Positions 1-64,000 of a stretch of DNA of 64,000 nt are shown in pieces. This DNA comes from Candidatus Dormiibacterota bacterium. Its GTDB lineage: Bacteria; Chloroflexota; Dormibacteria; Aeolococcales; Bog-877. The translations under genes were made by a program, and so were the position numbers. The notes beneath the pieces are model-generated. The model had not been told where the DNA came from. It did not search any database and was given only the letters and a program-made list of their open reading frames with translations. How positions within the stretch are numbered: position 1 is the stretch's first letter; the number at the start of each line of letters is the position of its first letter. The DNA is taken from the NCBI GenBank assembly GCA_049790415.1, contig JBAQYY010000102.1, forward strand, positions 1,069 to 65,068, in the 5' to 3' direction.

Positions 1-325
1 CGTTGTAGACGCTCCCTACGGCTCCCTTCTTGGGATCGTCGGCGCCGTACACAACCCGGTCGACGCGTGCCAGCAGGAGCGCGCCGGCGCACATCGGACA
101 AGGCTCCAGCGTCGTATACACGGTTACTCCCTGTAGGCGCCACGAGCCCAGAGCCCGGGTGGCCTCAGCGATTACCAGCAGCTCGGCATGGGCAGTGGCA
201 TCCTGGGCCTCTTCCACCCGGTTGGCAGCACTTCCGATGACCGTGCCGCCGCGAACCGCCACGGCGCCGATGGGAACCTCGCCACGGTCGCCGGCCGCGG
301 CAGCCAGCTGCAGAGCGCGAGCCAT
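1..325 (-). CDS. tadA: tRNA-specific adenosine deaminase TadA (CMP/dCMP deaminase zinc-binding family), C-terminal end truncated by window start
   Basis: Minus-strand translation from the ATG at 325-323 reads MARALQLAAAAGDRGEVPIGAV...HAELLVI...PCPMCAGAL, the deaminase zinc motifs HAE and PCxxC. The plus-strand ORF 30..413 in the track is antisense to this and low-complexity. Confidence 0.75.
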   Translation of the reverse strand, partial: MARALQLAAAAGDRGEVPIGAVAVRGGTVIGSAANRVEEAQDATAHAELLVIAEATRALGSWRLQGVTVYTTLEPCPMCAGALLLARVDRVVYGADDPKKGAVGSVYN

Positions 326-426
326 GAATTCGCGGTCGGTTTCAGATAAGGAAAGGGGATTCGTTGCTGAGATGGCTATCCTCGGTTGGGGAGAACTAGG
401 GCCGCACCTATAATTTGGCCCCTCGT

Positions 427-504
427 GGTGGCTATAGCTCAGTTGGTTAGAGTGCCAGGTTGTGGCCCTGGAGGTCGAGGGTTCAAGTCCCTCTAGCCAC
501 CCCA
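427..504 (+). tRNA. tRNA-His (anticodon GTG at 462-464) with genomically encoded G-1 and encoded CCA
   Basis: Cloverleaf folded by hand: acceptor GTGGCTA/TAGCCAC, D arm GCTC..GAGT, anticodon stem CCAGG/CCTGG with loop TTGTGGC, T arm GAGGG-TTCAAGT-CCCTC, discriminator C then CCA. The extra 5' G at 427 pairs with C73, the His-specific feature. Confidence 0.9.
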
Positions 505-634
505 TCCGCCCGCCCCGGCTGGGCCGGCGGGGGTGACCCCCTGTGCTATGCTCGGCCCGACCCGGAGCCCAGCTAGACAGCGCTCGAGCGCGTGGGGCGG
601 GCTCCGTGGCGACTCAAGGAGAAAGTACCCAACA

Positions 635-901
635 ATGCTTCAGGGTGAAGCCAAAGCTGCGGTGATCGAAGGTCACCGCCAACACGAGGGTGATACCGGC
701 TCGCCCGAGGTCCAAATCGCCATCTTTAGCGAGCGGATCCGCGAGCTCACCGAGCATCTCAAGGTGCACCCCAAAGACCATCACACCCGGCGCGGTCTGC
801 TCAAGTTGGTGGGCAAGCGTCGGCGTTTGCTGGATTACCTGATGCGGGTGGACATCGCCCGCTACCGGGCGCTGATCGCCCAGTTGGGGCTGCGCCACTG
901 A
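635..901 (+). CDS. rpsO: 30S ribosomal protein S15
   Basis: [69 protein letters not shown] is a canonical S15 sequence. AAGGAG lies upstream of the ATG at 635. The track ORF starts earlier at 533, but the N-extension is non-homologous. Confidence 0.9.
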
Positions 902-914
902 CACTGACCGATTT

Positions 915-951
915 CCGGCTTACTCGTTTGCAACCGAGAGCCGGTTACTTT
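915..951 (+). terminator. Stem-loop CCGGCT-N17-AGCCGG followed by TTACTTTT, a candidate intrinsic terminator/attenuator between rpsO and pnp
   Basis: Inverted repeat 915-920/938-943 with a T-rich tract directly after. The position, just after the rpsO stop and in the pnp leader, mirrors the E. coli rpsO-pnp arrangement. Confidence 0.4.
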
Positions 952-1136
952 TACGACCGCGAGCTCTCCCGAGCGGAGTTGCGGCAGACTTCACCGGAGC
1001 GGCAAGCGCGCGGTTGGAGACTGGCGATCGGAGCCGAACGAAGGTTCAGCTCTCATCCCCTTTCCCTAACCGCGACAGCCCTTTCCCCGGAGCAGCCTAC
1101 CTCTCTCTGCAGGCCGGAGCCGCGGGGAGGATCTCT

Positions 1137-3290
1137 ATGGAAAAGACCGTTGTTTCACGCACATTTGACGGCGCCGAACTAAGCCTCGAGACCGGCCGCC
1201 TAGCCGGCCAGGCCAACGGCGCCGTCCTGGTGCGCCAGGGCGACTCGGTGGTCCTGGTGACCGCCACCGCCAGCAAGGCGCCCCGGCCGGGGATTGACTT
1301 CTTCCCCTTGACCTGCGACTACGAGGAGAAGATGTACGCGGTGGGACGCATCCCCGGCGCCTTCATGCGCCGGGAAGCGAGGCCCTCGGAGGCCGCCATC
1401 TTGACCTCACGGATGATCGACCGTCCCATGCGGCCGCTCTTCCCCAAGGACTTTCGCAACGATGTCCAGATCGTGGCCACGGTGCTCTCCACCGACCAAG
1501 TCCACGACCCCTCCATCCTCGCTCTGGTCGGAGCCGGGGCGGCGGTGGCGATCAGCGACATCCCCCACGACGGCCCGGTGGCGGCGGTCCGGATGGGCCA
1601 GTTCGAAGGTCACCTGGTGGAGAACCCCGGCATGCCGGATTTGGAGCGCAGCCAGCTCGACCTGGTGGTGGCCGGGACCAAGGACTCTCTCAACATGGTC
1701 GAGGCTGGCGCCCGCGAGGTCTCGGAGGAGACCCTGGTCGAAGCGCTGGCAAGGGCCCACGAGCGTATCCGCGAGATCATCGGCATGATCGATGAACTGG
1801 TGGGCAAGGTGGGCCGGCCGAACATGGAGTATCCCCACGTCGGTGTCCCCGCCGAGATCAAGCAGGCGGTGGCGGACTTCGCCGCCGACCGCATCGACCA
1901 GGTCTTCCGGGAGTCCGACAAGGCCCAGCGTGACGATCAGGTGGACAAGCTTCGTGCCGAGGTGGTCGCCCAGCTCACCTCACGCTTCCCCGATCGGGTG
2001 GGCGACATCGGCGGAGCCTTCGAGTCGGTGCTCAAGTCAGCGGTCCGCCGGGCCGTGCTCGACCAGGGGATCCGCCCCGACGGGCGTCGCACCGACGAGA
2101 TCCGTCCCATCTGGTGCGAGGTCGGCGTCCTGCCGCGCGCTCACGGCAGTGCCATCTTCACCCGGGGTCAGACACAGGCCCTCTCGATCGTAACCCTGGG
2201 CACCATGTCCGACCACCAGAAGCTGGACGGGCTGGGCCTGGACGACTTCAAGCGCTATATGCACCACTACAACTTCCCGCCCTACTCGGTGGGTGAGGCC
2301 CGGCCGCTGCGTTCCCCGGGACGGCGCGAGATCGGCCATGGCGCCCTGGCCGAGCGGGCTGTCAGGGTCATGGTTCCTCCGGCTGACGACTTCCCCTACG
2401 TGATCCGGATCGTCAGCGAGATCCTCTCCAGCAACGGCAGCACCTCGATGGCCAGCGTCTGCGGCAGCACCCTGGCGCTGATGGATGCCGGCGTGCCCCT
2501 GGCTGCTCCGGTGGGAGGCATCGCCATGGGCCTGGTGACCGACGAGAAAGACCCGAGCCGCTACGCCATCCTGTCTGACATCCAGGGGATGGAGGACGCC
2601 CTCGGCGACATGGACTTCAAGGTGGCCGGTACCCGGCGCGGGGTGACCGCCCTGCAGATGGACATGAAGGCCCGGGGCCTCACCTCCGACCTCTTTCGCA
2701 AGGCGCTGGAGCAGGCCCGCCTGGGCCGTCTCTTCATCCTCGACAAGATGGCTGAGGCGCTAGCCGATCCGCGCCAGGCGATGTCCACCTACGCACCGCG
2801 CATCACCACCATCCAGATCCATCCCGACAAGATCCGCGACCTGATCGGTCCTGGTGGCAAGACCATCCGGCGGATCCAGGAGGAGACCGGCTGCCAGATC
2901 GACATCGAGGACGATGGCAAGGTCTTCTTGGCGACAGTGGACGAGGAGGCCATGCAGCGGGCGGTGGCCATGATCCGCGACCTCACCGAGTCGGTCGAGG
3001 TGGGTCGCATCTACAAGGGCAAGGTGGTTCGGATCATGCCCTTCGGCGCCTTCGTCGAGATCCTGCCTCGCCAGGACGGCCTGGTGCACATCTCCCAGCT
3101 GGCCGACCAGCGGGTGGGCAAGGTCGAGGATGTGGTCAACATCGGCGACGAGATCATGGTCAAGGTGACGGAGATCGACGACCGGGGCCGGGTCAACCTG
3201 TCCCGCAAGCAGGCGATACTGGAGCTGGCCGGTAGTCCCGCTCCGAGCGGCAACGGCGCTCCTTCCGGTGACCGCTCGCCGGGTGCCTGA
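1137..3290 (+). CDS. pnp: Polyribonucleotide nucleotidyltransferase (PNPase)
   Basis: 717 aa starting [37 protein letters not shown]. Two RNase PH-like domains plus KH and S1 regions are present ([20 protein letters not shown]). GGGAGG RBS with a 6-nt spacer before the ATG at 1137. The upstream 41 aa of the track ORF are low-complexity. Confidence 0.95.
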
Positions 3291-3942
3291 TTCGAGTTTG
3301 GACCTGGCGCTGGGGGCGCAGGCCCGGCTGGACGCGATTGGCGTCCAGGTCCGGGCCTGCAACCTCTGCCCACTTCATCTAAGTCGAACCCAAGGCGTCC
3401 CTGGAGTCGGGCCAGCGACGGCTCGCATCATGGCGGTGGGCGAAGCTCCCGGTGAGAGCGAGGACCGCGAGGGTAGACCCTTCGTGGGAGCCGCTGGACG
3501 GCTGCTTACCCAGTTGCTGGAGGAGATCGGCCTGAGCCGAGAAGACATCTTCATCACCAACGTGCTCAAGTCGCGGCCCCCGGGCAATCGAGATCCCCTG
3601 CCCGAGGAGGTCATCGCCTGCGCTCCCTACCTGGACGCCCAGATCGAGGTGCTCCAGCCAGAAGTGATCCTGCTGCTGGGGCGGCATGCTCTGCAGCGGC
3701 TCTTGCCTCAGGCCGCGGGGATCTCCCGGGCTCACGGCACGCTGGTGCGCCAAGGCGAGCGCACCTACATGCCCTGCTACCACCCCGCTGCCGCGCTCTA
3801 TAACGGTGGCCTTCTGGGAGTGTTGCGCCAGGACTTCCAGCGGCTCAAGGAACATCTCGGCCAGCCGCCGCCCTCGCCCCCGGTGGCGGCCCCGGCGGAG
3901 GCTCCAGTGGTTCCTGCCGACGAGCAGCTTGGCCTCTTCTAA
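3268..3942 (+). CDS. Uracil-DNA glycosylase, family 4 (UdgA-like, Fe-S type)
   Basis: CNLCPLHLSRTQGVPGVGPATARIMAVGEAPGESEDREGRPFVGAAG...ITNVLKSRPPGNRDP matches the family 4 UDG motifs (CxxC, GEAPG, NxxKxRPP). GTG start overlaps the pnp 3' end by 23 nt, and the exact start is uncertain. Confidence 0.8.
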   Translation: MTARRVPDSSLDLALGAQARLDAIGVQVRACNLCPLHLSRTQGVPGVGPATARIMAVGEAPGESEDREGRPFVGAAGRLLTQLLEEIGLSREDIFITNVLKSRPPGNRDPLPEEVIACAPYLDAQIEVLQPEVILLLGRHALQRLLPQAAGISRAHGTLVRQGERTYMPCYHPAAALYNGGLLGVLRQDFQRLKEHLGQPPPSPPVAAPAEAPVVPADEQLGLF

Positions 3943-3955
3943 CCAGACTTCGGAA

Positions 3956-5623
3956 TTGGCTGCTGCCGACTTCCTGGCCCAGCCGGCGCCGGGGATCCTG
4001 CGTTTCATCCCGCTGGGTGGGGTGGGGGAGATCGGCAAGAACCTGGCGCTGCTCGAGGTGGGCCCCGATGTCGTCGTCATCGATGCCGGCTTGGCCTTTC
4101 CGGAGGAGGAGACCCCCGGGGTGGACGTGGTGCTGCCGGACATCTCCTTTCTGCGTACCCGGCGGGATCGACTCCGGGCGGTTCTGCTCACCCACGGCCA
4201 CGAGGACCACATCGGGGCGCTCCCCTTCTATCTGAAGGAGCTCGGGGTGCCTGTCTACGGCACTCGAATGACCATCGGCCTGCTGCGCAACAAACTCGAG
4301 CGTCGGGGCTTCGCCGGCCACGCCACGCTGGCCGAGACTGAGCTGGGCCAGGCGTTCGCGGTGGGCCAACTCCAGGTGGAGCTCTTTCACATGACCCACA
4401 GTGTGCCCGGCAGCTGCGGTCTCGCCATTCATACTCCGGCCGGCCTGGTGGTGCACACCGGGGACTTCAAGCTCGACCAGTCCCCAGTCGGCGGGGTGGT
4501 TCCCGATCTGGGCCGGCTGGCTCACCTGGGCGGGGAGGGGGTGCGTCTCCTACTAAGCGACAGTACCAACGCAACCGTGGCCGGACTGACCCCCTCGGAG
4601 CTGACCGTGCGACCCGCTCTGAAGGAAGCCCTGGAGGATGCGCCCGGGCGGGTGTTGATGGTGACCTTCGCCAGCAATCTAGCGCGCATGCGGCAGACCC
4701 TGGAGCTGGCCGAGCAGGCCGGCCGGCGCTGCTGTCTGGTCGGGCGGCGCATGCTCCGCAACACCGATACCGCGCGCCAGCTGGGCTACCTCAACATCCC
4801 TCCCGGTCTGCTGGCTGCTCCCCGGGAGCTGGCCAGCATCCCCCCCCGGGAGCTCTGCCTCCTGGCGACCGGATCCCAGGGCGAACCACTGGCGGCGCTT
4901 AGTCGTATTGCCGCCGGCAGCCACCCCTTCATCCGCCTCCGGGACGACGACACCGTGGTCCTGGCCGCCAACCCCATCCCAGGTAACGAGGCCACCGTCG
5001 GGCGCATCGTCAACCAACTCGTCGAGCGCGGTGTGCGCGTTCTCGCTGGCAGTGCCTCTGGCGTTCATGCCAGTGGACATGCGGCCCAGGAGGAGCTGCG
5101 CTTTCTCCTGGAGGTGGTTAGGCCGCATTACTTCATCCCGGTCCACGGCGAGCCCCGTCACCTGGCTGCCCACGCCCAACTGGCCAGTCAGGTGGGGCTG
5201 GCTGCGGGCGCAGTCTCGATCCTGGAGAACGGCGATGTGGCGGAGATCTCAGCGAGTGAGATGCAGGTCCGGGGTAGCGTCAGTGTTGGCTCCATTCCCA
5301 TCGATGCCGAAGGTAAAGGGCTTGCTGCCGGTGCCACCCCCAGTCTGACCCCGATTCCGGTTGTGGTCGTCTCGGTGACCATGAACCGAACCCTGAGCAA
5401 GCTCCTGGCCGGTCCAGAGACCGTCCTGGTGGGAGATGCGGAGCAAGCGGAGCGCCGCCTTATCGACGGCGGCCGCGAGCAGGTTCGCCATGCCCTCCGC
5501 GGGCGGAGGGCCTTCCGCGACCCCGGGGCCGTGCGCCGGGCGGTAGGAGCGGCGATGGAGGATCACCTGGCGGCCAGCGGCCCCTGGCGCCCCCGGGTGG
5601 TGGCCGTCGTCAGCCTCGTCTAG
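3956..5623 (+). CDS. rnj: Ribonuclease J (metallo-beta-lactamase / beta-CASP RNase)
   Basis: LRFIPLGGVGEIGKNLALLEVGPDVVVIDAGLAFP...LTHGHEDHIGALPFYL (HxHxDH motif), ~555 aa. TTG at 3956 is the first in-frame start after the UDG stop. The track ORF begins at 3686 inside the UDG gene. Confidence 0.85.
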   Translation: MAAADFLAQPAPGILRFIPLGGVGEIGKNLALLEVGPDVVVIDAGLAFPEEETPGVDVVLPDISFLRTRRDRLRAVLLTHGHEDHIGALPFYLKELGVPVYGTRMTIGLLRNKLERRGFAGHATLAETELGQAFAVGQLQVELFHMTHSVPGSCGLAIHTPAGLVVHTGDFKLDQSPVGGVVPDLGRLAHLGGEGVRLLLSDSTNATVAGLTPSELTVRPALKEALEDAPGRVLMVTFASNLARMRQTLELAEQAGRRCCLVGRRMLRNTDTARQLGYLNIPPGLLAAPRELASIPPRELCLLATGSQGEPLAALSRIAAGSHPFIRLRDDDTVVLAANPIPGNEATVGRIVNQLVERGVRVLAGSASGVHASGHAAQEELRFLLEVVRPHYFIPVHGEPRHLAAHAQLASQVGLAAGAVSILENGDVAEISASEMQVRGSVSVGSIPIDAEGKGLAAGATPSLTPIPVVVVSVTMNRTLSKLLAGPETVLVGDAEQAERRLIDGGREQVRHALRGRRAFRDPGAVRRAVGAAMEDHLAASGPWRPRVVAVVSLV

Positions 5624-5626
5624 TCG

Positions 5627-6850
5627 GTGGGCCGAACTCTTCGCTGGGTGGCACTCGGGGTGGCGGTCTTGGTCATCCTGGGAGCGGGGGCGGCCGCCGG
5701 AGCCCAACTGAAGCGCCCGGTTCCACGACCAACTCTCCATCGTGAAATCGCCAGCTCCCTGCGCGTTCCTGGAAGCGCACCCGCCTTGCCGCTGCCGGCA
5801 ACAGGACAAGCCGCCCTCTACCTGCCCGGCTTCGGCTGGCTGGGGTCGTCTTCCGCCGAGACGGCCGTGCCCATCGCCAGCGTCACCAAAATCGTCACTG
5901 CTCTGGTCGTTCTCAGGGCGCATCCCCTGAGCTCGGGATCAGTGGGGCCAGCGGTGACCGTCGCCCCCAGCGACGTCGCCCTCTACCAAAGCGAGATTGC
6001 CCAGGGCGACTCGGTGGTGGCAGTGCAAGCGGGGGAGAGTCTCACCGAGCTGCAGCTCCTGGAGGGTTTGCTGCTGCCTTCCGGGGACAACCTGGCAGTA
6101 CTGCTGGCCGACTGGGTGGCGGGATCAGAGCCGGCCTTCGTGGCGCGGATGAACCAGCTGGTATCCACGCTCCACCTGAGGGACACCCATTTCACCGACA
6201 GCAGTGGCTTGGACCCCGCCAGCGTGAGCTCGGCTCGCGACCTGGTGACCCTGGCTGTCCTGGCCATGAAGAATCCAGTCTTTGCCTCGGTGGTGGCCAT
6301 GCCTGAAGTCACCCTGCCGGTAGCCGGAACGCTCCACAACTACAACCCGATCTTGGGCCAGGCCGGCGTGGTCGGAATCAAGACGGGGTGGACGGCGGCA
6401 GCGCTCGGATGTCTGGTCTTCGCCGCCAACACGGAGGTGGCGGGCCGACCAGTCCAACTCATCGGAGCCGTGCTCGGTCAGCCAGGCGGTCCGGAGTCGG
6501 GCCTCGTCGCGGCTGCCCGGGTAGCGTCGGCGCTGCTTTCGGCGGGGGAGTCCGGGCTGCGCCTGGTTCGCCTGCCCACCCCGGGCACACTGGTTGCCCG
6601 GCTGACGGCGCCCTGGTCGAAGAGCATTGCCGTCCGCGCCGGCGCTACCCTCTCGCTGGTCGCCCAGGCGGGAGCTGGTCTGGCTTGGTCCATCCGCTCT
6701 GAGATCCCGCGCCTACCCCTGCGGCGACGCTCGGAGGTGGGCTATTTGACGTTGACCACGCCGGTCGGGATCTGGCGCCGAGTGCCGCTGCTGGCGGCGC
6801 GCGGATTGACGGGCCCGAGCTTGTGGTGGCGCCTGACCCGCCACCCGTAG
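5627..6850 (+). CDS. D-alanyl-D-alanine carboxypeptidase (peptidase S11, PBP5/6-like)
   Basis: N-terminal signal/TM, then SVTK (SxxK), SGDN (SxN) and KTGWT (KTG), the active-site triad motifs of low-MW PBPs. GTG start 4 nt after the rnj stop. Confidence 0.75.
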   Translation: MGRTLRWVALGVAVLVILGAGAAAGAQLKRPVPRPTLHREIASSLRVPGSAPALPLPATGQAALYLPGFGWLGSSSAETAVPIASVTKIVTALVVLRAHPLSSGSVGPAVTVAPSDVALYQSEIAQGDSVVAVQAGESLTELQLLEGLLLPSGDNLAVLLADWVAGSEPAFVARMNQLVSTLHLRDTHFTDSSGLDPASVSSARDLVTLAVLAMKNPVFASVVAMPEVTLPVAGTLHNYNPILGQAGVVGIKTGWTAAALGCLVFAANTEVAGRPVQLIGAVLGQPGGPESGLVAAARVASALLSAGESGLRLVRLPTPGTLVARLTAPWSKSIAVRAGATLSLVAQAGAGLAWSIRSEIPRLPLRRRSEVGYLTLTTPVGIWRRVPLLAARGLTGPSLWWRLTRHP

Positions 6851-6947
6851 GGCGAGCAGATGTGCGGTCTCGCTGCTAGACTTCGGCCAGCGGGTGGCAA
6901 TACCGCTTCAGACCCATCCAATCCCACCCATGTCAACGCCCTCATAG

Positions 6948-9263
6948 ATGGCGAAAACGAAGCGGCGCCGGGCGCCGAGTCCGCGGGCGGCCAGCCCTCG
7001 ACGTAGACCGTCGACCGCGCGAGGGCGGCGCCCCACGAGTCCTGCCCTGCGTCTCAAGTCGACCCAGCGGCGCGAGCTGGCCGGGGTCAGCGCCATCGCC
7101 TTGGGCTTGATCTGGATGATCCTCCTCGCCTTCCCCCAGGCCAAGATCGCATTCGACTTCGGTCGGGCGATCTCGGATGCGGTGGGGATCGGGGGCTGGA
7201 TCATCGGAGTCGGCCTGCTTGCCGGTGGGGTTGGCATGCTGGCCTCAAGAACCTCAGAGAGAAGCGGTGGCCAGGTGTTGCTGGCGCTGGTGGTGTCGGC
7301 CGTTTCCGCCATTGCCATGGCGGCTACCGTTCAGCACGGGAGTGGAGGAGCGCTCGGCGCGGCGATTGGACCGCGGTTGGCGGATCTGGTGGGGGCTCCG
7401 CCGACCCTGGTGGCACTGGCCGCGCTGGCATTGGCGGGGTTGATCGTAGGCTTGGAGATCTACCCTTCGCGACTCTCGGTGCGCGCCTTCGGCCAGCTGG
7501 GTGATGCCGCTTCTCGTGCCTTTGCCTCCGACGGGGCAACTTCGGTTCGCGGTCGACTGGCGGCAACGCCCGCCAGCGGAAACGGACACGGACCTCTGGG
7601 CGGGCAGCTGCCCCAAATCGCCGAGAGCGACGATCCTGGGCCGGGCCCGGATGAAGTTGCTCCGGAGGCGTTCCAGCGGATCTTCGAGGGCCTGGAAGAT
7701 CTGGAGCCAGACCAGATCGCCGTCGAGGCGGCGGCTGAGGCCGTTGAGGTGGGAGGGAGTCCAGTCGCTCCAGCCGTGCGGACGTCCGCTCCCCAGCCCA
7801 CCGACGAACTCGACGACGAGCCCGAGCCCATCTGGATCCTTCCCAGCGTCGAGTTGCTCGATTCCGCCAGTGGCAAGCGGGAGCGGCTCCGGGACGAAAT
7901 CCGGAGCCGAATTCGCACCATCGAGTCCACCCTGGCCAACTTCGGGGTGCAGTGCAAGGTGATGGGTGTCAACGCTGGGCCGACGGTGACCCAGTACGAG
8001 CTCCAGCCGGCCCCCGGCGTGGCGGTTCGCAAGGTCCTCGCCTACCAGCCTGACCTCTCGATGGCCCTGGCGGCGCCGATCCGGATCCAGGCTCCCATCC
8101 CCGGTAAATCGGCCATCGGCATCGAGGTACCCAACAAGGCAGCTCAGCTGGTGACGCTCAAGGAGGTGGTTCAAGCCCCCACCTTTAATGGCGTCAAGAG
8201 CAAGCTGGCCGTAGCCTTGGGGGCGGACGTCAGCGGCCATCCCGTGCTGGGCGACCTGGCCGGGATGCCCCATCTCCTCATCGCCGGTACTACCGGGTCG
8301 GGCAAGAGCGTCTGCATCAATGCGGTACTGGCCGGGCTGCTCCTGCAGTCCACCCCCCGCGATCTGCGCCTGATCCTGGTCGATCCCAAGCGCGTCGAGC
8401 TGAGCAACTTCTCCGGACTTCCCCACCTCCTGGTCCCGGTGGTGGTCGACGCCGATCCGGCCGTGGCCGCGCTGCGCTGGGCGGTGATGGAGATGGAGCA
8501 GCGCTACAAGCTCTTCGCTGGTCACGGGGCCCGCAACATCACCAACTTCAACGACCGAGCTCCTCAGCTAGGGCTGCGTACCCTGCCCAAAATCGTGATC
8601 GTGATCGACGAGCTCGCCGATCTGATGATGGTGGCCGCCAACGAGATCGAGGACCTCATCTGTCGCATCGCCCAGCTGGCCCGGGCGGTGGGTATCCACC
8701 TGATCGTGGCCACGCAGCGGCCATCGGCCGACATCATCACCGGCCTGATCAAGGCCAACATCCCTTCGCGGATCGCCTTCGCGGTGAGCAGCGGCGTCGA
8801 CTCGCGGGTGATCCTCGATGAGATGGGCGCCGAGAAGCTCCTCGGGCGAGGGGACATGCTCTACTTACCCATCGACGCTGGCAAGGCGGTGCGCCTGCAG
8901 GGGGCTTACGTTTCCGACCGGGAGCTGGACCAGCTGATCGGCTGGTGGAAGGCGCAGGGCCGGCCTCACTATCAGGAGGAGATCCTCCAGGCAGCGGCTC
9001 TAGCACCCGCGCTGGGCGATCCGGTGCTCAAGCGCGATCCCCTCTTCGAGCGGGCCGGGCGGATCGTCATCGGGGAGCAGCGCGGTGCTGCCTCACTGCT
9101 GCAGCGCAAGCTCAACGTTGGGTATACCCGGGCGGCGCGGCTCATCGACCAGCTCTCCGACGCCCGGGTGGTGGGACCCTACGAAGGCAGCAAATCGCGC
9201 GAGGTGCTGATGAACCTGGCCGAGTTGGAGCAGATGCTCGACTCCAACGAGGATGGCGACTAG
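6948..9263 (+). CDS. ftsK: DNA translocase FtsK/SpoIIIE
   Basis: N-terminal membrane segments, a Pro/Ala-rich linker, then the motor domain: GTTGSGKSVCINAVLAGLLL (Walker A), ILVDPKRVEL, VIVIDELADLMM (Walker B), and a C-terminal gamma domain with LLQRKLNVGYTRAARLIDQL. Confidence 0.9.
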   Translation: MAKTKRRRAPSPRAASPRRRPSTARGRRPTSPALRLKSTQRRELAGVSAIALGLIWMILLAFPQAKIAFDFGRAISDAVGIGGWIIGVGLLAGGVGMLASRTSERSGGQVLLALVVSAVSAIAMAATVQHGSGGALGAAIGPRLADLVGAPPTLVALAALALAGLIVGLEIYPSRLSVRAFGQLGDAASRAFASDGATSVRGRLAATPASGNGHGPLGGQLPQIAESDDPGPGPDEVAPEAFQRIFEGLEDLEPDQIAVEAAAEAVEVGGSPVAPAVRTSAPQPTDELDDEPEPIWILPSVELLDSASGKRERLRDEIRSRIRTIESTLANFGVQCKVMGVNAGPTVTQYELQPAPGVAVRKVLAYQPDLSMALAAPIRIQAPIPGKSAIGIEVPNKAAQLVTLKEVVQAPTFNGVKSKLAVALGADVSGHPVLGDLAGMPHLLIAGTTGSGKSVCINAVLAGLLLQSTPRDLRLILVDPKRVELSNFSGLPHLLVPVVVDADPAVAALRWAVMEMEQRYKLFAGHGARNITNFNDRAPQLGLRTLPKIVIVIDELADLMMVAANEIEDLICRIAQLARAVGIHLIVATQRPSADIITGLIKANIPSRIAFAVSSGVDSRVILDEMGAEKLLGRGDMLYLPIDAGKAVRLQGAYVSDRELDQLIGWWKAQGRPHYQEEILQAAALAPALGDPVLKRDPLFERAGRIVIGEQRGAASLLQRKLNVGYTRAARLIDQLSDARVVGPYEGSKSREVLMNLAELEQMLDSNEDGD

Positions 9264-9279
9264 CCGCTAGGCTTGGCGA

Positions 9280-9774
9280 GTGGCCAGCAGCGAGCATTCC
9301 TTCGACGTGGTCTCCGACTTCGACCGCCAGGAATTGGTCAATGCGGTAGAGCAGGCCAAGCGGGAAATCGCCACCCGATACGACTTCAAAGACGTCACCG
9401 CGGAGCTCGATCTGCACGACAAGGAGATCGTCCTTCTGGCGGCCTCCGACGGCCGGGCCGACGCCATTCTGGACGTCCTCAAGGGCAAGCTGGTGCGCCG
9501 CCAGCTGTCGCTCAAGATCCTCGACCCGGGCAAGCCCGAACCGGCCGCCAAGGGCAACGTCCGCCAGGTGATTCAGCTGCGCAAGGGGATTGCCGAGGAG
9601 ACGGCCCGCGACCTGACCAAGCGGATCAAGGCCAACCACGGCAAAGTGCAAGTGCGGATCCAGGGGGACGAGCTGCGAGTCAGCAGCAAGGACAAGGACG
9701 CGCTGCAGGCGGTCATCAAGGAGCTCCGCGAGCTGGACCTGCCGGTGCCCCTGCAGTACACCAACTACCGATGA
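9280..9774 (+). CDS. yajQ: YajQ family (UPF0234) nucleotide-binding protein
   Basis: SFDVVSDFDRQELVNAVEQAKREIATRYDFKD...KANHGKVQVRIQGDELRVSSKDKDALQAVIKELRE matches the YajQ family closely. GTG start. The large overlapping ORF 9273..10376 is a different frame. Confidence 0.8.
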   Translation: MASSEHSFDVVSDFDRQELVNAVEQAKREIATRYDFKDVTAELDLHDKEIVLLAASDGRADAILDVLKGKLVRRQLSLKILDPGKPEPAAKGNVRQVIQLRKGIAEETARDLTKRIKANHGKVQVRIQGDELRVSSKDKDALQAVIKELRELDLPVPLQYTNYR

Positions 9775-10376
9775 CCACCAGGGGGACCACCGCTCCCCCT
9801 AGGACGACCGGGGAGGCGGCTGCACCACTCGAGGTGAGCTGGCATGGAGCGGCCAACCTGATCACCCTAAGTCGGCTCGGCCTCATCCCGGTGATCCTCT
9901 TCTGCCTGGAGGCGGGCTTCCAAGGCAGCCACCAGCTGGCCGCCGGGCTCTTTGTCTTGGGGGCGGCCACCGACAGTCTGGACGGGATGGTTGCCCGACG
10001 CCGCCACCAGGTCAGCTCGTTGGGGATTTTTCTCGACCCACTGGCCGACAAGCTGCTGGTGATCGCGGCTCTCTTCCCCCTGGTCAGCGAGGGTGCTCTG
10101 CCTGCCTGGGCTGGATTCGTGATCGTGGCCCGCGAGGTGGCGGTAGTGATCCTGCGCGCCCGGGGCACGCGCTCGGGGATCTCGATCAGCGCCAACCGGG
10201 TGGCCAAGCTCAAGACGCTTAGTCAGGATGCCATGGTCGTCATCCTGATCCTCCAGCGCCCCTTCACCGAGTTGCGCGGAGCGTCCGGGTGGTTGGTTGC
10301 CCTGGCCCTCGTCTTCACCGTCTGGAGTGGGGGCGTCTACCTCTGGCGCTTCCGATCTCTGATCAGTTGGCGATGA
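9771..10376 (+). CDS. pgsA: CDP-diacylglycerol--glycerol-3-phosphate 3-phosphatidyltransferase (CDP-alcohol phosphatidyltransferase)
   Basis: ANLITLSRLGLIPVILF...GAATDSLDGMVARRRHQVSSLGIFLDPLADKLLV is the D-x2-DG-x2-AR..G-x3-D-x3-D motif. The ATG at 9771 overlaps the yajQ stop (ATGA). GTG 9831 is an alternative start. Only the last ~200 aa of the track ORF 9273..10376 are real. Confidence 0.8.
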   Translation: MTTRGTTAPPRTTGEAAAPLEVSWHGAANLITLSRLGLIPVILFCLEAGFQGSHQLAAGLFVLGAATDSLDGMVARRRHQVSSLGIFLDPLADKLLVIAALFPLVSEGALPAWAGFVIVAREVAVVILRARGTRSGISISANRVAKLKTLSQDAMVVILILQRPFTELRGASGWLVALALVFTVWSGGVYLWRFRSLISWR

Positions 10377-10876
10377 TCCCCTCCGAGCTGAGCGATCTCG
10401 CCCTCGCCTTTCCCCAGGCACGGCTGGTTGCGGAGCGCGCTGGTGGCTACCCAGCCCAGACGCTGGCCACCGCCGAGTCCTGCACCGGAGGATTGCTGGC
10501 CGCTGTCTTGACTGCGGTCCCGGGAAGTTCGCGCTCCTACCTGGGTGGGATAGTTGCCTACGCCAATGGTGTCAAAACGGAGGGGTTGGGGGTGGCTCCG
10601 TCCCTGATCCGCAGGCACGGGGCGGTGAGTCGAGAGGTGGTTGAGGCGATGGCTGAGGGAGTGCGGAATCGTTACCGAAGCACCTTTGGGCTGGCGACCA
10701 CGGGAGTTGCGGGACCGGGAGCTTCGGAGGGCAAGCCTGCCGGCCTGATCTACGTGGCAGTGGCTGGTCTGGGAGGCATCGAAGTGGTCCGGCTGGATCA
10801 AGATCGAGGTCGGCACGAGAATCGAGTTGGGGCAGTCCTGGCCGCCCTCGACCTGCTTCTGGTGTCGCTGGAATGA
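10373..10876 (+). CDS. cinA: CinA C-terminal domain protein (PncC-like nicotinamide-nucleotide amidohydrolase), no N-terminal MocF domain
   Basis: LATAESCTGGLLAAVLTAVPGSSRSYLGGIVAYANGVKTEGLGV...LATTGVAGPGA is the CinA C-terminal family. ATG 10373 overlaps the pgsA stop (ATGA). Lies immediately upstream of recA, as in many Gram-positives. Confidence 0.8.
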   Translation: MIPSELSDLALAFPQARLVAERAGGYPAQTLATAESCTGGLLAAVLTAVPGSSRSYLGGIVAYANGVKTEGLGVAPSLIRRHGAVSREVVEAMAEGVRNRYRSTFGLATTGVAGPGASEGKPAGLIYVAVAGLGGIEVVRLDQDRGRHENRVGAVLAALDLLLVSLE

Positions 10877-10935
10877 CTTGCTCCCAGCCCCTCCCAATGG
10901 ACTCGCAGGACCTACCACTGGGGGCCTGGACGCGG

Positions 10936-10957
10936 TACAATAGCGAACAGCTGTTCC
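10936..10957 (+). promoter_or_regulatory. recA promoter -10 (TACAAT 10936-10941) immediately followed by a LexA box CGAACAGCTGTTCC (10944-10957)
   Basis: GAAC-N4-GTTC palindrome (Cheo-box type) 76 nt upstream of the recA start, abutting a TACAAT hexamer. Confidence 0.6.
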
Positions 10958-11032
10958 CCACCATCAGCGAGCCGTCCAATCACTAGTCATCGTCCGCGGC
11001 CGGTCCGCACCGCCACACCGGAGGTCACCCAA

Positions 11033-12151
11033 TTGAGCGCTACACTCGAAGTCGCGGGACGCGTGAGCGGCCCGGCGAACCGCGATGCCAAGGAGTCTGC
11101 TCGGGTGGCCACTGAGAAGGACCGAGCCCTGGGAGCCGCTCTGACCCAGATCGAGCGGAGCTACGGCAAGGGCGCGATCATGCGCCTCGGCGACGGCACC
11201 GGTGCCAAGGGCATCGAGGTGATCTCGACGGGCGCGTTGACCCTCGACCTAGCTCTCGGGGTCGGGGGTATCCCGAGAGGTCGGATCGTGGAGATCTTCG
11301 GCCCTGAGTCATCGGGCAAGACCAGCCTCAGCCTCCACATCGTGGCGGAAGCGCAGAAAGCTGGTGGCGTGGCCGCCTTCATCGATGCCGAGCACGCACT
11401 CGATCCCGCCTATGCCGCCCGAATCGGGGTCAACATCGATGAACTTCTGATCTCCCAACCGGACACTGGTGAGCAGGCCCTGGAGATCGTTGAGGTGCTG
11501 GTTCGGAGCCAGGCGGTTGATGTGGTGGTGATCGACTCGGTAGCGGCACTGGTTCCCAAGGCCGAGATCGACGGTGAGATGGGCGACACCCATGTCGGCC
11601 TCCAGGCCCGCCTCATGTCCCAGGCCATGCGCAAGCTGACCGCGGCCATCAGTCGCTCCAACTGCGTGGTGATTTTCATCAATCAGCTCCGGGAGAAGGT
11701 TGGGGTCATGTTCGGCAATCCCGAGGTCACGAGCGGGGGTCGGGCCCTGAAGTTCTACGCCTCAGTGCGGCTGGACATTCGCAAGATCGACTCCCTGAAG
11801 CAAGGTCTTGACGTGATCGGCGGCCGAGTCAGGGTCCGGGTGGTCAAGAACAAGGTCGCCGCACCCTTCCGGTCGGCAGAACTTGATCTCCTCTACAACG
11901 AGGGCATCTCCTACGAGGGAAGCGTTCTCGACGGAGCCATCGAGGCCGGGATAATCGAGAAGAGCGGTGCCTGGTTCAGCTACGGCGAGATGCGCCTGGG
12001 TCAGGGTCGAGATAACGTCCGCGATCTCCTCCGAGGCAATGCCGAGTTGACCCAGGAAATCGCCGACAAGGTCCGCCAGGCGGTGATCGGAGAGCCGGTA
12101 CCGGCTGCTGCCGACGAGGTGGAGGTCGAGCCCGCTACCGCGGCCGGCTAA
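11033..12151 (+). CDS. recA: Recombinase RecA
   Basis: [24 protein letters not shown]...[17 protein letters not shown] (Walker A)...[22 protein letters not shown]...[37 protein letters not shown] start at 11033 after a GGAGG. GTG 11063 is an alternative. Confidence 0.95.
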
Positions 12152-12303
12152 TCCACAACTTCGACAGACGCCCGGAGGTTGCCGAAGGCGCGCTAAAATC
12201 GGACCCGATTTCCGATTAATTTCCTGCTCCTCCGCCTTCGAGAGGGGTTGAAGTCGGGGAGGGGCATCGGTAGTCCCTCGCTCGGCACTGCGAGGTCTGG
12301 TCC

Positions 12304-13824
12304 ATGAGCACAGCAACTGTTGTGTTGCTGGTCGTACTAGCCGTGCTCGCCGTCGGAGGCATCGTCTTCGGCCTGATGGCCTCGCGCCAGGGAAGGCGGG
12401 GGCAGGACGAGCTGACCAGCTCCCGGGCAGCCATCGAGACCGAGCGCAAGGCAGCGGGTCTCGAGGCCAAGGCCGAGGCGCTTCGGGTCCGGACCGAGCT
12501 GGAGGACGAGCTCCGGGAGCGGCGCTCGGAAGTCTCCCGTCTGGAGCAGCGGATCGTCCAACGCGAAGAGCAGCTCGACCGCCAGCAGCAGGATCTTCTC
12601 CAGCGTATCGACGCCATAGCCGTGGAGCGCACCCAGCTGGAGGAGGGGAGGGGCGAGATCAGCGCCCTTCGTGAGGTCGCAGAGCGCGAGTTGGAGCGGG
12701 TTGCCGGACTCTCCCGAGAGGATGCCCGCCAGGAAGTTCTGCAATCCCTGGATCGTGAGCTTGTCTCCGAGAAGGCCGATCTGATCAGGCATTCCGTGGC
12801 CGCCGCCCAGGCCGAGGCCGACGAGCGCTCGCGGGAGGTGTTGGTCACCACCATTCAGCGCCATGCCGCCGATCAGACAGGGGAGACCTCGGTCTCGGTG
12901 GTGCCACTTCCCAATGACGAGGTGAAGGGACGGATCATCGGGCGCGAGGGGCGCAATATTCGCGCCCTCGAGGCGGCTCTGGGTGTCGATCTGATCATCG
13001 ATGACACCCCCGAGACTGTGGTTCTGAGTGGCTTCGATCCGGTGCGCCGCGAGGTTGCTCGGGTCACCCTCAACAAGCTTCTCAGCGACGGGCGAATCCA
13101 CCCCACCCGGATCGAGGAGGTGGTCGTCAAGTCGCGAGAAGAGGTCATCGCCCGGATCGTGGAGGAGGGGCACCAAGCTCTATTTGAGTTGGGGCTGCAG
13201 AACGTTCACCCCGAGTTGGTCAAGTTGGTTGGAACGCTGCGCTTCCGCTACAGCTACGGACAGAACGTCCTCGCCCACGTCAAGGAGGTGGCCTATCTTG
13301 CCGGCATGATCGCCGCCGAGATCGGGGCGGACGAGCATCTCGCCAAGGAGGCGGGTATGTTCCACGACATTGGCAAGGCCGTCGACCACGAGGTCGAGGG
13401 CTCGCACGCCATCATCGGGGGCGAGATCCTGCGCCGGTTGGGCCGGCATCCCGAAGTGGTGAGCGCGGTTCAGTGTCACCACTACGACATCGAGCCCGCC
13501 ACCATCATGGCTTTCATCGTTCTCAGTGCCGATGCGATCTCAGCCTCCCGGCCCGGGGCCCGGCGGGAGACCCTGGCCAGCTACATCAAGCGCCTGGAAA
13601 AGCTCGAGGAGATCGCCAATGCCTTTGAGGGCGTGGAGCGGTCTTTCGCCATCCAGGCGGGTCGGGAGGTTCGGATCATGGTCAAGCCCGACCGCATCAA
13701 CGACGACTCAGCTGTTGTTCTGGCCAGAGACGTGGCCCGCCGGATCGAGGGCGAGATGAGCTACCCGGGTACGATCAAGGTCACTGTGGTCAGGGAGACG
13801 CGCTCCGTCGATTACGCCAAGTAG
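12304..13824 (+). CDS. rny: Ribonuclease Y (N-terminal TM helix, coiled coil, KH and HD domains)
   Basis: The N-terminal TM helix is [24 protein letters not shown]. Then a long E/R/Q-rich coiled coil, KH ([15 protein letters not shown]) and HD ([23 protein letters not shown]) regions follow. The whole has RNase Y architecture. Confidence 0.9.
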
Positions 13825-14067
13825 CTCGACTCCCGATCTCGGCACACCTGTCCCAAACCTGTCACAACCGTGCCGCAATGCCCTGGAACTGCCCCTGAAG
13901 TCATAATCCGCGGGCTAGACTGCCCTGGTCCGTTGGAAGGGACGACCTCATGGTGTGGGAGATAATGTTGCGGCTTGTCGTTCGAATTTTCGGTTGGATC
14001 GTACCCAAGTCCCCGGGCTGGTCGGGCCTCGGGGCAGTTGGGCGCGATGTAGGCGGTCCATTTCACC

Positions 14068-15516
14068 GTGGCCTTCGTGAGTAGCGCGTCGGCAGTTCAC
14101 GGGGTGGTCGCCACACCAGCTCCGGAGGCCACCAAGGTCGGGCCCCATACCCACTCCACACCGGTCGTAAGGTCTGATTTCATTGAGGCGCCGGCCGGTT
14201 CGGGCCCCCACTGGGGGGTAATGGCCGTGGTCGCGGCGACCACAGGCGCCGCTGGTGCAGTTGGGGTCATCTACATTCGGCCTCCGTTCCAGTGGAGCAC
14301 GCTGCTCATCGTGTTCGCCCTGGTCGCTCTCCTGGAGGCGCGAGGAGCGGTGCCCTTACGTGTGGGGCGCAGCACGATGAATTTCAGCGCCAAGGCCTAC
14401 GCCAGCATCGGTGCGGTGTATCTGCTAGGACTTCCGGCGGCAGCTGCATCCAGCCTCGCCTCGCTCATCATGAGTGCAGTCGTGAGGCGTGCCGTGGACA
14501 TCAAGACCCTCTTCAACGGGGCGATGAGTCTGCTGGTGTACGCCTCGGCGTTTTGGATTTTCGACGCGCTGGCGATACGACCTCACCCGACCATTGGTTG
14601 GCTCCTATTGGCAGGAGCGGCGGGCGGTCTCGCCGCCTGGTTCACCAACCAGGCCCTTCTGGGTTTGGTCATGATCGCGGATCAGGGAATCCGGAATTTC
14701 CGCCATCGCGACTTCTTCCGCTACCTGGTCGACGCCATGCCCTACTACGTTGGCTACGGCTTGACTGGCATTGGCGTGGTGGCAGCCGCACTCTGGTTGC
14801 GTCCGATTGGCGCGCTGCTCACACTGGCAGCGCCGGTGGCGATTGTGCAGACCGCCACCAACCGATGGATGCGAGCGCAGCAGGCCCGCGCCGTCGAGGC
14901 CCAGAGCGGATTCAACGCTACCTTGGTCAGCCTCTCGAAGGCGATCGACCTTCGGGACAGCGATACCGAGGGCCACTGCCGCAGGGTGGTGGACTATTCG
15001 TTGATGATGGGCCGCTATCTCAAACTCTCAGATGAGGACCTGATGCGCTTGTGCCACGGTGCCCTTCTCCACGACATTGGCAAGATAGGCGTCCCCGATG
15101 CGATTCTCCACAAGCCAGGACCGCTCACCGACGAAGAGTGGCGCGTGATGCGCACTCACCCGCAGCTCGGAGCGCTGATGGTTGCGGATGTCCGTCAGCT
15201 GGAGAAGGCCCGCGAGGTGATCCTGACGCACCATGAGCGCTTCGATGGCAAGGGCTACCCGAACGGCTTGGTGGGGGCTGAAGTGCCTTTGGCGGCTCGA
15301 GTTTTCACCATTGCGGACGCCTTCGATGCCATGATCTCAGACCGCCCGTACCGAGCGGCCATGTCACTGGAGGACGCCCGGGCGGAGGTCGTGCGGTGCT
15401 CAGGGACACAGTTTGATCCGAAGGCGGTCGCCGCCTTCAATAGCATCACGGATGTGGAACTGGAGGCCGTAGCACAAAAGAAAGAGCAGCCCACCGAGGA
15501 ACTGCTCTCTCTTTGA
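14068..15516 (+). CDS. Membrane-anchored HD-GYP domain c-di-GMP phosphodiesterase with a multi-TM N-terminal sensor region
   Basis: The C-terminal half has HDIGKIGVPDAIL ... HHERFDGKGYPNGL (HD and GYP signatures). The N-terminal ~250 aa comprise about 7 hydrophobic helices. GTG start at 14068 is uncertain, and ATG ~14221 is an alternative. Confidence 0.8.
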   Translation: MAFVSSASAVHGVVATPAPEATKVGPHTHSTPVVRSDFIEAPAGSGPHWGVMAVVAATTGAAGAVGVIYIRPPFQWSTLLIVFALVALLEARGAVPLRVGRSTMNFSAKAYASIGAVYLLGLPAAAASSLASLIMSAVVRRAVDIKTLFNGAMSLLVYASAFWIFDALAIRPHPTIGWLLLAGAAGGLAAWFTNQALLGLVMIADQGIRNFRHRDFFRYLVDAMPYYVGYGLTGIGVVAAALWLRPIGALLTLAAPVAIVQTATNRWMRAQQARAVEAQSGFNATLVSLSKAIDLRDSDTEGHCRRVVDYSLMMGRYLKLSDEDLMRLCHGALLHDIGKIGVPDAILHKPGPLTDEEWRVMRTHPQLGALMVADVRQLEKAREVILTHHERFDGKGYPNGLVGAEVPLAARVFTIADAFDAMISDRPYRAAMSLEDARAEVVRCSGTQFDPKAVAAFNSITDVELEAVAQKKEQPTEELLSL

Positions 15517-15526
15517 GGCACCGAAA

Positions 15527-15543
15527 GAGGGCCGAGGGCCCTC
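15527..15543 (+). terminator. GC-rich hairpin GAGGGCC-GAG-GGCCCTC 11 nt after the HD-GYP stop, with no U-tract
   Basis: Perfect 7-bp stem with a 3-nt loop seen directly. The lack of a T-run makes terminator function uncertain in this high-GC genome. Confidence 0.3.
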
Positions 15544-15780
15544 CGAGGCGTTAGCCTACCGGCCCCACTCGAAAAGGTCCCACGTACTCATACTGCGTTC
15601 TCTCCCATGACGTCAACTGCGTGCTCTGCACAGACCCACCTGTCGCAGAAACCCTTCGTCGCGACCATACCTGAAGTGGAAAGTTGTCGCAGCGACCTGA
15701 CTTCCAAGTGACGCGCAGGTAACATCCGGCCGGATCAATACGGCATACAGACGCCTCAAAGTCTGCTGGTCTGACCTGCC

Positions 15781-17112
15781 GTGGGCTGCGATGCCGGATC
15801 CTTACACTGCCGATCGAGATCTGAACCGTCGAGGAACTTCAGGGCTGGAGGGGCCGGTTTGGCCGAAAGGCGGGCGGATTGGAATGCGCCGCTTCGGGTG
15901 CCCCGTTTTCGAGCCCTTTGGACCGCTGGTGTTCTCTCCTGGTACGGCGACTTCCTGACGCTGCCGGCCCTGGTGATCATCTGCTACCGGCTTGGGGGAG
16001 AAACCGGTATCAGCCTCCTCTTTGTATTTGAGTCGGCTCCTTTGCTGGCGCTGCTCCCAGTTGGGGGTCACCTGGGGGACAGGGGTGATCGTAGGCGACG
16101 CTCCGTGGCACTCGATCTCGTCAGGGCCTCGCTGGCCTGCGTAACGGTGGTGGGGGCGGAGGGGCATCTCCTCGTTGCCGTACTGGTAGCGGCAGCGGGA
16201 GCCCGGGCCGCATCCGCGCTCTACGAACCAGGACGGCGGAGGCTGGTCGCGGTCCTGCTACCCGCGTCTCTGGTTCCCGCAGGTAGCACTCTCCTCTCAG
16301 TTGTCTCCGAGTCTGCCTTGGTCGTGGCACCGGCTATCGGAGCGCTACTGCTGCTCTTCCTACATCCCACCGTCTTGATCCTGGTCGATGGCGTGACCTT
16401 CTTGCTGTCGGCGGCATTGATGGTCCGGTTGGGTGGCCAGCCCGCGGCGTGGGTGGCGCGCGCGTACACGTCCGAACGGGTCCGTTCCAGCCTGCGGAGG
16501 GGCTTCCAGATGCTTCTGTTCGAGCCGGGTATGCGGCTCTTCGCAGTTCAGGCGGCGGTCGGCGCGGCCCTGGCGACGGTGGTGCAGGTGTACTTCGTCC
16601 CGCTCGCCTGGTACCTATTCCACGTCCGGACCAACCAGGTCGGTTTGATGTACGTCCTGGTTGGCGGAGCTTCCATCCTCGGCAGTGCAGTCGCTCTTCG
16701 CCTACCCCAGGTGCGTCGCAAGAGCATTCTGATCATCGGATACATCCACTTGATGGTCGCTGCCGCGGTTGGCCTGATGCTGGGGGCAGGTCTGGTCGCA
16801 GCAGCGTTGGTGATCTTTGCCGGGAGTGGAGCATTGCAAGAGGTCTGGGGATTCAATCGGATCCAGACCAAGACTCCCACCGAAGGTGTTGGCCAGGCCA
16901 TGGGAGCGGCGCTTTGGTTCATGTGCCTCGGTCGGGCCTTGGGGGCGCTAGTCGCCACCTGGGGAACTGCCCACCTGAACCGAGAGGACTTTCTGTTGGT
17001 ACTGACAGCGGCCGCGGTGGTGGTTTGCTTAGCGGTGACCATGTTGGGCCAGTTCGCATGGCGCCGAAATCCCGCCTCCTGGCCCCCAGGCGGTCCTCCG
17101 TTGCCCTTTTAG
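15781..17112 (+). CDS. MFS transporter (12-TM, EntS/YbdA-like)
   Basis: RFRALWTAGVLSWYGDFLTLPALVII and multiple hydrophobic helices throughout. The start is uncertain: GTG 15781, in-frame TTG 15859 or a GTG near 15898. The N-terminal 35 aa of the track ORF look non-native. Confidence 0.6.
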   Translation: MGCDAGSLHCRSRSEPSRNFRAGGAGLAERRADWNAPLRVPRFRALWTAGVLSWYGDFLTLPALVIICYRLGGETGISLLFVFESAPLLALLPVGGHLGDRGDRRRRSVALDLVRASLACVTVVGAEGHLLVAVLVAAAGARAASALYEPGRRRLVAVLLPASLVPAGSTLLSVVSESALVVAPAIGALLLLFLHPTVLILVDGVTFLLSAALMVRLGGQPAAWVARAYTSERVRSSLRRGFQMLLFEPGMRLFAVQAAVGAALATVVQVYFVPLAWYLFHVRTNQVGLMYVLVGGASILGSAVALRLPQVRRKSILIIGYIHLMVAAAVGLMLGAGLVAAALVIFAGSGALQEVWGFNRIQTKTPTEGVGQAMGAALWFMCLGRALGALVATWGTAHLNREDFLLVLTAAAVVVCLAVTMLGQFAWRRNPASWPPGGPPLPF

Positions 17113-17194
17113 CCGTAGAATCCCATCACACTTCAGGACCTTGCACAGCTTGTCAATTCCGACTTCGCCCACCGGCGGGAGCGCCGCCACCCCA

Positions 17195-17455
17195 GTGGAA
17201 GTACTCAAGGTCTCTGCCACCTCGCAGCCGGTGCGGGTTGCCGGGGCGATTGCGGGCGTGGTCAGAACCAAACATCGGGTTGAGATCCAGGCGATCGGGG
17301 CGGGGGCAATCAATCAGGCGGTCAAGGCGATCGCCATCTCCCGTGGTTACGTGGCCCCGGGGGGACTCGATCTGGTCTGCATCCCCTCCTTCATCGACAT
17401 CGCGATCGACGGCGAGGAGCGGACGGGTATCCGGCTCGTGGTGGAGGTCCGCTGA
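17195..17455 (+). CDS. spoVS: Stage V sporulation protein S family protein
   Basis: VEVLKVSATSQPVRVAGAIAGVVRTKHRVEIQAIGAGAINQAVKAIAISRGYVAPGGLDLVCIPSFIDIAIDGEERTGIRLVVEVR aligns nearly residue for residue with B. subtilis SpoVS (86 aa). GTG 17195 gives 87 aa. The track ORF starts at TTG 17141. Confidence 0.8.
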   Translation: MEVLKVSATSQPVRVAGAIAGVVRTKHRVEIQAIGAGAINQAVKAIAISRGYVAPGGLDLVCIPSFIDIAIDGEERTGIRLVVEVR

Positions 17456-17478
17456 CGGCTTCTGCGGGGCCCCGATCT

Positions 17479-18804
17479 GTGTTCAGCCCGCTGCCTTTAC
17501 TGGAGGCGCGGCCCCAGCGGTCACCCATCTCACTGAGCGGTGAGCGGGCCCCCCGAGTGAACATCTGGCAGGTGGGCTGTCAGATGAACAGCGCCGATGC
17601 CGACAGCCTGGCCGAGCAGTTCTCCGAAATCGGCATGGTGCCCGGAGTGGATCTGGAAAATGCGGACCTCGCGGTGCTGGTTACCTGCGCCGTCCGGCAG
17701 CACGCCGAGGACCGGGCGAGCAGCCGGCTGGGCGAGCTGGCAGCGTGGAAGGCAGCTCGCGCGGGTCGAGGAATCGCCTTGACCGGGTGCATGGTCGGCG
17801 AGCACGGAGCGGCACTGCTCCGCCGTTTTCGGCACCTGGATTACGTCTTCGACATGCGCGAGCCAGATGGCTTCTTCGCCCGCCTTCGCGACCTGTACCA
17901 GGGGGCGCTGGAGGGACCGGTCCCGCTGCCCGCGTCTGACCGGCTTTTCGCTTACCTGCCGGTGATCCTCGGCTGCAACGAGATGTGCACCTACTGCATC
18001 GTCCCTTTTGTCAGGGGACGGGAGTCGAGCCGGCCCGCCGCCCAGGTCGAACTCGAGGCTCGGCGCCTGGTCGAGCGGGGAGTGGTGGAGATCACCCTGC
18101 TGGGCCAGAACGTGAATTCCTATCAGAGCCCGGAGGACGGAACCGGCCTGGCCGACCTCATGACGAGGGTGGACGCCGTGGCCGGCCTACGTCGGCTCCG
18201 CTTCCTCACCTCCCATCCTCGGAATGCTTCCGACCAACTGCTGGACGCCATCGCGGAGTTGCCCAGCGCCTGCGAGCAGCTTCACCTTCCCGTACAGTCA
18301 GGGAGCGATTCCTGCCTGGCGCGGATGAAGCGGGAGTACACGGTGGCGGACTACCGCGCCGTGCTGGAGCGGGCGCGAGCTCGAGTCGAGGCTATCTCGC
18401 TGAGTACAGACGTGATCGTGGGCTTCTGCGGGGAAACCGAGGCCGAATTCCAGGACACGCTGCGGATGCTGGCCGAAGTGCGCTTCGATACCGTCCACAT
18501 CCAGGCCTATTCACCACGGCCGGGGACAGCCGCCTACCGCCGATCCGATGACGTGCCCTTGCCGGCCAAGAAGGAGCGCTTGCAGGCGGTCCTGGAACTA
18601 CAGCGCAGGATCAGCGAAGAGCGCAATCAGAAGCTGGTGGGTGGGACGGTGGAGGTGCTCGTCGAGGGCACGGGCAAAGACGGTCGGGCCTTTGGTCGGA
18701 CCCGCCAGAACCGAGTCACCTGGCTGGGGCGCCCAGCTGAGCCCGGGGACGTGGTTACCGCTCGGGTGACCTCGGCCAGTGCTTGGCAGCTCGTGGCCGC
18801 TTGA
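17479..18804 (+). CDS. miaB: tRNA-2-methylthio-N6-dimethylallyladenosine synthase MiaB (radical SAM methylthiotransferase)
   Basis: IWQVGCQMNSADADSLAEQF (the UPF0004 N-domain Cys), CNEMCTYCIVP (radical SAM CxxxCxxC), and a TRAM-like C-terminus. The start could be GTG 17479 or GTG 17557. Confidence 0.85.
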   Translation: MFSPLPLLEARPQRSPISLSGERAPRVNIWQVGCQMNSADADSLAEQFSEIGMVPGVDLENADLAVLVTCAVRQHAEDRASSRLGELAAWKAARAGRGIALTGCMVGEHGAALLRRFRHLDYVFDMREPDGFFARLRDLYQGALEGPVPLPASDRLFAYLPVILGCNEMCTYCIVPFVRGRESSRPAAQVELEARRLVERGVVEITLLGQNVNSYQSPEDGTGLADLMTRVDAVAGLRRLRFLTSHPRNASDQLLDAIAELPSACEQLHLPVQSGSDSCLARMKREYTVADYRAVLERARARVEAISLSTDVIVGFCGETEAEFQDTLRMLAEVRFDTVHIQAYSPRPGTAAYRRSDDVPLPAKKERLQAVLELQRRISEERNQKLVGGTVEVLVEGTGKDGRAFGRTRQNRVTWLGRPAEPGDVVTARVTSASAWQLVAA

Positions 18805-18809
18805 CCTCG

Positions 18810-21428
18810 ATGGGCGCCGCGACGCCCGAGGCACCGGGGACGGCGGAGACGCCTGACACCCCCGCGGTGCGCCAGTACTGGGCCGCGAAACGCAGCCACC
18901 CCGACTGCCTGGTGCTCTTTCGGATGGGTGACTTCTTTGAAATCTTCGGTGACGATGCCGAGCGCGCGGCGCCCATCCTCGGGGTGGCCCTAACCGCTCG
19001 TCCCTTCGGCAAAGCGGGGCGGATCGCCATGTGCGGGGTTCCCCACCACAGCCTCGAGCCCTACGCCCGCAAGCTGCTTGACGCTGGCATAAAGCTAGCT
19101 GTTTGCGACCAGGTAGAGACGCCGCGGCCGGGCAAGCTGGTAGCCCGGCGGGTGGTGCGGGTCCTTACAGCAGGGACTCTGCTTGAGGATGGGTTCCTGG
19201 CCCCGGGGGCGTCGGCGCGTTGCGTCGCGGTCTGTGGGGATGGTCGGCGCGTCGGTCTCGCTGCCCTGGACGTTAGTACCGGAAGCTGCCAATTGGGAGT
19301 CGTCGGGGCAGCCCTGGATTCGGTCCAAGTCGGCTACCAGTTGGCCGCCCTGGAGGTGGCCGAGGTCCTCCTGCCCGAGGGCTCAGCCTTACCTGCCGGG
19401 ATTCCGGCCGGGACAGCGATATCCCGCCGCCCTCGGTCCGGGTTTGACTCTGAGCGGGGCGCGACCTTGCTTCGGGCGACGGGTGCTGAGCAACCCGCGG
19501 GCGGATGGGAGAGCGAAGCTATCGGGCTGGCCCAAGCGGCCTTGGGAGCGCTGATCGACTACTGCGTCGAGGGCGAGCTTGCCCTCGATGCAACCTTTCT
19601 GAGGGTCAGCTGGCGAGTCGCGGGGGCGACGATGAACCTCGACGCTTCCACTCGAAGAAATCTCGAGCTGATCGAGACCCCGGGTGGGGGTACCTCGCTG
19701 TTCCGGCTGATCGACCGCACTCTGACCCCGATCGGAGCCCGCCGTCTGCGGGGATGGCTCCAGGAGCCGCTCAGCCAGCTAGCCGAGATCCATGAGCGCC
19801 AAGCGTGCGTCTCCGAGTTGGCCCGGGCAGGTTCCCGACGCGCCAAGGTCCGTTCCGCCCTGGGTCTCTGCCGAGACCTGGAGCGGCTGCTCGGAAGGTG
19901 CGTTCACGGGGCCGCCGGTCCCCGCGACTTGGGCAACCTAATGACCACCCTGGAGCGGCTGCCGGACCTGGGGAGCTGCCTCGGTGGAGTGGAGTCCGGG
20001 CGGCTGGCGGAACTGGCGACCGACCTCGAGGCGGCTCCGCTCGAGCTGAGCGGGCTACTCCGGCGAGCTCTAGGAGCCGATCTGCCCGCCCAGGCCAGAG
20101 ATGGCGGCTTCCTACGGGCGGGATTCGACCGGGAACTGGACGAGATACGGGAGGCGAGCTCAGGGGCGAGGGAATACCTTTCCCGACTTGAGCAGGCGGA
20201 GCGGCAGCGCACCGGGATCAAGGGACTGCGCGTCGGCTATAACCGGGTCTTCGGCTACTACATCGAGGTGCGCAACGCCGCCCGCGACGAGATACCGCCT
20301 GAGTACGTGCGCCGCCAGACGTTGGTAGGCGCTGAGAGATACGTCACTCCGGAGCTGCGCGAACACGAGAACGTCGTCCTTAGCGCCCGCGATAGAGGAG
20401 TTCTCCGGGAGCTAGCCTGCCTCGAGTCGTTGCTCGCTGCGATCGCGGCTGAAGCGGCTCGGATCGGGCGGGCTGCGTCGGCCCTGGGGGAGCTGGACGC
20501 CCTGCAGGCCTTGGCCGAGAGCGGAGTGGAATTGGGTTGGGTGATGCCGGAGATCGATACCGGCTTGTCCCTGGACCTGGTGGGTGGACGCCATCCCCTG
20601 GTAGAGGCCAGTCTGGGTGGGGGGCGCTTTGTCCCCAATGACGTGAGCATGGACGGCGAGAGCGAACGGGTCTGGCTGCTGACCGGTCCCAATATGGCGG
20701 GCAAATCGACCTTCCTGCGCCAGGTGGCCCTCATCTGCTTACTCGGCCAGGTGGGCTCGATGGTTCCCTGCGGCAGAGCTCGGTGGGGGCTGATCGACCG
20801 GATCTTCACCAGGGTCGGTGCCCAGGACGACATCGCCGCCGGGCGGAGCACCTTCATGGTCGAGATGGAGGAGATGGCCCTGATCCTGAGTCAGTCGTCT
20901 GCGCGCAGCCTACTCATCCTGGATGAGCTGGGGAGAGGCACCAGCACATATGACGGGATGAGCATCGCTCAGGCCATCTTGGAATACCTGCACGACCACT
21001 CCGGCATGGCTCGACGAGTTCTCTTCGCCACCCACTATCACGAGCTGACTGCGCTCGAGCGTTCGCTGGCAGCGCTGCGGAACTACCGAGTGGAGGTCGT
21101 CGAGGGAAGCGTCGGCGCCGAGCCTCGGATCACCTTTCTGCACCAGATCGTGGCCGGCGGGGCGGACCGCTCCTACGGGATCAACGTCGCTCAACTCGCT
21201 GGTCTGCCCCAGGGTGTCCTCGACCGTGCTGCCGAGGTGCTGGCGAGGCGCGAGTCCGAACGGCCGCTGGGAGGGGGAGGGGGCCAGGAGCAGCAGCTGG
21301 CTCTGCCGTTGACTCCGACGCACCCGGTGATGCTGGAGTTGGAAGGCTTGCGGGTGGACGGCATGACTCCGCTGGAGGCCCTGCAAAAGATCGCCGAGTG
21401 GCAACGCCAGGCCGGGGAAGACACCTGA
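18810..21428 (+). CDS. mutS: DNA mismatch repair protein MutS
   Basis: TPAVRQYWAAKRSHPDCLVLFRMGDFFEIFGDDA (mismatch-binding domain) ... LLTGPNMAGKSTFLRQVALI (Walker A) ... DELGRGTSTYDGMSIAQA. ATG 18810 is 6 nt after the miaB stop. TTG 18783 is an alternative. Confidence 0.9.
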   Translation: MGAATPEAPGTAETPDTPAVRQYWAAKRSHPDCLVLFRMGDFFEIFGDDAERAAPILGVALTARPFGKAGRIAMCGVPHHSLEPYARKLLDAGIKLAVCDQVETPRPGKLVARRVVRVLTAGTLLEDGFLAPGASARCVAVCGDGRRVGLAALDVSTGSCQLGVVGAALDSVQVGYQLAALEVAEVLLPEGSALPAGIPAGTAISRRPRSGFDSERGATLLRATGAEQPAGGWESEAIGLAQAALGALIDYCVEGELALDATFLRVSWRVAGATMNLDASTRRNLELIETPGGGTSLFRLIDRTLTPIGARRLRGWLQEPLSQLAEIHERQACVSELARAGSRRAKVRSALGLCRDLERLLGRCVHGAAGPRDLGNLMTTLERLPDLGSCLGGVESGRLAELATDLEAAPLELSGLLRRALGADLPAQARDGGFLRAGFDRELDEIREASSGAREYLSRLEQAERQRTGIKGLRVGYNRVFGYYIEVRNAARDEIPPEYVRRQTLVGAERYVTPELREHENVVLSARDRGVLRELACLESLLAAIAAEAARIGRAASALGELDALQALAESGVELGWVMPEIDTGLSLDLVGGRHPLVEASLGGGRFVPNDVSMDGESERVWLLTGPNMAGKSTFLRQVALICLLGQVGSMVPCGRARWGLIDRIFTRVGAQDDIAAGRSTFMVEMEEMALILSQSSARSLLILDELGRGTSTYDGMSIAQAILEYLHDHSGMARRVLFATHYHELTALERSLAALRNYRVEVVEGSVGAEPRITFLHQIVAGGADRSYGINVAQLAGLPQGVLDRAAEVLARRESERPLGGGGGQEQQLALPLTPTHPVMLELEGLRVDGMTPLEALQKIAEWQRQAGEDT

Positions 21429-23218
21429 ATCGGGACGGTGGGCTTGCCCTGGGTCAGGAGCCATCTGATTCCGGTCGGCAGCGCATCCAGCGGCTTCCCC
21501 CGGCGGTGGCCAACGAGATCGCCGCCGGCGAGGTCATCGAGAGGCCCGCGTCGGTGGTCAAGGAACTGGTCGAGAACAGCCTCGACGCCGGAGCCACCAG
21601 GATCACGGTGGAGATCCAAGGAGGTGGGAGCCGGCTGATCCGGGTGGCTGACAACGGCAGGGGTATGCCGGCCGATGAGCTGGCCCTGGCCTTTCAACGG
21701 CACGCCACCAGCAAGCTGCGGCAGGTTGACGACCTCTCGAGGATCTCGACCCTGGGCTTCCGCGGTGAGGCCCTGGCCAGCATCGCCGCGGTGGCGCGGG
21801 TCACCGCCTTGTCGAGAGAGGCCACATCTTCGGCTGGCGCGTCGCTGGCGGCCGAAGATGGGGAGGAGGGCGGCGTGGTCCTGGTGGCGGCCGCCCCGGG
21901 AACCACAGTAGAGGTTCATGACCTCTTCCAGAAGACGCCGGCTCGTCGGGCCTTTCTACGGAGCGAACGCAGCGAGGCGGCCGCCTGCCTGCGGGTCGTG
22001 TCGGAGGCGGCCCTGGGTCGCCCGGACGTGCGCTTTGAGGCCTACTTGGGCTCCAGGAAGGCTCTCCTCAGCCCGGGCAGCGGGGACATTGCCGACGCCG
22101 CCCGAGCGGTGCTGGGCCGAGCTGTCGCCGAGCAGTTGCTCCCGGTTGCCTGGTCGGCGGAGAACACTGAGGTCAGCGGAGTGCTGGGAGCGCCGGGTGT
22201 GGCCCAAGCCACCCGCAACTCTCTGGTCCTGATGGTTAACGGGCGTCGAGTCCATCAAAGGGCACTGATGGCTGCCGTGGAGGGGGCCTTCCGGGGCATG
22301 ATCGAGGTAGGCCGCCATCCCCTGGCTGTGATCGATGTGCGGTGTGCTCTTTCCGAGGTCGACGTCAACGTGCACCCGACCAAGCGTGAGGTGCGATTCC
22401 GTGACGAGGGCCGCTTCTTTGAAGCGGTGCAGCGCGCCTGCTGGGGCGCTCTGCGCAATGCCAAACCAGCCGGCATGGAACTAGCCACGGCGGAGGCGGG
22501 GGGGTTAGAGGTCAGGGTGGGTCTCCAGCGACCCGAAGCGGCGGGCACAGATGCCTTGACCACAGCTGCTCAGATCGGCCTTCTCAGTGAGCAGCTAGGC
22601 CCCAGCGATGACGGGATAGGCCTCGCGGAGGCAGTCCATTGGCGCTACCTCGGGCAGGCTCACAATCGCTATCTGGTAGTCGAGACCGAGCGTGGCATCG
22701 CACTCTTGGACCAGCACGCTGCCCACGAGAAGGTGCTTTACGCGCGCATCCTCGAGTCTTTGGCCGACGGTCCTGACGCCCGGCCGGCCCCGAGCCAGGG
22801 CCTGCTCACGCCGATGCTTCTGGAGGTGGGTCCTCTCATGGTTGCCAGGTTGGTCGATTCCGGGGAGGTTCTTCGCCGGACGGGCTTGGATCTGGAGGCG
22901 TTTGGTGAAGCGACGATCCGCTGTGGGGCTGTCCCCATGGGGACGCGGCTGTCAGAGCTGCCCGTCTTGCTCAGTGAGGTCTTGGAGAGCGGGGGAGGAA
23001 ACCAGGAGAGCTCAGCCACCCGGACACACCGGGTAGCCGCTTCAGTTGCCTGCCACAGTGCCATTCGCTTTGGCGATCGAGTAAGTTCTGGTGAGGTGGC
23101 CAAGTTGCTTGCTGAGCTGGCGAGCACTCCTGGAGGGATTACCTGCCCCCACGGCCGACCCTCAGTTCTACTGCTCTCAGAACGGGATCTTCTGGTCGCC
23201 TTTCGGAGGCGCGCTTGA
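21398..23218 (+). CDS. mutL: DNA mismatch repair protein MutL
   Basis: RIQRLPPAVANEIAAGEVIERPASVVKELVENSLDAGATRITVEIQGGGSRLIRVADNGRGM aligns with the E. coli MutL N-terminus [22 protein letters not shown]. The only in-frame start upstream of this conserved N-terminus is ATG 21398, which overlaps mutS by 31 nt. Confidence 0.9.
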   Translation: MATPGRGRHLNRDGGLALGQEPSDSGRQRIQRLPPAVANEIAAGEVIERPASVVKELVENSLDAGATRITVEIQGGGSRLIRVADNGRGMPADELALAFQRHATSKLRQVDDLSRISTLGFRGEALASIAAVARVTALSREATSSAGASLAAEDGEEGGVVLVAAAPGTTVEVHDLFQKTPARRAFLRSERSEAAACLRVVSEAALGRPDVRFEAYLGSRKALLSPGSGDIADAARAVLGRAVAEQLLPVAWSAENTEVSGVLGAPGVAQATRNSLVLMVNGRRVHQRALMAAVEGAFRGMIEVGRHPLAVIDVRCALSEVDVNVHPTKREVRFRDEGRFFEAVQRACWGALRNAKPAGMELATAEAGGLEVRVGLQRPEAAGTDALTTAAQIGLLSEQLGPSDDGIGLAEAVHWRYLGQAHNRYLVVETERGIALLDQHAAHEKVLYARILESLADGPDARPAPSQGLLTPMLLEVGPLMVARLVDSGEVLRRTGLDLEAFGEATIRCGAVPMGTRLSELPVLLSEVLESGGGNQESSATRTHRVAASVACHSAIRFGDRVSSGEVAKLLAELASTPGGITCPHGRPSVLLLSERDLLVAFRRRA

Positions 23219-24159
23219 GGCTGCCGACCGGCCGGTTCGGGGGCGGGCCGGAGGTCCGGGTGGTGGCCATCATGGGCCCCACCGCTTCGGGCAAGACCTG
23301 GTCGGCCGTGGCACTTGCGCGCGCCCTCGACGGGGAATTGGTGAATGCCGATTCACGGCAGGCGATCGGGGAACTTTCGGTTGGTGTCTGTAAGCCGACC
23401 CCTGAAGAACTCCAGGAGGTCTCTTGCCACGGTTTGGACTGGAGTCACCTTGACCGCCAGTTCACGGTCGCCGAATACGTGCCGATGGCCCGAGCCGCGG
23501 TGCAGACGATCGCGGACCGGGGTCACGTCGCGGTGGTGGTGGGCGGTACCGGTCTTTATCTGCGCTCGCTGCTCCAGGGGTTTGACTTCGGTGGGTTAGC
23601 CCCTGATCCAACTGGGGCCGTGGCGGCCATGCCATTAACGTCATCGAGCGATTTGTCCGCGGACCCACTAGCGGAGCTCCGGGATCTGGATCCGCAGCGG
23701 GCCGACACCGTGGATGCTAAAAATCCTAGGCGGGTATCCCGGGCGCTGGAACTTGCCCGGCGCGGAGCTCGACCGGGCCGACGGAGCCCGGCTTGGCAGT
23801 CCCAGAAGCTCGCCTTGCGCGTCAGCCCGGGCCGCCTCCGAGCCCGCATCGAGGCCCGCTCGGACCGCCTGGTGGGGGAGGCGCTGGTGTTAGAGGTGGA
23901 GAGTCTGCGGCGCCAAGGCTTCTCCGACCCAGTCCTGGCTCGTTGCGCAATCGGGTACGCTGAAGTCCTCGACTGGTTGGCCGGCCGCTGCCAACGGGAT
24001 GAGGCAGTTGGGCGCCTGGTCCGCAGGACTTGGCGCTACGCCAGGGCCCAGATGACCTGGCTCCGCAGCGAGCCCGATCTGGTGTGGGTCGATGCCGATG
24101 CCAGCCCGGAGCAGGTGCTGAGTCAGTGCCTCGCGGCGGTCGGCGGAAGGGCGACTTAG
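23215..24159 (+). CDS. miaA: tRNA dimethylallyltransferase MiaA
   Basis: VVAIMGPTASGKTWSAVALARALDGELVNADSRQ...VVGGTGLYLRSLLQG are the P-loop and signature motifs of MiaA. TTG 23215 overlaps the mutL stop (TTGA). A later GTG near 23257 is an alternative. Confidence 0.85.
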   Translation: MRLPTGRFGGGPEVRVVAIMGPTASGKTWSAVALARALDGELVNADSRQAIGELSVGVCKPTPEELQEVSCHGLDWSHLDRQFTVAEYVPMARAAVQTIADRGHVAVVVGGTGLYLRSLLQGFDFGGLAPDPTGAVAAMPLTSSSDLSADPLAELRDLDPQRADTVDAKNPRRVSRALELARRGARPGRRSPAWQSQKLALRVSPGRLRARIEARSDRLVGEALVLEVESLRRQGFSDPVLARCAIGYAEVLDWLAGRCQRDEAVGRLVRRTWRYARAQMTWLRSEPDLVWVDADASPEQVLSQCLAAVGGRAT

Positions 24160-24167
24160 AGGTGTCC

Positions 24168-25466
24168 ATGAGCGTTTTCGACGAGTCGATGCAGCGCGAG
24201 GGTGAGCGCGCCTTCCTGCTCGGCTGGGCTCCCTCGGAGCGCAATCTGGCCCATGTCGAGCTGGAGATGGATGAGCTAAGTGACCTGGCCCGTACGGCCG
24301 GCGCCTCAGTCGTGGGCTCGGATATTCAGAAGCGCCCCAAAGTCGACGCCTCGCTCTTCTTCGGTCGGGGCAAGGTCGCTGAGGTGCGCGCTTTGCGGGA
24401 AACACTTGACTTCGGAATGGTCATCACCAACGACGACCTTTCGCCGCGCCAGCAGCGCAACCTGGAAGCTGAACTGGACCTCCCGGTGGTTGACCGAACT
24501 GGGCTGATTCTGGACATCTTTGCGCAGCACGCGCGCTCCCGTGAGGGCCGGATACAGGTTGAGGTGGCCCAGCTGCAGCACCTCCTGCCCCGGCTCACGG
24601 GAACCAGTGGCCTATCCCGATTGGGGGGAGGAATCGGGACCAGAGGCCCGGGAGAGCAGAAGTTGGAAACAGATCGGCGGCGCATCCGAAACCGGCTCCG
24701 CCTCCTCCACAAGGATCTCAACGAACTTCATGAAGAGCGGGCCCTGCACCGCGACGCGCGTCGGCGGCGTCCCTTTCGCACGGCGGCGTTGGTGGGCTAT
24801 ACCAACGCCGGCAAGTCGACCCTGCTCAACGCCATGACCGCGGGCGGCGCGGTCGCGGAAAACCAGCTCTTCGCTACCCTCGACCCGACCACCCGGGCGG
24901 TGCGTCTGCCCTTCGGCCAGCCCTGCCTCCTAGTGGACACGGTCGGTTTCATTCAGAAGCTGCCGCACGAGCTGGTTGCCGCCTTCCACGCCACCTTGGA
25001 GGAGGTCGGTGAAGCCGATCTGCTGGTGCACGTGCTCGATGCGAGTCGAACCGGAGCGGAGACTCGTCTGGAGACGGTACATGCGACCCTGCGCGAGCTC
25101 GAACTCGATGGCCGTTCCCTAATTCTGGCAATCAACAAGGTGGACCGTTGTTCGCCCGAGAGCCGGCGCCGCCTAGTGAGCTACCATCCGGAGCGCTACC
25201 TTGCTGTGGTTTTGGTAAGCGGGTCCACGGGCGAGGGTTTGGAAGAGCTCCGGATTGCCATCGCGGACGCGCTCTCCCGCGACATGCTGGCGGTCGAGGC
25301 GACCATCCCATATGACAATTGGAAGGCGCTCTCCAACTGGCGCCGCTATGGAGTGGTGGAGGGAGAGGATTTCGCAAGTGACGGGGTCCACGTCCGGGGA
25401 CGTTTGCCCGAGTCGCTCGCCGGCGGGATCATCGCTAGCGCGGAGGCCGACGGCCCCTCAGAGTAG
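24168..25466 (+). CDS. hflX: GTPase HflX
   Basis: N-terminal HflX domain (GKVAEVRALRETLDFGMVITNDDLSPRQQRNLE), then the G-domain: ALVGYTNAGKSTLLNAMT, LDPTTR, DTVGF, INKVD. ATG 24168 is preceded by GAGGTG and lies 9 nt after miaA. There is no hfq between miaA and hflX. Confidence 0.9.
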   Translation: MSVFDESMQREGERAFLLGWAPSERNLAHVELEMDELSDLARTAGASVVGSDIQKRPKVDASLFFGRGKVAEVRALRETLDFGMVITNDDLSPRQQRNLEAELDLPVVDRTGLILDIFAQHARSREGRIQVEVAQLQHLLPRLTGTSGLSRLGGGIGTRGPGEQKLETDRRRIRNRLRLLHKDLNELHEERALHRDARRRRPFRTAALVGYTNAGKSTLLNAMTAGGAVAENQLFATLDPTTRAVRLPFGQPCLLVDTVGFIQKLPHELVAAFHATLEEVGEADLLVHVLDASRTGAETRLETVHATLRELELDGRSLILAINKVDRCSPESRRRLVSYHPERYLAVVLVSGSTGEGLEELRIAIADALSRDMLAVEATIPYDNWKALSNWRRYGVVEGEDFASDGVHVRGRLPESLAGGIIASAEADGPSE

Positions 25467-25474
25467 AGCGGCTG

Positions 25475-26113
25475 TTACTGGCGAAGAACCCTGATCACCG
25501 CCACCACCTTGCCCTCCACATGGGCGTCATCAACAATGATGGGTGCGAAGGCCTCATTCGAGGGCTGCAAGCGAAGATGCCCCGCCTCCCGGAAGAGGCG
25601 TTTGACGGTGACTTCGCTCTCTCCGGTCTCTGGGTCCTCCAAGCGCACCACGGTGACGGTCCCATTGGTAACATCGGAGGTGGGCTTGACGACCACCAGA
25701 TCGCCGTCGAAAATCCCATCTCCTTGCATACTTTCGCCGCGCACACGGAGTAGGAACGAGTCGTCACCGCCGGCAATCTCTGGACCGATGGCTAGGTGTT
25801 CTTCGACATTTTGCTCGGCGAGAAGAGGAGCGCCGGCAGCTACCTGACCGACGAGAGGCAGCCAGTAGGCGCCCGCTCCGTGCGTGGACGGGGCGGAGAA
25901 ATCGGTGAGGAGTACGGTCCGGGACTTGGTCGGGTCGCGACGGATCATCCCCTTGCGCTCGAGAACGTTCAAGTGGTTTTGTACGGTTGAGCTGGAACTC
26001 AGCCCCACTGCCCGCCCGATCTCTCGTACCGAGGGGGGGTAGCCACCGTCGAGGCTTCGCGATCGCAGGTACTCGACGATTTCCTGTTGCCGAGGATGGA
26101 GGCCTTCGGACAT
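25475..26113 (-). CDS. lexA: LexA repressor (SOS regulator, S24 peptidase)
   Basis: N-terminal winged HTH (QQEIVEYLRSRSLDGGYPPSVREIGRAVGLSSSSTVQNHLNVLERKGMI), Ala-Gly cleavage site (QVAAGAP), and catalytic Ser/Lys context (GESMQGDGIFDGDLVVVK ... VKRL). Confidence 0.9.
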   Translation of the reverse strand: MSEGLHPRQQEIVEYLRSRSLDGGYPPSVREIGRAVGLSSSSTVQNHLNVLERKGMIRRDPTKSRTVLLTDFSAPSTHGAGAYWLPLVGQVAAGAPLLAEQNVEEHLAIGPEIAGGDDSFLLRVRGESMQGDGIFDGDLVVVKPTSDVTNGTVTVVRLEDPETGESEVTVKRLFREAGHLRLQPSNEAFAPIIVDDAHVEGKVVAVIRVLRQ

Positions 26114-26205
26114 CTTTCAGAGCTCCCTTGCGAAGCGATAGTGGCCTGGTGGTTGCGGCCCAGAACAAATGATCGCCCGATGGTAGCATCACCGGTGCTC
26201 TAGCG

Positions 26206-26219
26206 CAAACGGCTGTTCG
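26206..26219. promoter_or_regulatory. Degenerate LexA-box candidate CAAACGGCTGTTCG upstream of lexA (autoregulation?). A second half-site-like AGAACAAATGATCG lies at 26162-26175
   Basis: One mismatch from CGAAC-N4-GTTCG. Located ~95 nt upstream of the lexA ATG at 26113 on the minus strand. Confidence 0.3.
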
Positions 26220-26373
26220 GCCCGTTTGGCCCCGAGCCCCAGAACCGGGGCTGGTTTGAGCTGTCCTGGGCGCCCGACCCCGTAGCCTTTTTCAGTCAGA
26301 TGCTTTCAACCGCGCCGGTCAAGGTGCCCTACCTTCGGGAGACCGAGCCGACCCACTGATAGCCATCTCGGGC

Positions 26374-26418
26374 TTGACACAGCGAACAGTTGTTCCCTAA
26401 AGTACGAACCGATGTTCG
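26374..26418 (+). promoter_or_regulatory. SOS-regulated promoter of the LysM gene: -35 TTGACA (26374-26379), LexA box 1 CGAACAGTTGTTCC (26383-26396) in the spacer, -10 TAAAGT (26398-26403), and a perfect LexA box 2 CGAACCGATGTTCG (26405-26418) covering the ATG
   Basis: Two GAAC-N4-GTTC palindromes bracket a sigma70-like -35/-10 pair with an 18-nt spacer. This sits in the lexA-divergent intergenic region, the classic position of yneA/chiZ-type SOS cell-division inhibitor genes. Confidence 0.65.
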
Positions 26419-26741
26419 ATTCTAGCCAGGTTCCCGCCGCACGCCGCCACGAGCGCCGACGCATGACCTCCCGAGGGCGAACAGGCCCGTGGGGCTTTCT
26501 TCTGAAGGTGGCCGTCCTGACCGTACTGCTGGCGGCGCTCATGACCCAGGTCGTTCTGGGCACGGCCGGCTCGCGAGGACCCTCGGTGGTTGTGCGACCT
26601 GGGCAAACGCTGTGGGGGATAGCCGCCCAGCATTACCCAAACTCTGACCCCCGCACAGCCATCGCTGCGATCGAGTCGACAAACCACCTGGAAGGGGCGG
26701 CTATCACCGCGGGTGAGCGGCTCCTACTCCCTCCAATTTGA
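26412..26741 (+). CDS. LysM-domain single-pass membrane protein, candidate SOS-induced cell-division inhibitor (YneA/ChiZ-like)
   Basis: Arg-rich N-terminus, a TM helix (FLLKVAVLTVLLAALMTQVVLG) and a C-terminal LysM (VVVRPGQTLWGIAAQHY...GERLLLP). Divergent from lexA, with two LexA boxes at its promoter. ATG 26412 lies ~8 nt after the -10, so the mRNA may be leaderless. ATG 26463 is an alternative. Confidence 0.65.
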   Translation: MFDSSQVPAARRHERRRMTSRGRTGPWGFLLKVAVLTVLLAALMTQVVLGTAGSRGPSVVVRPGQTLWGIAAQHYPNSDPRTAIAAIESTNHLEGAAITAGERLLLPPI

Positions 26742-26788
26742 GCGCAGGCCGAACCGCGCAGGTCGCCGCGACCCGATAGTCTGCTCCG

Positions 26789-28153
26789 GTGGGACTTGCG
26801 GTTGGTGCGCTGGAGCGAGTTCGCGCCCGTGCCTCTGCAGCTCAGAGTGAGCGGCGCATTCCCGGTCTCGTCGTGGCAATCGGGGAACGAGGACGTCTAA
26901 TCGAGCACATCTCGATCGGACACGCCGACATTGCTAGCGGACTGCCCGCCGGCCCCGACATCCAATTCCGCATCGGCTCGATCACCAAGACGGTCACCGC
27001 GGTGGCGGTGATGAAGTTGGTCGCCGCCGGGAAGATTGATCTCCGTGGGCCCTTGAGTCAGGCCTGGAAGGGCGGCCCTCACGATGACATCTCGGTCGCA
27101 GACCTCCTAACCCACGGGTCGGGCCTGCAGCGAGAACCTGGTGGGGCGGTCTGGGAAACCCTGACCTTTCCCTCCCGAGACCAACTGGTGCAGGTGGCCG
27201 ATCAGGCGGAGAGGCTCTATCCCCAGGACAGCTGGTTCCATTACTCGAACCTGGGCTTCGCCCTTTTGGGGGAGATGGTCGCGCAGAGGACGGGTACCAC
27301 CTGGGTTAAGCACGTTACCGAGCACGTTCTGGCCCCCCTGGGTATGGTCCGCACCAGCATCTCGGTGACGTCACCCGCCGCCCAGGGATACTCGGTCGAG
27401 CCATATAAGGATGGGGTGGTCGCGGAGCCCCCGGTGGACTGTGCAGGACTGGCTCCGGCGGCCCAGCTCTGGAGCACCGCCGAGGACCTCTGTCGCTGGA
27501 GTGGACTGTTGGTGGGTGGACGGCCCGATGTACTCGCGGCCGACAGCTTGGCGCAAATGAGCGGGCTGCGCACCATGGCCGATATCCAGCACTGGACCTG
27601 GGGCTTCGGTCTGGGTCTGATGCTGCTTCGGGACGGGGAGACGGTTTACCTGGGTCATACCGGCTCGATGCCGGGGTTCCTGGCCGCCGTGGTGTGCCAT
27701 CCGGCGAGCGGCCTGGGAGTCGTGGTGTTGGCCAACACGACAGGAGGGGTGAAGATTGGTGCCCTGGCTGTCGAGCTGCTGGGCATTGTGCGGGAGCAAA
27801 GGATCCTTTCTCCCGCGTGGGCGCCCGCAGGATCGCCGCCGTCGCACATCGAGCCGCTGCTGGGCCGGTGGTGGTCCGAGTGGAACGAATGGATCTTTCG
27901 CTGGCACGATGGCCATCTGCAGGCCACCCCGGCGGACGGGGCTCAGGATGACGAGGTCACCACTTTCGAGGAGCTGTCGGCGGACGAGTTCGTCGCCATC
28001 ACCGGCCCGGAGCGCGGTGAGCGCCTTCTGGTGGTCCGGGGTGGCGCAGAGGGTATTCCCGGGCCTGAGCTCAAACTCTACTGGGCGACTTACCCATTCA
28101 CTCGGGCGCCTCAGCCCTTTGCAGGTCTAACAGTCCCCGATCTACCGGGCTGA
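26789..28153 (+). CDS. Serine hydrolase of the beta-lactamase/transpeptidase-like family (class C beta-lactamase / PBP4*-like)
   Basis: RIGSITKTVTAVAVMKL (SxxK), YSNLGFALLGEMV (YxN) and LGHTGSMPGF match the beta-lactamase-related family motifs. GTG start. Confidence 0.65.
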   Translation: MGLAVGALERVRARASAAQSERRIPGLVVAIGERGRLIEHISIGHADIASGLPAGPDIQFRIGSITKTVTAVAVMKLVAAGKIDLRGPLSQAWKGGPHDDISVADLLTHGSGLQREPGGAVWETLTFPSRDQLVQVADQAERLYPQDSWFHYSNLGFALLGEMVAQRTGTTWVKHVTEHVLAPLGMVRTSISVTSPAAQGYSVEPYKDGVVAEPPVDCAGLAPAAQLWSTAEDLCRWSGLLVGGRPDVLAADSLAQMSGLRTMADIQHWTWGFGLGLMLLRDGETVYLGHTGSMPGFLAAVVCHPASGLGVVVLANTTGGVKIGALAVELLGIVREQRILSPAWAPAGSPPSHIEPLLGRWWSEWNEWIFRWHDGHLQATPADGAQDDEVTTFEELSADEFVAITGPERGERLLVVRGGAEGIPGPELKLYWATYPFTRAPQPFAGLTVPDLPG

Positions 28154-28412
28154 AGGAACGCCAACCGCCATCCTGGCTGGCCGTTGGCCATGAACTTGAC
28201 CGCGGTGGCCGCTCTAGAAATTCATTCCGTCACGGCTTCGGCATGGGAGGGACACGGGGGCTGGTCGGAGGTGGTGGTATGACTTCATCAGTCCCGCATC
28301 GGCAGCTAGGAAGGGTGGAGAGTTCCCCGACTGACCGCTAGAGCGAGTCTTTCGGGTCGGCCCGCCGGACAACCCGGCTAAACACTCCGGCTCATCACCC
28401 TAGGAGGATCTC

Positions 28413-28535
28413 ATGAAGGTCCAGCCGTCGATCGCGACCTACCGTCACGTCAACGAGCCAGGTGCCCTTCGTGGTGGGCCCTGGATCGAATGCTCGGCCG
28501 GGCGGATTCCCTGCCAGCTCTCTAATTCCTCGTGA
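28413..28535 (+). CDS. 40-aa upstream ORF (MKVQPSIATYRHVNEPGALRGGPWIECSAGRIPCQLSNSS) with a strong SD, whose stop overlaps the GTG start of the DUF3494 gene
   Basis: AGGAGG with a 5-nt spacer before ATG 28413. Its stop TGA at 28533-28535 overlaps GTG 28532-28534 of the next gene (GTGA). No homology recognised, so this could be a leader peptide or coupling ORF. Confidence 0.3.
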   Translation: MKVQPSIATYRHVNEPGALRGGPWIECSAGRIPCQLSNSS

Positions 28536-29491
28536 GTAGCAGAATCGGCGTGCCGAAGTACTCCCGCCGTTTTGGTGTGATCGCGGCGATAGCCGCCGGG
28601 GTCGCTCTAGCCGCGCTACCGACGAGTGTCCTCGCCAACGTCGCCCCACCGAACCTGCTCACCGCTGCGAACTTTGCCGCCATTGCCGGTACTGGCATCA
28701 CCAACGCGCCTGGAACCGGGACGATCATCGCCGGGGCCGCCGCTGTTTATCCGGCGACTGCCGCTGCGGTAACGGGCTTTCCTCCGGGAACCTATACCAG
28801 TCTGGATGCCGATGGCGGCGCTGGTCAGGCTGTCGCTCTCCAAGCGCAGACTGACCTCACGGGCGCCTACACCGAGGCAGCCAACGCCACACCCTTTACC
28901 AACCTGACGGGGACTAACCTAGGCGGCTTGACGTTGACTCCGGGCGTATACCGGTTTACCTCCAACGCCCAGCTGACAGGCATCCTCACTCTGAACGGCG
29001 AGGGCCAAACCAATCCCACATTCATCTTCCAAATGGAAGCTGAACTGACCACTGCTAGCGGCTCCTCGGTGGTCTTCGAGAACGGCGCGAGCGGGTGTGC
29101 CCTGTATTGGCAGGTCACCAGCGAAGCCACCTTGGGAAGCACGACCTCATTTCAGGGCAACCTGATGACGCAGGCCGGCATCACCATGGGTTCTGATTCC
29201 ACGATCGGAGTCGGTGGAGGGGTGAACGGAGGCCGGGCCTTGGTGAACACGGCGGGTCTCTTGTCGATGGATACCGCCAACTTGATCGATGAACCAACCG
29301 GTGGCTGTGTCTATGCCGCCGCGACTACTACTACTACTCCTACGTCATCGACGACCACCCCGACGCCGGGTACCGGAATCTACGGAGTGGGACCGGGCGG
29401 CTTGCCCCTGAGCGTAATCGCGCTGACGCTCATTTGCGTAGGTGTGCTGGCCACATCGGCCGGGTTCAGTCTGCGACGCAACCGCGCATAA
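28532..29491 (+). CDS. DUF3494 (ice-binding-protein-like beta-helix) secreted protein with a Thr/Pro-rich linker and a C-terminal hydrophobic anchor plus Arg tail
   Basis: Signal peptide (RRFGVIAAIAAGVALAALPTSVLA). Then LLTAANFAAIAGTGITN...TGFPPGTYT...AQTDLTGAYTEAAN...LGGLTLTPGVYRF...LTGILTLNG...FIFQ...LTTASGSSVVF.NGASGCALYWQV...GRALV, which matches DUF3494/IBP family motifs. C-terminus ...TTTTTPTSSTTTPTPGTGIYGVGPGGLPLSVIALTLICVGVLATSAGFSLRRNRA. Confidence 0.7.
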   Translation: MSSRIGVPKYSRRFGVIAAIAAGVALAALPTSVLANVAPPNLLTAANFAAIAGTGITNAPGTGTIIAGAAAVYPATAAAVTGFPPGTYTSLDADGGAGQAVALQAQTDLTGAYTEAANATPFTNLTGTNLGGLTLTPGVYRFTSNAQLTGILTLNGEGQTNPTFIFQMEAELTTASGSSVVFENGASGCALYWQVTSEATLGSTTSFQGNLMTQAGITMGSDSTIGVGGGVNGGRALVNTAGLLSMDTANLIDEPTGGCVYAAATTTTTPTSSTTTPTPGTGIYGVGPGGLPLSVIALTLICVGVLATSAGFSLRRNRA

Positions 29492-29579
29492 CCTCTTCCA
29501 GTGACGGGGGCGTCCCCTTCACCGAGAAGTGACTGGGGGGCGGCGGCCAACGGGCCGTCGCTCCACTAGCGCGCAGCTG

Positions 29580-31175
29580 TCAGGACTGCTGCGGAGATTG
29601 GGGGCGGTAGTCCCGGGCCGACCACCCATCGGCGGGGGAGCTCAGCAAGCGGGCCAGTCCTTCGAGGGGGATGGCAACCCAGTCAGGTCGACTGCGTAGC
29701 TCGTAGTCAACCTCGTAGAGGGCCTGGCTGGCCTGCAGGCAGGTGAGCAGGACGCGCACCGTGTGGCCATCCTCGGGGACCATGCCATCGTCTCCCAGGG
29801 TCGCGAAATAATGGCCCAGGAAGGCATCGCGAGCCAGTCCCGACCAGGCGCGGCCGTACGGTCCCAGGCTGGCCGCGCTGACGTCGGCCGCATCGACTTG
29901 CTGGCGGAGGGCGACGGTGGCGGCGTAGTCGAAGGAGCGCAGCATTCCCGCCAAATCCTGGAGCGGAGTCGCCTTACGACGGCGGACGGCGATGGGTAGC
30001 GAGGGCCGCCCCTCAAAGTCGAGGGCGTGCCAGCCGGCATCGGTGCGAAGTATTTGGCCCAGGTGGTAATCGCCGTGGATCCGGATGGCCTTCCCCGCGG
30101 GCGTCAAACCGACAACCTGTTGGGCCAACTCGCGAAGGGCATTGGCGTGGACCGCCAAGGGCTCGAGGCGGGGGTCGTCTAGGCCGAGGAGCTTCTCGGT
30201 GAGTGAGTCCAGGTCGTCCGCGATGACCTGTAGGTCGTCCCCGTTCAGGGGCCGAGGAACGAGCTCCGGCGCGCTTTCAAGGCCAGCCAGGGCCAGGTGC
30301 ATCTCCGCTGTCAGAGCCCCGATCTGGCCGGCTGCGCCCGCGAAAGAGGATCCCTGGCGCTGCACGGCCTGGAGGCAGTCCTCGGGCAGAGGCACCGCTC
30401 CATCCGCGTCGATCAACAGATCGCCGTAGAGATCGCGCAGGGAGGTAAGAGCCAGAGAGAAGCCGTCGGTTCCGTTGCGGAGGTAGCTCTGGGCTACCGC
30501 CAGCGAGCTCGTGACTCCCTCGGTCTCGGCCTCCACGACTCCCAAGGGTCGAGCGATTCCCGTGAAACCAGCTGCGTCGAGCGCCTCTAGAAGCTCGACT
30601 TCCGGACTTACCCCGGGCCAGACCCGGCGCAGGACCTTGATCAGGACCTCGTCGCCATAGAGGACGGTCGACTGGCTCTGGTCCTTGGGGGCCATCTGGT
30701 TTGGCTCCAGGGCGGCCAAAGGCGGCAGGGGCGGGTGCAGGAGGCGGAAGTGGAGCCGCCCAGAGGGTGATCCCTTGATGGTGGCGCTGGCGCCCAGGGA
30801 AGCGAGGAATTTGACCGCCACCTGGGGGTCGGCAAAGCTGTCGTACACCGCCCAGCTGGAGCTGGACTCTCCCTCGGGGTCGGCCTCCTCGGGCCCGACT
30901 CGGCGGGCTACGGAGCGAATCGCCGCCGGCAGGTGTCGGTCCCAGGGGCGCACTCCCAGCACCAGCTGGTAAGCGGCGGCTATGCCGTCCTCGAAGTCAA
31001 CCGCGATCAGGGCAATCACCAACCCCGGTACTTCGCGGTCAATCCAGAACGTCTGCTCAATGTGGAGTTGCCTGATCCGTCGGTGTTTGTCAGCGAACCA
31101 GCGTTCTTGGGAGAGCGAGGCTGCCAGGGCGGCCTCGATGCCGGGGATCGCTCCCAGTTCCGGGACGGGGCTCAT
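29580..31175 (-). CDS. mak: Maltokinase (maltose 1-phosphate synthase, Mak/Pep2) of the GlgE alpha-glucan pathway
   Basis: AIRIHGDYHLGQILRTDAGWHALDFEGRP (kinase catalytic loop with DFEG), ~530 aa. ATG at 31175 has a GGAGGG RBS and overlaps the treS stop (ATGA). The 148-aa Pro/Arg-rich N-extension of the track ORF (to 31619) lies inside treS and was rejected. Confidence 0.8.
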   Translation of the reverse strand: MSPVPELGAIPGIEAALAASLSQERWFADKHRRIRQLHIEQTFWIDREVPGLVIALIAVDFEDGIAAAYQLVLGVRPWDRHLPAAIRSVARRVGPEEADPEGESSSSWAVYDSFADPQVAVKFLASLGASATIKGSPSGRLHFRLLHPPLPPLAALEPNQMAPKDQSQSTVLYGDEVLIKVLRRVWPGVSPEVELLEALDAAGFTGIARPLGVVEAETEGVTSSLAVAQSYLRNGTDGFSLALTSLRDLYGDLLIDADGAVPLPEDCLQAVQRQGSSFAGAAGQIGALTAEMHLALAGLESAPELVPRPLNGDDLQVIADDLDSLTEKLLGLDDPRLEPLAVHANALRELAQQVVGLTPAGKAIRIHGDYHLGQILRTDAGWHALDFEGRPSLPIAVRRRKATPLQDLAGMLRSFDYAATVALRQQVDAADVSAASLGPYGRAWSGLARDAFLGHYFATLGDDGMVPEDGHTVRVLLTCLQASQALYEVDYELRSRPDWVAIPLEGLARLLSSPADGWSARDYRPQSPQQS

Positions 31176-32815
31176 CCGGCGCCCTCCAGACTCAGCCAGT
31201 AAAAGGCGTGGGGCCCGAGGGTGAAGGGGTAGGGCTGCTGCCCGACGCGGGGAAAGGGCACCCGCCCGACAAGTTCGACGGGGATGGCCCCGGCAAACTG
31301 GCGCAGGTCCAACTCCACCGGCTGGGCGAAGCGGGAGAGGTTGTTCACGCAGAGGATGGTCTCGCCTTCGCTGGCTCGGAGGAACCCCAGGATCGAGGGA
31401 TTGGTAGCTTCGACCACTTCGAAGGTACCCCGGCCGAAGACGGGGTGGGACTGGCGCACGCGGATGAAGCGGCGCAGCCACTGCAGCAGCGAGGTCTCGC
31501 TGCGCTGCTGCTGTTCGACGTTGCAGGCCTGGTAGCCATAGAGGGGGTCCATTAGTGGAGGCAGGTAGAGCTGGGCGAAGTCGGCCCGTGAGAAGCCCCC
31601 GTTGCGGTCGCCATTCCACTGCATCGGAGTCCGCACTCCGTCTCGGTCCCCCACGTAGACGTTGTCGCCCATCCCGATCTCGTCGCCGTAGTAGAGGACA
31701 GGGGTTCCCGGAAAGGAGAGCAAGAGGCCGTAGAGGAGCTCCATCTGGCGCCGCCCATTGCCGAGGAGAGGTGCCAAGCGGCGGCGGATGCCGATGTTGA
31801 GCTTCATCCGGGGATCTCGGGCGTATTCGGCATACATGTAGTCGCGCTCGGCGTCGGTGACCATCTCCAGGGTGAGCTCATCGTGGTTGCGCAGAAAGAT
31901 TCCCCACTGGCAATCGGGAGGGATGTCAGGGGTCTGGGCCAGGATCTCGGTTATCGGGTAGCGCTGCTCCTGGCGCAGGGCCATGAACATCCGGGGCATG
32001 AGGGGAAAGTGAAAGCACATCTGGCACTCATCGCCGTCCCCGAAGTACGCCCGCACGTCGGTCGGCCACTGGTTGGCCTCGGCGAGGAGGACCCGGTCGT
32101 GAAAGCGAGAGTCGACCTCGCGGCGGATGCGCTTCAGGAACTCGTGAGTCTGGGGAAGACTCTCGCAGGTGGTGCCCTCTTCCTCGAAGAGATAGGGCAC
32201 GGCGTCCAAGCGCAGGCCATCAAGTCCCAAGTCCAGCCAGAAGAAGATCACCTCCAGCATGGCCTGCTGAACCTCAGGGTTCTCGTAGTTGAGGTCAGGC
32301 TGGTGGCTGAAGAAGCGGTGCCAGTAGTAAGCGCCAGTTTGGGGATCCAGGCTCCAGTTGGACGCCTCGGTGTCGACGAAGATGACCCGGGCATCCTGGT
32401 AACGGCTGGTGGTCTCGCTCCACACGTACCAGTCACGCTTGGGGGAGTGCCGGCTGCTTCGAGCCTCCTGGAACCATGGGTGCTGGTCGGAGGTGTGGTT
32501 CACCACCAAGTCGGTGATCACCCGGATGCCCCGGGAATGCGCCTCAGTGATCAGGCGTTCCATATCGGCGACTGATCCGTACTCCGGTTGGATGGCGAAG
32601 AAGTCGGAGATGTCATAGCCGCCATCCCGCTGCGGCGATGCGAAGACAGGCAACAGCCACAGGCAGTTCACGCCGAGCCAGTGCAGGTAGTCGAGTTTGG
32701 CGATCAGGCCGGGCAAATCACCAATGCCATCATCATCGGCATCGAAGAACCCTCTGACGAAGACCTCGTATATGACTGCGTCGCGGTACCACTGGGGATC
32801 GGGGCCCAGGTTCAT
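31172..32815 (-). CDS. treS: Trehalose synthase / maltose alpha-D-glucosyltransferase TreS (GH13)
   Basis: DPQWYRDAVIYEVFVRGFFDADDDGIGDLPGLIAKLDYLHWLGVNCLWLLPVF...GYDISDF...DLVVNHTSDQHPWF...GLRLDAV are the GH13 catalytic motifs, with a TreS-specific C-terminus. ATG 32815 overlaps the glgE stop (ATGA). Confidence 0.9.
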   Translation of the reverse strand: MNLGPDPQWYRDAVIYEVFVRGFFDADDDGIGDLPGLIAKLDYLHWLGVNCLWLLPVFASPQRDGGYDISDFFAIQPEYGSVADMERLITEAHSRGIRVITDLVVNHTSDQHPWFQEARSSRHSPKRDWYVWSETTSRYQDARVIFVDTEASNWSLDPQTGAYYWHRFFSHQPDLNYENPEVQQAMLEVIFFWLDLGLDGLRLDAVPYLFEEEGTTCESLPQTHEFLKRIRREVDSRFHDRVLLAEANQWPTDVRAYFGDGDECQMCFHFPLMPRMFMALRQEQRYPITEILAQTPDIPPDCQWGIFLRNHDELTLEMVTDAERDYMYAEYARDPRMKLNIGIRRRLAPLLGNGRRQMELLYGLLLSFPGTPVLYYGDEIGMGDNVYVGDRDGVRTPMQWNGDRNGGFSRADFAQLYLPPLMDPLYGYQACNVEQQQRSETSLLQWLRRFIRVRQSHPVFGRGTFEVVEATNPSILGFLRASEGETILCVNNLSRFAQPVELDLRQFAGAIPVELVGRVPFPRVGQQPYPFTLGPHAFYWLSLEGAG

Positions 32816-34794
32816 TGTTCCACCGAGAGAACCAGCGCAGGGGCCTCGGTGGGGTCGATCTCGACTTCCTGAAGGCCATTCGCCCACTCCAACGCTGTTC
32901 CGCTGAGAAGGTCAGTAGCGTGATAGGTGGTCCCCGCTCTTATCCCTAGCTGCTTGAGGGAGAGTCTGATCCGGGCTCGCTGTGCTCGGCGGGGATCCAG
33001 ATTGACCACGACCAGAACCACATCGGTGCGCGCGGAGGTGTGCTTGGAGTAGGCGAGCACCCAGGGGTTGTCGGTGCTATGGAAGTAGAGCCGGCGCAGT
33101 TGCTGCAGAGCCGGATGGCGGCGACGAATCTCGTTGAGCTGGGTGATCAAGGGGGAGAGGGAGTTGGAGCTATCCCAGTCCCGGGGCCGGTACTGGTATT
33201 TCTCGGAGTCCCAATACTCCTCGGATCGCTCCGACTGGGGCCGGTTCTCGCAAAGCTCGTAACCGCTGTAGATCCCGTAGGCGGGGGAGAGGGTGGCGGC
33301 GAGAACCAGCCGGTAGCGGAAGGCCGGGGGTCCACCTAACTGCAACTCCTCGGTCAGGATATCCGGGGTGTTGGCGAAGAAATTGGGCCGCAGGTAGTCG
33401 GGCGTGATCTTGGTCAACTGGGTCAGATAGGTTCGCAACTCGGACTTGCTGGACCGCCAGGTGAAATAGGTGTACGTCTGGCTGAAGCCAACCTTGGAAA
33501 GCTCGCCCATCAAGGCGGGGCGTGTGAAGGCCTCGGCGAGAAGGATTACATCCGGGTGGCTAGCGCGGAGTCGAGTGAAGACCCACGTCCAAAAGGGCAC
33601 GGGCTTGGTGTGGGGATTGTCGACCCGAAAGATGCGTACCCCTTGGGCGATCCAGAACTCGAGAATCTCATAGCAAGCCTGCCAGAGCGAGCGCCATTCG
33701 GCGCAGGCGAAGTTGATGGGAAAAACGTCGTCATAGCGCTTGGGAGGATTCTCGGCGGGACGGATGCTGCCATCGGGACGGTGCTCGAACCAGTCCGGAT
33801 GTTCGGTCACCCAGGGGTGGTCGGGGGAGCATTGCAGAGCGTAGTCCAGAGCAATCTCCAGACCGAGCTTCTCGGCGGTCTGCCGAAACTGCTGGAAATC
33901 GTCCAGGTTGCCCAGGTCAGGGTGAACTGCCGTGTGGCCTCCGGGAGGACCTCCGATGGCCCACGGGCTGCCCGGCTCTCCGGGAGACGCAACCGGGGCG
34001 TTGTTGCGGCCGCGGCGCGCGGTGGTGCCGATGGGATGGATGGGGGGGAGGTAGAGGACATCGAACTTCATCGCAGCGATACCGGGAAGTCGTGCCTGAG
34101 CCGAGGCCAAGGTCGCCGAGGTCTGACCGTCGGAGCCCTCGGAGCGCGGGAACATCTCGTACCAAGAACTGAAGAGGGCGGTGCGGCGCTCCACCCAGAC
34201 CGGCACCTCGGGGGATCGAACCGGCGGTGTCTGGACCAGAGCCTCTTGCATCTGTCGGGCGGTACGGGGGTCAAGGAGGTAGCGCTGTAGCTTTTCGCGC
34301 GGTCCTGGGGCGAGTTGCTCCAACTGCTCCTGAATCGCCGCGCCCCTGGCTCCGGGAAGGAGCTCCGCCCGGGACCGAGCCAATTCGATCCCGGTCAAGA
34401 GGTCCTGGCCGGGATCCACTCCCACCCGCAACCAGCGCCGGAAGTCGTTGCGCCAGCTGGCGAAGTCGTCCCGCCAAGCCTCGATCTGGAAGGTGGCTAG
34501 CTGCTGCTCAGTGAAGATGATGTTGCCGATCCAGAAGTCGTCGATGTGTCCCTTCAGGGGAACGTACTCCCAGATCGGATCCGCGCCCGGGCCGCACATG
34601 CGCCAGCGGGCACGGACGACCAGGACTGGTTGGCCCTCGCTGAAGGCGCAGGCTCTGACGGGGAACTCCTCGCCGACCACTGCCTTGGCGGCAAGGCGAC
34701 CTCCGTCGACCTGAGGCGTGACTTGATTGATGATGACCCGCTCCACATCTTCGGGGAGCGGTGGGGAGACATTGCGGATTTCGGCTTCAGGCAC
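32812..34794 (-). CDS. glgE: Alpha-1,4-glucan:maltose-1-phosphate maltosyltransferase GlgE (GH13_3)
   Basis: 660 aa. WYEMFPRS...FDVLYLPPIHPIG...HPDLGNLDDF...GVRIFRVDNPHTKP...LLAEAFT are the typical GlgE blocks. It is first in a translationally coupled glgE-treS-mak operon on the minus strand. Confidence 0.9.
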   Translation of the reverse strand: MPEAEIRNVSPPLPEDVERVIINQVTPQVDGGRLAAKAVVGEEFPVRACAFSEGQPVLVVRARWRMCGPGADPIWEYVPLKGHIDDFWIGNIIFTEQQLATFQIEAWRDDFASWRNDFRRWLRVGVDPGQDLLTGIELARSRAELLPGARGAAIQEQLEQLAPGPREKLQRYLLDPRTARQMQEALVQTPPVRSPEVPVWVERRTALFSSWYEMFPRSEGSDGQTSATLASAQARLPGIAAMKFDVLYLPPIHPIGTTARRGRNNAPVASPGEPGSPWAIGGPPGGHTAVHPDLGNLDDFQQFRQTAEKLGLEIALDYALQCSPDHPWVTEHPDWFEHRPDGSIRPAENPPKRYDDVFPINFACAEWRSLWQACYEILEFWIAQGVRIFRVDNPHTKPVPFWTWVFTRLRASHPDVILLAEAFTRPALMGELSKVGFSQTYTYFTWRSSKSELRTYLTQLTKITPDYLRPNFFANTPDILTEELQLGGPPAFRYRLVLAATLSPAYGIYSGYELCENRPQSERSEEYWDSEKYQYRPRDWDSSNSLSPLITQLNEIRRRHPALQQLRRLYFHSTDNPWVLAYSKHTSARTDVVLVVVNLDPRRAQRARIRLSLKQLGIRAGTTYHATDLLSGTALEWANGLQEVEIDPTEAPALVLSVEQ

Positions 34795-35142
34795 GAGGCT
34801 AGATTGCCACCCAGGGCCATGGCGCTGCAGTCACCTGGACCAACCGGGATGTAATCCCAGGAGGGGGATAAGCGCCCCAGGACGTTCTTATCAAGAGCCT
34901 TGTCTCTCGTAGACGGTCGCTGATGGACCAGCAGCGAGTGCGCCCCTAGCGCGGTTGCGGCGAGCGCGCAATAATCCGGCGGCGAGGCCTCCCCACCAGC
35001 GCCATCAGCGCGATACCACGTTGATAAACTGGGGCTGCAAGAGCCGCCGATCCAGCTGCGGCGTCGGACTTCGCGAGGTTCGGGCGAGTCCAGTAGTTGG
35101 TTGCCCCTACATGTAATCAGGGCTGCCCAGAGCGAGGGATAA

Positions 35143-36384
35143 GTGGTCGATTCTGGCGCGTGGTCAAACATGCTGGCGCCCTTGCGGCGGCGGGATTACC
35201 GGCTCGTGTGGTCGGGGAACCTCGTCTCACGCCTGGGCGACGGCTTCTTCACCGTGGCCATCGCCCTCGAGGCCCTTCGAGTGGATCACGCGCCTACCGG
35301 GCTCGCCTATGTCCTGGCCGCTCGGGCCGTACCTGGCGTGGTGCTGTCGATCGTAGGCGGCGTAGTGGTGGATCGAATTCCTCGACGGACGACCATGCTG
35401 ACAGCGGAGCTGGTGCAGGGTGCTGCGGTCGCCGTCATCGCTCTCCTGGTCGTAGACCATGCCATCACCCTCTGGCAGCTGGTGGTGATGGGTATCGTTT
35501 TTGGCACCGCCGACGCCTTCTCCGGGCCTGCGTCGATGGCGCTCTTGCCTGAACTAGTACCGGTCGAGATGATCACTCAGGCCAATGCCCTCAACAGCAC
35601 CAGCCAGGAGCTGTGTGTCAACTTGATCGGCCCCGCGGTGGGGGGTTTGGCGGTCGGTGTCATGGGCACCGCCGCAGCCTTCGGGTTCGATGCCCTTAGC
35701 TTCCTGGTCGCGGCTGCTTGCTTGTTTGGTTTACATCAGCGGGCGCGCCCCAGTAGCAGCGGAAAGTCCCTGCTGGCAGAAGCCGCCGAGGGGATCCATT
35801 ACATCGTGTCCCGGCGCTGGCTCTTTGTCCTGCTGATGGGAGCGGGGCTGGCCAACCTGGTCGGGTTGGGACCGTACATCGTTCTGCTCCCGGTATTGGT
35901 CCGCCACGTCTTGCACGCCAGTCCGTTGGCCCTCGGCTTGGTCTACGCCAGCGCCGGAGCGGCGGGCGTGATCGCCTCCCTGCTGGTAGCCCGTTTGGGC
36001 TCACCCCGACACTTGCTCGAAGCGATGTGGACCGCCTACTGCCTCGCTGGGCTCTTCGTCGCCGGGGTTGCCCTAGCTCCCAACGCCTGGGTGGCTGGCG
36101 TGCTGGTGGCCGGATCGGCGGGCTCTGTGGTTTACGGCGACGTGCTCTATTTCACCAAGCTCCAGACGTCGGTACCCAAGCACCTCATGGGCAGGGTGTC
36201 CTCGGTCTCCTACGTCATGGTCGGGACCTTGATTCCGGTGGGCATGATTCTGGCCGGATTCGCTGCGGCCGCCATAGGAGCTCGCGGGGCCTTCCTGGTG
36301 AGCGGGCTGCTGGCGGCTGCCTGCGGTCTGGTGCTCTTGGTGCCAGGCGCTCGATCGGTGACCCCAGAGCCGGATGGTGCGTAA
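35143..36384 (+). CDS. MFS transporter
   Basis: DYRLVWSGNLVSRLGDGFFTVAIAL...VVDRIPRR and 12 predicted helices. ATG 35170 (MLAPLRRRDYRLVW) is a likely alternative start. Confidence 0.7.
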   Translation: MVDSGAWSNMLAPLRRRDYRLVWSGNLVSRLGDGFFTVAIALEALRVDHAPTGLAYVLAARAVPGVVLSIVGGVVVDRIPRRTTMLTAELVQGAAVAVIALLVVDHAITLWQLVVMGIVFGTADAFSGPASMALLPELVPVEMITQANALNSTSQELCVNLIGPAVGGLAVGVMGTAAAFGFDALSFLVAAACLFGLHQRARPSSSGKSLLAEAAEGIHYIVSRRWLFVLLMGAGLANLVGLGPYIVLLPVLVRHVLHASPLALGLVYASAGAAGVIASLLVARLGSPRHLLEAMWTAYCLAGLFVAGVALAPNAWVAGVLVAGSAGSVVYGDVLYFTKLQTSVPKHLMGRVSSVSYVMVGTLIPVGMILAGFAAAAIGARGAFLVSGLLAAACGLVLLVPGARSVTPEPDGA

Positions 36385-36682
36385 CTTAGCGGGGTTCCTG
36401 CGCCAAATGGCGCGCTTGCTTGGGTCAGCTCGTGCTGGAGGGCACCCTGATAACTGCCCCGGAAGAACTCAGTCTGCGCTGGCCTATCTGGGCGTGCCGC
36501 CCGCCCACCGCGGACAGGGCTATGTCGATGAGCTGCTGGCGGAGGGAACGCGGATCCTCGCCGGCCAGAACGTGCCCCGCATCCCGGCGTCGACTGATCT
36601 CGACAACCTGCCCATGGCTGCCGCCTTCATCCCAGCTGGCTGGGACAACTTCGAGCGCGCCATCACCATGACCTGGGCCTGA
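36374..36682 (+). CDS. GNAT acetyltransferase C-terminal fragment (possible gene remnant)
   Basis: GVPPAHRGQGYVDELLAEG resembles GNAT motif A, but only ~100 aa are present and the N-terminal half is missing. Overlaps the MFS gene end by 11 nt. Confidence 0.3.
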   Translation: MVRNLAGFLRQMARLLGSARAGGHPDNCPGRTQSALAYLGVPPAHRGQGYVDELLAEGTRILAGQNVPRIPASTDLDNLPMAAAFIPAGWDNFERAITMTWA

Positions 36683-37008
36683 GGCGCCTCGACCGCTCCT
36701 GGCCAGGTCTGGGCAGGGGATACCGGAAGCGCTGGGTGCCAGATCAGATTTAGCTTTCTGTAAGAGACCTTATCAGTAACTAGCCAAGATCCGGGCTAAG
36801 GGAGCCTCTCCCCGGCCTGCTGGGGTTGGGGCTGGAATGGCCAATCGATGATGAATCGCTGACCGAGGACGGATCGCAGCGATCCGCTACTGGTGGGCCC
36901 GGCCCGGCGGCTTCTGCCAACCCACGGGTGCCGCGCTAACCAGTCCAGGCTGCGACATCTTCCTGGGCTTGCGCGAGGACTTTTGGCTCGGTCCACCTCC
37001 TAGCGAAC

Positions 37009-39888
37009 ATGCGCGTCCGCAGCAGCGGCCGTGGCGCTTTGGGATGTGACATGGGAGGACCAGGGATGGCAAGGCGGCAGGCCGGGGCGAAATTTGCCCC
37101 TTCGGGATGGGATCGGACCAGCGAGCGGCCAACTTTGCAGGCGGCCGTCTGGCGGGAGCTCGCTTCTAGCTGGTCGGGCCGTCTTGCCGGTCCACGGCGA
37201 AGCGCCGCCCGCTTGATGATGGCGGCCCTGTCGGCTGGTGTCATCCTGGCGGCCGCAGCCTTCTCACTGGCCAGCGCGCCAGTCCAGGCGGCCACCACTA
37301 TGACGACTTTGTCGGGGGATGTCCTTCCCGGACTGGCGTCGGCCACCGATCTGGGGGCGACGCCCAGCGGGACCCGGGTTGAGGTGGTGATTGCCTTCAA
37401 CCAGCCCGACCAGGCTGCCGAGCAGGCGGCCTACAAGGCGATGTACACCAAGGGCAACGCCAACTACCACCACTTCCTGACCCCGGCCCAGTTCGCAGCC
37501 GAGTTCGGGGTATCGGCAAGTGACTACTCCGCGGTGCAATCGTGGGCGACGGCCCAGGGGCTGTCGGTGGTGCTGGCGCCGACTGATCACCTCAGTCTCA
37601 CCCTGGCGGGCACCCCCGCCCAGGTGGATAGCACCTTCTCGGTGAGCCTGGACAACTTCAGTAGTCACGGACTCACCTTCTATGCCAACACCAACAATCC
37701 CACCGTGCCCGCAAACATGGGCATTCTTTCAGTGATCGGGCTCAACAGCTTTCTGCGCAGCGTGACCAACAATCACCTGCCGTCGGCCAGCGCGGAGCAC
37801 GGCACAGTAGCCGAGGTTCAGCCGGCCCAGGGCACCTGCGAGCCCGACGTCTGCGTGGGCCTGACTACGCCCCAAGACCTCTGGAGCATCTACGACCAGC
37901 CGGGAGTCGACCTGACCAAGGAGGGGCCGAACGACAACTTCGGGGAGGGTCAGCAGATGGCCGTCTTCGGCGAGGGTCAGACGGCCGGTCCTCTCTCCGA
38001 CCTACGCATTTTCGAGTCTCTCAACGGACTCCCGCAAATTCCCATCAAGGTGGTCCTCACTGACGGGCCCAACGCTGACTACAGCGACACCTCAGGGTCT
38101 GAGGAGTGGGACATCGACAGCCAATCGTCGACCGGGATGTCCCCCAACGCCCTTGACGAGGTCTGGTACTTCGGCGCCTCCCTGACCGACGCCTCGGTCC
38201 TGACCGCTATGACCACCTGGACCAACGATCCCAACGGTCCGCTCCAGGCCAATGCCAGCTACGGCGAGTGTGAGTACAGCGTCGCCGGCTCAACTGCCGG
38301 GGTGAGCGCCGGCCAGGCCTTCCAGGAGGCCAGCGAAAACAACCTCATGGAGGCAAACATGGAGGGCCGCACCCTCTTCTCCTCCGCCGGCGACACCGGC
38401 TCCTCGTGCCCGATCCTGCCGGCCGACACCAACGGGGTCGCCCCTCAGGGCTACCCGCAGCCGAACTATCCCGCTGACAGTCCTCACGCCGTGGACGTCG
38501 GTGGAACCGTCCTCTACGGCAATGGGGCCACCCCGCCGACGCGGGTCCTGGAGTACGCCTGGACCTTCACCGGTGGCGGCGGAAGTTGGGATTTCCCGGA
38601 GCCCTCTTACCAGGATGGGGTATCAACTGTAGACCTCCCCTGCGGTCCGGCCATCGATGGAGGCTACGGGAGTGGAACTTGCCGCGGCGTGCCTGACGTG
38701 GCAGCCCAGTCGGGAGACATTCAGAGCAACGGCTACGCGATTGTGGCTGCTGGAACGCCGGACTCCCAGGGAGCGGGGACCAGCCTCGCCTCTCCCCTCT
38801 GGATGGGGATGTGGACACGGGTGCAATCTGCGGCGCCTGCGGTGACCGTGGATGGCAATGCGACCTACCCCGGTCTGGGCTTCGCCAACTTCACCTTCTA
38901 CAGCATCGGAACCAACACCGGCGAGGATCCGACTGCCTTCTTCGACATCGGCGGCACCACCGACTCTGAGCCCTCCGGAAACGGCTACTTCAGCGCCTTG
39001 CCCCGGAGCGCCGTCGACCCGTCGGGGTGGGACTACGTGTCGGGGTTTGGGTCGCCTGACATCACCCAGATCGCCAAGGATGCCGACGGCGGCAACACCG
39101 CCCCCAGCGACGACGTCCTGCCCGTCTACGGAGGCGGCGGCACCGGAAGCACCCCGGCCACGGTTGCTGCTTGCTATCCCCTCTTCATCGCCCCGCCCGG
39201 CGGAGATGACTTCGAGGGCAACAGCGGCGGTAACCCGCAAATGGACGTGATCCAGGGCGACATGCACATTAGCCCGAACGGCCAGACCCTGGAGGCGATC
39301 CTGACCATCGAGAACATGTCTTCGAGTCCGGCCAGCGCCGAGGCAGGTGCTCCCACCTCGACTTCCAACGAGTACTACATGAAGTGGTCCTATACGCCGC
39401 CCGGGTCGACCACCACCACGGCCTACTTTGCCAACGCTGAGGTGGATGCTGGGACCGGCACCGTCACTTACTCGGACGGGACCGTCACCGGCAACAGCTA
39501 CGCCCCAACCAATACCGACGACACCGGCAAGATCGTGGATGGAGCAGATGGCACGGTCGAGATCGATGTGCCCCTGAGCCACGTTGGCTCGCCAACCACC
39601 GGGGACCTGCTGGTGGGCCCGGCTGGAGCCACGTTTGCGGAGGTCGGAGTTCCCGGTGCGGGCGGCCTTCTCGAGGCTGTCGACAGCGCCGGGCCCGGAT
39701 ACAACTACACCATCGGCGAGTACTGCGGGGCCACCGGCCAGCCCGGAACGAGCGGTGGTACCCCTCCGGCCGGCCAGGTTCCCCAGGTGCCCTGGGCACC
39801 CCTCCTACCCCTGGCCGGGCTTGGTCTCCTCTTTGCCTCCAGCTACGGATTGCGGCGGCTGCGTCGATTCCAAACCAAGAACGGCTAA
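37009..39888 (+). CDS. Secreted peptidase S53 family (sedolisin/kumamolisin-like) with pro-kumamolisin activation domain, C-terminal beta-rich extension domains and a C-terminal hydrophobic anchor plus Arg tail
   Basis: Propeptide-like LTPAQFAAEFGVSASDYSAVQSWATAQGLSVV. The catalytic Ser sits in GAGTSLASPLWMG (SGTSxAxP-type), and Gly-rich S8/S53 blocks are present. C-terminus ...PAGQVPQVPWAPLLPLAGLGLLFASSYGLRRLRRFQTKNG. The start is uncertain: 37009, 37066 or ATG 37216 just before the hydrophobic signal RLMMAALSAGVILAAAAFSLASAPVQA. Confidence 0.75.
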   Translation: MRVRSSGRGALGCDMGGPGMARRQAGAKFAPSGWDRTSERPTLQAAVWRELASSWSGRLAGPRRSAARLMMAALSAGVILAAAAFSLASAPVQAATTMTTLSGDVLPGLASATDLGATPSGTRVEVVIAFNQPDQAAEQAAYKAMYTKGNANYHHFLTPAQFAAEFGVSASDYSAVQSWATAQGLSVVLAPTDHLSLTLAGTPAQVDSTFSVSLDNFSSHGLTFYANTNNPTVPANMGILSVIGLNSFLRSVTNNHLPSASAEHGTVAEVQPAQGTCEPDVCVGLTTPQDLWSIYDQPGVDLTKEGPNDNFGEGQQMAVFGEGQTAGPLSDLRIFESLNGLPQIPIKVVLTDGPNADYSDTSGSEEWDIDSQSSTGMSPNALDEVWYFGASLTDASVLTAMTTWTNDPNGPLQANASYGECEYSVAGSTAGVSAGQAFQEASENNLMEANMEGRTLFSSAGDTGSSCPILPADTNGVAPQGYPQPNYPADSPHAVDVGGTVLYGNGATPPTRVLEYAWTFTGGGGSWDFPEPSYQDGVSTVDLPCGPAIDGGYGSGTCRGVPDVAAQSGDIQSNGYAIVAAGTPDSQGAGTSLASPLWMGMWTRVQSAAPAVTVDGNATYPGLGFANFTFYSIGTNTGEDPTAFFDIGGTTDSEPSGNGYFSALPRSAVDPSGWDYVSGFGSPDITQIAKDADGGNTAPSDDVLPVYGGGGTGSTPATVAACYPLFIAPPGGDDFEGNSGGNPQMDVIQGDMHISPNGQTLEAILTIENMSSSPASAEAGAPTSTSNEYYMKWSYTPPGSTTTTAYFANAEVDAGTGTVTYSDGTVTGNSYAPTNTDDTGKIVDGADGTVEIDVPLSHVGSPTTGDLLVGPAGATFAEVGVPGAGGLLEAVDSAGPGYNYTIGEYCGATGQPGTSGGTPPAGQVPQVPWAPLLPLAGLGLLFASSYGLRRLRRFQTKNG

Positions 39889-40089
39889 TCGCGGAGGTAC
39901 CCAGCCTGGGTGCCACTGACCATTGCACCCCCACCGAGGGCAGCCCACGGGCTGCCCTCTTCGGGATGCTTTGCAGCGACACCATCCCGGCCGGTCACCG
40001 TTGGACATTCTGGCAAGGGCTGTCTAAGATGCCCACCAGCGCGTTACTGATAGCGGCTAACTGACCTCGGCTAGAGGGGGGAGCAGTAG

Positions 40090-41175
40090 TTGACTGCCGG
40101 GACGGCGATCCGGGCGACTGAGTCAGGCGATCTCGCCTCCGACCTCGACCTTGGCTGGCTCTGCGACCGCTACCGCGATCAAGCAGTCGGGTACGCCTTC
40201 TCCGTGCTTCGCGACCGGGCCCTGGCCGAGGACGCCGTCCAATTGGCCTTCGCTCGGATTCTGGCCCGCGTCAGCGGCGGGGATCACGACCTGCTCCGTG
40301 ACGATCCGGAGAGGGTGGTCGTGCGCAACACGCGCTGGGCGGCTCTGGAACTGGTGGAGCGACGCCGGCGCAACGAGACCTCCGAACTCGACCAAGAGTC
40401 GCACGGCGGCGTGGTTGAGACAGCCAGCGGAGTCTGGGAGCGGTCCCAGGCGCGAATGCTTTGCGATCAGATCGCCAAGAGTCTGCCCGCCCACTACCTC
40501 GCTGTCCTGCGCATGCGCTATGTCGAGGAGCGGCACGACGCCGACGGAGCTGCCCGCCTGCGTCTCTCCGTCAAGGCCTACCGCTGTCGGGTGGACCGCG
40601 CCCTGCGCGCGGCTCGGCTCCATGCCAACCGCTTGGGCATCGATTCCCTGGGTGGTGTGGCCGTGGTGGGCTGGCAGTACCTGGGACGCCGGTTCGCTCG
40701 GATCCGTACCGGGCTTGTCGGCGACTCGACCGAACTGACCCAGGTCGGCTCGGTGGGAGCCCACGGACTGGTGGTGCTTCTGGCCATCGGCGGCCTGGCG
40801 GTCGCCCCCGTACTTCTGAGCGGCGGCGGCTCGAACCACACCGTTCGGACGCCGGTTGGAGTTTCCGCGTCGGAATTGGTCTCCTCGCCACAACAGAACG
40901 CGGTGACGTCGGCGCCCCAGCCGTCGGCCTGCAACGTGAGCTGCGCCACTCTGCCTTCTCTCTCAGCTGTGCCGCCGAGCGGATCACTAATCACGGCTCC
41001 GAGCCTCGCTCCGCCGAGTGTCAGTCAGGGTGGGGTTGTCTTGGGAGCGGGCAGCCTCGGCGCCGCGCAAGCACACCCGCTCTTCGCCGGCCTACCAGGA
41101 GTGAACGTTCCCAAGGTGGTGACTAACCCGCCCCTGAGTTCACTTCCCGCCATCCCGGTAAGCCCGCTCCCCTAG
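40090..41175 (+). CDS. ECF-type sigma factor-like protein fused to a transmembrane segment and Ser/Pro-rich extracytoplasmic tail (sigma/anti-sigma-like fusion)
   Basis: The N-terminal ~190 aa have sigma-70 region 2-like (EDAVQLAFARILARV) and region 4-like (LPAHYLAVLRMRYVEERHDADGAARLRLSVKAYRCRVDRALRAARL) stretches. A TM helix (GAHGLVVLLAIGGLAVAPVLL) and a Ser/Pro/Ala-rich C-terminus follow. TTG start. Confidence 0.5.
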   Translation: MTAGTAIRATESGDLASDLDLGWLCDRYRDQAVGYAFSVLRDRALAEDAVQLAFARILARVSGGDHDLLRDDPERVVVRNTRWAALELVERRRRNETSELDQESHGGVVETASGVWERSQARMLCDQIAKSLPAHYLAVLRMRYVEERHDADGAARLRLSVKAYRCRVDRALRAARLHANRLGIDSLGGVAVVGWQYLGRRFARIRTGLVGDSTELTQVGSVGAHGLVVLLAIGGLAVAPVLLSGGGSNHTVRTPVGVSASELVSSPQQNAVTSAPQPSACNVSCATLPSLSAVPPSGSLITAPSLAPPSVSQGGVVLGAGSLGAAQAHPLFAGLPGVNVPKVVTNPPLSSLPAIPVSPLP

Positions 41176-41360
41176 CCGACCAGCTGGCCACTCATCCCGG
41201 CCTTCGGCTAGCACTTGAAGAAGGGCCCACGGCGACGCCCGGCTGATCTGAGCTGGGCCAAGGCGAGGACTTCTCCCCTCCTCGACCTCCTACTGAATAA
41301 GCGAGCCGCCCCGGCAGTTGTGCTGGCACGGTTACCGAAGTCGCACAGGGAGGATCTCTG

Positions 41361-43148
41361 GTGGGGGTGTTACCCAGGGGCAAGGTGCGTCTCCGCGCCC
41401 CTATCGGCCGGGCGACCGCAGTGGCGGCGCTCTCAGGGGCCGCTGGCGCGGCTGTCCGCCAGATAAGTGGGCGTCATCTTTGGCCGGCCATTGGAATCGC
41501 TCTCTGCGCGCTGCTCGCCTATGCCTTCACCCTGGCGACCTTTCTCAACAACCTGACTCTCGACACTCCCCTCGCCTACCTGCCGCTTCTTCCCCTGATC
41601 GCGGTCTGGGCCAGCTGGGAGGCGGCGGGCCGTTACCAGGGCAAGAAGGCACCGATCCGAGATCGCCAGCTCGACTACATCCTCGGTGTTCCGCTGCTGC
41701 TGATTGCCCTCTTTCTGATCACCATCACTCCGGTGCTGTGGGGGACCTTTTACTGGTCGCTCCGTCCCGACGTTCTCTCCTTCGCGCTCTTCGTGGTGGC
41801 TGGGGTGGTCCTTGCCTACGGGGTCGGTTGGGCCTGGCGGATGCGAGTTCCCTTGCTGCTCCTCTTGCTGATGTGGCCAGCCCTCTACGTGGGCGCCGTG
41901 GCCGGCTTCCTCAACTGGTGCGTCTTGGCCACCGATGCCATCCTCGGGCTGGTCACCTCCCACCTGCCACTCGGGGTCTCCCAGGTGGTGCAAAACCCGG
42001 CCGTCCTCTCCATTCACACCACGACTGGGCAGTTGATCCAGGTCAGCGTCAGCACCGCCTGCGCCGGTGGTGATGGGGTCTTGGGCTTCCTCCTCATCGG
42101 CGGCACGCTCATGGTCGCGGTCACCGGAGCCCTCTTCTCGCGGCTGGCTTGGCTGGTGGCCGGCACCCTGGTCACCTTCGTCCTCAACGTCGCCCGGATC
42201 GTGGCCATCGCCTTCCTGGTGCGGGAGAACCACCCGGTTTTTGCCCTGGGTGTCTTTCATGAGTTCATCGGGCTGTTCTTGTTCGGCGTCGGTCTGGCAG
42301 GCATGGTCTGGCTGCTCCCCGCCTTCGGCCTGGCGCACCGGGCCCGCCATTCTGGCAGTGTCCCGGCGGCGCCCGGCGAGGCGCCCACGCGACCGCCTTT
42401 TGGGGCCGGTCTGAGTCGGCGGCGGCTGACCACCCGACTGGCGGTCGCGCTCGTCGTCCTCGGACTGTTCGTGGCCGGAGATCAGACCCTCGGGCTGTAT
42501 GCCGGCTTCGCCAATGGGCAAGGGGCGCCGACCGTGGCCGCCATGGGGACCAGCTCCCGGGTGCCCCCGGGCTGGAGTGTGTCATTGCTGGCCACCTACC
42601 CCTGGGGGGATGAGTATTTCGGGGCCGGCTCTTCTTACGTCCGGTATCAGCTGAGCAATCCTGCCTCCTCGATCGGTGAGCCCGTGCTCTGGGCCGACGT
42701 GGTGACCACTCCGGACGTCAACGCCCTGCAGACCTACACCATCGAGAACTGCTTCCTCTTCCACAACTACGACATCATCTCGAGCCGTACTCTGGCCCTC
42801 AGTCACGGCGTCACCGCCGTGCTGCTCAACTACTCCGATCCCGCCTCGCACGGTCGCTGGGCCACCCTCTCCTGGACTTGGCCGGTTCGGCTGGGGGGCA
42901 CCACCGCCTACGAGCGCATCGAGTTGACGGCCGACCTGATGCCTGGATCCGCCAAGGTGCCGGATCTGCGTCCGGTATCGGCCCCCATCGAAAGTCTGGT
43001 CCTCGGCGTGGAGAACTTCTTCGGCGCCGCTGGGTCCAGGACGCGTGACCAGATTGCCGCTCAGTACCGTGGCGCTGACGCTGCTCTGGCCTCTTTTGGG
43101 GTGGCCTTCGTTGGCGCCACCGTGGCACCCCGTCGAGAGCGCATTTGA
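41361..43148 (+). CDS. Exosortase/archaeosortase-family polytopic membrane protein fused to a ~300-aa C-terminal extracytoplasmic (EpsI-like?) domain
   Basis: About 8 hydrophobic helices. Candidate catalytic Cys in VSTACAGGDGVLGF, and a conserved-type Arg 45 residues later in FVLNVARIVAIAF, matching the Cys...NxxR spacing of the exosortase (EpsH/XrtA/ArtA) superfamily. Then FHEF and a second Arg cluster. GTG start with a GGGAGG RBS. The stop overlaps the GT2 gene start (TTGA). Confidence 0.6.
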   Translation: MGVLPRGKVRLRAPIGRATAVAALSGAAGAAVRQISGRHLWPAIGIALCALLAYAFTLATFLNNLTLDTPLAYLPLLPLIAVWASWEAAGRYQGKKAPIRDRQLDYILGVPLLLIALFLITITPVLWGTFYWSLRPDVLSFALFVVAGVVLAYGVGWAWRMRVPLLLLLLMWPALYVGAVAGFLNWCVLATDAILGLVTSHLPLGVSQVVQNPAVLSIHTTTGQLIQVSVSTACAGGDGVLGFLLIGGTLMVAVTGALFSRLAWLVAGTLVTFVLNVARIVAIAFLVRENHPVFALGVFHEFIGLFLFGVGLAGMVWLLPAFGLAHRARHSGSVPAAPGEAPTRPPFGAGLSRRRLTTRLAVALVVLGLFVAGDQTLGLYAGFANGQGAPTVAAMGTSSRVPPGWSVSLLATYPWGDEYFGAGSSYVRYQLSNPASSIGEPVLWADVVTTPDVNALQTYTIENCFLFHNYDIISSRTLALSHGVTAVLLNYSDPASHGRWATLSWTWPVRLGGTTAYERIELTADLMPGSAKVPDLRPVSAPIESLVLGVENFFGAAGSRTRDQIAAQYRGADAALASFGVAFVGATVAPRRERI

Positions 43149-45373
43149 GCGCCGCCGTGACTCCACCTCCGCCCCGCTTGGGTGAGCGCCTCCTCGATGA
43201 CGGTCTGCTCAGAGCGTCTCAGCTGGAGAGTCATCTCCGTGACCAGGCGGAGGTCGGCTGCCATCTGGGTGAGCTGCTGGTCGCCAGAGGGGCGGTCGCT
43301 GAGTCTGCCGTCTGGAAGTCCCTCGCCAGCGCTTGGGATGTGCCTTGGATGGAGATGACCCTTGACACGGTGGATCCGGCCACCGCCCTGCTCCTGGACC
43401 CCATCACCTCGGTGGAATCTGGCGTCCTTCCCTTCAAAGAGTCAGGAGGTCTGATCTGGATTGCCGCGATCGACCCCAGCGATGGGGCTGTCCGGGCCAC
43501 CGTCTCGCGGGAGATCACTCGCCCCCTGCTTTGGTTCGCTGCCACTCCCAGCTCGCTCCGCAAAGTCCAGGCCGCTCTCTTCGATCACGCCCTAGGCGAG
43601 GCTGCGGTCGCCACGTTGAGATCGGCTCACCCCGACGCGTCAGCTGAGCGGCAGCTCACCGGTCGTCAAGTCGCGTTCGGGCTGGGGGGCTTCGGCCTAC
43701 TGCTCATTGCCTTAGTTCTGTGGCGCGGGGCGGCGATGGTCGCGGTCATGGGCGCTGTGGTGATCTTCTATGCCGTCTGGCTGGCTTACCGCACCTGGGT
43801 CATCGTGAACGGTGCCCGGACCAGATCGGGTGAGACGGTCGACGCGACCGAGGCTCGCGGCCTCAAAGATCTTCCCGTTTACACCGTTCTCTGCCCGCTG
43901 TACCACGAGGGATCGGTGGTTGAGCAACTAGTGCGCCAGATCGAATCAATTGACTATCCGAGCGTCAAGCTCGATGTCAAGCTGCTGGTGGAGGCGGGCG
44001 ACCGAGAGACCAAGGCGGTGCTCGACTCGATCGATCTGCCGCCCTGTTGCGAGGTCCTAGTCGTTCCGGACATGGCCCCGCAGACCAAGCCCAAGGCCTG
44101 CAATTACGGCCTCCAGTTCGCCCGGGGTGAATTCGTAGTCATTTTTGACGCCGAAGACCGGCCCGAGCCCGACCAGCTGCGCAAAGCGCTGGGGTTGTTC
44201 CGGCGCCACCAGGATTCTCCCGGTCGTCCCGTGGGCTGCGTCCAAGCCCGACTGGCCTACTACAACGCGCGCCAGAACTGGTTGACCGGATGGTTTGCAC
44301 TGGAGTACCTCAGCTGGTTCGACTTCTTCCTCCCGGGCCTGGTCAAGCTGGGCCTGCCGGTGCCGCTGGGGGGAAGCTCCAACCACTTCCCGACTTCGGT
44401 TCTTCGCCAGATGGGCTGCTGGGACGCCTTCAACGTCACCGAGGATGCCGACTTGGGCATCCGGCTGCATCGGGCCGGCTACCGCACGGTGATCGTCGAC
44501 TCGGTGACCTGGGAGGAGGCCAACAGCGACTTCGTCAACTGGACTAAGCAGCGCTCGCGCTGGGGCAAGGGCTACTTCGTCACCTGGGCGGTGAACATGC
44601 GCCGGCCGGTCCGTCTCTGGCGGGAGCTTGGGGCTAGAGCCTGGCTGTCGGTGCAGATGACCCTGGCCGGCACCTACCTAACCGCCGTCCTCAACCTCTT
44701 GCTCTGGGGCCTGATGGTGGTCTGGATCCTGGGCCAACCGACGGCGGTGGCCAGCTTGTTCCCCTCGGGCATTTACTACCTGGCCATGCTCGAGTTGCTG
44801 CTGGGCAACTTCTTCTTCCTCTACGTCACCCTTTGGTGCGCGACCGAGAGCGGCGCCTTCGGATTGACCCGGCTCGCTCTCAGCTACCCCGCCTACTGGG
44901 TGATGATGAGCGTGGCCATGGTCAAGGCCAGCCTGCAACTGCTGACCGACCACGTCTACTGGGAGAAGACCATCCACGGCCTCACTCCCCCCTCGGGAGG
45001 TCCGCCTACAGCCGGCCGGCCGCCGGATCCCAAGCTGGCTGACCTGAGCCCGCGGCTGGAGCCGGTGCCGGTTAGGCATCTGGCCCGAGCTCTGAAACCC
45101 GGAGGCGGCCACAGCCGGCGTCGGGGCCTCCGCTGGATCGCCCCAGGACTCACGGTGGGCCTGACGGCAGCTGTGGCCGCGGTGACCTGGGCGGGCATGG
45201 CGGCCACCTCGAACGCGGCGCTTCGCGCCCGGCTCGACCAGGCGCAGCCCCCGGCCGCGGCCAGCGTCTCGCCAGCTCTCGCGGGCCAGGTTGGACCGGA
45301 CTCCAAGATCACTTCGCTCGATACCGGGGCCAAGGGACGGGGGCTCATGCATCCCCTCGGTGGCGACTCATGA
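43145..45373 (+). CDS. Processive family-2 glycosyltransferase (cellulose/hyaluronan/PNAG-synthase-like, QxxRW) with an N-terminal MshEN/T2SSE_N (GspE N-terminal) domain
   Basis: The N-terminal ~120 aa (LGELLVARGAVAESAVWKSLASAWDVPWMEM...ESGVLPFKESGGLIWIAAIDPSDGAVRATVSREI) have a GspE-N/MshEN fold-type sequence. Then 2 TM, the GT2 catalytic core (VIFDAEDRPEPDQL with the DxD, QRSRWGKG with the QxxRW) and more TM helices. TTG start overlaps the exosortase stop. Confidence 0.75.
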   Translation: MSAAVTPPPPRLGERLLDDGLLRASQLESHLRDQAEVGCHLGELLVARGAVAESAVWKSLASAWDVPWMEMTLDTVDPATALLLDPITSVESGVLPFKESGGLIWIAAIDPSDGAVRATVSREITRPLLWFAATPSSLRKVQAALFDHALGEAAVATLRSAHPDASAERQLTGRQVAFGLGGFGLLLIALVLWRGAAMVAVMGAVVIFYAVWLAYRTWVIVNGARTRSGETVDATEARGLKDLPVYTVLCPLYHEGSVVEQLVRQIESIDYPSVKLDVKLLVEAGDRETKAVLDSIDLPPCCEVLVVPDMAPQTKPKACNYGLQFARGEFVVIFDAEDRPEPDQLRKALGLFRRHQDSPGRPVGCVQARLAYYNARQNWLTGWFALEYLSWFDFFLPGLVKLGLPVPLGGSSNHFPTSVLRQMGCWDAFNVTEDADLGIRLHRAGYRTVIVDSVTWEEANSDFVNWTKQRSRWGKGYFVTWAVNMRRPVRLWRELGARAWLSVQMTLAGTYLTAVLNLLLWGLMVVWILGQPTAVASLFPSGIYYLAMLELLLGNFFFLYVTLWCATESGAFGLTRLALSYPAYWVMMSVAMVKASLQLLTDHVYWEKTIHGLTPPSGGPPTAGRPPDPKLADLSPRLEPVPVRHLARALKPGGGHSRRRGLRWIAPGLTVGLTAAVAAVTWAGMAATSNAALRARLDQAQPPAAASVSPALAGQVGPDSKITSLDTGAKGRGLMHPLGGDS

Positions 45374-47070
45374 GACCGGCGTCCACGATGCCGACTCTGG
45401 CCGTCGGCGTCGATGGAGTCCTGCCTGGCCCCAGTTCACTCGCTCCGCGGCGAGGGAACTGGCGTACTGCGTTGGGAAGGTCGGCCAGCGGGGCCCGTGC
45501 CATCGCGCACGAGGGCCCCTTGATCTTCGTCGGCTCGCTGAGCGCCTACCTGGCGGCTGCCTACTACCTCGTCTTCCGGCTTAACTACGTCGCGCCGGAT
45601 GCCCTCTCCCGCGTTGCCAACGCCTTCTATGTTCTCTATTCGCGCGATCCCCACCTGGCCGCCATCGGAATGATCTGGAATCCGCTCCCGAGCTTCCTCG
45701 AGCTGCCACTGGTGGCGCTCAAGAGCTGGCTTCCGTGGTTGGTTGACCGCGGTTTTGCGGGCAATGTAGAGACGGCCTGCTTCGGTGCCGGAGCGGCAAC
45801 CGTGGTGGCCGTCTTGCTTCGTGATGCGGGCGTGGGACGTGCCCTGCGGATAGGGCTGGTCGCGGTTTGGGCCCTCAATCCGATGGTGTTGCTCTACAGC
45901 AGCAATGGCATGAGTGACATCACCTTGATGTTCTTCCTGCTGGCGGCGGGTTGGCTGCTGTTGCGCTGGTTACGCAATCCCCGCGACATCCTCCTGGTCG
46001 GTCTGGGCGCTATGGTGGCGGCTGCGACCCTGGTGCGCTATGAGGCCATCCCCTTCGCCGGCCTGGTGGCCCTGGTGGTCGTGGTTCGCGAGCACCGGGC
46101 GGGGAGCAACTGGAGAGAGTTGGAGGCGAGGCTTCTCCTCTACGGCCTACCAGTGCTTTTGGCAATCCTCTTCTGGGTGGGTGCCAATGCCGTGATCATG
46201 CACAACCCCCTGTACTTCCTCAACGGTTCCTACGCCAATCTCTCCCAGACCCAATCGACGCACGCGGGACAGCTGGCAGCGCTTCGACTGGAGACGTGGC
46301 CCGCTGCGGTGCGCTTCGTCGCTACCGAGTCAGTCCAGCTCTTCCCGGCATACCCAGCCCTGGTGATACTGACGCTGCTGCTGTCCGTGTGGCGACGCCA
46401 GGCTTTGCTCGGCATCGGACTCGCGCTGATGTCCACGGCTGCTCTGATGATGATGGCCTACTTGATTCATCGCGGCGGATTGGCACTCTACCTCCGCTAT
46501 TTCGTGAGTGTCATCCCTTTCAGCTTTGTCCTGGCGGCGTATTGCCTCAGCCTGGTCCGTCACCGCCTTAGAGAGCGTGCTCTGGCTGGGGTTCTGCTCC
46601 TCGCCTTCGCCGCCAGCGGAGCAGCCAGCTATCTGGCCATGGCCAACCCCGGACTTGGCGTCGAAGAACATGCCGCGGTCGCCGCTGCCCGCCAAAATCG
46701 GCCGCTCCAGTCCAGTCCCATCCTCCAGGAGCTGCGCTTGGGCCGGGTCATCAACCGCTTGGACCGCGCCCATCATCTCGTCCTGATTGATACCTTTGAA
46801 GGCGGGCCCCTGGTTCTAGGCAGCCCCGACCCGAGGCTCTTCGTCGTCACCAGCGACCTTGACTTTGAGGCGGCTCTGAATGATCCTCAGGCGTATCGCG
46901 TCGCCTACTTCGTCGTTCCCGAGCCCATCGGTGACGGCAAGCTCGACGCCATCAATCGCCGCTACCCGGGGCTTTGGGAAGACGGTGATGGCTTCGCTAC
47001 TCAGGTAGCCCAGCTCGGTTCCGGGGTGCAATGGCGCCTTTACCGGATAGTCGGACCTGCCCCTCAGTGA
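45370..47070 (+). CDS. Polytopic membrane protein, GT-C-like (ArnT/PMT/DUF2079-type) glycosyltransferase or polymerase candidate
   Basis: About 12 hydrophobic helices in the first 400 aa (YYLVFRLNYVAPD..., RYEAIPFAGL), then a soluble ~150-aa C-terminal domain. ATG overlaps the GT2 stop (ATGA). The family assignment is tentative. Confidence 0.5.
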   Translation: MRPASTMPTLAVGVDGVLPGPSSLAPRRGNWRTALGRSASGARAIAHEGPLIFVGSLSAYLAAAYYLVFRLNYVAPDALSRVANAFYVLYSRDPHLAAIGMIWNPLPSFLELPLVALKSWLPWLVDRGFAGNVETACFGAGAATVVAVLLRDAGVGRALRIGLVAVWALNPMVLLYSSNGMSDITLMFFLLAAGWLLLRWLRNPRDILLVGLGAMVAAATLVRYEAIPFAGLVALVVVVREHRAGSNWRELEARLLLYGLPVLLAILFWVGANAVIMHNPLYFLNGSYANLSQTQSTHAGQLAALRLETWPAAVRFVATESVQLFPAYPALVILTLLLSVWRRQALLGIGLALMSTAALMMMAYLIHRGGLALYLRYFVSVIPFSFVLAAYCLSLVRHRLRERALAGVLLLAFAASGAASYLAMANPGLGVEEHAAVAAARQNRPLQSSPILQELRLGRVINRLDRAHHLVLIDTFEGGPLVLGSPDPRLFVVTSDLDFEAALNDPQAYRVAYFVVPEPIGDGKLDAINRRYPGLWEDGDGFATQVAQLGSGVQWRLYRIVGPAPQ

Positions 47071-48419
47071 CGCCGTCGGGAGAGTACGCGACGTCCTTGC
47101 CACACCACGCCTAGGGCGAGCACCAGCAGGATGGCCGCGACCAAGGCCGGGAGCCAGCTCGTCCCAACACTTGCGATCACCGATTCATTCTGCTGAGCGC
47201 CACTGAGTTGAACGGCAGAACGCCCGCTCCCTTCCGTTCTGACAAGGTGATCGCCGCCCCAATCCGGGACACGTGCCTGGTTGGGCGTCTCAGTCGCCCG
47301 GGGGGCGGCGGCAATGCCGGTCGGGGTCGGGGCGGGACTGGGTGCGACCGAAGAGGCCATGACCGAATACCAGTACGCCACCGCCTCCCCGGCCGAGTTG
47401 AGCTGCAGGGTGGTGGGGTCGACGATTCCCTCCCCCTGCGTCTCACCGATGTCACGCCAGTAGTTGAAGCCGATGACATAGGGCAACTGCGCCACCGCCG
47501 CCAGGACGGAATTGACCTCAGGGCCCATCAGGGTCAGATTGCCGTCATCCCAGATGTCCCCCCACTCCCCCACAACCAGGGGCACGTGGTAGGTGGCCTC
47601 GATCTGGGCCAGGTTGGCGACCAAGGCCGCAGGCGACTGGAAGTAGTCGTCAACAGCGAGGACGCCCATGTCTTGCACGGTGGCTTGGCTGAGATAGCCA
47701 TTGGTGGCAATCCAGCCGTTGGTTCCCCAGTAGCCGACCTGGACGTTGAGGTGGAGGCTGGCGAAGGCGTCGCGATCGACGGTCATGCTGTCCTGGAGCC
47801 ATTGGTTGTAGACGGAAACGCTGGAGAACATGCAGTTGCTCGTACAAAGGGGAGATATTCCAGCGTTTTCCGGTTCCGCGGCAGGAGTGAAGGTGTCACC
47901 ACTCTGGAAAAGGTCAGCATTATCGAGAATCCAGTGGTAGGTGAGAGCCAGGTAGGAGGTGGTGTCCTGGCCGTCCAACACCGCGTTCGCTGTTCCCAAG
48001 GCGCGAGCCGGACTGCTGGTGGGGGTTTCCTTGGGGAATCCGTAATCGCCTTCCCAGCTATTCCAGTGGGAGCGGAACCAGACGTGCAAGCCGAGCGAGT
48101 GAGCGGCCTCGCTCCAGGTCGGCTCGTAGCCCGGAGCGACCGGCGGCGAGTATGTGGCAGCGGCGTCGTAGGGAACTTCAACCGCAACCGTGTCGGCCCC
48201 GGTGTCGCGGTCGGTGGTGAGCAGTTGAGCGATGCTGGACGGGGAGGCTTGATTGCGCAGTTGGTCTTTGGACCAGGCCATGGTGTCGACCGAGCGCAGC
48301 GACCAGGTGGGACTGCCAGCAGCCGCAGCTGAGGCGGGCAAGACAGATCCCCCGACTGCGGCCAACCCCAGGCCGAGCGCCGTCAGGGCACTTCCCCAAC
48401 GCCAAATCCAGTTCCGCAC
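47064..48419 (-). CDS. Secreted TIM-barrel glycoside hydrolase candidate (clan GH-A-like) with a C-terminal hydrophobic anchor plus Arg tail
   Basis: Signal peptide (ALTALGLGLAAVGGSVLPASAAAAG). VVGEWGDIW is a typical GH-A nucleophile Glu context. C-terminus ...ASVGTSWLPALVAAILLVLALGVVWQGRRVLSRRRH. Convergent with the GT operon. Confidence 0.55.
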   Translation of the reverse strand: MRNWIWRWGSALTALGLGLAAVGGSVLPASAAAAGSPTWSLRSVDTMAWSKDQLRNQASPSSIAQLLTTDRDTGADTVAVEVPYDAAATYSPPVAPGYEPTWSEAAHSLGLHVWFRSHWNSWEGDYGFPKETPTSSPARALGTANAVLDGQDTTSYLALTYHWILDNADLFQSGDTFTPAAEPENAGISPLCTSNCMFSSVSVYNQWLQDSMTVDRDAFASLHLNVQVGYWGTNGWIATNGYLSQATVQDMGVLAVDDYFQSPAALVANLAQIEATYHVPLVVGEWGDIWDDGNLTLMGPEVNSVLAAVAQLPYVIGFNYWRDIGETQGEGIVDPTTLQLNSAGEAVAYWYSVMASSVAPSPAPTPTGIAAAPRATETPNQARVPDWGGDHLVRTEGSGRSAVQLSGAQQNESVIASVGTSWLPALVAAILLVLALGVVWQGRRVLSRRRH

Positions 48420-48544
48420 CAGCCTAGATTGGCCGATCGCGGGGCCGATTGGGGGGGCGACACGGGACCGCTACCGGAGCGTAACCGGTGCCGCGCCCAG
48501 GTCCTCTGGGTGCCTCCCAGCGCCGCTCGCTAAGCTCAGATTGC

Positions 48545-49249
48545 GTGAAGCTGGCCGGCAAAGTGATGATCGTGACCGGTGCCTCCTCGGGCATTGGCGA
48601 GGCAACCGCGCGGCTGGCCCACCGCCAAGGGGCGCGGCTAGTGCTGGCGGCCCGACGAGCTGACCTGCTCGCCAACCTCGCGGAGGAACTCCGTGGGGCC
48701 CTCGCGGTTCCCACGGACGTGACCTCCGCTGCGGCCATCGGAGCGCTCCGCGACCGAGCCCTGGCGGAGTTTGGAACTGTCGACGTGCTGGTCAACAACG
48801 CCGGCCAAGGGCTCCATGTGGCGCTCATGGAAGTCAAGCAGGGCGACTTCCAGGCGGTCTGGCAGCTGAATGTGATGGCACCCCTGGCCTTGATGCAGGC
48901 TGTGGTACCCACCATGGCCGCCCAGGGATCGGGGGCCATCGTCAACGTCAGTTCCGGCACCTCGCTGCGGGTGATTCCCGGCCTGGGCGCCTATGCCGCG
49001 ACCAAAGCGGCGTTGAACATGATCTCCCAAATAGCCCGGGCCGAGTTCGCCGACCAGGGTGTGGTCGTCTCCCTTGTTTACCCTGGAATCACCGATACCG
49101 AATTCCACCAGTCGCTGCGAGCCGGTCGGCGCCCGAGCGCTTCTGGCGGGATGTACGCGGCCCCCCGGGAGGCGGTGGCGGAGGTGATCGTTGCGGTTAT
49201 CGGGTCGGGTGCTGCCGAAGCTCAAGTTCCCCGGCCGGCGAAGACTTGA
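48545..49249 (+). CDS. Short-chain dehydrogenase/reductase (SDR)
   Basis: KVMIVTGASSGIGEATARLA (TGxxxGxG), NNAGQG, and the Y-x3-K region (YAATKAALN). GTG 48545 is preferred over the track start 48488. Confidence 0.8.
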   Translation: MKLAGKVMIVTGASSGIGEATARLAHRQGARLVLAARRADLLANLAEELRGALAVPTDVTSAAAIGALRDRALAEFGTVDVLVNNAGQGLHVALMEVKQGDFQAVWQLNVMAPLALMQAVVPTMAAQGSGAIVNVSSGTSLRVIPGLGAYAATKAALNMISQIARAEFADQGVVVSLVYPGITDTEFHQSLRAGRRPSASGGMYAAPREAVAEVIVAVIGSGAAEAQVPRPAKT

Positions 49250-49299
49250 CGCCGTAACGTTCACGGAACGCAGCTGGCCTATGGTCCGGCCTAGCCCTT

Positions 49300-50487
49300 T
49301 TGCTGAGGAGGATTCCGCTGAGCAGTAAGCGATCCCTCGCTGCCGGCACGGTTCGGTCTCGTCTCCCGGCGTTGGCCGTGGTCATCGGCATAGCTACGTT
49401 CTTAGGCTGCGTGGTCACGGCGGTGCTGGTGGACCGGGCCTGGGGTCCCGGCAACGCATTGTGGGTCCTCATCTGGTTGGCTTCCCCTCTGGTGGGCGGC
49501 CTGACCGCCGCTCTGCGACCAAGAAATGCCATCGGGTGGGTCCTCTTGGCCGTGGGAGTCGTCGGCGTGACCAGCCAACTTGCCTTCGCGTATTCCCCGG
49601 GGCCGCACCCCACAGATCTGCAGGCCGTGGCGCTAGCCAGCGGTCTTCCCCTCCTCTATCTAGCGATGACTCTGGTCGGGGTCTTGGTCTTGCTCTTCCC
49701 GAGCGGCACCTTCGCTCCTGGCTGGCGTCCCAGGCTGGTACAGATACTCATCGTTGATTGGATCGTGGGAACGATTGACTCGTACTTCACACCGTGGCTG
49801 TCGGGGGATGCCCGGAACTACCACAACCCGCTGAGCGTCCGCGCTTGGGATGGATTGGCCAATACGGTGAGTCACTTCGTCACGATTTTCTACGTCGCGT
49901 TCTTGCTGATTGCGGTGGCCGACGCGCTCCTCCGGCTGCGCCGATCTCGCGGTATCGAGCGACAGCAGTTCAAGTGGCTCGCCTATACCAGCCTTCTGCT
50001 TGCCCCCGCAATTATTTTCGCCTCGGTGACGCCGACGAGCTGGTGGTGGTCGGTGTTTCCCGTTCTGGTTGCCGCCAACGGATTGGCGGGGAGCATCGGT
50101 CTGGCCATCGCACGCTACCGCCTCTACGACATTGACCGCCTTGTTTCGCGAACGTTTTCCTACCTACTCGTAGTGGGCCTTCTGTTTGGGGTGTATGTTG
50201 GCTGCGTTCTGCTGATGACAACTGTGCTGCCACTCCGGGGAAGTGTCAGTGTGGTCATCGCGGTGCTTGTTGCTGTCGCGCTGTTTGCTCCTCTGCGAGC
50301 GCGAGCCCGAGCGGCGGTCGACAAGCGCTTTAACCGCTCCCGCTACGACGCCCAGGCCGTGGTTGATGCCTTCGCCGGGCGGCTCGGCGAACAGGTAACG
50401 CTGGAGGTGATCACATCCGACCTTCTCCGTGCCGTCGACGAAACGGTTCAGCCCAGCCATGCCAGCCTGTGGCTGCGCGGGCCCTAG
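49300..50487 (+). CDS. Polytopic membrane protein resembling the N-terminal sensor module of certain histidine kinases, with no kinase domain
   Basis: 10 or more hydrophobic helices. RYRLYDIDRLVSRTFSYLLVVGLLFG resembles a motif recurrent in membrane sensor domains. No HisKA or HATPase region is present. Confidence 0.5.
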   Translation: MLRRIPLSSKRSLAAGTVRSRLPALAVVIGIATFLGCVVTAVLVDRAWGPGNALWVLIWLASPLVGGLTAALRPRNAIGWVLLAVGVVGVTSQLAFAYSPGPHPTDLQAVALASGLPLLYLAMTLVGVLVLLFPSGTFAPGWRPRLVQILIVDWIVGTIDSYFTPWLSGDARNYHNPLSVRAWDGLANTVSHFVTIFYVAFLLIAVADALLRLRRSRGIERQQFKWLAYTSLLLAPAIIFASVTPTSWWWSVFPVLVAANGLAGSIGLAIARYRLYDIDRLVSRTFSYLLVVGLLFGVYVGCVLLMTTVLPLRGSVSVVIAVLVAVALFAPLRARARAAVDKRFNRSRYDAQAVVDAFAGRLGEQVTLEVITSDLLRAVDETVQPSHASLWLRGP

Positions 50488-50789
50488 TCCGGATTCCCGG
50501 GGCCCGTCCGGGCGATCCGGCACCGACTCTGATCGATCGCGACCCCCTCGTCTGAAAGAAGCTGTGCCTGGCGCACCTCGTGTCCTGGCACCAGTCTGCC
50601 CTGGCTGGTGACAACTCGCCACCAGGGCAGGCCCTCGGATTTGGCCAGGACTCTTCCTACGGCGCGAGCCGCCCCGAGGTAGCCGGCCATAGCGGCGACT
50701 TCGCCGTAGGTGAGCACTTCGCCGGGGACGGTGTCGCCCAGCACTCGGGCAACTGCCTCAGCCAACGACCTGCCAGCGCGGTTGGACAT
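50484..50789 (-). CDS. Alkyltransferase-like (ATL) protein: an MGMT-family DNA-binding domain with the active-site Cys replaced by Trp
   Basis: LTYGEVAAMAGYLGAARAVGRVLAKSEGLPWWRVVTSQGRLVPGH. The MGMT signature PCHRVV reads PWWRVV here, the hallmark of ATL proteins such as S. pombe Atl1 and E. coli YbaZ. Confidence 0.65.
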   Translation of the reverse strand: MSNRAGRSLAEAVARVLGDTVPGEVLTYGEVAAMAGYLGAARAVGRVLAKSEGLPWWRVVTSQGRLVPGHEVRQAQLLSDEGVAIDQSRCRIARTGPGNPD

Positions 50790-50886
50790 AACGTCAATCT
50801 AAACGGGATGTCCTTTGGCGACCGTGGCGACCGTGGGTAGCTCTGCCCGTGAGGCCATCTAACCCGCGCCCGACTATCCTCCCTAC

Positions 50887-51888
50887 ATGGCCTTCACGGG
50901 GACGGATATCGCTCAGATCGACATCGACGCTGCCGTCGAGCGGGTTCTTCCGCGGGTCCATCGAACTCCCCTACTCCACTCGCGCCTCCTCGATGAGCGG
51001 GTGGGCTCCCGAGTTTGGCTCAAGGCGGAGAACTTCCAACGCTCCGGTTCCTTCAAGGCTCGAGGGGCTTTCAACGCTGCTCTGGTCGGCCTGGAGGCAG
51101 GCGACCAGCGTGGCCTCTTGGCGATCTCGTCGGGGAACCATGGCCAAGCCGTGGCGCTGGCCGCGTCCGAATTGGGCCTAGCTGCGACGGTTGTGATGGC
51201 GGGCAAGTCATCGCCGGTGAAGAAGGAAGCGATCCGCGCTTATGGAGCTGAGGTGGTGAGCGAGGGAGTCACCATTTCCAATCGAGAGGAAATCGCTGCG
51301 GAACTGGCGTCACGCCACGACCTGCGGGTGATCCATCCCCACGATGATCCTCACGTCATCTCCGGGCAGGCGACGGTGGGGTGGGATTTGGCCGAGGACC
51401 TCAAGAGCCGAGGCGTAGCCAATCCGTTGGTATTGGTGCCCTTGGGGGGCGGCGGTCTTCTCAGTGGCGTCGCGCTCGCCCTCAAACGGTTCGTCCCTGG
51501 AGCCGTGGTTGTCGGCGTCGAGCCCGAAGCCGGTAACGACGGCCTCCTGTCACTCGCCTCCGGCAAGCGCGTGTCGCTTTCAGCGGAACCAGTCACGGTG
51601 GCTGATGGAGCGGCCACGATACGCCTAGGTTCACTCTGCTGGGAAGTGATTAAGCGAGAGATCGCGGAGATCCGAACGGTTTCCGATAGGCAACTCGGTG
51701 AGGCTTGCTGGTGGCTCTGGAGCCGTTGCAAGCTGGTGGTCGAGCCGACCGGGGCTCTCGCTGCAGCTGCGGCGATTGGAGCCACTGAGTCGCCTGGGGA
51801 TCGGGACACTGTGTGCGTGCTCTCGGGAGGAAACTGCCTTCCCGCGCAGATTGCTGCGCTCATCGGAGATGGCGCCCAGGCAGGCTAG
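50887..51888 (+). CDS. PLP-dependent threonine/serine dehydratase family (threonine ammonia-lyase / serine racemase-like)
   Basis: KAENFQRSGSFKARGAFNA (PLP-binding Lys motif), SSGNHGQAVALAA and LGGGGLLSGV (the glycine loop). Confidence 0.75.
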   Translation: MAFTGTDIAQIDIDAAVERVLPRVHRTPLLHSRLLDERVGSRVWLKAENFQRSGSFKARGAFNAALVGLEAGDQRGLLAISSGNHGQAVALAASELGLAATVVMAGKSSPVKKEAIRAYGAEVVSEGVTISNREEIAAELASRHDLRVIHPHDDPHVISGQATVGWDLAEDLKSRGVANPLVLVPLGGGGLLSGVALALKRFVPGAVVVGVEPEAGNDGLLSLASGKRVSLSAEPVTVADGAATIRLGSLCWEVIKREIAEIRTVSDRQLGEACWWLWSRCKLVVEPTGALAAAAAIGATESPGDRDTVCVLSGGNCLPAQIAALIGDGAQAG

Positions 51889-51915
51889 TCTGCTACTTCG
51901 GCTGGGCGGGCTGAC

Positions 51916-53127
51916 TCAGACCAGCAAGCGCTCGATTCTGGCCATCCCCTCTTCCAGCTTGTCGTCCGCCAGAGCGTAGGAAAGGCGGAGGTGGCCGGGC
52001 GCACCGAAGGCCTCTCCAGGAACCACGGCCACCTTGGCCTCATCGAGGAGGAGCCCGGCCAGTTGTTCTGAGGTGTCAATCTGTTGCCCCCCGATCTCCC
52101 GGCCGAGAACCCCGGTCACCGAGGGGAACACGTAAAAGGCACCGTCCGGGGGCGGGCACTCGACTCCGGGCAGACGTTCCAGTCCGGCCAGCATGAGATC
52201 TCGGCGCCGGGCAAAGGCGCGCCGCATGGTCTCCACCGATGCGCTGCTCGAGCGCAGACCGGCCAGGGCCGCCCACTGGGAGACGTTGCTGATGTTCCCG
52301 CATACGTGGGACTGCAGATTGCTGGCGGCAGCGATCACCGGCTCCGGCCCGATCATCCAGCCCACTCGCCAACCGGTCATGGCATAGGACTTGGACATCC
52401 CGTTGAGACGGACGGCTTGATCGGCCAAGCGGGGAATGAGTTCCACCAAGGAGTGAAATTCCACATCGCCATACGTGAAGTTTTGATAGATCTCATCGCT
52501 CACCACCCAGAGGCCCCGCTCCACCAACCAGTCCCCGATCGCCACCATTTGGGCCTCCCGATACATGGCTCCGGTTGGGTTCGAAGGAGACACGAAGAGT
52601 AGCGCCCTGGTGCGCTCGGTCAGGTGTCGGTCGAGGTAGTCCACTGAGACCCGATAGCCGTGCGTTTCGTCAGCTGGAACGACGACCGGAACCCCACCCG
52701 CCAGGGTTATCGCCTCGGGGAAAGTCACCCAATAGGGACTGGTGATCAGGACTTCGTCGCCCGGGTCGAGCAGGGTGGCGAAAGCGTGCGCCACCGCCTG
52801 CTTGGTGCCACTGGTCACCAAGACGTTGGCGGCGCTCAGCGGCGGGCCCCCTTTTGCACTGGTGGTTTCGGCAATCGCCTGGCGCAGCTCGGGCAGTCCA
52901 GCCGCCGGCGTGTAGTGCTGCAACCTGTGGTCTCCGCAGGCGGCGATGGCAGCCTCCACCACTTCCGGCGGGGTGGGAAAGTCTGGCTCGCCAGCGGCGA
53001 AGGACACGATGTCCTCCCCGGCGGCGGTCAGTTCCCGGGCCCGCCGTTCCATGGCAAGAGTCGCCGATTCGGCGATCGCGCCAACGCGCCGCGAGATGCC
53101 CGAGCGGGCGGCGACTGGCTGACCCAT
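51916..53127 (-). CDS. Aspartate/aromatic aminotransferase, class I (AspC family)
   Basis: FAAGEPDFPTPPEVVEAA..., SPSNPTGAMY, and LNGMSKSYAMTGWRVGW (PLP Lys in SKSY). Start ATG at 53127. Confidence 0.85.
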   Translation of the reverse strand: MGQPVAARSGISRRVGAIAESATLAMERRARELTAAGEDIVSFAAGEPDFPTPPEVVEAAIAACGDHRLQHYTPAAGLPELRQAIAETTSAKGGPPLSAANVLVTSGTKQAVAHAFATLLDPGDEVLITSPYWVTFPEAITLAGGVPVVVPADETHGYRVSVDYLDRHLTERTRALLFVSPSNPTGAMYREAQMVAIGDWLVERGLWVVSDEIYQNFTYGDVEFHSLVELIPRLADQAVRLNGMSKSYAMTGWRVGWMIGPEPVIAAASNLQSHVCGNISNVSQWAALAGLRSSSASVETMRRAFARRRDLMLAGLERLPGVECPPPDGAFYVFPSVTGVLGREIGGQQIDTSEQLAGLLLDEAKVAVVPGEAFGAPGHLRLSYALADDKLEEGMARIERLLV

Positions 53128-53139
53128 ACAATTCCCTCG

Positions 53140-54273
53140 ATGACTACTGGTAGTGGCTCAAGATACCGCATACCACAGCATCTGCTCCCCGAGGACGGCC
53201 GCTTTGGTTGTGGCCCCTCCAAGGTACCGGCTCCCGCAGTCGACGCCCTGGCCAGCGCCGGCCGCGAACTGCTAGGTACCAGCCACCGTCAACTTCCCGT
53301 CAAGCAGCTGGTGCAGCGCGTGCGGGAGGGGATAGCCAGCTTGCTCGGTGTGCCCGATGGCTACGAGGTCATTCTGGGTAACGGGGGTGCGACTTCCTTT
53401 TGGGACGCCGCCGCCCTGAGCCTGGTCGAGCGTCGAAGCCAGCACCTGGTCTTCGGTGAGTTCTCCTCAAAGTTCGCCGCCGCGACTAGGGAGGCGCCCT
53501 TTCTTGAGACCCCGGAAGTCATCGAGTCGGAGCCGGGCACCCATCCTCTTCCCCGGGCCAGTTCGGACGTCGACGCCTACTGCCTGACCCAGAACGAAAC
53601 CTCAACCGGCGTAGCCATGCCGCTGGCGCGGACGGGTAGCCCGGACCAGCTGGTGCTGGTGGACGCGACCTCGGCCGCTGGTGGACTGCCGGTAGAGATG
53701 GCGGCTCTCGACGCTTACTACTTCTCGCCGCAGAAGTGCTTTGCCGCCGAGGGCGGGCTCTGGTTGGCGGTCCTCTCCCCCGCCGCCCTGGACCGGATTG
53801 AGCGGGTCGAGAACTCTGATCGCTGGATACCGGCCTCGCTAAGCCTCCGCTCGGCCACCGAGAACTCGAGGCAGAACCAGACCTCCAACACCCCGGCGAT
53901 TGCCACTTTGTTTCTCTTAGCTCACCAGATCGAGTGGAGTCTGGAGATGGGCGGGCTGGACTGGGCGGTGGCTAGGTCGCAGAGTTCGGCGAAAACCATC
54001 TACGACTGGGCCGAGGCCCGGGAGTGGGCCTCGCCCTTCGTCGCTCGTCCGGAGCAGCGCAGTTCAGTAGTGGCCACCATCGACCTCGCCGACGAGATCC
54101 CCGCCAAGGAGGTCTCGGCCATCCTTCGGGAGAACGGGATCGTTGACACCGACTCCTACCGCAAGCTTGGTCGCAACCAGCTCCGGGTCGGCCTCTTCCC
54201 CGCCATCGAGCCCGAGGACGTGGGTCAACTCACCCGATCCATCGACTGGGTCGTGGAGGCGCTCCAGGAATGA
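53140..54273 (+). CDS. serC: Phosphoserine aminotransferase (SerC, actinobacterial short type)
   Basis: MTTGSGSRYRIPQHLLPEDGRFGCGPSKV... ~377 aa, class V aminotransferase-like. The start is only 12 bp from the divergent aspC start. The track ORF 52660..54273 includes a non-coding 5' extension through aspC. Confidence 0.8.
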   Translation: MTTGSGSRYRIPQHLLPEDGRFGCGPSKVPAPAVDALASAGRELLGTSHRQLPVKQLVQRVREGIASLLGVPDGYEVILGNGGATSFWDAAALSLVERRSQHLVFGEFSSKFAAATREAPFLETPEVIESEPGTHPLPRASSDVDAYCLTQNETSTGVAMPLARTGSPDQLVLVDATSAAGGLPVEMAALDAYYFSPQKCFAAEGGLWLAVLSPAALDRIERVENSDRWIPASLSLRSATENSRQNQTSNTPAIATLFLLAHQIEWSLEMGGLDWAVARSQSSAKTIYDWAEAREWASPFVARPEQRSSVVATIDLADEIPAKEVSAILRENGIVDTDSYRKLGRNQLRVGLFPAIEPEDVGQLTRSIDWVVEALQE

Positions 54274-54341
54274 GGCCCAACTGACGTCATTGTCACGGCT
54301 GAGCTCGTTTTGGGGGTCTGGGCCGGTAGATACTGGAGCTG

Positions 54342-55322
54342 GTGGGAAGGCGACCCTTGGATAAGGGTAGCGTGGATTTGGACGCGGCCAGCCAACTGAC
54401 CCCGGAGGTTGCTTGGGAGGCGCTCACAGCGGATCGCGAAGGCACTGATCCGCGAGCCCTCGAGAGCCTGCGCCCCTGGCTGGTAGCCCGGGCGCTCCGC
54501 CTGGTCAACGACCGCCAGCTGGCTGCCCTGGTCGCGCAGCAGGTGCTGGTCGATCTGACCGCCAGGTCAGGGCAGGCGATCCGCTCCTCCGAAGAGCTCG
54601 AGCAGTGGCTCACCGTTCGGGTGGCCCAGACGGTGGCTCTCTTCACCGGCAGCATGGCGGTCGGGGCGGGGACTACCCCTCCCGTCTCCTCCAGCATCCC
54701 CTCGGCGCTTGCGCTGGGAGGCGGCTGGCGATTGGCCGCCTGGACGCGGCGCTTGCTTCCCCGGCGGAGGATCCGCTTGCCCGTCCCCGTTGCCACCTCC
54801 TTGGCGGCGGGCCTGGCAATTCTGCTTGTTGGGTCGGCGCTAGCGACGGGCTATGCCCTCGGCTCGCACCCCCGCAGCGGTGGCCCAGGAACGCCGAACA
54901 GCCAATCCGGCGGCAGTGTCCCCGTGGTGATTCCACCGGGAACCCAGCTCGCCGTTCCTCCCCCCACTCCCCCGACGTCCCCGGCACCCCTAGCCACGTC
55001 CATTACCACCTTGCTGGCGTCTCCCCCTGGGCCGTCTGTTCCGATCACCACAGTTGGGAACTCGGTACCCCCACCACCGCCGGTCCCCGTCCCACCCGGG
55101 CCGGTGCCCCGACCGCCCTGCCCGCAGCCGACCAACCCCACCACCGCGGGATGGGGGTCACTAGGCTGGAGTGGTGGAAATTCGCAGGGCCACACAGGAG
55201 TACCTGACCTACCTAGCAGTGGACCGGGCCCGCAGTGGTCAAACGATCCGGGCCTACCAAATCGACCTGAACCAGGCGGTCCAGTTCTGGGCGGCTCTCA
55301 AGGACCCTGCGGACGACACTAG
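54342..55322 (+). CDS. Hypothetical single-pass membrane protein with an extremely Pro/Ser/Gly-rich C-terminal region (anti-sigma-like?)
   Basis: A ~150-aa soluble N-terminus, a TM helix (ATSLAAGLAILLVGSALA), then PPTPPTSPAP / PPPPPVPVPPGPVPRPP low-complexity sequence. The last 150 nt overlap the xerC-like gene in another frame, so the true 3' end is uncertain. Confidence 0.35.
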   Translation: MGRRPLDKGSVDLDAASQLTPEVAWEALTADREGTDPRALESLRPWLVARALRLVNDRQLAALVAQQVLVDLTARSGQAIRSSEELEQWLTVRVAQTVALFTGSMAVGAGTTPPVSSSIPSALALGGGWRLAAWTRRLLPRRRIRLPVPVATSLAAGLAILLVGSALATGYALGSHPRSGGPGTPNSQSGGSVPVVIPPGTQLAVPPPTPPTSPAPLATSITTLLASPPGPSVPITTVGNSVPPPPPVPVPPGPVPRPPCPQPTNPTTAGWGSLGWSGGNSQGHTGVPDLPSSGPGPQWSNDPGLPNRPEPGGPVLGGSQGPCGRH

Positions 55323-56115
55323 CCAGTTAAGCCGCGACATGGTCCGCGCCTATCAGCGCCACCTCGGCCAAGTCGGCCTGGCACTGAGTTCTCGGGCCCG
55401 TCGCCTGCAAGCGCTGCGGGGGTTCTTGCGCTACGCGCTGCGCGAGAGTTGGATCGGAGAAGACCTGGCGGCCCATATCGACATACCGCGCATCTCGGCG
55501 CCCCTACCCAAACCCCTCAGCACCACCGAGGCTCGCCTGGTCCTTAACTACGACCACGGCAGCGAGGAAGCGGGACTCCGTGATGCCGCCCTCATTCACT
55601 TTCTGATGAGTACCGGCTGCCGTATCTCGGAGGCGCTCTCGGTCAAGCGCACCCAGATCAACGCCGAGGGGCGGCTGGTGGTGCGGGGCAAGGGTTCGAA
55701 GGAGCGGATGGTCCATCTCACCCCGCAAGCGACTCAGGCCGTGCGGGCTTACCTGGATGCCCGACATGACCGCGAGTCGGCTCTATTCCTCAACTACGAC
55801 CGCTCGTCGGTAGCCCGGGGCAAGCGCGAGTTGACTAGTGCGGGAGCCCGTCACATCGTGCGGCGGGTGCGCCTCGCGACCGGGGTGGAAGGCCTCAAAT
55901 CTCCCCATGTTTTACGGCATACAACCGCGACTGAGCTGCTGACCATCACCGGCAACGTCCGCCTCGTCCAGGAAGTGCTTGGCCACGCCAACCTCAACAC
56001 CATGCAGGGCTACACCAAGGTGGTCGACTCGGCTCGAGTGGCCGCCTACGCGGAGCTGGCCGATCGCCTCGAGCAGCCGCGCAAGCTCAGGGAGAAGGAG
56101 TCGCCGCCGGGGTGA
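55171..56115 (+). CDS. Tyrosine recombinase XerC/XerD family
   Basis: N-terminal core-binding domain (EYLTYLAVDRARSGQTIRAYQIDL), then the catalytic R...K...HxxR...Y set: GCRISEAL, RGKGSKERMVHL, LRHTTATELL, HANLNTMQGYTKV. Confidence 0.8.
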   Translation: MVEIRRATQEYLTYLAVDRARSGQTIRAYQIDLNQAVQFWAALKDPADDTSQLSRDMVRAYQRHLGQVGLALSSRARRLQALRGFLRYALRESWIGEDLAAHIDIPRISAPLPKPLSTTEARLVLNYDHGSEEAGLRDAALIHFLMSTGCRISEALSVKRTQINAEGRLVVRGKGSKERMVHLTPQATQAVRAYLDARHDRESALFLNYDRSSVARGKRELTSAGARHIVRRVRLATGVEGLKSPHVLRHTTATELLTITGNVRLVQEVLGHANLNTMQGYTKVVDSARVAAYAELADRLEQPRKLREKESPPG

Positions 56116-56833
56116 TGAAGATTGTTTCCAAAAAAAGCTTGAATGTGGTGGCCCCGCTCTTGGGGGGAAGGTTCGCCTCGATGAGAAAGGCAAGTGCGGG
56201 CTGGGCTTGAAACGCCACTGAGGCCTTGTACGCGTCGGCGTCGGTGTAGCGCACCAAGGACGCAGTGACTCCGTAGATCTGGACCGAAGTGACGCCACTC
56301 TGGCTGGCGCCAGCCGGGGCGGCCGCCGGGAGCTGCCCAGTTGACGCTTCGGTATAGAAGGTGAGCGTTGCTCCTTGGGGTCCATTGAAGACGACCGGGC
56401 CCGAGCTTGCCTGATCAAAGGTCCAACCGTTCGGGTACATGACCGACCAGGGGACATTGCCGGCCCCTTCAAAGATCTGAAAGGTCAAGGTCGAGGTGTA
56501 CTGCGGATCGGAGGTGATCCAGCCGATTTGGGTGGCTCCCTGCACCTTCCACCATCCACCGGCCGCTGGAGTCGGCGATACCAGAGGAAGGGAGATCGCC
56601 TGGGGGATTACCCCTACCACCGCCGCCGACGCCGATGGGGCGCTGCGAAAGTTGACTCCCAGGGGAGCGATCACCGTCACCGCGGTGGGGACAGTGCTAG
56701 GACTGGGAGTGACCCGGGGCGTCAGTTGGGCCGGTGTAGGTGTGGCGGGTCCGGCGCCGCAGCCCACCAGCACCTCGACCGTCGCGACCAGGACGACAGA
56801 CAAAACAACGGCTGCAGCACGACCCTGCACCAT
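56087..56833 (-). CDS. Putative lipoprotein (hypothetical)
   Basis: Signal peptide with a lipobox (VVLSVVLVATVEVLVGCGAG), a Pro/Thr-rich linker, then a ~180-aa globular domain. No recognisable family. Confidence 0.5.
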   Translation of the reverse strand: MVQGRAAAVVLSVVLVATVEVLVGCGAGPATPTPAQLTPRVTPSPSTVPTAVTVIAPLGVNFRSAPSASAAVVGVIPQAISLPLVSPTPAAGGWWKVQGATQIGWITSDPQYTSTLTFQIFEGAGNVPWSVMYPNGWTFDQASSGPVVFNGPQGATLTFYTEASTGQLPAAAPAGASQSGVTSVQIYGVTASLVRYTDADAYKASVAFQAQPALAFLIEANLPPKSGATTFKLFLETIFITPAATPSP

Positions 56834-56865
56834 GTGGCTCAGGCTACTCCTTGCCTGAGGGCTAG

Positions 56866-57711
56866 CTAGCCGGTTTGGGCGCCTGCCCGACTGAGCTGCT
56901 GCAGAGCCGTTCGCAAGGCTGCGGCCGCTTGAGCGGCTGCCTCGGCGAAATCTTCTCCGCTGGAGGCGTGGCCGATACCTCGCGACGAATTGATGAGGTA
57001 GACCCCACTGCCACCGTTCCCCTTGGCAGCACGAACGGCCTCCCCCAGATCAGCTCCCTGGGCACCGGTTCCGGGGATCAGGATGGGCAGATCGACCGCC
57101 ACCTCGCGGATACGAGCGATCTCGGTGGGCCAAGTGGCGCCTGCGACCAACCCCAGGTTGCCGCGGCTGTTCCATTCCACAGCACGGCGGGCCACTTCCA
57201 GGTATAGGGGGTGAGGCGGTGCGCCAACGGAAAGATCTTGCAGGTCCTGGGCGCCCCGGTTGCTTGTCCTACAGAGGATGAAGGCGAAGCGGTCTTCCCT
57301 GGCCAGGAAGGGTTCCAGTGAATCCGCTCCCAGGTAAGGACTGACCGTGCAGGCGTCAGCCCCCAAGTAGTTGTAAATCGCCTCGGAGTAAGCGACGGCG
57401 GTGCTACCGATATCGCCCCGCTTGGCATCGGCGATGACGGGTGCATGTCGGCCCGCGGCCTCCACCACCTCGGCGAGGACCTCGAATCCCCTTCCCCCAA
57501 AGCGCTCGTAGAAGGCCAGGTTGGGCTTGTAGGCGGCCGCGAAGGGCGAGGTCGCCTCGACCACCGCCAGGCTGTGAAGGCGGACCGCTTCAATACCCTC
57601 CCCCAGGGATTTGGGGATCTGGTCGGGGTCGGGGTCCAAGCCCACGCAGAGGGCAGCCCCACGATCGGCGATTGACTCAGCTAGCCGTTCCCGAAAGGGA
57701 CCACGACTCAC
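56866..57711 (-). CDS. pyrF: Orotidine 5'-phosphate decarboxylase (type 2)
   Basis: AAYKPNLAFYERFG...PVIADAKRGDIGSTAVAYSE is the DxKxxDIxxT active-site motif, at the type 2 PyrF length (~280 aa). Confidence 0.85.
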   Translation of the reverse strand: MSRGPFRERLAESIADRGAALCVGLDPDPDQIPKSLGEGIEAVRLHSLAVVEATSPFAAAYKPNLAFYERFGGRGFEVLAEVVEAAGRHAPVIADAKRGDIGSTAVAYSEAIYNYLGADACTVSPYLGADSLEPFLAREDRFAFILCRTSNRGAQDLQDLSVGAPPHPLYLEVARRAVEWNSRGNLGLVAGATWPTEIARIREVAVDLPILIPGTGAQGADLGEAVRAAKGNGGSGVYLINSSRGIGHASSGEDFAEAAAQAAAALRTALQQLSRAGAQTG

Positions 57712-57902
57712 CAGGACGTGCGCGAAGTGCTCGTCTGGGCCGCTCCCGGAGACTGCGGCGCGTAGGGGACGGAAATCCGGTCGTGCTCGGTCTGCATGCA
57801 GCCGGGGCAGAGCGAGGTGAGCTCGCCATCCAGCAGCACAGCGGACAAGCGATAGATGGGGAACTCCCGGTCACAGTTGCCGCAGTGGCGCATCCATGGC
57901 AT
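57708..57902 (-). CDS. Small Cys4 zinc-ribbon-like protein (hypothetical), translationally coupled to pyrF
   Basis: 64 aa with CGNC...CPGC pairs. ATG 57902. The stop overlaps the pyrF start by 4 nt. Weak evidence only. Confidence 0.3.
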   Translation of the reverse strand: MPWMRHCGNCDREFPIYRLSAVLLDGELTSLCPGCMQTEHDRISVPYAPQSPGAAQTSTSRTSW

Positions 57903-57947
57903 CTCCAGTTGGCAATTCTAGGGCCTGATATGCTCAGCCAGCGGTCG

Positions 57948-58024
57948 CGGGGAGTAGCGCAGGTGGTTAGCGCACCAGTCTGGGGGACTGGGGGTCGCAG
58001 GTTCGAGTCCTGTCTCCCCGACCA
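57948..58024 (+). tRNA. tRNA-Pro (anticodon GGG at 57982-57984), CCA encoded
   Basis: Hand-folded: acceptor CGGGGAG/CTCCCCG (perfect), D arm GCGC-AGGTGGTTA-GCGC, anticodon stem CCAGT/ACTGG with loop CTGGGGG, variable GGGTC, T arm GCAGG-TTCGAGT-CCTGT, discriminator A, CCA. Confidence 0.9.
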
Positions 58025-58539
58025 CCGATTTGAGCTCAGCATCACGTCGGCAAGGTCTCGGATGAGCGCTAGCGAGGCGACGCTGACGGCGTAGGCGAGG
58101 GGCAGCGTGCATGTTCATGGCGATCGCTGCGGTGGCCAGCGACGCCAATTGGCAGCGGCGATCTCTCCGACGCCAACGTCAAGCCGATCAGCGTTGAGGA
58201 CTTCTAGGAGACGGAGAGGACCATGACGCTCAAGGAGCTCTCCATATGAGGCCTGGGTTCAACCGAGTGCTGAGCCACGAGTCTCCGCTGTCTCAGTCGC
58301 TACAGTTGGAAGGAAATCTCGCATCAATTGCCTCGAAACGCCGGAAACGCGCTGGGACGGTTCGTGTCCGCGATGGCGTTCGACCGGTCAAACTTGGATC
58401 GCTCGGCCGACGGCTTCATTGGTATCTTTGACTACGAGGAGCTCCACCTGTACCTGAGCAGCCGCGGTATCAAGTCGAGTTGGCCCGTGTCGGTCGGCAT
58501 CGCGTATCGCGTGAGTCTCGGCTCTGCCGGAGGGTCGTT

Positions 58540-59370
58540 GTGATCGACCGGCCAGCCGCGCTTGCGGCTCTGCCGGAGAGTTACGGTCCGCTCTTCGATC
58601 GTGCGGCGGCTGTGTTCGAGGCGGACGAGCGAGTCCGGGCGATGTGGCTGCACGGCGCGCTGGCACGCGGCCAGGCGGATGCGGCTTCCGATATGGACAT
58701 CTTGATCGCGATTTCGGACGACACCTTCGAGGGTTTCGCCGCCTCGTGGCGAGACTGGCTAGCCGCGATCACGCCAACCCTCACCGCCCGCCCTCTCTCG
58801 CCGGGCAGTTTTTACGCGCTGACCCAGTCCTGCGAGCGATTCGATGTCGTCGCTGAGGCGGTCGGCAAGCTACCTGCCACGTCGCACAGGAGGCGGCTTG
58901 TCGTCTTCGATCGCGACGGATTGAATGACGTGATCCCGCCGCCGGCCGATCCACCGCCGGACCCCGCAGTCATCACATACCTGATCGAGGAGGCGCTACG
59001 GCAGGCGGCGAACTTCCCCACCGTCCTCGTCCGCGACGACTGGCTGATGGGCGTCGTCGCGGTCCAGCAGGTCCAGATGTTCCTATATCAACTGTTCGCG
59101 GAGTCGAACAAACCTGCGCCCGCGACCGGCCCAAAGCAGTGGAGCTTCAAGCTGACTCCTGCCCAGCGCCAGGTTCTCTCGGACTTGCCAACGGCCGCGC
59201 CGTCTCCGGACTCGGTCCTGGCGGCACGCGAAGCTACCTTCACCGTGTTCTTTCGCGAGGCCCCGCCGATCGCCCTCCGCAACGGAGTGCCCTGGCCCTC
59301 CGCCTTGGAGCAAGCCGTCCGCGACTACCTGCGTGAGCAGGGAGCCCCGCTCCCGGACCGAGCGGACTAA
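58540..59370 (+). CDS. Nucleotidyltransferase-domain protein resembling aminoglycoside nucleotidyltransferases ANT(3'')/ANT(9) (AadA-like) with a DUF4111-like C-terminal domain
   Basis: ERVRAMWLHGALARGQADAASDMDILIAI fits the hG[GS]...DhD polymerase-beta-type NTase motif at the AadA-like position, at ~276 aa. GTG 58540 is preferred over the track start 58480. No antibiotic function can be asserted from sequence alone. Confidence 0.55.
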   Translation: MIDRPAALAALPESYGPLFDRAAAVFEADERVRAMWLHGALARGQADAASDMDILIAISDDTFEGFAASWRDWLAAITPTLTARPLSPGSFYALTQSCERFDVVAEAVGKLPATSHRRRLVVFDRDGLNDVIPPPADPPPDPAVITYLIEEALRQAANFPTVLVRDDWLMGVVAVQQVQMFLYQLFAESNKPAPATGPKQWSFKLTPAQRQVLSDLPTAAPSPDSVLAAREATFTVFFREAPPIALRNGVPWPSALEQAVRDYLREQGAPLPDRAD

Positions 59371-59567
59371 GGAACCACCCCCAGCCGCTGCCCGCAGCGG
59401 CTGAGAAGAGTGTCTGTGGCTCCTTCCGGCGTGAGGGGAGCTGACAGCACAACTGAGGGCAATCCCGCGGGACGGGCGCGCTTGGTTGCGGACTTCGGCG
59501 GACGTAGTCGCCAGGCCACTGAACGCACGTAGCAACGAACAGGTCTCGCCGGACGATTCGTACGGAT

Positions 59568-59612
59568 CTGGGGACCTGGGTGTCGCAGGTTCGAGTCCTG
59601 TCTCCCCAACCA
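59568..59612 (+). repeat. Direct repeat of the 3' end of tRNA-Pro (25/25 identical core TCGCAGGTTCGAGTCCTGTCTCCCC plus similar flanks), a candidate att-type duplication bounding a ~1.6 kb islet
   Basis: Compare 57996-58024 with 59583-59612. The downstream 15 nt are also similar (CGATTTGAGCTCAG vs TGATTGAGATCAG). At only ~45 nt it is too short to be a tRNA. Confidence 0.6.
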
Positions 59613-59685
59613 CTGATTGAGATCAGAACCAGGTGGCGCGGCGACGAGCCGATCGTGGCGGCTGCGACGCCGCCCGTGCCCGGGC

Positions 59686-60199
59686 TCAAAGGAGCGATGC
59701 CAGGTAGTCCTCGAGCTTATCGAAGCTCGCCTGCTGACCATCAATGGCGACCGCCGGATCATCGCGGTGCCCTGGGGCGTGCTGGAACATTGAGTCGAGA
59801 CTCGCCTGGTCCCTGAAGGCAAGCACGGTCGTCATCGTCGTGACGCCATCCAGCTCTTGCAGCGTCACCGTCTCCACGGCCTCGGCTTCCGGCCTCCCGT
59901 CGAACACCCAGGTGTTGACCAACCTAGTCGGTCGCTCGATCTGGAGGAACGTGCCGTGAAAGGAGCACTTGGCGCCACCAGCGATCACACCCACGTAGCG
60001 GTAGTCCCCACCGACCCGCAGGTCGATCTCGCAGACCTCGAGACCCTCGTCTCCGCCGGTGAACCAGACGGTCACGTGCTCGGGCTTCGTCAATACGTCG
60101 AAGAGCAGCTCGGCGGACGCGTCGAACTTCCGGGTGGTCAGCATCTCGCGGTCGCTCGGGAACTCGAGCGTGGCCGAGCCATGTCGATTGATCGTCACT
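59686..60199 (-). CDS. SRPBCC superfamily protein, AHSA1 (activator of Hsp90 ATPase homolog 1-like) domain
   Basis: VTINRHGSATLEFPSDREMLTTRKFDASAELLFDVLTKPEHVTVWF...RLVNTWVFDG is an AHSA1 (PF08327)-like pattern. GTG 60199 with a GGAGAGGA RBS. Its start overlaps the arsR stop (GTGA). Confidence 0.65.
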
Positions 60200-60524
60200 T
60201 CTCTTCCTCTCCTTGTTGTAGCTCGCCGAGATAGTCGTCCAAACGGTCCAGGTGCTCCTGGTACTTCGCCAGCCACCCGTAGAGCGGCTGGAGGCGGTCA
60301 CGATCCAGTCGGTAGTAGCGACGCCGCCCCTCCGCGCGGCATTGCACCAGGCCCACCTCGCTGAGCACGCGCAGGTGCTTGGAGACCTGCGGCTGGGAGA
60401 TCGACAGCCCGTCAACGATCGCCCCGACCGGCTTCTCGCCCGCCAGCAACGCGTCGAGGATGTCGCGGCGGTTCGCTTCGGCGATCGCGTTGAATACGTC
60501 GGACGTGGTGGCGGCTCGTGCCAT
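60195..60524 (-). CDS. ArsR/SmtB-family transcriptional regulator
   Basis: FNAIAEANRRDILDALLAGEKPVGAIVDGLSISQPQVSKHLRVLSEVGLVQCRAEGRRRYYRL is a winged HTH of the ArsR family. ATG 60524 is preferred over the track start 60551. Confidence 0.75.
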   Translation of the reverse strand: MARAATTSDVFNAIAEANRRDILDALLAGEKPVGAIVDGLSISQPQVSKHLRVLSEVGLVQCRAEGRRRYYRLDRDRLQPLYGWLAKYQEHLDRLDDYLGELQQGEEEK

Positions 60525-60533
60525 GCCGCAATT

Positions 60534-60553
60534 ATATGCCGCTCTCGGCATAT
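60534..60553. promoter_or_regulatory. Perfect inverted repeat ATATGCCG-CTCT-CGGCATAT 10 nt upstream of the arsR ATG, a candidate ArsR operator
   Basis: 8-4-8 palindrome read directly from the sequence. ArsR/SmtB regulators typically autoregulate via an inverted repeat overlapping their own promoter. A TATAAT-like hexamer (TATAAT read on the minus strand at 60531-60536) overlaps it. Confidence 0.5.
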
Positions 60554-60731
60554 GTCAGTTGTGCGAGGCACGCCCCTGCCGGGCGGCCTACCAGGAGACC
60601 CCGGGACACTCATACGGGTCGACCTGATCGAAGACGTTGGCAAACACGGACCGCCGGCCTACCCACCCGGCGGGTGCCTGGCATTGCCCGAGATTGTGTG
60701 ACCACTTCTGGAGCAGCATGATCTCCTGACC

Positions 60732-62204
60732 GTGGATCATCGGGACGTGAGAGCGAAGCTATGGAAGCGACGTGCCAGCCTACTGGCCGGGCTGTGCGCG
60801 CTCCTCGCGGCCACCGCACTCCTTCCGGGGCTCCACGCCGTAGGTACCACCGCGAGGGCAGCTGCCCGGCCGACGGCCCTCTCCAAACTCCTACTGTCGG
60901 CCCCTGATCTTCCCCAGGGCTGGCGGACGATCACGAACTCGAGCAGTAAGTTCACCACGAACCTCGGCTGCGGAGCCAGCTTGGCAGGGCTTGGGAAGGG
61001 CTGGCACCAAGTGGACGGCGTCTTCGTAAACGGGAAGGGTTTCCCCTTTGTCTCCGAGGCGCTCGCCACCGGGCCGGAGGTCGCTTCGACCTGGACTCGC
61101 CTGCAGGACGCGCTCGCGGCCTGCCGCTCGACCACTGTCACCGTCAACGGCGAGCGGCACCGTGCGAGGATCAGCCAGCTACCCTTCGCCGCCACGGCGA
61201 CAGACATGACGGCGCTGTGGCAGCTCACGGGCCCAGGCATCCCGCTGGGTATCGACGTCTTCGTGTTCCGTGGCAACCAGGTACTCGGGACGGTGTCGTA
61301 CACCGATGTCGGGACTCCCGACCTAGGCAACGGTGCAGCCTTTGCCGCGGCCGCCATCGCCAAGGCGGGAGGCTCTGCGGGCGCGGTCACTGGCACGGTT
61401 TCGATCGCGACCGCACCGGTGCGCGTCGCGCGGACCAGGAAAGGCACGGTCGCCTACCGGATTGCCGGGAGCGGTCCGCCGCTTGTCCTGGTGATGGGCT
61501 ACGCGGGGACCATGGACACGTGGGACCCTCAGTTCGTCGACGCGCTCGCGCACCAGTTCACGGTCGTGGTGTTCGATAACGCCGGCATCGGGAGGACCTC
61601 GCCCTTGCCCTCCCCACTCACGATCGACGCCATGGCGCAGCAGACGAGCGCGTTGATCGCGGCGCTCCATCTGGGCGCCCCCGATGTTCTGGGGTGGTCG
61701 ATGGGGGGCATGATCGCGGAGGCGCTGGCGATCCTACACCCGACGCAGGTGCACCGGCTCGTTCTTTGTGCCACGTTTCCCGGAACCGGAGCGCAGCGCC
61801 CAGCCCAATCCGTGGTTGACGCGCTGAATGCGGGGGGTGCCAAGGCGTCGTCGGTGTTGTTCCCCCCAGGCCATAAGGCGGCGGCGACCCTGTTCGCGGC
61901 ATCGCTCTCCGAATACCCTGCGTCGGCCAACGCACCGGGAAGGGTGGTGACTGCGCAGGCGACGGCCGTCCTCCAAGCCTGGGAGGGCAAGGACCGCTCC
62001 CTGCGGCACTTCCGTCAGATCGTCGCTCCGACCCTCGTCGCTGACGGCACTCTGGACCGAGTCGTCCCAGCGGCGAACCCTCGAGCGCTCGCGGCTGGGA
62101 TCGCTGGAGCCAGGCTCCTTCTGTACAAGGGAGCGGGGCACGCATTCTTGTTCCAGAGTCTTTCCGCCTTCGTGCCCGCCGTCGAAGCGTTTCTCACGGC
62201 CTGA
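60732..62204 (+). CDS. Secreted alpha/beta-hydrolase fold protein with a ~220-aa N-terminal extracytoplasmic domain
   Basis: Signal peptide (LLAGLCALLAATALLPGLHAVGTTARA). The C-terminal half has the nucleophile elbow GWSMGG and an alpha/beta-hydrolase-like His near the end (GAGHAFLF). Confidence 0.7.
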   Translation: MDHRDVRAKLWKRRASLLAGLCALLAATALLPGLHAVGTTARAAARPTALSKLLLSAPDLPQGWRTITNSSSKFTTNLGCGASLAGLGKGWHQVDGVFVNGKGFPFVSEALATGPEVASTWTRLQDALAACRSTTVTVNGERHRARISQLPFAATATDMTALWQLTGPGIPLGIDVFVFRGNQVLGTVSYTDVGTPDLGNGAAFAAAAIAKAGGSAGAVTGTVSIATAPVRVARTRKGTVAYRIAGSGPPLVLVMGYAGTMDTWDPQFVDALAHQFTVVVFDNAGIGRTSPLPSPLTIDAMAQQTSALIAALHLGAPDVLGWSMGGMIAEALAILHPTQVHRLVLCATFPGTGAQRPAQSVVDALNAGGAKASSVLFPPGHKAAATLFAASLSEYPASANAPGRVVTAQATAVLQAWEGKDRSLRHFRQIVAPTLVADGTLDRVVPAANPRALAAGIAGARLLLYKGAGHAFLFQSLSAFVPAVEAFLTA

Positions 62205-62352
62205 GCCCCCGAGAGACAATGCACGCTCGCGACACGCAAAGCGGCCGAACTCAGCGTTCTCTTCCAACTGCACCGCAAGCCGTCGGCGACCAGCTGCACC
62301 GCCTTGCTAGTGCTGATGGCCACAGGGTGTGCGGTATTGAACTGGACCCAGC

Positions 62353-62983
62353 ATGAATTCCTACCACCCCAGAGCACTAGGCGGGACAACTGACGAAGGG
62401 GTCGACATGCTCGAGGCGCGCCGCCCCGGCTTGCCTCGTATGTTGGTGCTGACGACCGGCCCCCCAGGCGCGGGCAAGACAACGCTAGCCCGCCAGGTGG
62501 CTGGTGGCCTCGGGGCTCCCGCTGCTCTCCAAGGACATGGTCAAAGAGCAACTCTTCGACACTCTCGGGGTCCACGACCGCGCTTGGTCGATGAAGCTGG
62601 GAGCCGCCGCTAACGAGATTCTCTGGGCCATAGCTCGCGAGTGCGTCGGCGGCGCGGTGGTCGACACTTGGCTGGACCCTACCCGGGATGACGCGGACCG
62701 AGCCAGGGCGGCGGTGCGGACAACCGGTATCTCCCTGACTTGGGAGCTGATGTGCGACTGCCTGGCCGAAGTCGCAGTTGCTCGCTATGCGGCCCGAGTC
62801 CGTCATCCCGGTCATCTGCCCCCCGACGAAGAGACCCTGGATCGGATCCGGCGGGCCGTCCCACTCTTGGTTCCCCTGGGCCTCGGTCCGGTGATCCAGG
62901 TCAACACCACCCATCCCGTAGATCTGGGGCCCATCCTGGCCCGGCTCAGGGCAGACGGCGAAGCGGGGGACGCCGCTCCCTAA
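62353..62983 (+). pseudogene. P-loop NTPase/kinase (AAA_33-like) gene interrupted by a +1 frameshift near 62515-62530
   Basis: Frame A gives MLVLTTGPPGAGKTTLARQVAGGLG (Walker A) and then nonsense. Frame B continues LPLLSKDMVKEQLFDTLG...DTWLDPTRDDADRA... This is consistent with a single extra base in the GGGGCTCCC run, either a sequencing error or a genuine pseudogene. Confidence 0.45.
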
Positions 62984-63242
62984 ACAAGCTCGTGTGGACG
63001 TCCAGCCCACGAACCGCGAGCTCACTCGCCCAGACCTGAATAACCTAGGAGTGGCGCACTTTAGCCCGCAAACGAAGGGAGATCACGCGATGAGCATTGC
63101 CGAGCATGTGAACCTGCGTCCCCTCACCGAGGCGGACGTAGACGTGCTAGATCGGATGGAGAATGACCCGTCGGCGGTGGAAACCAAAAGCGACAGGCTC
63201 GAACTCGATTGACAGCCGCCCACCTCCGCGAGGAGCAATGAA

Positions 63243-63746
63243 CTAGGGGCGCAGGGACAGGCACCAGTGGTTACAGGTCATGAAGTGCCCCTTCGGGAAC
63301 TCGAACTCGCATGTTTCAAGCAGCTCGAAGCGGAGCTTGTGACAGATCGCATTCGACGGCGCATTGTCGACGTTTGGGAAGGCGTGCATGAGGCGGTGCT
63401 TGTGGTCATGCTGGGCAAGTTCGATCGCCTGCATGGTCGCCACCACCGCGATGCCGCGGCCCTGGAACTCGGGCACGACCATCCAGCCGACTTCGTACAC
63501 CTGCCCACCACGCCACTCTCGCGTCCAGAAGCCGACCGACCCGACCCCAGCGCCGCTCGCCGGTTCTACGATCTTGAACATCCGGTCACCTCCCTCGGGG
63601 CGCTCGTAGCGGCGTGAGCTCTCGCGCAGCTTGTCCAGACTCTCGGGGCCGCCGAGGTGCTCGGTCATGCGCGGATCACCCATCAGCCGCTCGAGCAACG
63701 GCTGATCTCCAATGCCCCAAGGCTCGAGCGAGACCGTCGCGCTCAC
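63243..63746 (-). CDS. GNAT family N-acetyltransferase
   Basis: VGWMVVPEFQGRGIAVVATMQAIELAQ is motif A (Q/RxxGxG/A), at 167 aa. Confidence 0.75.
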   Translation of the reverse strand: MSATVSLEPWGIGDQPLLERLMGDPRMTEHLGGPESLDKLRESSRRYERPEGGDRMFKIVEPASGAGVGSVGFWTREWRGGQVYEVGWMVVPEFQGRGIAVVATMQAIELAQHDHKHRLMHAFPNVDNAPSNAICHKLRFELLETCEFEFPKGHFMTCNHWCLSLRP

Positions 63747-63804
63747 TCCGTCAGCTTAGTTGAGGGTCCGCTGGCCTCGGTGAGTCGATCGCGAGTGGGC
63801 TGCT

Positions 63805-64000
63805 TCAACCAGGGGTGGTCAGTTCGAGGTAACGCATTTCCAGGTCCTTCGGCCACAGCTGCTCGTCTGTCAAGGCTCGAGCCAGGAAGTCGGCATAGCT
63901 CTCTAGGCCGGGCTCGAAGCCGCCTCTTTGCAGAGTGTCGTGCAGGAGCAGTGCCAGCACATGTAGGCCATCGTCGGCCTCGGTCCACCTGCTCACAGGG
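63805..64000 (-). CDS. 3' end of an unidentified minus-strand gene truncated by the window edge
   Basis: Open frame ...FLARALTDEQLWPKDLEMRYLELTTPG running to the edge. No family recognised. Confidence 0.25.
   Translation of the reverse strand, partial: PVSRWTEADDGLHVLALLLHDTLQRGGFEPGLESYADFLARALTDEQLWPKDLEMRYLELTTPG

Follow-up and report, generated by a model that had tools for sequence, protein, structure and literature searches.

A probable exosortase system with an S53 peptidase as its tailed protein in a Dormibacterota polysaccharide-synthesis locus

Protein sorting by the exosortase/PEP-CTERM route has been described as characteristic of outer-membrane-bearing bacteria, in which it mostly accompanies exopolysaccharide and floc formation. 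The locus described here raises the question of whether such a system is present in a phylum inferred to be without an outer membrane, and which proteins it would act on. The window, a 64-kb stretch of DNA from a Candidatus Dormibacterota MAG (a soil bacterium of an uncultured phylum), encodes an exosortase-family protein and, within 13 kb of it, three secreted proteins that each end in a hydrophobic helix followed by arginines. No other real gene in the window has a C-terminal helix with a basic end.

A first-pass annotation of this DNA read the three ends as the same tripartite tail with a shared L-P-[LA] motif, and placed them in a Gram-positive-type genome where such systems are not the norm. 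The three open reading frames and their quoted C-termini are present, an N-terminal signal peptide is plausible on each protein, and the family assignments hold. The host lineage has been inferred to be monoderm (bioRxiv 10.1101/2021.05.31.446380), as the annotation supposed. Its remark on rarity needs correcting, since the XrtG/Firmicu-CTERM system of Firmicutes is a monoderm precedent (PMC12854382). A literature search for Dormibacter together with exosortase or PEP-CTERM found no papers.

The exosortase gene and its neighbours

The exosortase gene (41361..43148, forward strand) lies 1473 bp downstream of the S53 peptidase gene, in agreement with the 1.5 kb given by the annotation. Its product is a polytopic membrane protein that scores above cutoff for PF09721 (59.5 bits, cutoff 25.7) and TIGR04178 (38.6 bits, cutoff 23), with a fused extracytoplasmic C-terminal domain at about residues 400-590. 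Among fifteen homologs with 28-86% identity, Asn276 and Arg279 are invariant, and Cys234 (within ACxG) and His300 are nearly so. We take the Cys, Arg and His of this signature region to be the catalytic residues of the family. A profile search against the named subfamilies (XrtA-Z, ArtA-F) gave no score that reached cutoff, the best being XrtD at 29 bits (cutoff 400), EpsH at 25.6 (105.6), XrtW at 24.6 (425) and XrtA at 21.4 (208). The gene belongs to an uncurated subfamily that is kept across Dormibacterota and in a few Actinomycetota-labelled MAGs.

From 37.2 to 48.4 kb the gene order is S53 peptidase, sigma-like protein, exosortase, GT2 with MshEN, GT-C-like protein and, on the opposite strand, a GH-A-like hydrolase. 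The GT2 synthase-type glycosyltransferase (43145..45373, forward strand) begins in overlap with the exosortase stop codon. It matches Glyco_trans_2_3 at 90.5 bits and carries an N-terminal MshEN domain of the c-di-GMP-binding type (25.4 bits, cutoff 23.1), with further NfrB-like and c-di-GMP motif matches. The next gene (45370..47070, forward strand) encodes a polytopic, GT-C/PMT-like putative glycosyltransferase, with 34.5 bits for the LA_3751/2 family and 21.3 bits for PMT_2, the latter below its cutoff of 26.1. In most of the longer related loci a GT2 gene comes next after the exosortase, followed in conserved order by the GT-C-like gene, and a clan GH-A hydrolase is added to this core in some of them. 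Exosortase-GT2 fusion proteins also exist (P0080, P0081); together with the synteny of the core, these fusions tie the sorting enzyme to glycan synthesis.

The gene between the S53 peptidase and the exosortase (40090..41175, forward strand) encodes an ECF-sigma-like protein that has a predicted membrane helix and, at its C-terminus, an extension rich in Pro and Ser. Its sigma-70 ECF matches are sub-threshold (TIGR02937 31.8 bits, cutoff 42.9; Sigma70_r2 22 bits, cutoff 24). It occupies this position only in the window's clade, with orthologs at the equivalent place in three related loci (L001, L002 and L017).

The S53 tail and its class in related loci

The S53 gene encodes a secreted sedolisin peptidase (37216..39888, forward strand). 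Its reading frame is open from 37009, and the database gene call, identical in sequence, is of 890 amino acids and starts MMAALSAGVILAAAAFSLASA. The protein matches Pro-kuma_activ at 75.3 bits and the sedolisin structure 6m9c in the PDB with E=2.3e-16. At its extreme C-terminus (39778..39885) stands a tripartite tail, VPQVPW-APLLPLAGLGLLFASSYGL-RRLRRFQTKNG, in which VPQVPW directly abuts the helix and the arginine cluster RRLRR follows it. In this protein, the PEP-CTERM-class layout proposed by the annotation stands.

The class to which this tail belongs is best seen in relatives. In 42 related loci (the search for related loci ran on a ten-sequence alignment), the exosortase homologs are accompanied by tailed secreted proteins, often encoded directly upstream, whose tails read [VI]-P-[ED]-x-P-(W), then a helix, then RRRR. 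We built a profile from 31 non-redundant tails encoded beside exosortase homologs, leaving out the window. When aligned, these tails follow the pattern xx[VI]P[ED]xP..LL(P)..GG..RRRR, in which the distance from PE to RRR is constant at 22-24 residues. Their carriers come from unrelated families (S53, BNR-like propeller, S15 peptidase, Big_1 and unknown), and signal peptides are present on nearly all of them. Criteria for exchangeable sorting signals of this kind have been set out elsewhere (bioRxiv 10.1101/2023.06.07.544157). S53 homologs from other sources either have no tail or end in LAxTG/LPxTG sortase tails, which is the pattern expected if the sorting signal is exchangeable.

Linkage between tail and enzyme is tight. 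The 432 kb of exosortase-centred DNA contain 37 unique tail-bearing ORFs, at least one of them in 22 of 34 loci and up to three in a 20-kb locus. Nineteen lie at most 400 bp upstream of the exosortase, seventeen of these on the same strand. The background of 84 kb contains no such tail (Poisson P~9e-4). At the level of these loci, signal and exosortase co-occur. The association extends to exosortases of 30-36% identity (L041, L042), directly upstream of which are proteins with VIPEAP and AVPEAPY. In six of the 20 longer loci, the exosortase and glycosyltransferase genes are present with no PExP-type tail within 10 kb.

On this profile the window's S53 tail scores 33.9 bits (E=7e-10 in a search of the 623 ORF ends of the window), compared with a leave-one-out median of about 32 bits for the members themselves. 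It is the only visible member of the class in the window. The LLP within its helix, which the annotation took as the signature, is a secondary proline that is frequent in class members; the conserved motif, [VI]-P-[ED]-x-P, lies directly against the helix. The S53 version is of the type V-P-[E/Q]-x-P, with Gln (CAG, 39784-39786) at a position occupied by Glu or Asp in all of about sixty other class members. This S53 tail may consequently be processed poorly or not at all. The same VPQVPW is also found in the relative L017, whose exosortase is 86% identical to that of the window. Judged by sequence, the S53 signal is a lineage-specific variant of the V-P-E-x-P type, and the peptidase is very probably a substrate of the exosortase.

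Curated models do not recognise these tails. A scan of NCBIfam and Pfam with the three window tails and ten tails from relatives found no sorting-domain model at cutoff, which is also the outcome of the HMM check suggested with the annotation; the best sub-cutoff scores were 19.6 bits for PExPT-CTERM (cutoff 40), 20.3 for VPXXXP (30) and 17.9 for MYXO-CTERM (20). Like the PEP-CTERM systems of XrtA and EpsH, the locus combines a polytopic exosortase-family enzyme bearing conserved Cys, Arg and His with a Pro-Glu motif that abuts a helix and an arginine cluster, has several unrelated target families with signal peptides, and lies inside a polysaccharide-synthesis locus. Unlike them, its motif is P-E-x-P(-W) rather than P-E-P (P-Q-V-P in the S53 tail itself), the PEP-CTERM models TIGR02595 and PF07589 give no match on the S53 tail at E<=10, and the enzyme, with 21 bits against an XrtA cutoff of 208, has a fused Mog1/PsbP/DcrB-like extracytoplasmic domain.

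The monoderm XrtG/Firmicu-CTERM system has the same local order of tailed protein, exosortase and two glycosyltransferases (PMC12854382). However, the window's enzyme has no XrtG match at E<=0.1, the GT2 scores 27.6 bits where the XrtG-associated family TIGR03111 requires 364, Firmicu-CTERM matches none of the tails, and several different tailed enzymes occur per locus. PExPT-CTERM/XrtJ shares the P-E-x-P spacing, and its tail model TIGR04200 is the best sub-threshold one for some relatives' tails, but these fall below cutoff, their second Pro is not followed by a conserved Thr, and XrtJ does not match the enzyme. The likeness to VPLPA-CTERM noted by the annotation extends to the enzyme, in that XrtD is the best-scoring named subfamily and its enzymes are likewise long and bear an additional domain at the C-terminus. 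It fails in the models: TIGR04152 (XrtD) gives 29 bits against 400, TIGR03370 has no hit on the S53 tail with the threshold relaxed to E<=10, and the relatives' tails score no more than 7.6-9.0 bits with it (cutoff 25.35).

The ice-binding and GH-like tails

The other two proteins do not end in the same tail. Against 33.9 bits for the S53 tail, the ice-binding tail scores 6.8 bits and the GH-like tail less than 3, with the best decoy at 7.4. The common motif proposed was [GW]-x-L-P-[LA]; a shared tripeptide of the form XY[ab] arises in 73% of shuffles of three sequences with this composition (7% if it must contain Pro). Of the PEP-CTERM-class layout and the dedicated sorting system proposed for all three proteins, what holds is an exosortase-type system with the S53 peptidase as its very probable substrate; the ice-binding and GH-like tails fall outside the class.

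The ice-binding-like (DUF3494) secreted protein (28532..29491, forward strand; PF11999, 144 bits) ends in TPGTG, a 12-aa spacer that closes with GGLPLS, a helix and RRNRA (29363-29488, forward strand). The TPGTG, overlooked when the annotation stated that none of the tails is LPXTG, stands 10-12 residues upstream of the helix, and homologs conserve [T/L/V]-P-x-T-G together with the spacer. P-x-T-[GSRA] precedes the helix in 90 of 103 tail-bearing homologs, true LPNTG and LPDTG included. One homolog (P0121), named an LPXTG protein at JGI, has a tail that passes TIGR01167 (LPXTG_anchor; 21.0 bits, cutoff 15.9), while the window's own tail matches no LPXTG model. An exact-sequence look-up of the window protein returned no record. 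Reading its tail as a PExP variant (P-[DG]-G-x-P-[WL]) was rejected on its decoy-level score and on the lack of linkage between the homologs' genes and exosortases. Class-B ice-binding tails share APW-LLGxG...RRRR with exosortase-type tails, with cross-scores of 18-22 bits. We read the tail of the window's ice-binding protein as a separate, LPXTG-like class (TPxTG plus spacer) outside the exosortase system, and it may well be of sortase type.

The third protein (47064..48419, reverse strand) is a secreted glycoside-hydrolase-like protein with a clan GH-A (beta/alpha)8 fold and a C-terminal membrane anchor. Foldseek matched it to GH164, GH5, GH113 and GH1 (E~3e-8, TM~0.5), and Glu182 and Glu285 are invariant. 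Its gene is in the operon neighbourhood in some related loci only. The helix tail is missing in about half of nineteen homologs, the LP is not kept in orthologs (WLR, LLW) and the residues before the helix are unconserved. The arginine cluster noted at the terminus of all three proteins is present here as well, but it is terminal only because a TGA (47064-47066) replaces a Trp codon. In relatives the protein runs on to ...HWGAGP[VT][IM]R, and comparing the translations of the window and of L017 shows that the premature stop in the window is followed by the in-frame remnant GAGPTIR and the ancestral stop (47040..47066, reverse strand) of a conserved ...RHWGAGPTIR end. The GH-like protein is evidently just membrane-anchored by its C-terminal helix, its conserved cytoplasmic end being truncated here.

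Competing readings and what the locus would mean

The reading we favour, and consider likely, is that 37.2-48.4 kb holds a Dormibacterota-specific exosortase system inside a polysaccharide-synthesis operon, with the S53 peptidase as its tailed protein. The sedolisin would be exported by Sec, and its C-terminal helix and arginine cluster would keep it in the membrane. The exosortase would recognise V-P-[E/Q]-x-P-W at the outer end of the helix, cleave there and, by analogy with exosortases and archaeosortases, transfer the protein to a surface acceptor, possibly a lipid or a polysaccharide made by the neighbouring glycosyltransferases. The data establish the enzyme family and its conserved residues, the tail class and its tight linkage to the enzyme gene in relatives, and the S53 tail's place in that class; the cleavage, the transfer and the nature of the acceptor we infer.

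That the exosortase at 41361-43148 processes all three tails as one L-P-[LA], VPLPA-CTERM-like class is highly improbable. The common build and proximity of the three proteins speak for it, as do the early helix proline (LLP) of genuine class members, the G-[LV]-P-[LW] that the ice-binding protein's close homologs keep, and a GH-like gene that adjoins the exosortase-GT2-GT-C core in several related loci. However, two of the tails score at or below decoy level, the tripeptide is expected by chance, GH-like orthologs do not keep the LP and half of the GH-like homologs lack a tail, relatives' ice-binding genes are not near exosortases, and the VPLPA-CTERM and XrtD models fail. A second possibility is that the tails are membrane anchors only, so that the Gln-bearing S53 tail goes unrecognised, the protease stays tethered by its helix, and the exosortase serves unseen PExP proteins or the polysaccharide pathway. 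The acidic residue is otherwise invariant, the GH-like tail behaves as a plain anchor, and both the window and L017 have lost a PExP propeller gene that L001 and L002 carry immediately upstream of their exosortase. We nevertheless think this unlikely: the Gln is the one departure in an otherwise fully conserved S53 tail that scores as a typical member, and VPQVPW is maintained in L017 beside an exosortase whose catalytic residues are intact, which argues for continued selection on the pair.

For the ice-binding protein, it is about an even call whether its tail is a true sortase signal ([T/L]-P-x-T-G, spacer, helix, basic end) served by a sortase elsewhere in the genome, independently of the exosortase. 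LPXTG signals, unlike exosortase signals, typically have a spacer between motif and helix (bioRxiv 10.1101/2023.06.07.544157), the P-x-T-G pattern dominates among homologs, one of which passes an LPXTG model, and an S53 homolog (P0241) bears the same TPDTG-type tail. A Sortase gene also lies 7 kb from an exosortase homolog of 32% identity (P0090) on the same contig. Against this, the window's tail begins its motif with Thr rather than Leu, has a long spacer and matches no LPXTG model; Thr/Pro/Gly-rich linkers inflate chance P-x-T-G matches; and the class-B tails resemble exosortase-type ones. The annotation reported no sortase in the window, and a search with S. aureus SrtA (phmmer) and a TLxTC-type motif, a weak test, likewise found none there or in 590 kb of DNA. 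The neighbourhoods of two ice-binding homologs contained neither sortase nor exosortase.

More tentatively, and on balance less likely than not, Dormibacterota may run two parallel C-terminal anchoring systems: a V-P-E-x-P exosortase handling S53 peptidases, BNR-type propellers and S15 peptidases, with a membrane lipid or the GT2/GT-C polysaccharide as acceptor, and a sortase-like system for P-x-T-G tails. If so, a cell lacking an outer membrane would have a bacterial equivalent of the ArtA-type anchoring of archaea, and the naturally occurring change from Glu to Gln in the S53 tail would imply that the acidic residue is dispensable.

Plain membrane anchors have the same layout of a helix followed by arginines as exosortase and sortase signals, so a signature motif has to come from orthologs and not from tails that happen to be co-located. 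The locus shows that a phylum inferred to be without an outer membrane has a separate exosortase subfamily with a recognisable signal of its own, the enzyme being adjacent to, or fused with, a glycan synthase that carries a c-di-GMP-type (MshEN) domain. Together, the enzyme and tail profiles give a searchable definition with which the surface proteomes of this soil phylum, which is abundant and uncultured, can be annotated, and they point to secreted hydrolases that are likely kept at the cell surface.

The exosortase-linked tail signal

We gathered 42 related loci and calculated linkage statistics on 34 non-redundant exosortase-centred loci, the window among them. ORFs for motif discovery were picked solely for having a helix plus a basic end. 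What emerged was a sharp motif that the first-pass annotation does not mention: [VI]-P-[ED]-[AVT]-P-(W)-x-(P)-LL..GG.., and then RRRR 22-24 residues past the PE. Within 432 kb of exosortase-flanking DNA, thirty-seven unique ORFs carry this V-P-E-x-P tail, with at least one in 22 of the 34 loci; nineteen lie less than 400 bp upstream of the exosortase gene, seventeen on the same strand. None was found in 84 kb of background DNA (P~9e-4). Exosortase homologs of only 30-36% identity, one of them labelled Pseudonocardiales, have small secreted proteins directly upstream that end in VIPEAP... or AVPEAPY...RRRR.

Carriers of the tail include S53 peptidases, BNR-like propellers, one S15 peptidase, one Big_1 protein and unknowns, nearly all with a signal peptide. 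Among 150 representative S53 homologs, about 27 have a V-P-E-x-P tail (always with Glu), about 100 are tail-less, and the others end in LAxTG, LPxTG or TPDTG tails, including one (P0241) whose TPDTG-type tail is like the ice-binding class described below. Given the motif, its linkage, the variety of carriers and this exchange of tails among S53 homologs, V-P-E-x-P tails fit published criteria for a C-terminal sorting signal (bioRxiv 10.1101/2023.06.07.544157).

Three C-termini in the window

The first-pass annotation had proposed one sorting signal for an ice-binding protein (28532-29491, +), an S53 peptidase (37009-39888, +; 37216-39888 in the database gene call) and a GH-like protein (47064-48419, -). 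As it described, each of the three does have a C-terminal hydrophobic stretch with arginines after it. We built a profile from 31 relatives' tails, leaving out the window and its closest relative, and used it to score the C-terminal end of each of the 623 ORFs in the window. The S53 tail scored 33.9 bits (E=7e-10), where the leave-one-out median of members was about 32, and thus fits the class. The other two do not: the ice-binding tail scored 6.8 bits (best decoy 7.4) and the GH-like tail less than 2.9. The proposed common L-P-[LA] motif is not significant, since an equivalent tripeptide occurred in 73% of shuffles (a Pro-containing one in 7%); in genuine members it falls on a frequent but secondary Pro within the helix.

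The S53 protein is a sedolisin (Pro-kuma_activ, 75 bits; PDB sedolisin, E=2e-16). Its signature at 39772-39795 (+) reads Q-V-P-Q-V-P-W, a tandem QVP-QVP. The Gln of VPQVPW is encoded by CAG (39784-39786) at a position that is otherwise invariantly Glu/Asp in about sixty other class members; the variant recurs in L017, a relative whose exosortase is 86% identical. S53 is the single convincing putative exosortase substrate in the window, its Gln being unusual.

Neither of the remaining tails is of the V-P-E-x-P class, one being sortase-like and the other a truncated membrane anchor. The ice-binding protein belongs to Ice_binding/DUF3494 (PF11999, 144 bits), and P-x-T-[GSRA] precedes the helix in 90 of 103 helix-tailed homologs. 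Close relatives have TPxTG-x-[FY]G-xxP-x-G-[LV]-P-[LW], and more distant ones LPNTG, LPDTG or LPDTS. The LPXTG_anchor cut-off is exceeded by the tail of one homolog (21.0 vs 15.9), which JGI annotates as an LPXTG protein; the window tail had no match in the LPXTG_anchor/sorting-model search. Sortase signals, unlike exosortase signals, typically place such a spacer ahead of the helix (bioRxiv 10.1101/2023.06.07.544157), and the sequence features suggest a sortase-like tail. The two neighbourhoods examined around ice-binding homolog genes contained neither an exosortase nor a sortase. The 64-kb window also lacks a sortase gene, as first annotated, the remaining genes being housekeeping (PNPase, RNase J, FtsK, RecA, RNase Y, MutS, LexA and others). 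Sortase and exosortase systems can coexist, since one distantly related exosortase homolog shares its contig with a sortase gene.

About ten helix-less ice-binding homologs (P0130, P0137, P0152, P0161, P0165, P0172-P0175, P0179) end directly past ...[IV]PGVPxTGGA, a few residues beyond the P-x-T-G motif; these could be truncated gene calls or natural tail-less forms. Separately, the exosortase-tail profile gives scores of 18-22 bits to class-B ice-binding tails (e.g. L039 9959-10888), of the form PSTG-AAPxALAPW-LLGSGA...RRRR. These have the APW, LLGxG and RRRR parts in common with exosortase tails and lack the acidic residue; the likeness may come from common ancestry or from common membrane constraints.

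The GH-like protein has a clan GH-A (beta/alpha)8 barrel fold (Foldseek matches to GH164, GH5 and GH113, E~3e-8) with invariant Glu182 and Glu285. About half of its 19 homologs stop directly past the barrel, and the remainder add a short helix with arginines, then a cytoplasmic end conserved as HWGAGP[VT][IM]R. Their pre-helix residues are not conserved (WLP, WLR, LLW, LPW). In the window gene, TGA replaces the Trp codon of the ...RHWGAGPTIR end, and GAGPTIR and the ancestral stop still follow in frame (47040-47066, -). The terminal Arg cluster, taken initially as part of the signal, is thus a product of truncation, whether by recent nonsense mutation or sequencing error, or possibly with read-through. 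We read the tail as a plain membrane anchor of an operon-encoded hydrolase.

The exosortase and its neighbours

The exosortase homolog recognized earlier at 41361-43148 (+) is confirmed by scores above family cut-offs (PF09721, 59.5 vs 25.7; TIGR04178, 38.6 vs 23), and NCBI's 'archaeosortase/exosortase family protein [Candidatus Dormiibacterota bacterium]' matches the ORF at 100% identity. All named exosortase subfamilies score far below cut-off (XrtD 29/400, XrtW 24.6/425, XrtA 21.4/208). The suggested VPLPA-CTERM resemblance of the S53 tail finds no support in that XrtD score or in the VPLPA-CTERM model, which gave no match. No curated tail model reaches its cut-off on the three window tails or on ten relatives' tails, the best sub-threshold scores for the latter being PExPT-CTERM (XrtJ targets; 19.6/40), VPXXXP (20.3/30) and MYXO-CTERM (17.9/20). 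A 47%-identical exosortase homolog, P0009, has SSAGG where others have ACxG, so that the putative catalytic Cys is missing; it may be an inactive paralog or use a variant mechanism.

The conserved core of related loci comprises the exosortase, a GT2 with an MshEN domain (43145-45373, +) and a GT-C/PMT-like protein (45370-47070, +), with the GH-A-like gene added in some. Two proteins of about 1040 aa (P0080, P0081) are exosortase-GT2 fusions, which suggests that the two act together. One subclade (L004, L005, L007, L013, L016, L021) retains exosortase, GT2 and GT-C with no V-P-E-x-P-tailed gene within 10 kb; several of these loci have two ~480-aa genes upstream instead and a GT2 ORF of ~1170-1200 aa.

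Between the S53 and exosortase genes lies an ECF-sigma-like gene (40090-41175, +), a position that it keeps in no clade but the window's own (L001, L002, L017). Its product gives sub-threshold matches to sigma-70 regions 2 and 4, is predicted to have a membrane helix, and ends in a long Pro/Ser-rich extension. It is a possible regulator of the operon. Three ORFs between the ice-binding and S53 genes (29580-34794, -) have the look of an alpha-glucan cluster (trehalose to maltose-1-phosphate to glucan). GlgE is backed by Pfam annotation of the L017 ortholog, and the other two look like TreS and maltokinase from their sequences.

The window belongs to a Candidatus Dormibacterota MAG and has a GC content of about 65%, and Dormibacterota have been placed with Chloroflexi and CPR in a monoderm clade (bioRxiv 10.1101/2021.05.31.446380). 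Our literature search for Dormibacterota with exosortases or PEP-CTERM returned no paper linking them. By analogy, the system resembles PEP-CTERM/exosortase in layout and predicted mechanism. XrtG/Firmicu-CTERM of Firmicutes offers a parallel in its monoderm context and in the succession of genes, with a target followed by an exosortase and two glycosyltransferases (PMC12854382), although the window system falls outside that family. The locus combines an exosortase of an uncurated subfamily and its cognate V-P-E-x-P signal within a glycan-synthesis operon.

Follow-up and report, generated by a model that had tools for sequence, protein, structure and literature searches.

A one-gene nucleotidyltransferase islet between tRNA-Pro(GGG) and a partial copy of its 3' part, a probable integrative-element remnant in an uncultured soil Dormibacterota bacterium

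Next to nothing is known of mobile DNA in the Dormibacterota, a group of uncultured bacteria that are abundant in soil. We analysed a 64 kb stretch of a metagenome-assembled genome (MAG) contig from one such bacterium (hereafter the window), in which an intact tRNA-Pro(GGG) gene is followed by an islet of about 1.6 kb that ends in a partial copy of the same tRNA. At about 45 syntenic loci of other Dormibacterota (loci and contigs are given below by L numbers) the order serC-Xer-SH3-pyrF-64aa-tRNA-Pro is conserved, and the region 3' of the tRNA differs among them. A scan of genome contigs for PyrF, with overly generic patterns, reached relatives in other phyla only, at 40-51% identity. The features of the islet and its surroundings are as follows.

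57948-58024 (+): intact tRNA-Pro(GGG), presumed integration target, attL side (ARAGORN; Rfam tRNA, 62 bits)
57979-58050 (+): repeat copy 1, which comprises tRNA positions 32-77 and some 25 nt of 3' flank (repeat search, extended alignment)
58025-58100 (+): left arm, the 'type A' flank (BLAST and multiple alignments)
58101-58539 (no strand): spacer of GC 0.61 with only unsupported small open reading frames, e.g. 58328-58543, the stop of which overlaps the start of the next gene
58540-59370 (+): nucleotidyltransferase (NTase) of the Pol-beta superfamily, 276 aa, with a helical C-domain (LinB/ANT(6)-like fold)
59382-59403 (+): perfect 9-bp GC hairpin just 3' of the NTase stop codon, without a T-run (strand folding)
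59439-59566 (+): right arm ('X-left'), including the block TGACAGCACAACTGAGGGCAATCCCGC at 59442-59468 (BLAST, alignment, motif search)
59567-59637 (+): repeat copy 2 (attR-like), a partial tRNA (59567-59612) followed by some 22 nt similar to the type A flank
59686-60524 (-): next module of the array, AHSA1/SRPBCC (170 aa, 59686-60198) and ArsR (109 aa, 60195-60524) (Pfam; both lengths, as annotated, are those of the sequences in the collection)

The two copies of the direct repeat match at 47 of 52 positions (57979-58030 against 59567-59618) and share an exact core of 26 nt (57994-58019, identical to 59582-59607), and with one 1-nt indel the similarity extends to about 58050/59637 (60 of 72 columns). 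In the 64 kb there are exactly two occurrences of a 23-mer from the core, against 0.01 in shuffled sequence. Copy 2 starts sharply at tRNA position 32, at the edge of the anticodon loop, and spans the remainder of the tRNA including the CCA, together with about 20 nt of 3' flank. This anatomy, with its sharp start at the anticodon loop and its course through the tRNA 3' end, is that of an att duplication. The original prediction, which described a tRNA-Pro with a 1.6 kb islet closed by a duplicated tRNA 3' part, is thus borne out by ARAGORN, Rfam and the repeat alignment, and its view of the repeat as a signature of site-specific integration into the tRNA fits the anatomy; the repeat is real and direct, as it had held, and only its size needs correction, from 25 nt to 46 nt of tRNA plus flank.

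The enclosed DNA holds one supported gene (58540-59370), the single 276-aa NTase that had been proposed as its cargo. Sequence searches with this protein give only weak N-terminal matches, and those from PADLOC, also N-terminal, are weak and generic. The structure model (pLDDT 95.5) is matched by Foldseek to LinB (3jyy, E 5e-11, TM 0.62-0.65 over 274-276 columns) and to ANT(6) (8vxb, TM 0.62). The likeness to LinB/Lnu and ANT(6) comprises the two-domain fold over the full length and a G-x11-D-x-D signature with a third acidic residue, which are invariant among the NTase homologs (G39, D51, D53 and D102 in 64 sequences). However, identity is only about 15%, and the scores against the NCBIfam Lnu families are 18-21 bits where the cutoffs are 450-525 (Lnu(F) 21.2 bits against 450; Lnu(G) 20.3 and Lnu(B) 17.7 bits against 525). 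No Pfam Adenyl_transf (ANT(6)) domain is detected at E <= 0.01, and the protein lies below the cutoff of every curated resistance family. An ANT(3'')/AadA identity was considered and rejected, and with it the earlier description of an AadA-like fold with a DUF4111-like C-domain: neither Pfam nor NCBIfam returns a DUF4111 or AadA C-domain, and AadA is matched with a TM of about 0.30, where LinB and ANT(6)-Ib reach 0.62-0.65. The cargo would most likely be a small-molecule O-nucleotidylyltransferase of the antibiotic-modifying type, and it is a candidate environmental drug-modifying enzyme. Its family, found in Dormibacterota and Kribbella, has the LinB/ANT(6) fold and is well conserved and widely spread, with no characterised member. 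Homologs at 82-88% identity lie in at least 5 unrelated contexts, with homology confined to the coding sequence and about 12 nt upstream, so the NTase travels as a single gene. Moreover, it is not generally tied to a tRNA-Pro att site, since none of the 60 NTase loci from a metagenome scan has a tRNA-Pro or a partial copy.

Both arms of the islet are homologous to sequences around the second tRNA copy in L172/174/175, where the cargo is a dienelactone hydrolase (DLH) gene on the opposite strand. Window positions 57979-58088 match this second copy at 81% over 110 nt, and positions 59439-59634 match its left flank and the copy itself at 71-72% over 203 nt; between the shared arms lie 1345 nt with the NTase in the window, against 866 nt with the DLH in these relatives. 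The type A flank also follows tRNA-Pro, or a partial copy of it, in several relatives, with which the tRNA-proximal BLAST alignment reaches 58093. The spacer (58101-58539) has no homologous sequence in any of the fetched loci and is matched by neither PHROG nor PADLOC, and a search for integrase remnants in 58025-58539 and 59371-59566 gave no credible Pfam match (a single chance-level hit at E 0.012, below cutoff) and none in PHROG. The hairpin 3' of the NTase is not significant against shuffled sequence (z = -0.74), and scans for promoters and terminators found none, nor a consensus terminator. GC content provides no island signal: with 0.669 in the NTase and 0.657 in the downstream modules it is like that of the window as a whole (0.656), and only the 515-nt spacer is lower (0.61). 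A structured RNA in the type A flank was considered and rejected, the consensus fold being weak and the covariation term unfavourable, and Rfam detecting nothing besides the tRNA. Scans of IMG/VR with the X-left block, and with the core plus type A flank, gave no matches; the 26-nt core matched one provirus, L094, and otherwise eight phage tRNA arrays, whose tRNA-Pro(UGG) genes are irrelevant here.

The 77-nt tRNA is 100% identical in L002, L094, L166-L175 and L186-L193. In some relatives AHSA1-ArsR follows it straight away, representing an empty site for the NTase islet; in L170, which is of this kind, the alignment to window 59707-60585 has 86% nucleotide identity. L189 and L190 are without the NTase that their close relatives L186-188 possess (flanks 86-88% identical), and the same segment and repeat are thus not carried by all relatives; had all carried them, the original prediction would have read this as a sign of an ancient, fixed arrangement. 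Other content occupies the site in L160 and L176, and in L002 and L186-188 the NTase adjoins the tRNA, and a second repeat is absent within 11 kb. Elements with an integrase are also present: in L094, L166 and L168 a 315-aa tyrosine integrase lies about 150 nt after the tRNA and is followed by primase-type and terminase genes of a prophage, L177 has a 338-aa integrase in the same position, and L194 corresponds to L177 minus a 1.8 kb integrase segment. Further relatives contain integrase-less islets closed by a partial tRNA copy, one of 3.7 kb in L167/169/171 (LysE, EamA and glyoxalase-family genes), which ends in a 62-nt copy (tRNA positions 16-77) and retains 87 nt of the prophage-type flank, and the DLH islet of 1.07 kb in L172/174/175, which ends in a 39-43-nt copy. 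At one module boundary, in L177/L180, there is no repeat, and modules of the hotspot can therefore be exchanged without att duplications.

These comparisons show that the same tRNA is a live integration site, used by integrase-bearing elements in relatives, and that the interval from tRNA-Pro to the der/glycolysis core genes is a hypervariable hotspot in Dormibacterota. Here the window islet is the first unit after the tRNA in a mosaic array of modules that are exchanged horizontally, in which the NTase is followed by AHSA1-ArsR and then by a hydrolase and others. The DNA 3' of the tRNA has a younger ancestry than the upstream core (dS 0.3-0.7 against 0.8-2.1), as in the same genome pairs dS is 0.68 for the NTase and 0.30-0.43 for AHSA1/ArsR, against 0.8-2.1 for Xer, SH3, pyrF and the 64-aa gene; this agrees with the suggestion that the genes beyond the repeat are island cargo. 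A XerC/D recombinase had been noted 1.8 kb from the tRNA, and a gene of the XerC/XerD type is indeed there (218 and 203 bits), yet it is no island gene, given that all syntenic relatives whose sequence reaches this far have it in the same position, irrespective of what lies behind the tRNA. It is a conserved core gene, not the integrase of the islet. The islet itself was correctly said to contain no integrase: a tblastn search with the integrase of a relative matches only the Xer gene, in keeping with the Pfam and PHROG results for the spacer reading frames.

The explanation that we favour, with a probability of roughly 60%, is that a site-specific integrative element at tRNA-Pro(GGG) is represented, as a remnant or in minimal form, by the segment at about 58025-59612. 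An element would have entered the tRNA by recombination of the tyrosine-integrase type, the crossover region beginning at the anticodon loop and ending a little beyond the 3' end. Integration would have restored the tRNA as an intact gene on the left (attL), and the 3' half that it displaced would now lie on the right (attR, 59567-59612). The present element would then be a single cargo gene between two conserved ends (58025 to about 58100, and 59439-59566), with no recombinase of its own. We infer that an integrase made this particular duplication and that its gene was lost rather than never present, and the islet could presumably still be moved if an integrase were supplied in trans. Like a tRNA island, it lies directly 3' of a tRNA, is flanked by a repeat of the tRNA 3' part and is present or absent among relatives; an integrative element would in addition have its own integrase, and here the sole recombinase match in the region is the core Xer gene. 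Several observations speak against this scenario, among them the NTase loci of L002 and L186-188 and the module boundary in L177/L180, which lack the repeat, and the junctions of the islet, which no independent assembly confirms. The left arm could be native rather than derived from the element, because even L170, the 'empty' locus, has the type A flank behind its genuine tRNA. Furthermore, a simple attB x attP product would need an extra deletion, because no more than about 22 nt of that flank remain at copy 2. Finally, as the fetched loci and IMG/VR yielded no element that combines these arms with an integrase, decay from an autonomous element is a step that we infer.

A possible, if rather unlikely, alternative is that the tRNA with its type A flank and X-left with the partial tRNA form an older duplicated frame, in which the NTase replaced an earlier cargo such as the DLH by homologous recombination in the flanks after DNA uptake, with no integrase event in this lineage. 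The window and L172/174/175 do have both arms in common and differ in everything between them, the L002 lineage has exchanged the gene in the NTase slot for another between conserved flanks with no repeat, and the DLH, patatin and AHSA1-ArsR modules reappear in differing orders at 81-86% identity. However, the sharp boundary of the frame at the anticodon loop still demands an att-type duplication, and such an exchange would therefore merely move the integrase event to an earlier time; moreover, arms that are 72-81% identical are a poor substrate for homologous recombination between these lineages. An improbable further idea is that X-left, core and type A flank together form an attP of about 300 nt belonging to tiny single-gene circular cassettes (NTase, DLH, possibly patatin), which would be loaded in trans one after another behind tRNA-Pro. 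The recombinase could be an integrase of a prophage with the same target tRNA or the neighbouring Xer-family enzyme, which is always present, and if this were true, the system would resemble an integron cassette array in its operation, but with a tRNA-derived site as its basis, and genes would be carried by it from one Dormibacterota lineage to another. At the end of the Logan contig L005, the left side of copy 2 is joined to ...CCCCGACC, which is of the copy-1 type, and a strain variant explains this join as well as an excised circle (attP) does.

It is quite improbable that the MAG contig is mis-joined at the tRNA or at copy 2, in which case the islet would not lie between pyrF-tRNA and AHSA1-ArsR in any one genome. 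Logan contigs of the same run break inside both copies, L165 runs into a foreign T-arm, and the tRNA and copy 2 are identical or near-identical in many co-occurring Dormibacterota strains, the 77-nt tRNA being the same across lineages. Neither junction of the islet is confirmed by an independent assembly, because L005, L164, L165 and L204 end inside or short of both copies (L005 corresponds to window 57996-59611, and L164 ends at 57976). Nevertheless, the exact repeat of 26 nt is shorter than reads and the usual assembly k-mers, L005 has the right side of copy 1, the NTase and the left side of copy 2 as contiguous sequence, and the architecture of tRNA, islet, partial copy and AHSA1-ArsR is seen independently in the JGI and ENA assemblies L167-L175.

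An integron-like platform, with the conserved Xer 1.8 kb upstream inserting and excising single-gene cassettes at the tRNA-Pro 3' half, is very improbable. While the Xer gene is always beside the hotspot, single-gene modules with shared ends exist and a 20-nt motif, TGACGsCwTAACTGAsGGCA, recurs at module boundaries (motif search), the enzyme is of the XerC/XerD type and scores far below the integron-integrase cutoff (68 against 265 bits), three unrelated genes separate it from the site, the modules lie on both strands and are not co-oriented, no hairpin-type attC is seen (the boundary sequences have no conserved hairpin), and dedicated integrases occupy the same site in relatives. That copy 2 represents a second tRNA-Pro gene, tandemly duplicated and since decayed, a possibility which the original prediction had itself raised, is hardly credible despite the direct orientation and the similarity that continues into the 3' flank, because nothing upstream resembles a tRNA 5' half (score 5 in the 45 nt upstream against 5.8 +/- 1.2 in shuffled sequence, p = 0.90, where the 3' part is 90% identical), ARAGORN and Rfam call no tRNA there, and the partial copies of relatives start just as sharply at other positions, 35 and 16.

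On the favoured reading of an integrative remnant, the islet belongs to a familiar class of mobile island, of which it is an ordinary and decayed representative; it can be described as CIME-like, either a remnant or a minimal islet with att sites at both ends. Elements of the pSAM2 type in actinomycetes integrate in tRNA-Pro. Among tyrosine-integrase elements, 'anticodon loop to CCA end' is a recognised class of attB (bioRxiv 10.1101/2020.11.02.365908), and the repeat block of the islet, from the anticodon loop through the tRNA-Pro 3' end, is of this form, although the islet is without integrase, excisionase, replication or transfer genes. CIMEs are defined by retained att sites and the absence of integration and transfer genes (PMC5704250), and the islet is CIME-like by this definition because its att sites are kept and integration genes are gone. 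As in CIMEs and decayed tRNA island arrays, it is bounded by attL and attR from the 3' end of the target, has no genes for integration or transfer and stands among tandem modules (PMC5704250). In contrast, known CIMEs have been traced to a related ICE or IME, whereas no autonomous relative with the arms of the islet was found; the islet is also very small (1.6 kb, one gene), and its host is an uncultured Dormibacterota bacterium with no conjugation genes in sight. The prophage of L094, L166 and L168 uses the identical target tRNA on the same side and in the same orientation, but differs in its type B flank, in being a complete phage-like element with integrase and terminase, and in the longer repeat (62 nt, from the D-loop) of its decayed derivative L167.

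Neither the hotspot nor the NTase family overturns current understanding. The locus represents a concrete hotspot of integration, open to comparison between genomes, with intact prophages, integrase-only and integrase-less units, and shared modules. Decay analogous to that proposed for the islet is seen in other elements at this tRNA, both in the L167 type and in L194 as compared with L177.

The DNA between the tRNA-Pro(GGG) gene and a partial repeat of that gene downstream (~58025-59612) appears to be a true islet that is flanked by att sites, lacks an integrase and occupies a hotspot of integration at a tRNA gene; it forms the tRNA-proximal unit in a mosaic of exchanged modules. By definition the islet is CIME-like (PMC5704250); structures of this kind are already known, and the phylum is poorly studied. 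The relevant features of the window are as follows.

55171-56115, Xer-family recombinase gene
57948-58024, intact tRNA-Pro(GGG) gene (ARAGORN and Rfam), its 3' part belonging to copy 1 of the repeat (57979-58030)
58025 to ~58100, type A, the flank 3' of the tRNA (left arm)
58540-59370, plus strand, 276-aa nucleotidyltransferase (NTase) gene
59439-59566, X-left, the sequence left of copy 2 (right arm)
59567-59618, copy 2 of the repeat
59686-60524, AHSA1-ArsR pair
60732-62204, alpha/beta hydrolase gene
62353-62983, P-loop kinase-like gene (AAA_33), broken by a frameshift (parts 62353-62613 and 62504-62983)

In a repeat search a single direct repeat stood out in this region (57979-58030 and 59567-59618; 47/52 nt, 90%), with a longest exact run of 26 nt (57994-58019 = 59582-59607) and similarity extending, through one 1-nt indel, to ~58050/59637 (60/72 columns). 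A 23-mer of its core is found at just two places in the 64 kb, against 0.01 in shuffles. The duplication of the tRNA 3' end in the original prediction is real, and roughly twice as long as had been stated. It starts at position 32 of the tRNA, where the anticodon loop opens on its 5' side, and ends past the CCA in the 3' flank; "anticodon loop to CCA end" is a recognised attB class of tyrosine integrases (bioRxiv 10.1101/2020.11.02.365908), and the sharp boundary at the anticodon loop is the trace expected of a site-specific crossover. A decayed duplicate of the whole tRNA at copy 2 is excluded, because the 45 nt upstream show no similarity to the tRNA 5' half beyond that of shuffled or random genomic sequence (5 vs 5.8 +/- 1.2, p = 0.90), and neither ARAGORN nor Rfam calls a tRNA at copy 2.

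The NTase gene is the only supported gene between the copies, and the 515-nt spacer to its left has a GC content of 0.61 (0.656 in the window). In line with the original prediction of no integrase, the islet carries no recombinase, since no ORF of the spacer has a credible Pfam match (one match at chance level, E 0.012, falls below cutoff), a PHROG or PADLOC match or a homolog in any fetched locus, and tblastn of a relative's integrase on the window matches the Xer gene alone. A perfect 9-bp GC-rich hairpin (CAGCCGCTG CCCG CAGCGGCTG, 59382-59403) lies 12 nt past the NTase stop; it has no T-run, and may be a terminator, the organism being high in GC.

NCBI annotation assigns the NTase to a Candidatus Dormiibacterota MAG. 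Relatives were gathered via the small conserved 64-aa gene beside the tRNA, which led to ~45 syntenic loci in assemblies of other Dormibacterota. In each locus that reaches far enough, the upstream order is serC, Xer (XerC/XerD type, 218 and 203 bits), SH3-domain protein, pyrF, 64-aa gene and tRNA-Pro. Downstream, core genes resume with DEAD helicase, gpsA, der, iPGM, TIM and PGK (L002, L174, L176, L186). Because the upstream order is constant whatever follows the tRNA, the Xer gene, which the original prediction had pointed out 1.8 kb from the tRNA, is a conserved core gene and not the islet's integrase. What follows the tRNA differs between relatives, and the idea that all might carry the same segment and repeat clearly does not hold.

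Sequence following tRNA-Pro(GGG) in fetched loci (L-numbers)
L170: directly AHSA1-ArsR, 86% nucleotide identity to window 59707-60585
L094, L166, L168: 315-aa tyrosine integrase ~150 nt past an identical tRNA; then HTH, primase-type protein, RusA, terminase
L167, L169, L171: 3.7 kb integrase-less islet (LysE, EamA, glyoxalase-family), closing with a 62-nt partial tRNA (positions 16-77); dienelactone hydrolase (DLH) and AHSA1-ArsR next
L172, L174, L175: 1.07 kb islet with one DLH gene, closing with a 39-43-nt partial tRNA (100% identical, start position 35); patatin and AHSA1-ArsR next
L177: 338-aa integrase and FtsX-domain gene
L194: as L177, minus a 1.8 kb integrase segment
L180: neither the integrase nor the FtsX-domain gene of L177
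L002, L003, L186-188: NTase adjoining the tRNA, isochorismatase after; no second repeat within 11 kb
L189, L190: a different 1.3 kb segment in the NTase slot; closely related to L002 and its group, with 86-88% identity in the flanks
L160, L176: other genes

For the islet of the window, L170 represents the empty site, and the islet of L167, L169 and L171 opens with 87 nt of the flank of the prophage-like elements in L094 (IMG/VR 3300037242_000186), L166 and L168. These elements (locus coordinates 1-7716 in L166 and L168), whose primase-type protein is AAA_25/primase-type and whose terminase is a large terminase, are apparently undescribed Dormibacterota proviruses. The 1.8 kb segment of L177 (L177rc 9343-11142) holds little beyond its integrase, varies in presence beside the tRNA irrespective of the neighbouring FtsX-domain gene, and has no detected flanking repeat.

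Nei-Gojobori divergence between the window and L002, L170, L172, L167 and L160 is at or near saturation upstream of the tRNA (dS 1.2-2.1 for Xer, SH3 and pyrF; 0.8-1.5 for the 64-aa gene), against 0.68 for the NTase (vs L002) and 0.30-0.43 for AHSA1 and ArsR (vs L170, L172 and L167), and dN is similar between upstream core genes and downstream modules. The DNA past the tRNA, with the modules that follow copy 2, therefore has a much more recent common ancestry than the host chromosomes, and has moved between lineages. The alpha/beta hydrolase and broken kinase (window 60600-63030) are an insertion that is absent from L167, L172 and L174, where the homolog of window 63030-63178 comes almost directly after ArsR. 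The split of the kinase accords with the frameshift in the original prediction. A 72-aa ORF (62994-63212) found no support in Pfam as a GNAT fragment.

The ends of the islet recur elsewhere. Type A also follows tRNA-Pro in L170, L172-175 (L173 included) and L189, and the second tRNA copy in L172, L174 and L175, and X-left has a homolog on the left side of that second copy (71-72% over 203 nt, including a nearly identical 27-nt block, 59442-59468). At this junction the order is X-left, core, type A, and in the window both arms face inward around the NTase, an arrangement that is the product expected from tandem integration of related elements sharing one attP. What the arms enclose differs throughout (1345 nt and a plus-strand NTase in the window, 866 nt and a minus-strand DLH in those genomes). 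This shows the arms to be part of the element frame rather than of the cargo gene. Type A itself (window 58025-58100; L170rc 8319-8440; L172rc 7928-8077 and 9037-9148; L189rc 2821-2971) is non-coding, spans ~110-150 nt directly 3' of the tRNA, and is 76-85% conserved among lineages with saturated core synonymous sites; it is duplicated along with the tRNA half in L172, L174 and L175, and shows no ORF, Rfam match, covariation or conserved RNA fold.

A 20-nt motif, TGACGsCwTAACTGAsGGCA, is repeated at all module boundaries downstream of the tRNA, always on one strand, in L172, L174 and L175 (L172rc 7987, 8866, 9096 and 10226; same in the other two) and once in the window (59442-59461); our guess is a recombinase arm-type binding site. 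One occurrence marks the patatin/AHSA1 boundary, where there is no tRNA-like core. That trans-mobilised single-gene cassettes build an integron-like array on a tRNA-derived site is improbable, and draws so far on two cargo types with common arms and one recurring motif.

A serious rival, though rather unlikely, is an older duplicated frame whose cargo was replaced by homologous recombination. It remains serious because neither the fetched loci nor IMG/VR hold an element with these arms and an integrase; even "empty" L170 has type A after its genuine tRNA, so that type A may be native sequence; copy 2 retains only ~22 nt of type A, so that an additional deletion is needed; and the NTase of the L002 lineage has no flanking repeat. 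However, this rival still requires an att-type event, only earlier. It is highly improbable that the MAG contig is an assembly chimera, given that the exact repeat is merely 26 nt, even though Logan contigs from the same run end inside the repeat copies (L005 = 57996-59611; L164 ends at 57976) and a further contig, L204, begins only at 59876, leaving the joins to pyrF and AHSA1 to the MAG contig alone. L005 (SRR28061248) independently shows the islet interior contiguous with both repeat copies; its last 10 nt read ...CTCCCCGACC, where window copy 2 (59602-59611) reads ...CTCCCCAACC, and the G is the copy-1 state. This end could be an attP-type junction (excised or tandem islet) or a strain variant; k-mer logic suits both, and we give it no weight. 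L165 (SRR28003091) matches the window through pyrF and the 5' part of the tRNA, and its last ~25 nt run into another T-arm (GTCCCGAGTTCAAATCTCGG...), which illustrates how assembly graphs tangle at tRNA genes in these metagenomes.

Sequence searches with the NTase gave weak N-terminal matches only (Pfam Polbeta, 24 bits, below cutoff; NCBIfam Lnu(F), Lnu(G) and Lnu(B) at 18-21 bits, where the cutoffs lie at 450-525; PDB LinB, E 0.028), and place it, on this evidence, outside every curated resistance family. In a 64-homolog alignment, G39, D51, D53 and D102 are invariant; they make up the signature of Pol-beta NTases together with a third acidic residue. The AlphaFold2 model from that alignment (pLDDT 95.5, pTM 0.83), compared by Foldseek against PDB, matches LinB (3jyy) over its whole length (E 5e-11, TM 0.62-0.65) and ANT(6)-Ib (8vxb; TM 0.62), with B. 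subtilis ANT(6) and ANT(4') weaker. Given this signature and predicted fold, the protein most likely works like an antibiotic-type small-molecule nucleotidyltransferase. The AadA-like fold with a DUF4111-like C-domain originally proposed was not recovered (no Pfam match to such a domain; AadA TM about 0.30). The family is large (311 matches at E <= 0.001 among scored candidates), and homologs at 82-88% identity occur in unrelated contexts (a rhamnose/polysaccharide cluster in L006-9; L010; L001; JGI loci L100-L107), where homology ends at the CDS plus ~12 nt upstream. Transfer between Dormibacterota and Actinomycetota is suggested by Kribbella homologs at 68-70% identity and by L001 (GCA_963787645.1, 1.3 Mb contig), which encodes a WhiB-family protein and whose NTase (10001-11017), 82% identical to the window's, lies beside HicA-type and small unknown genes.
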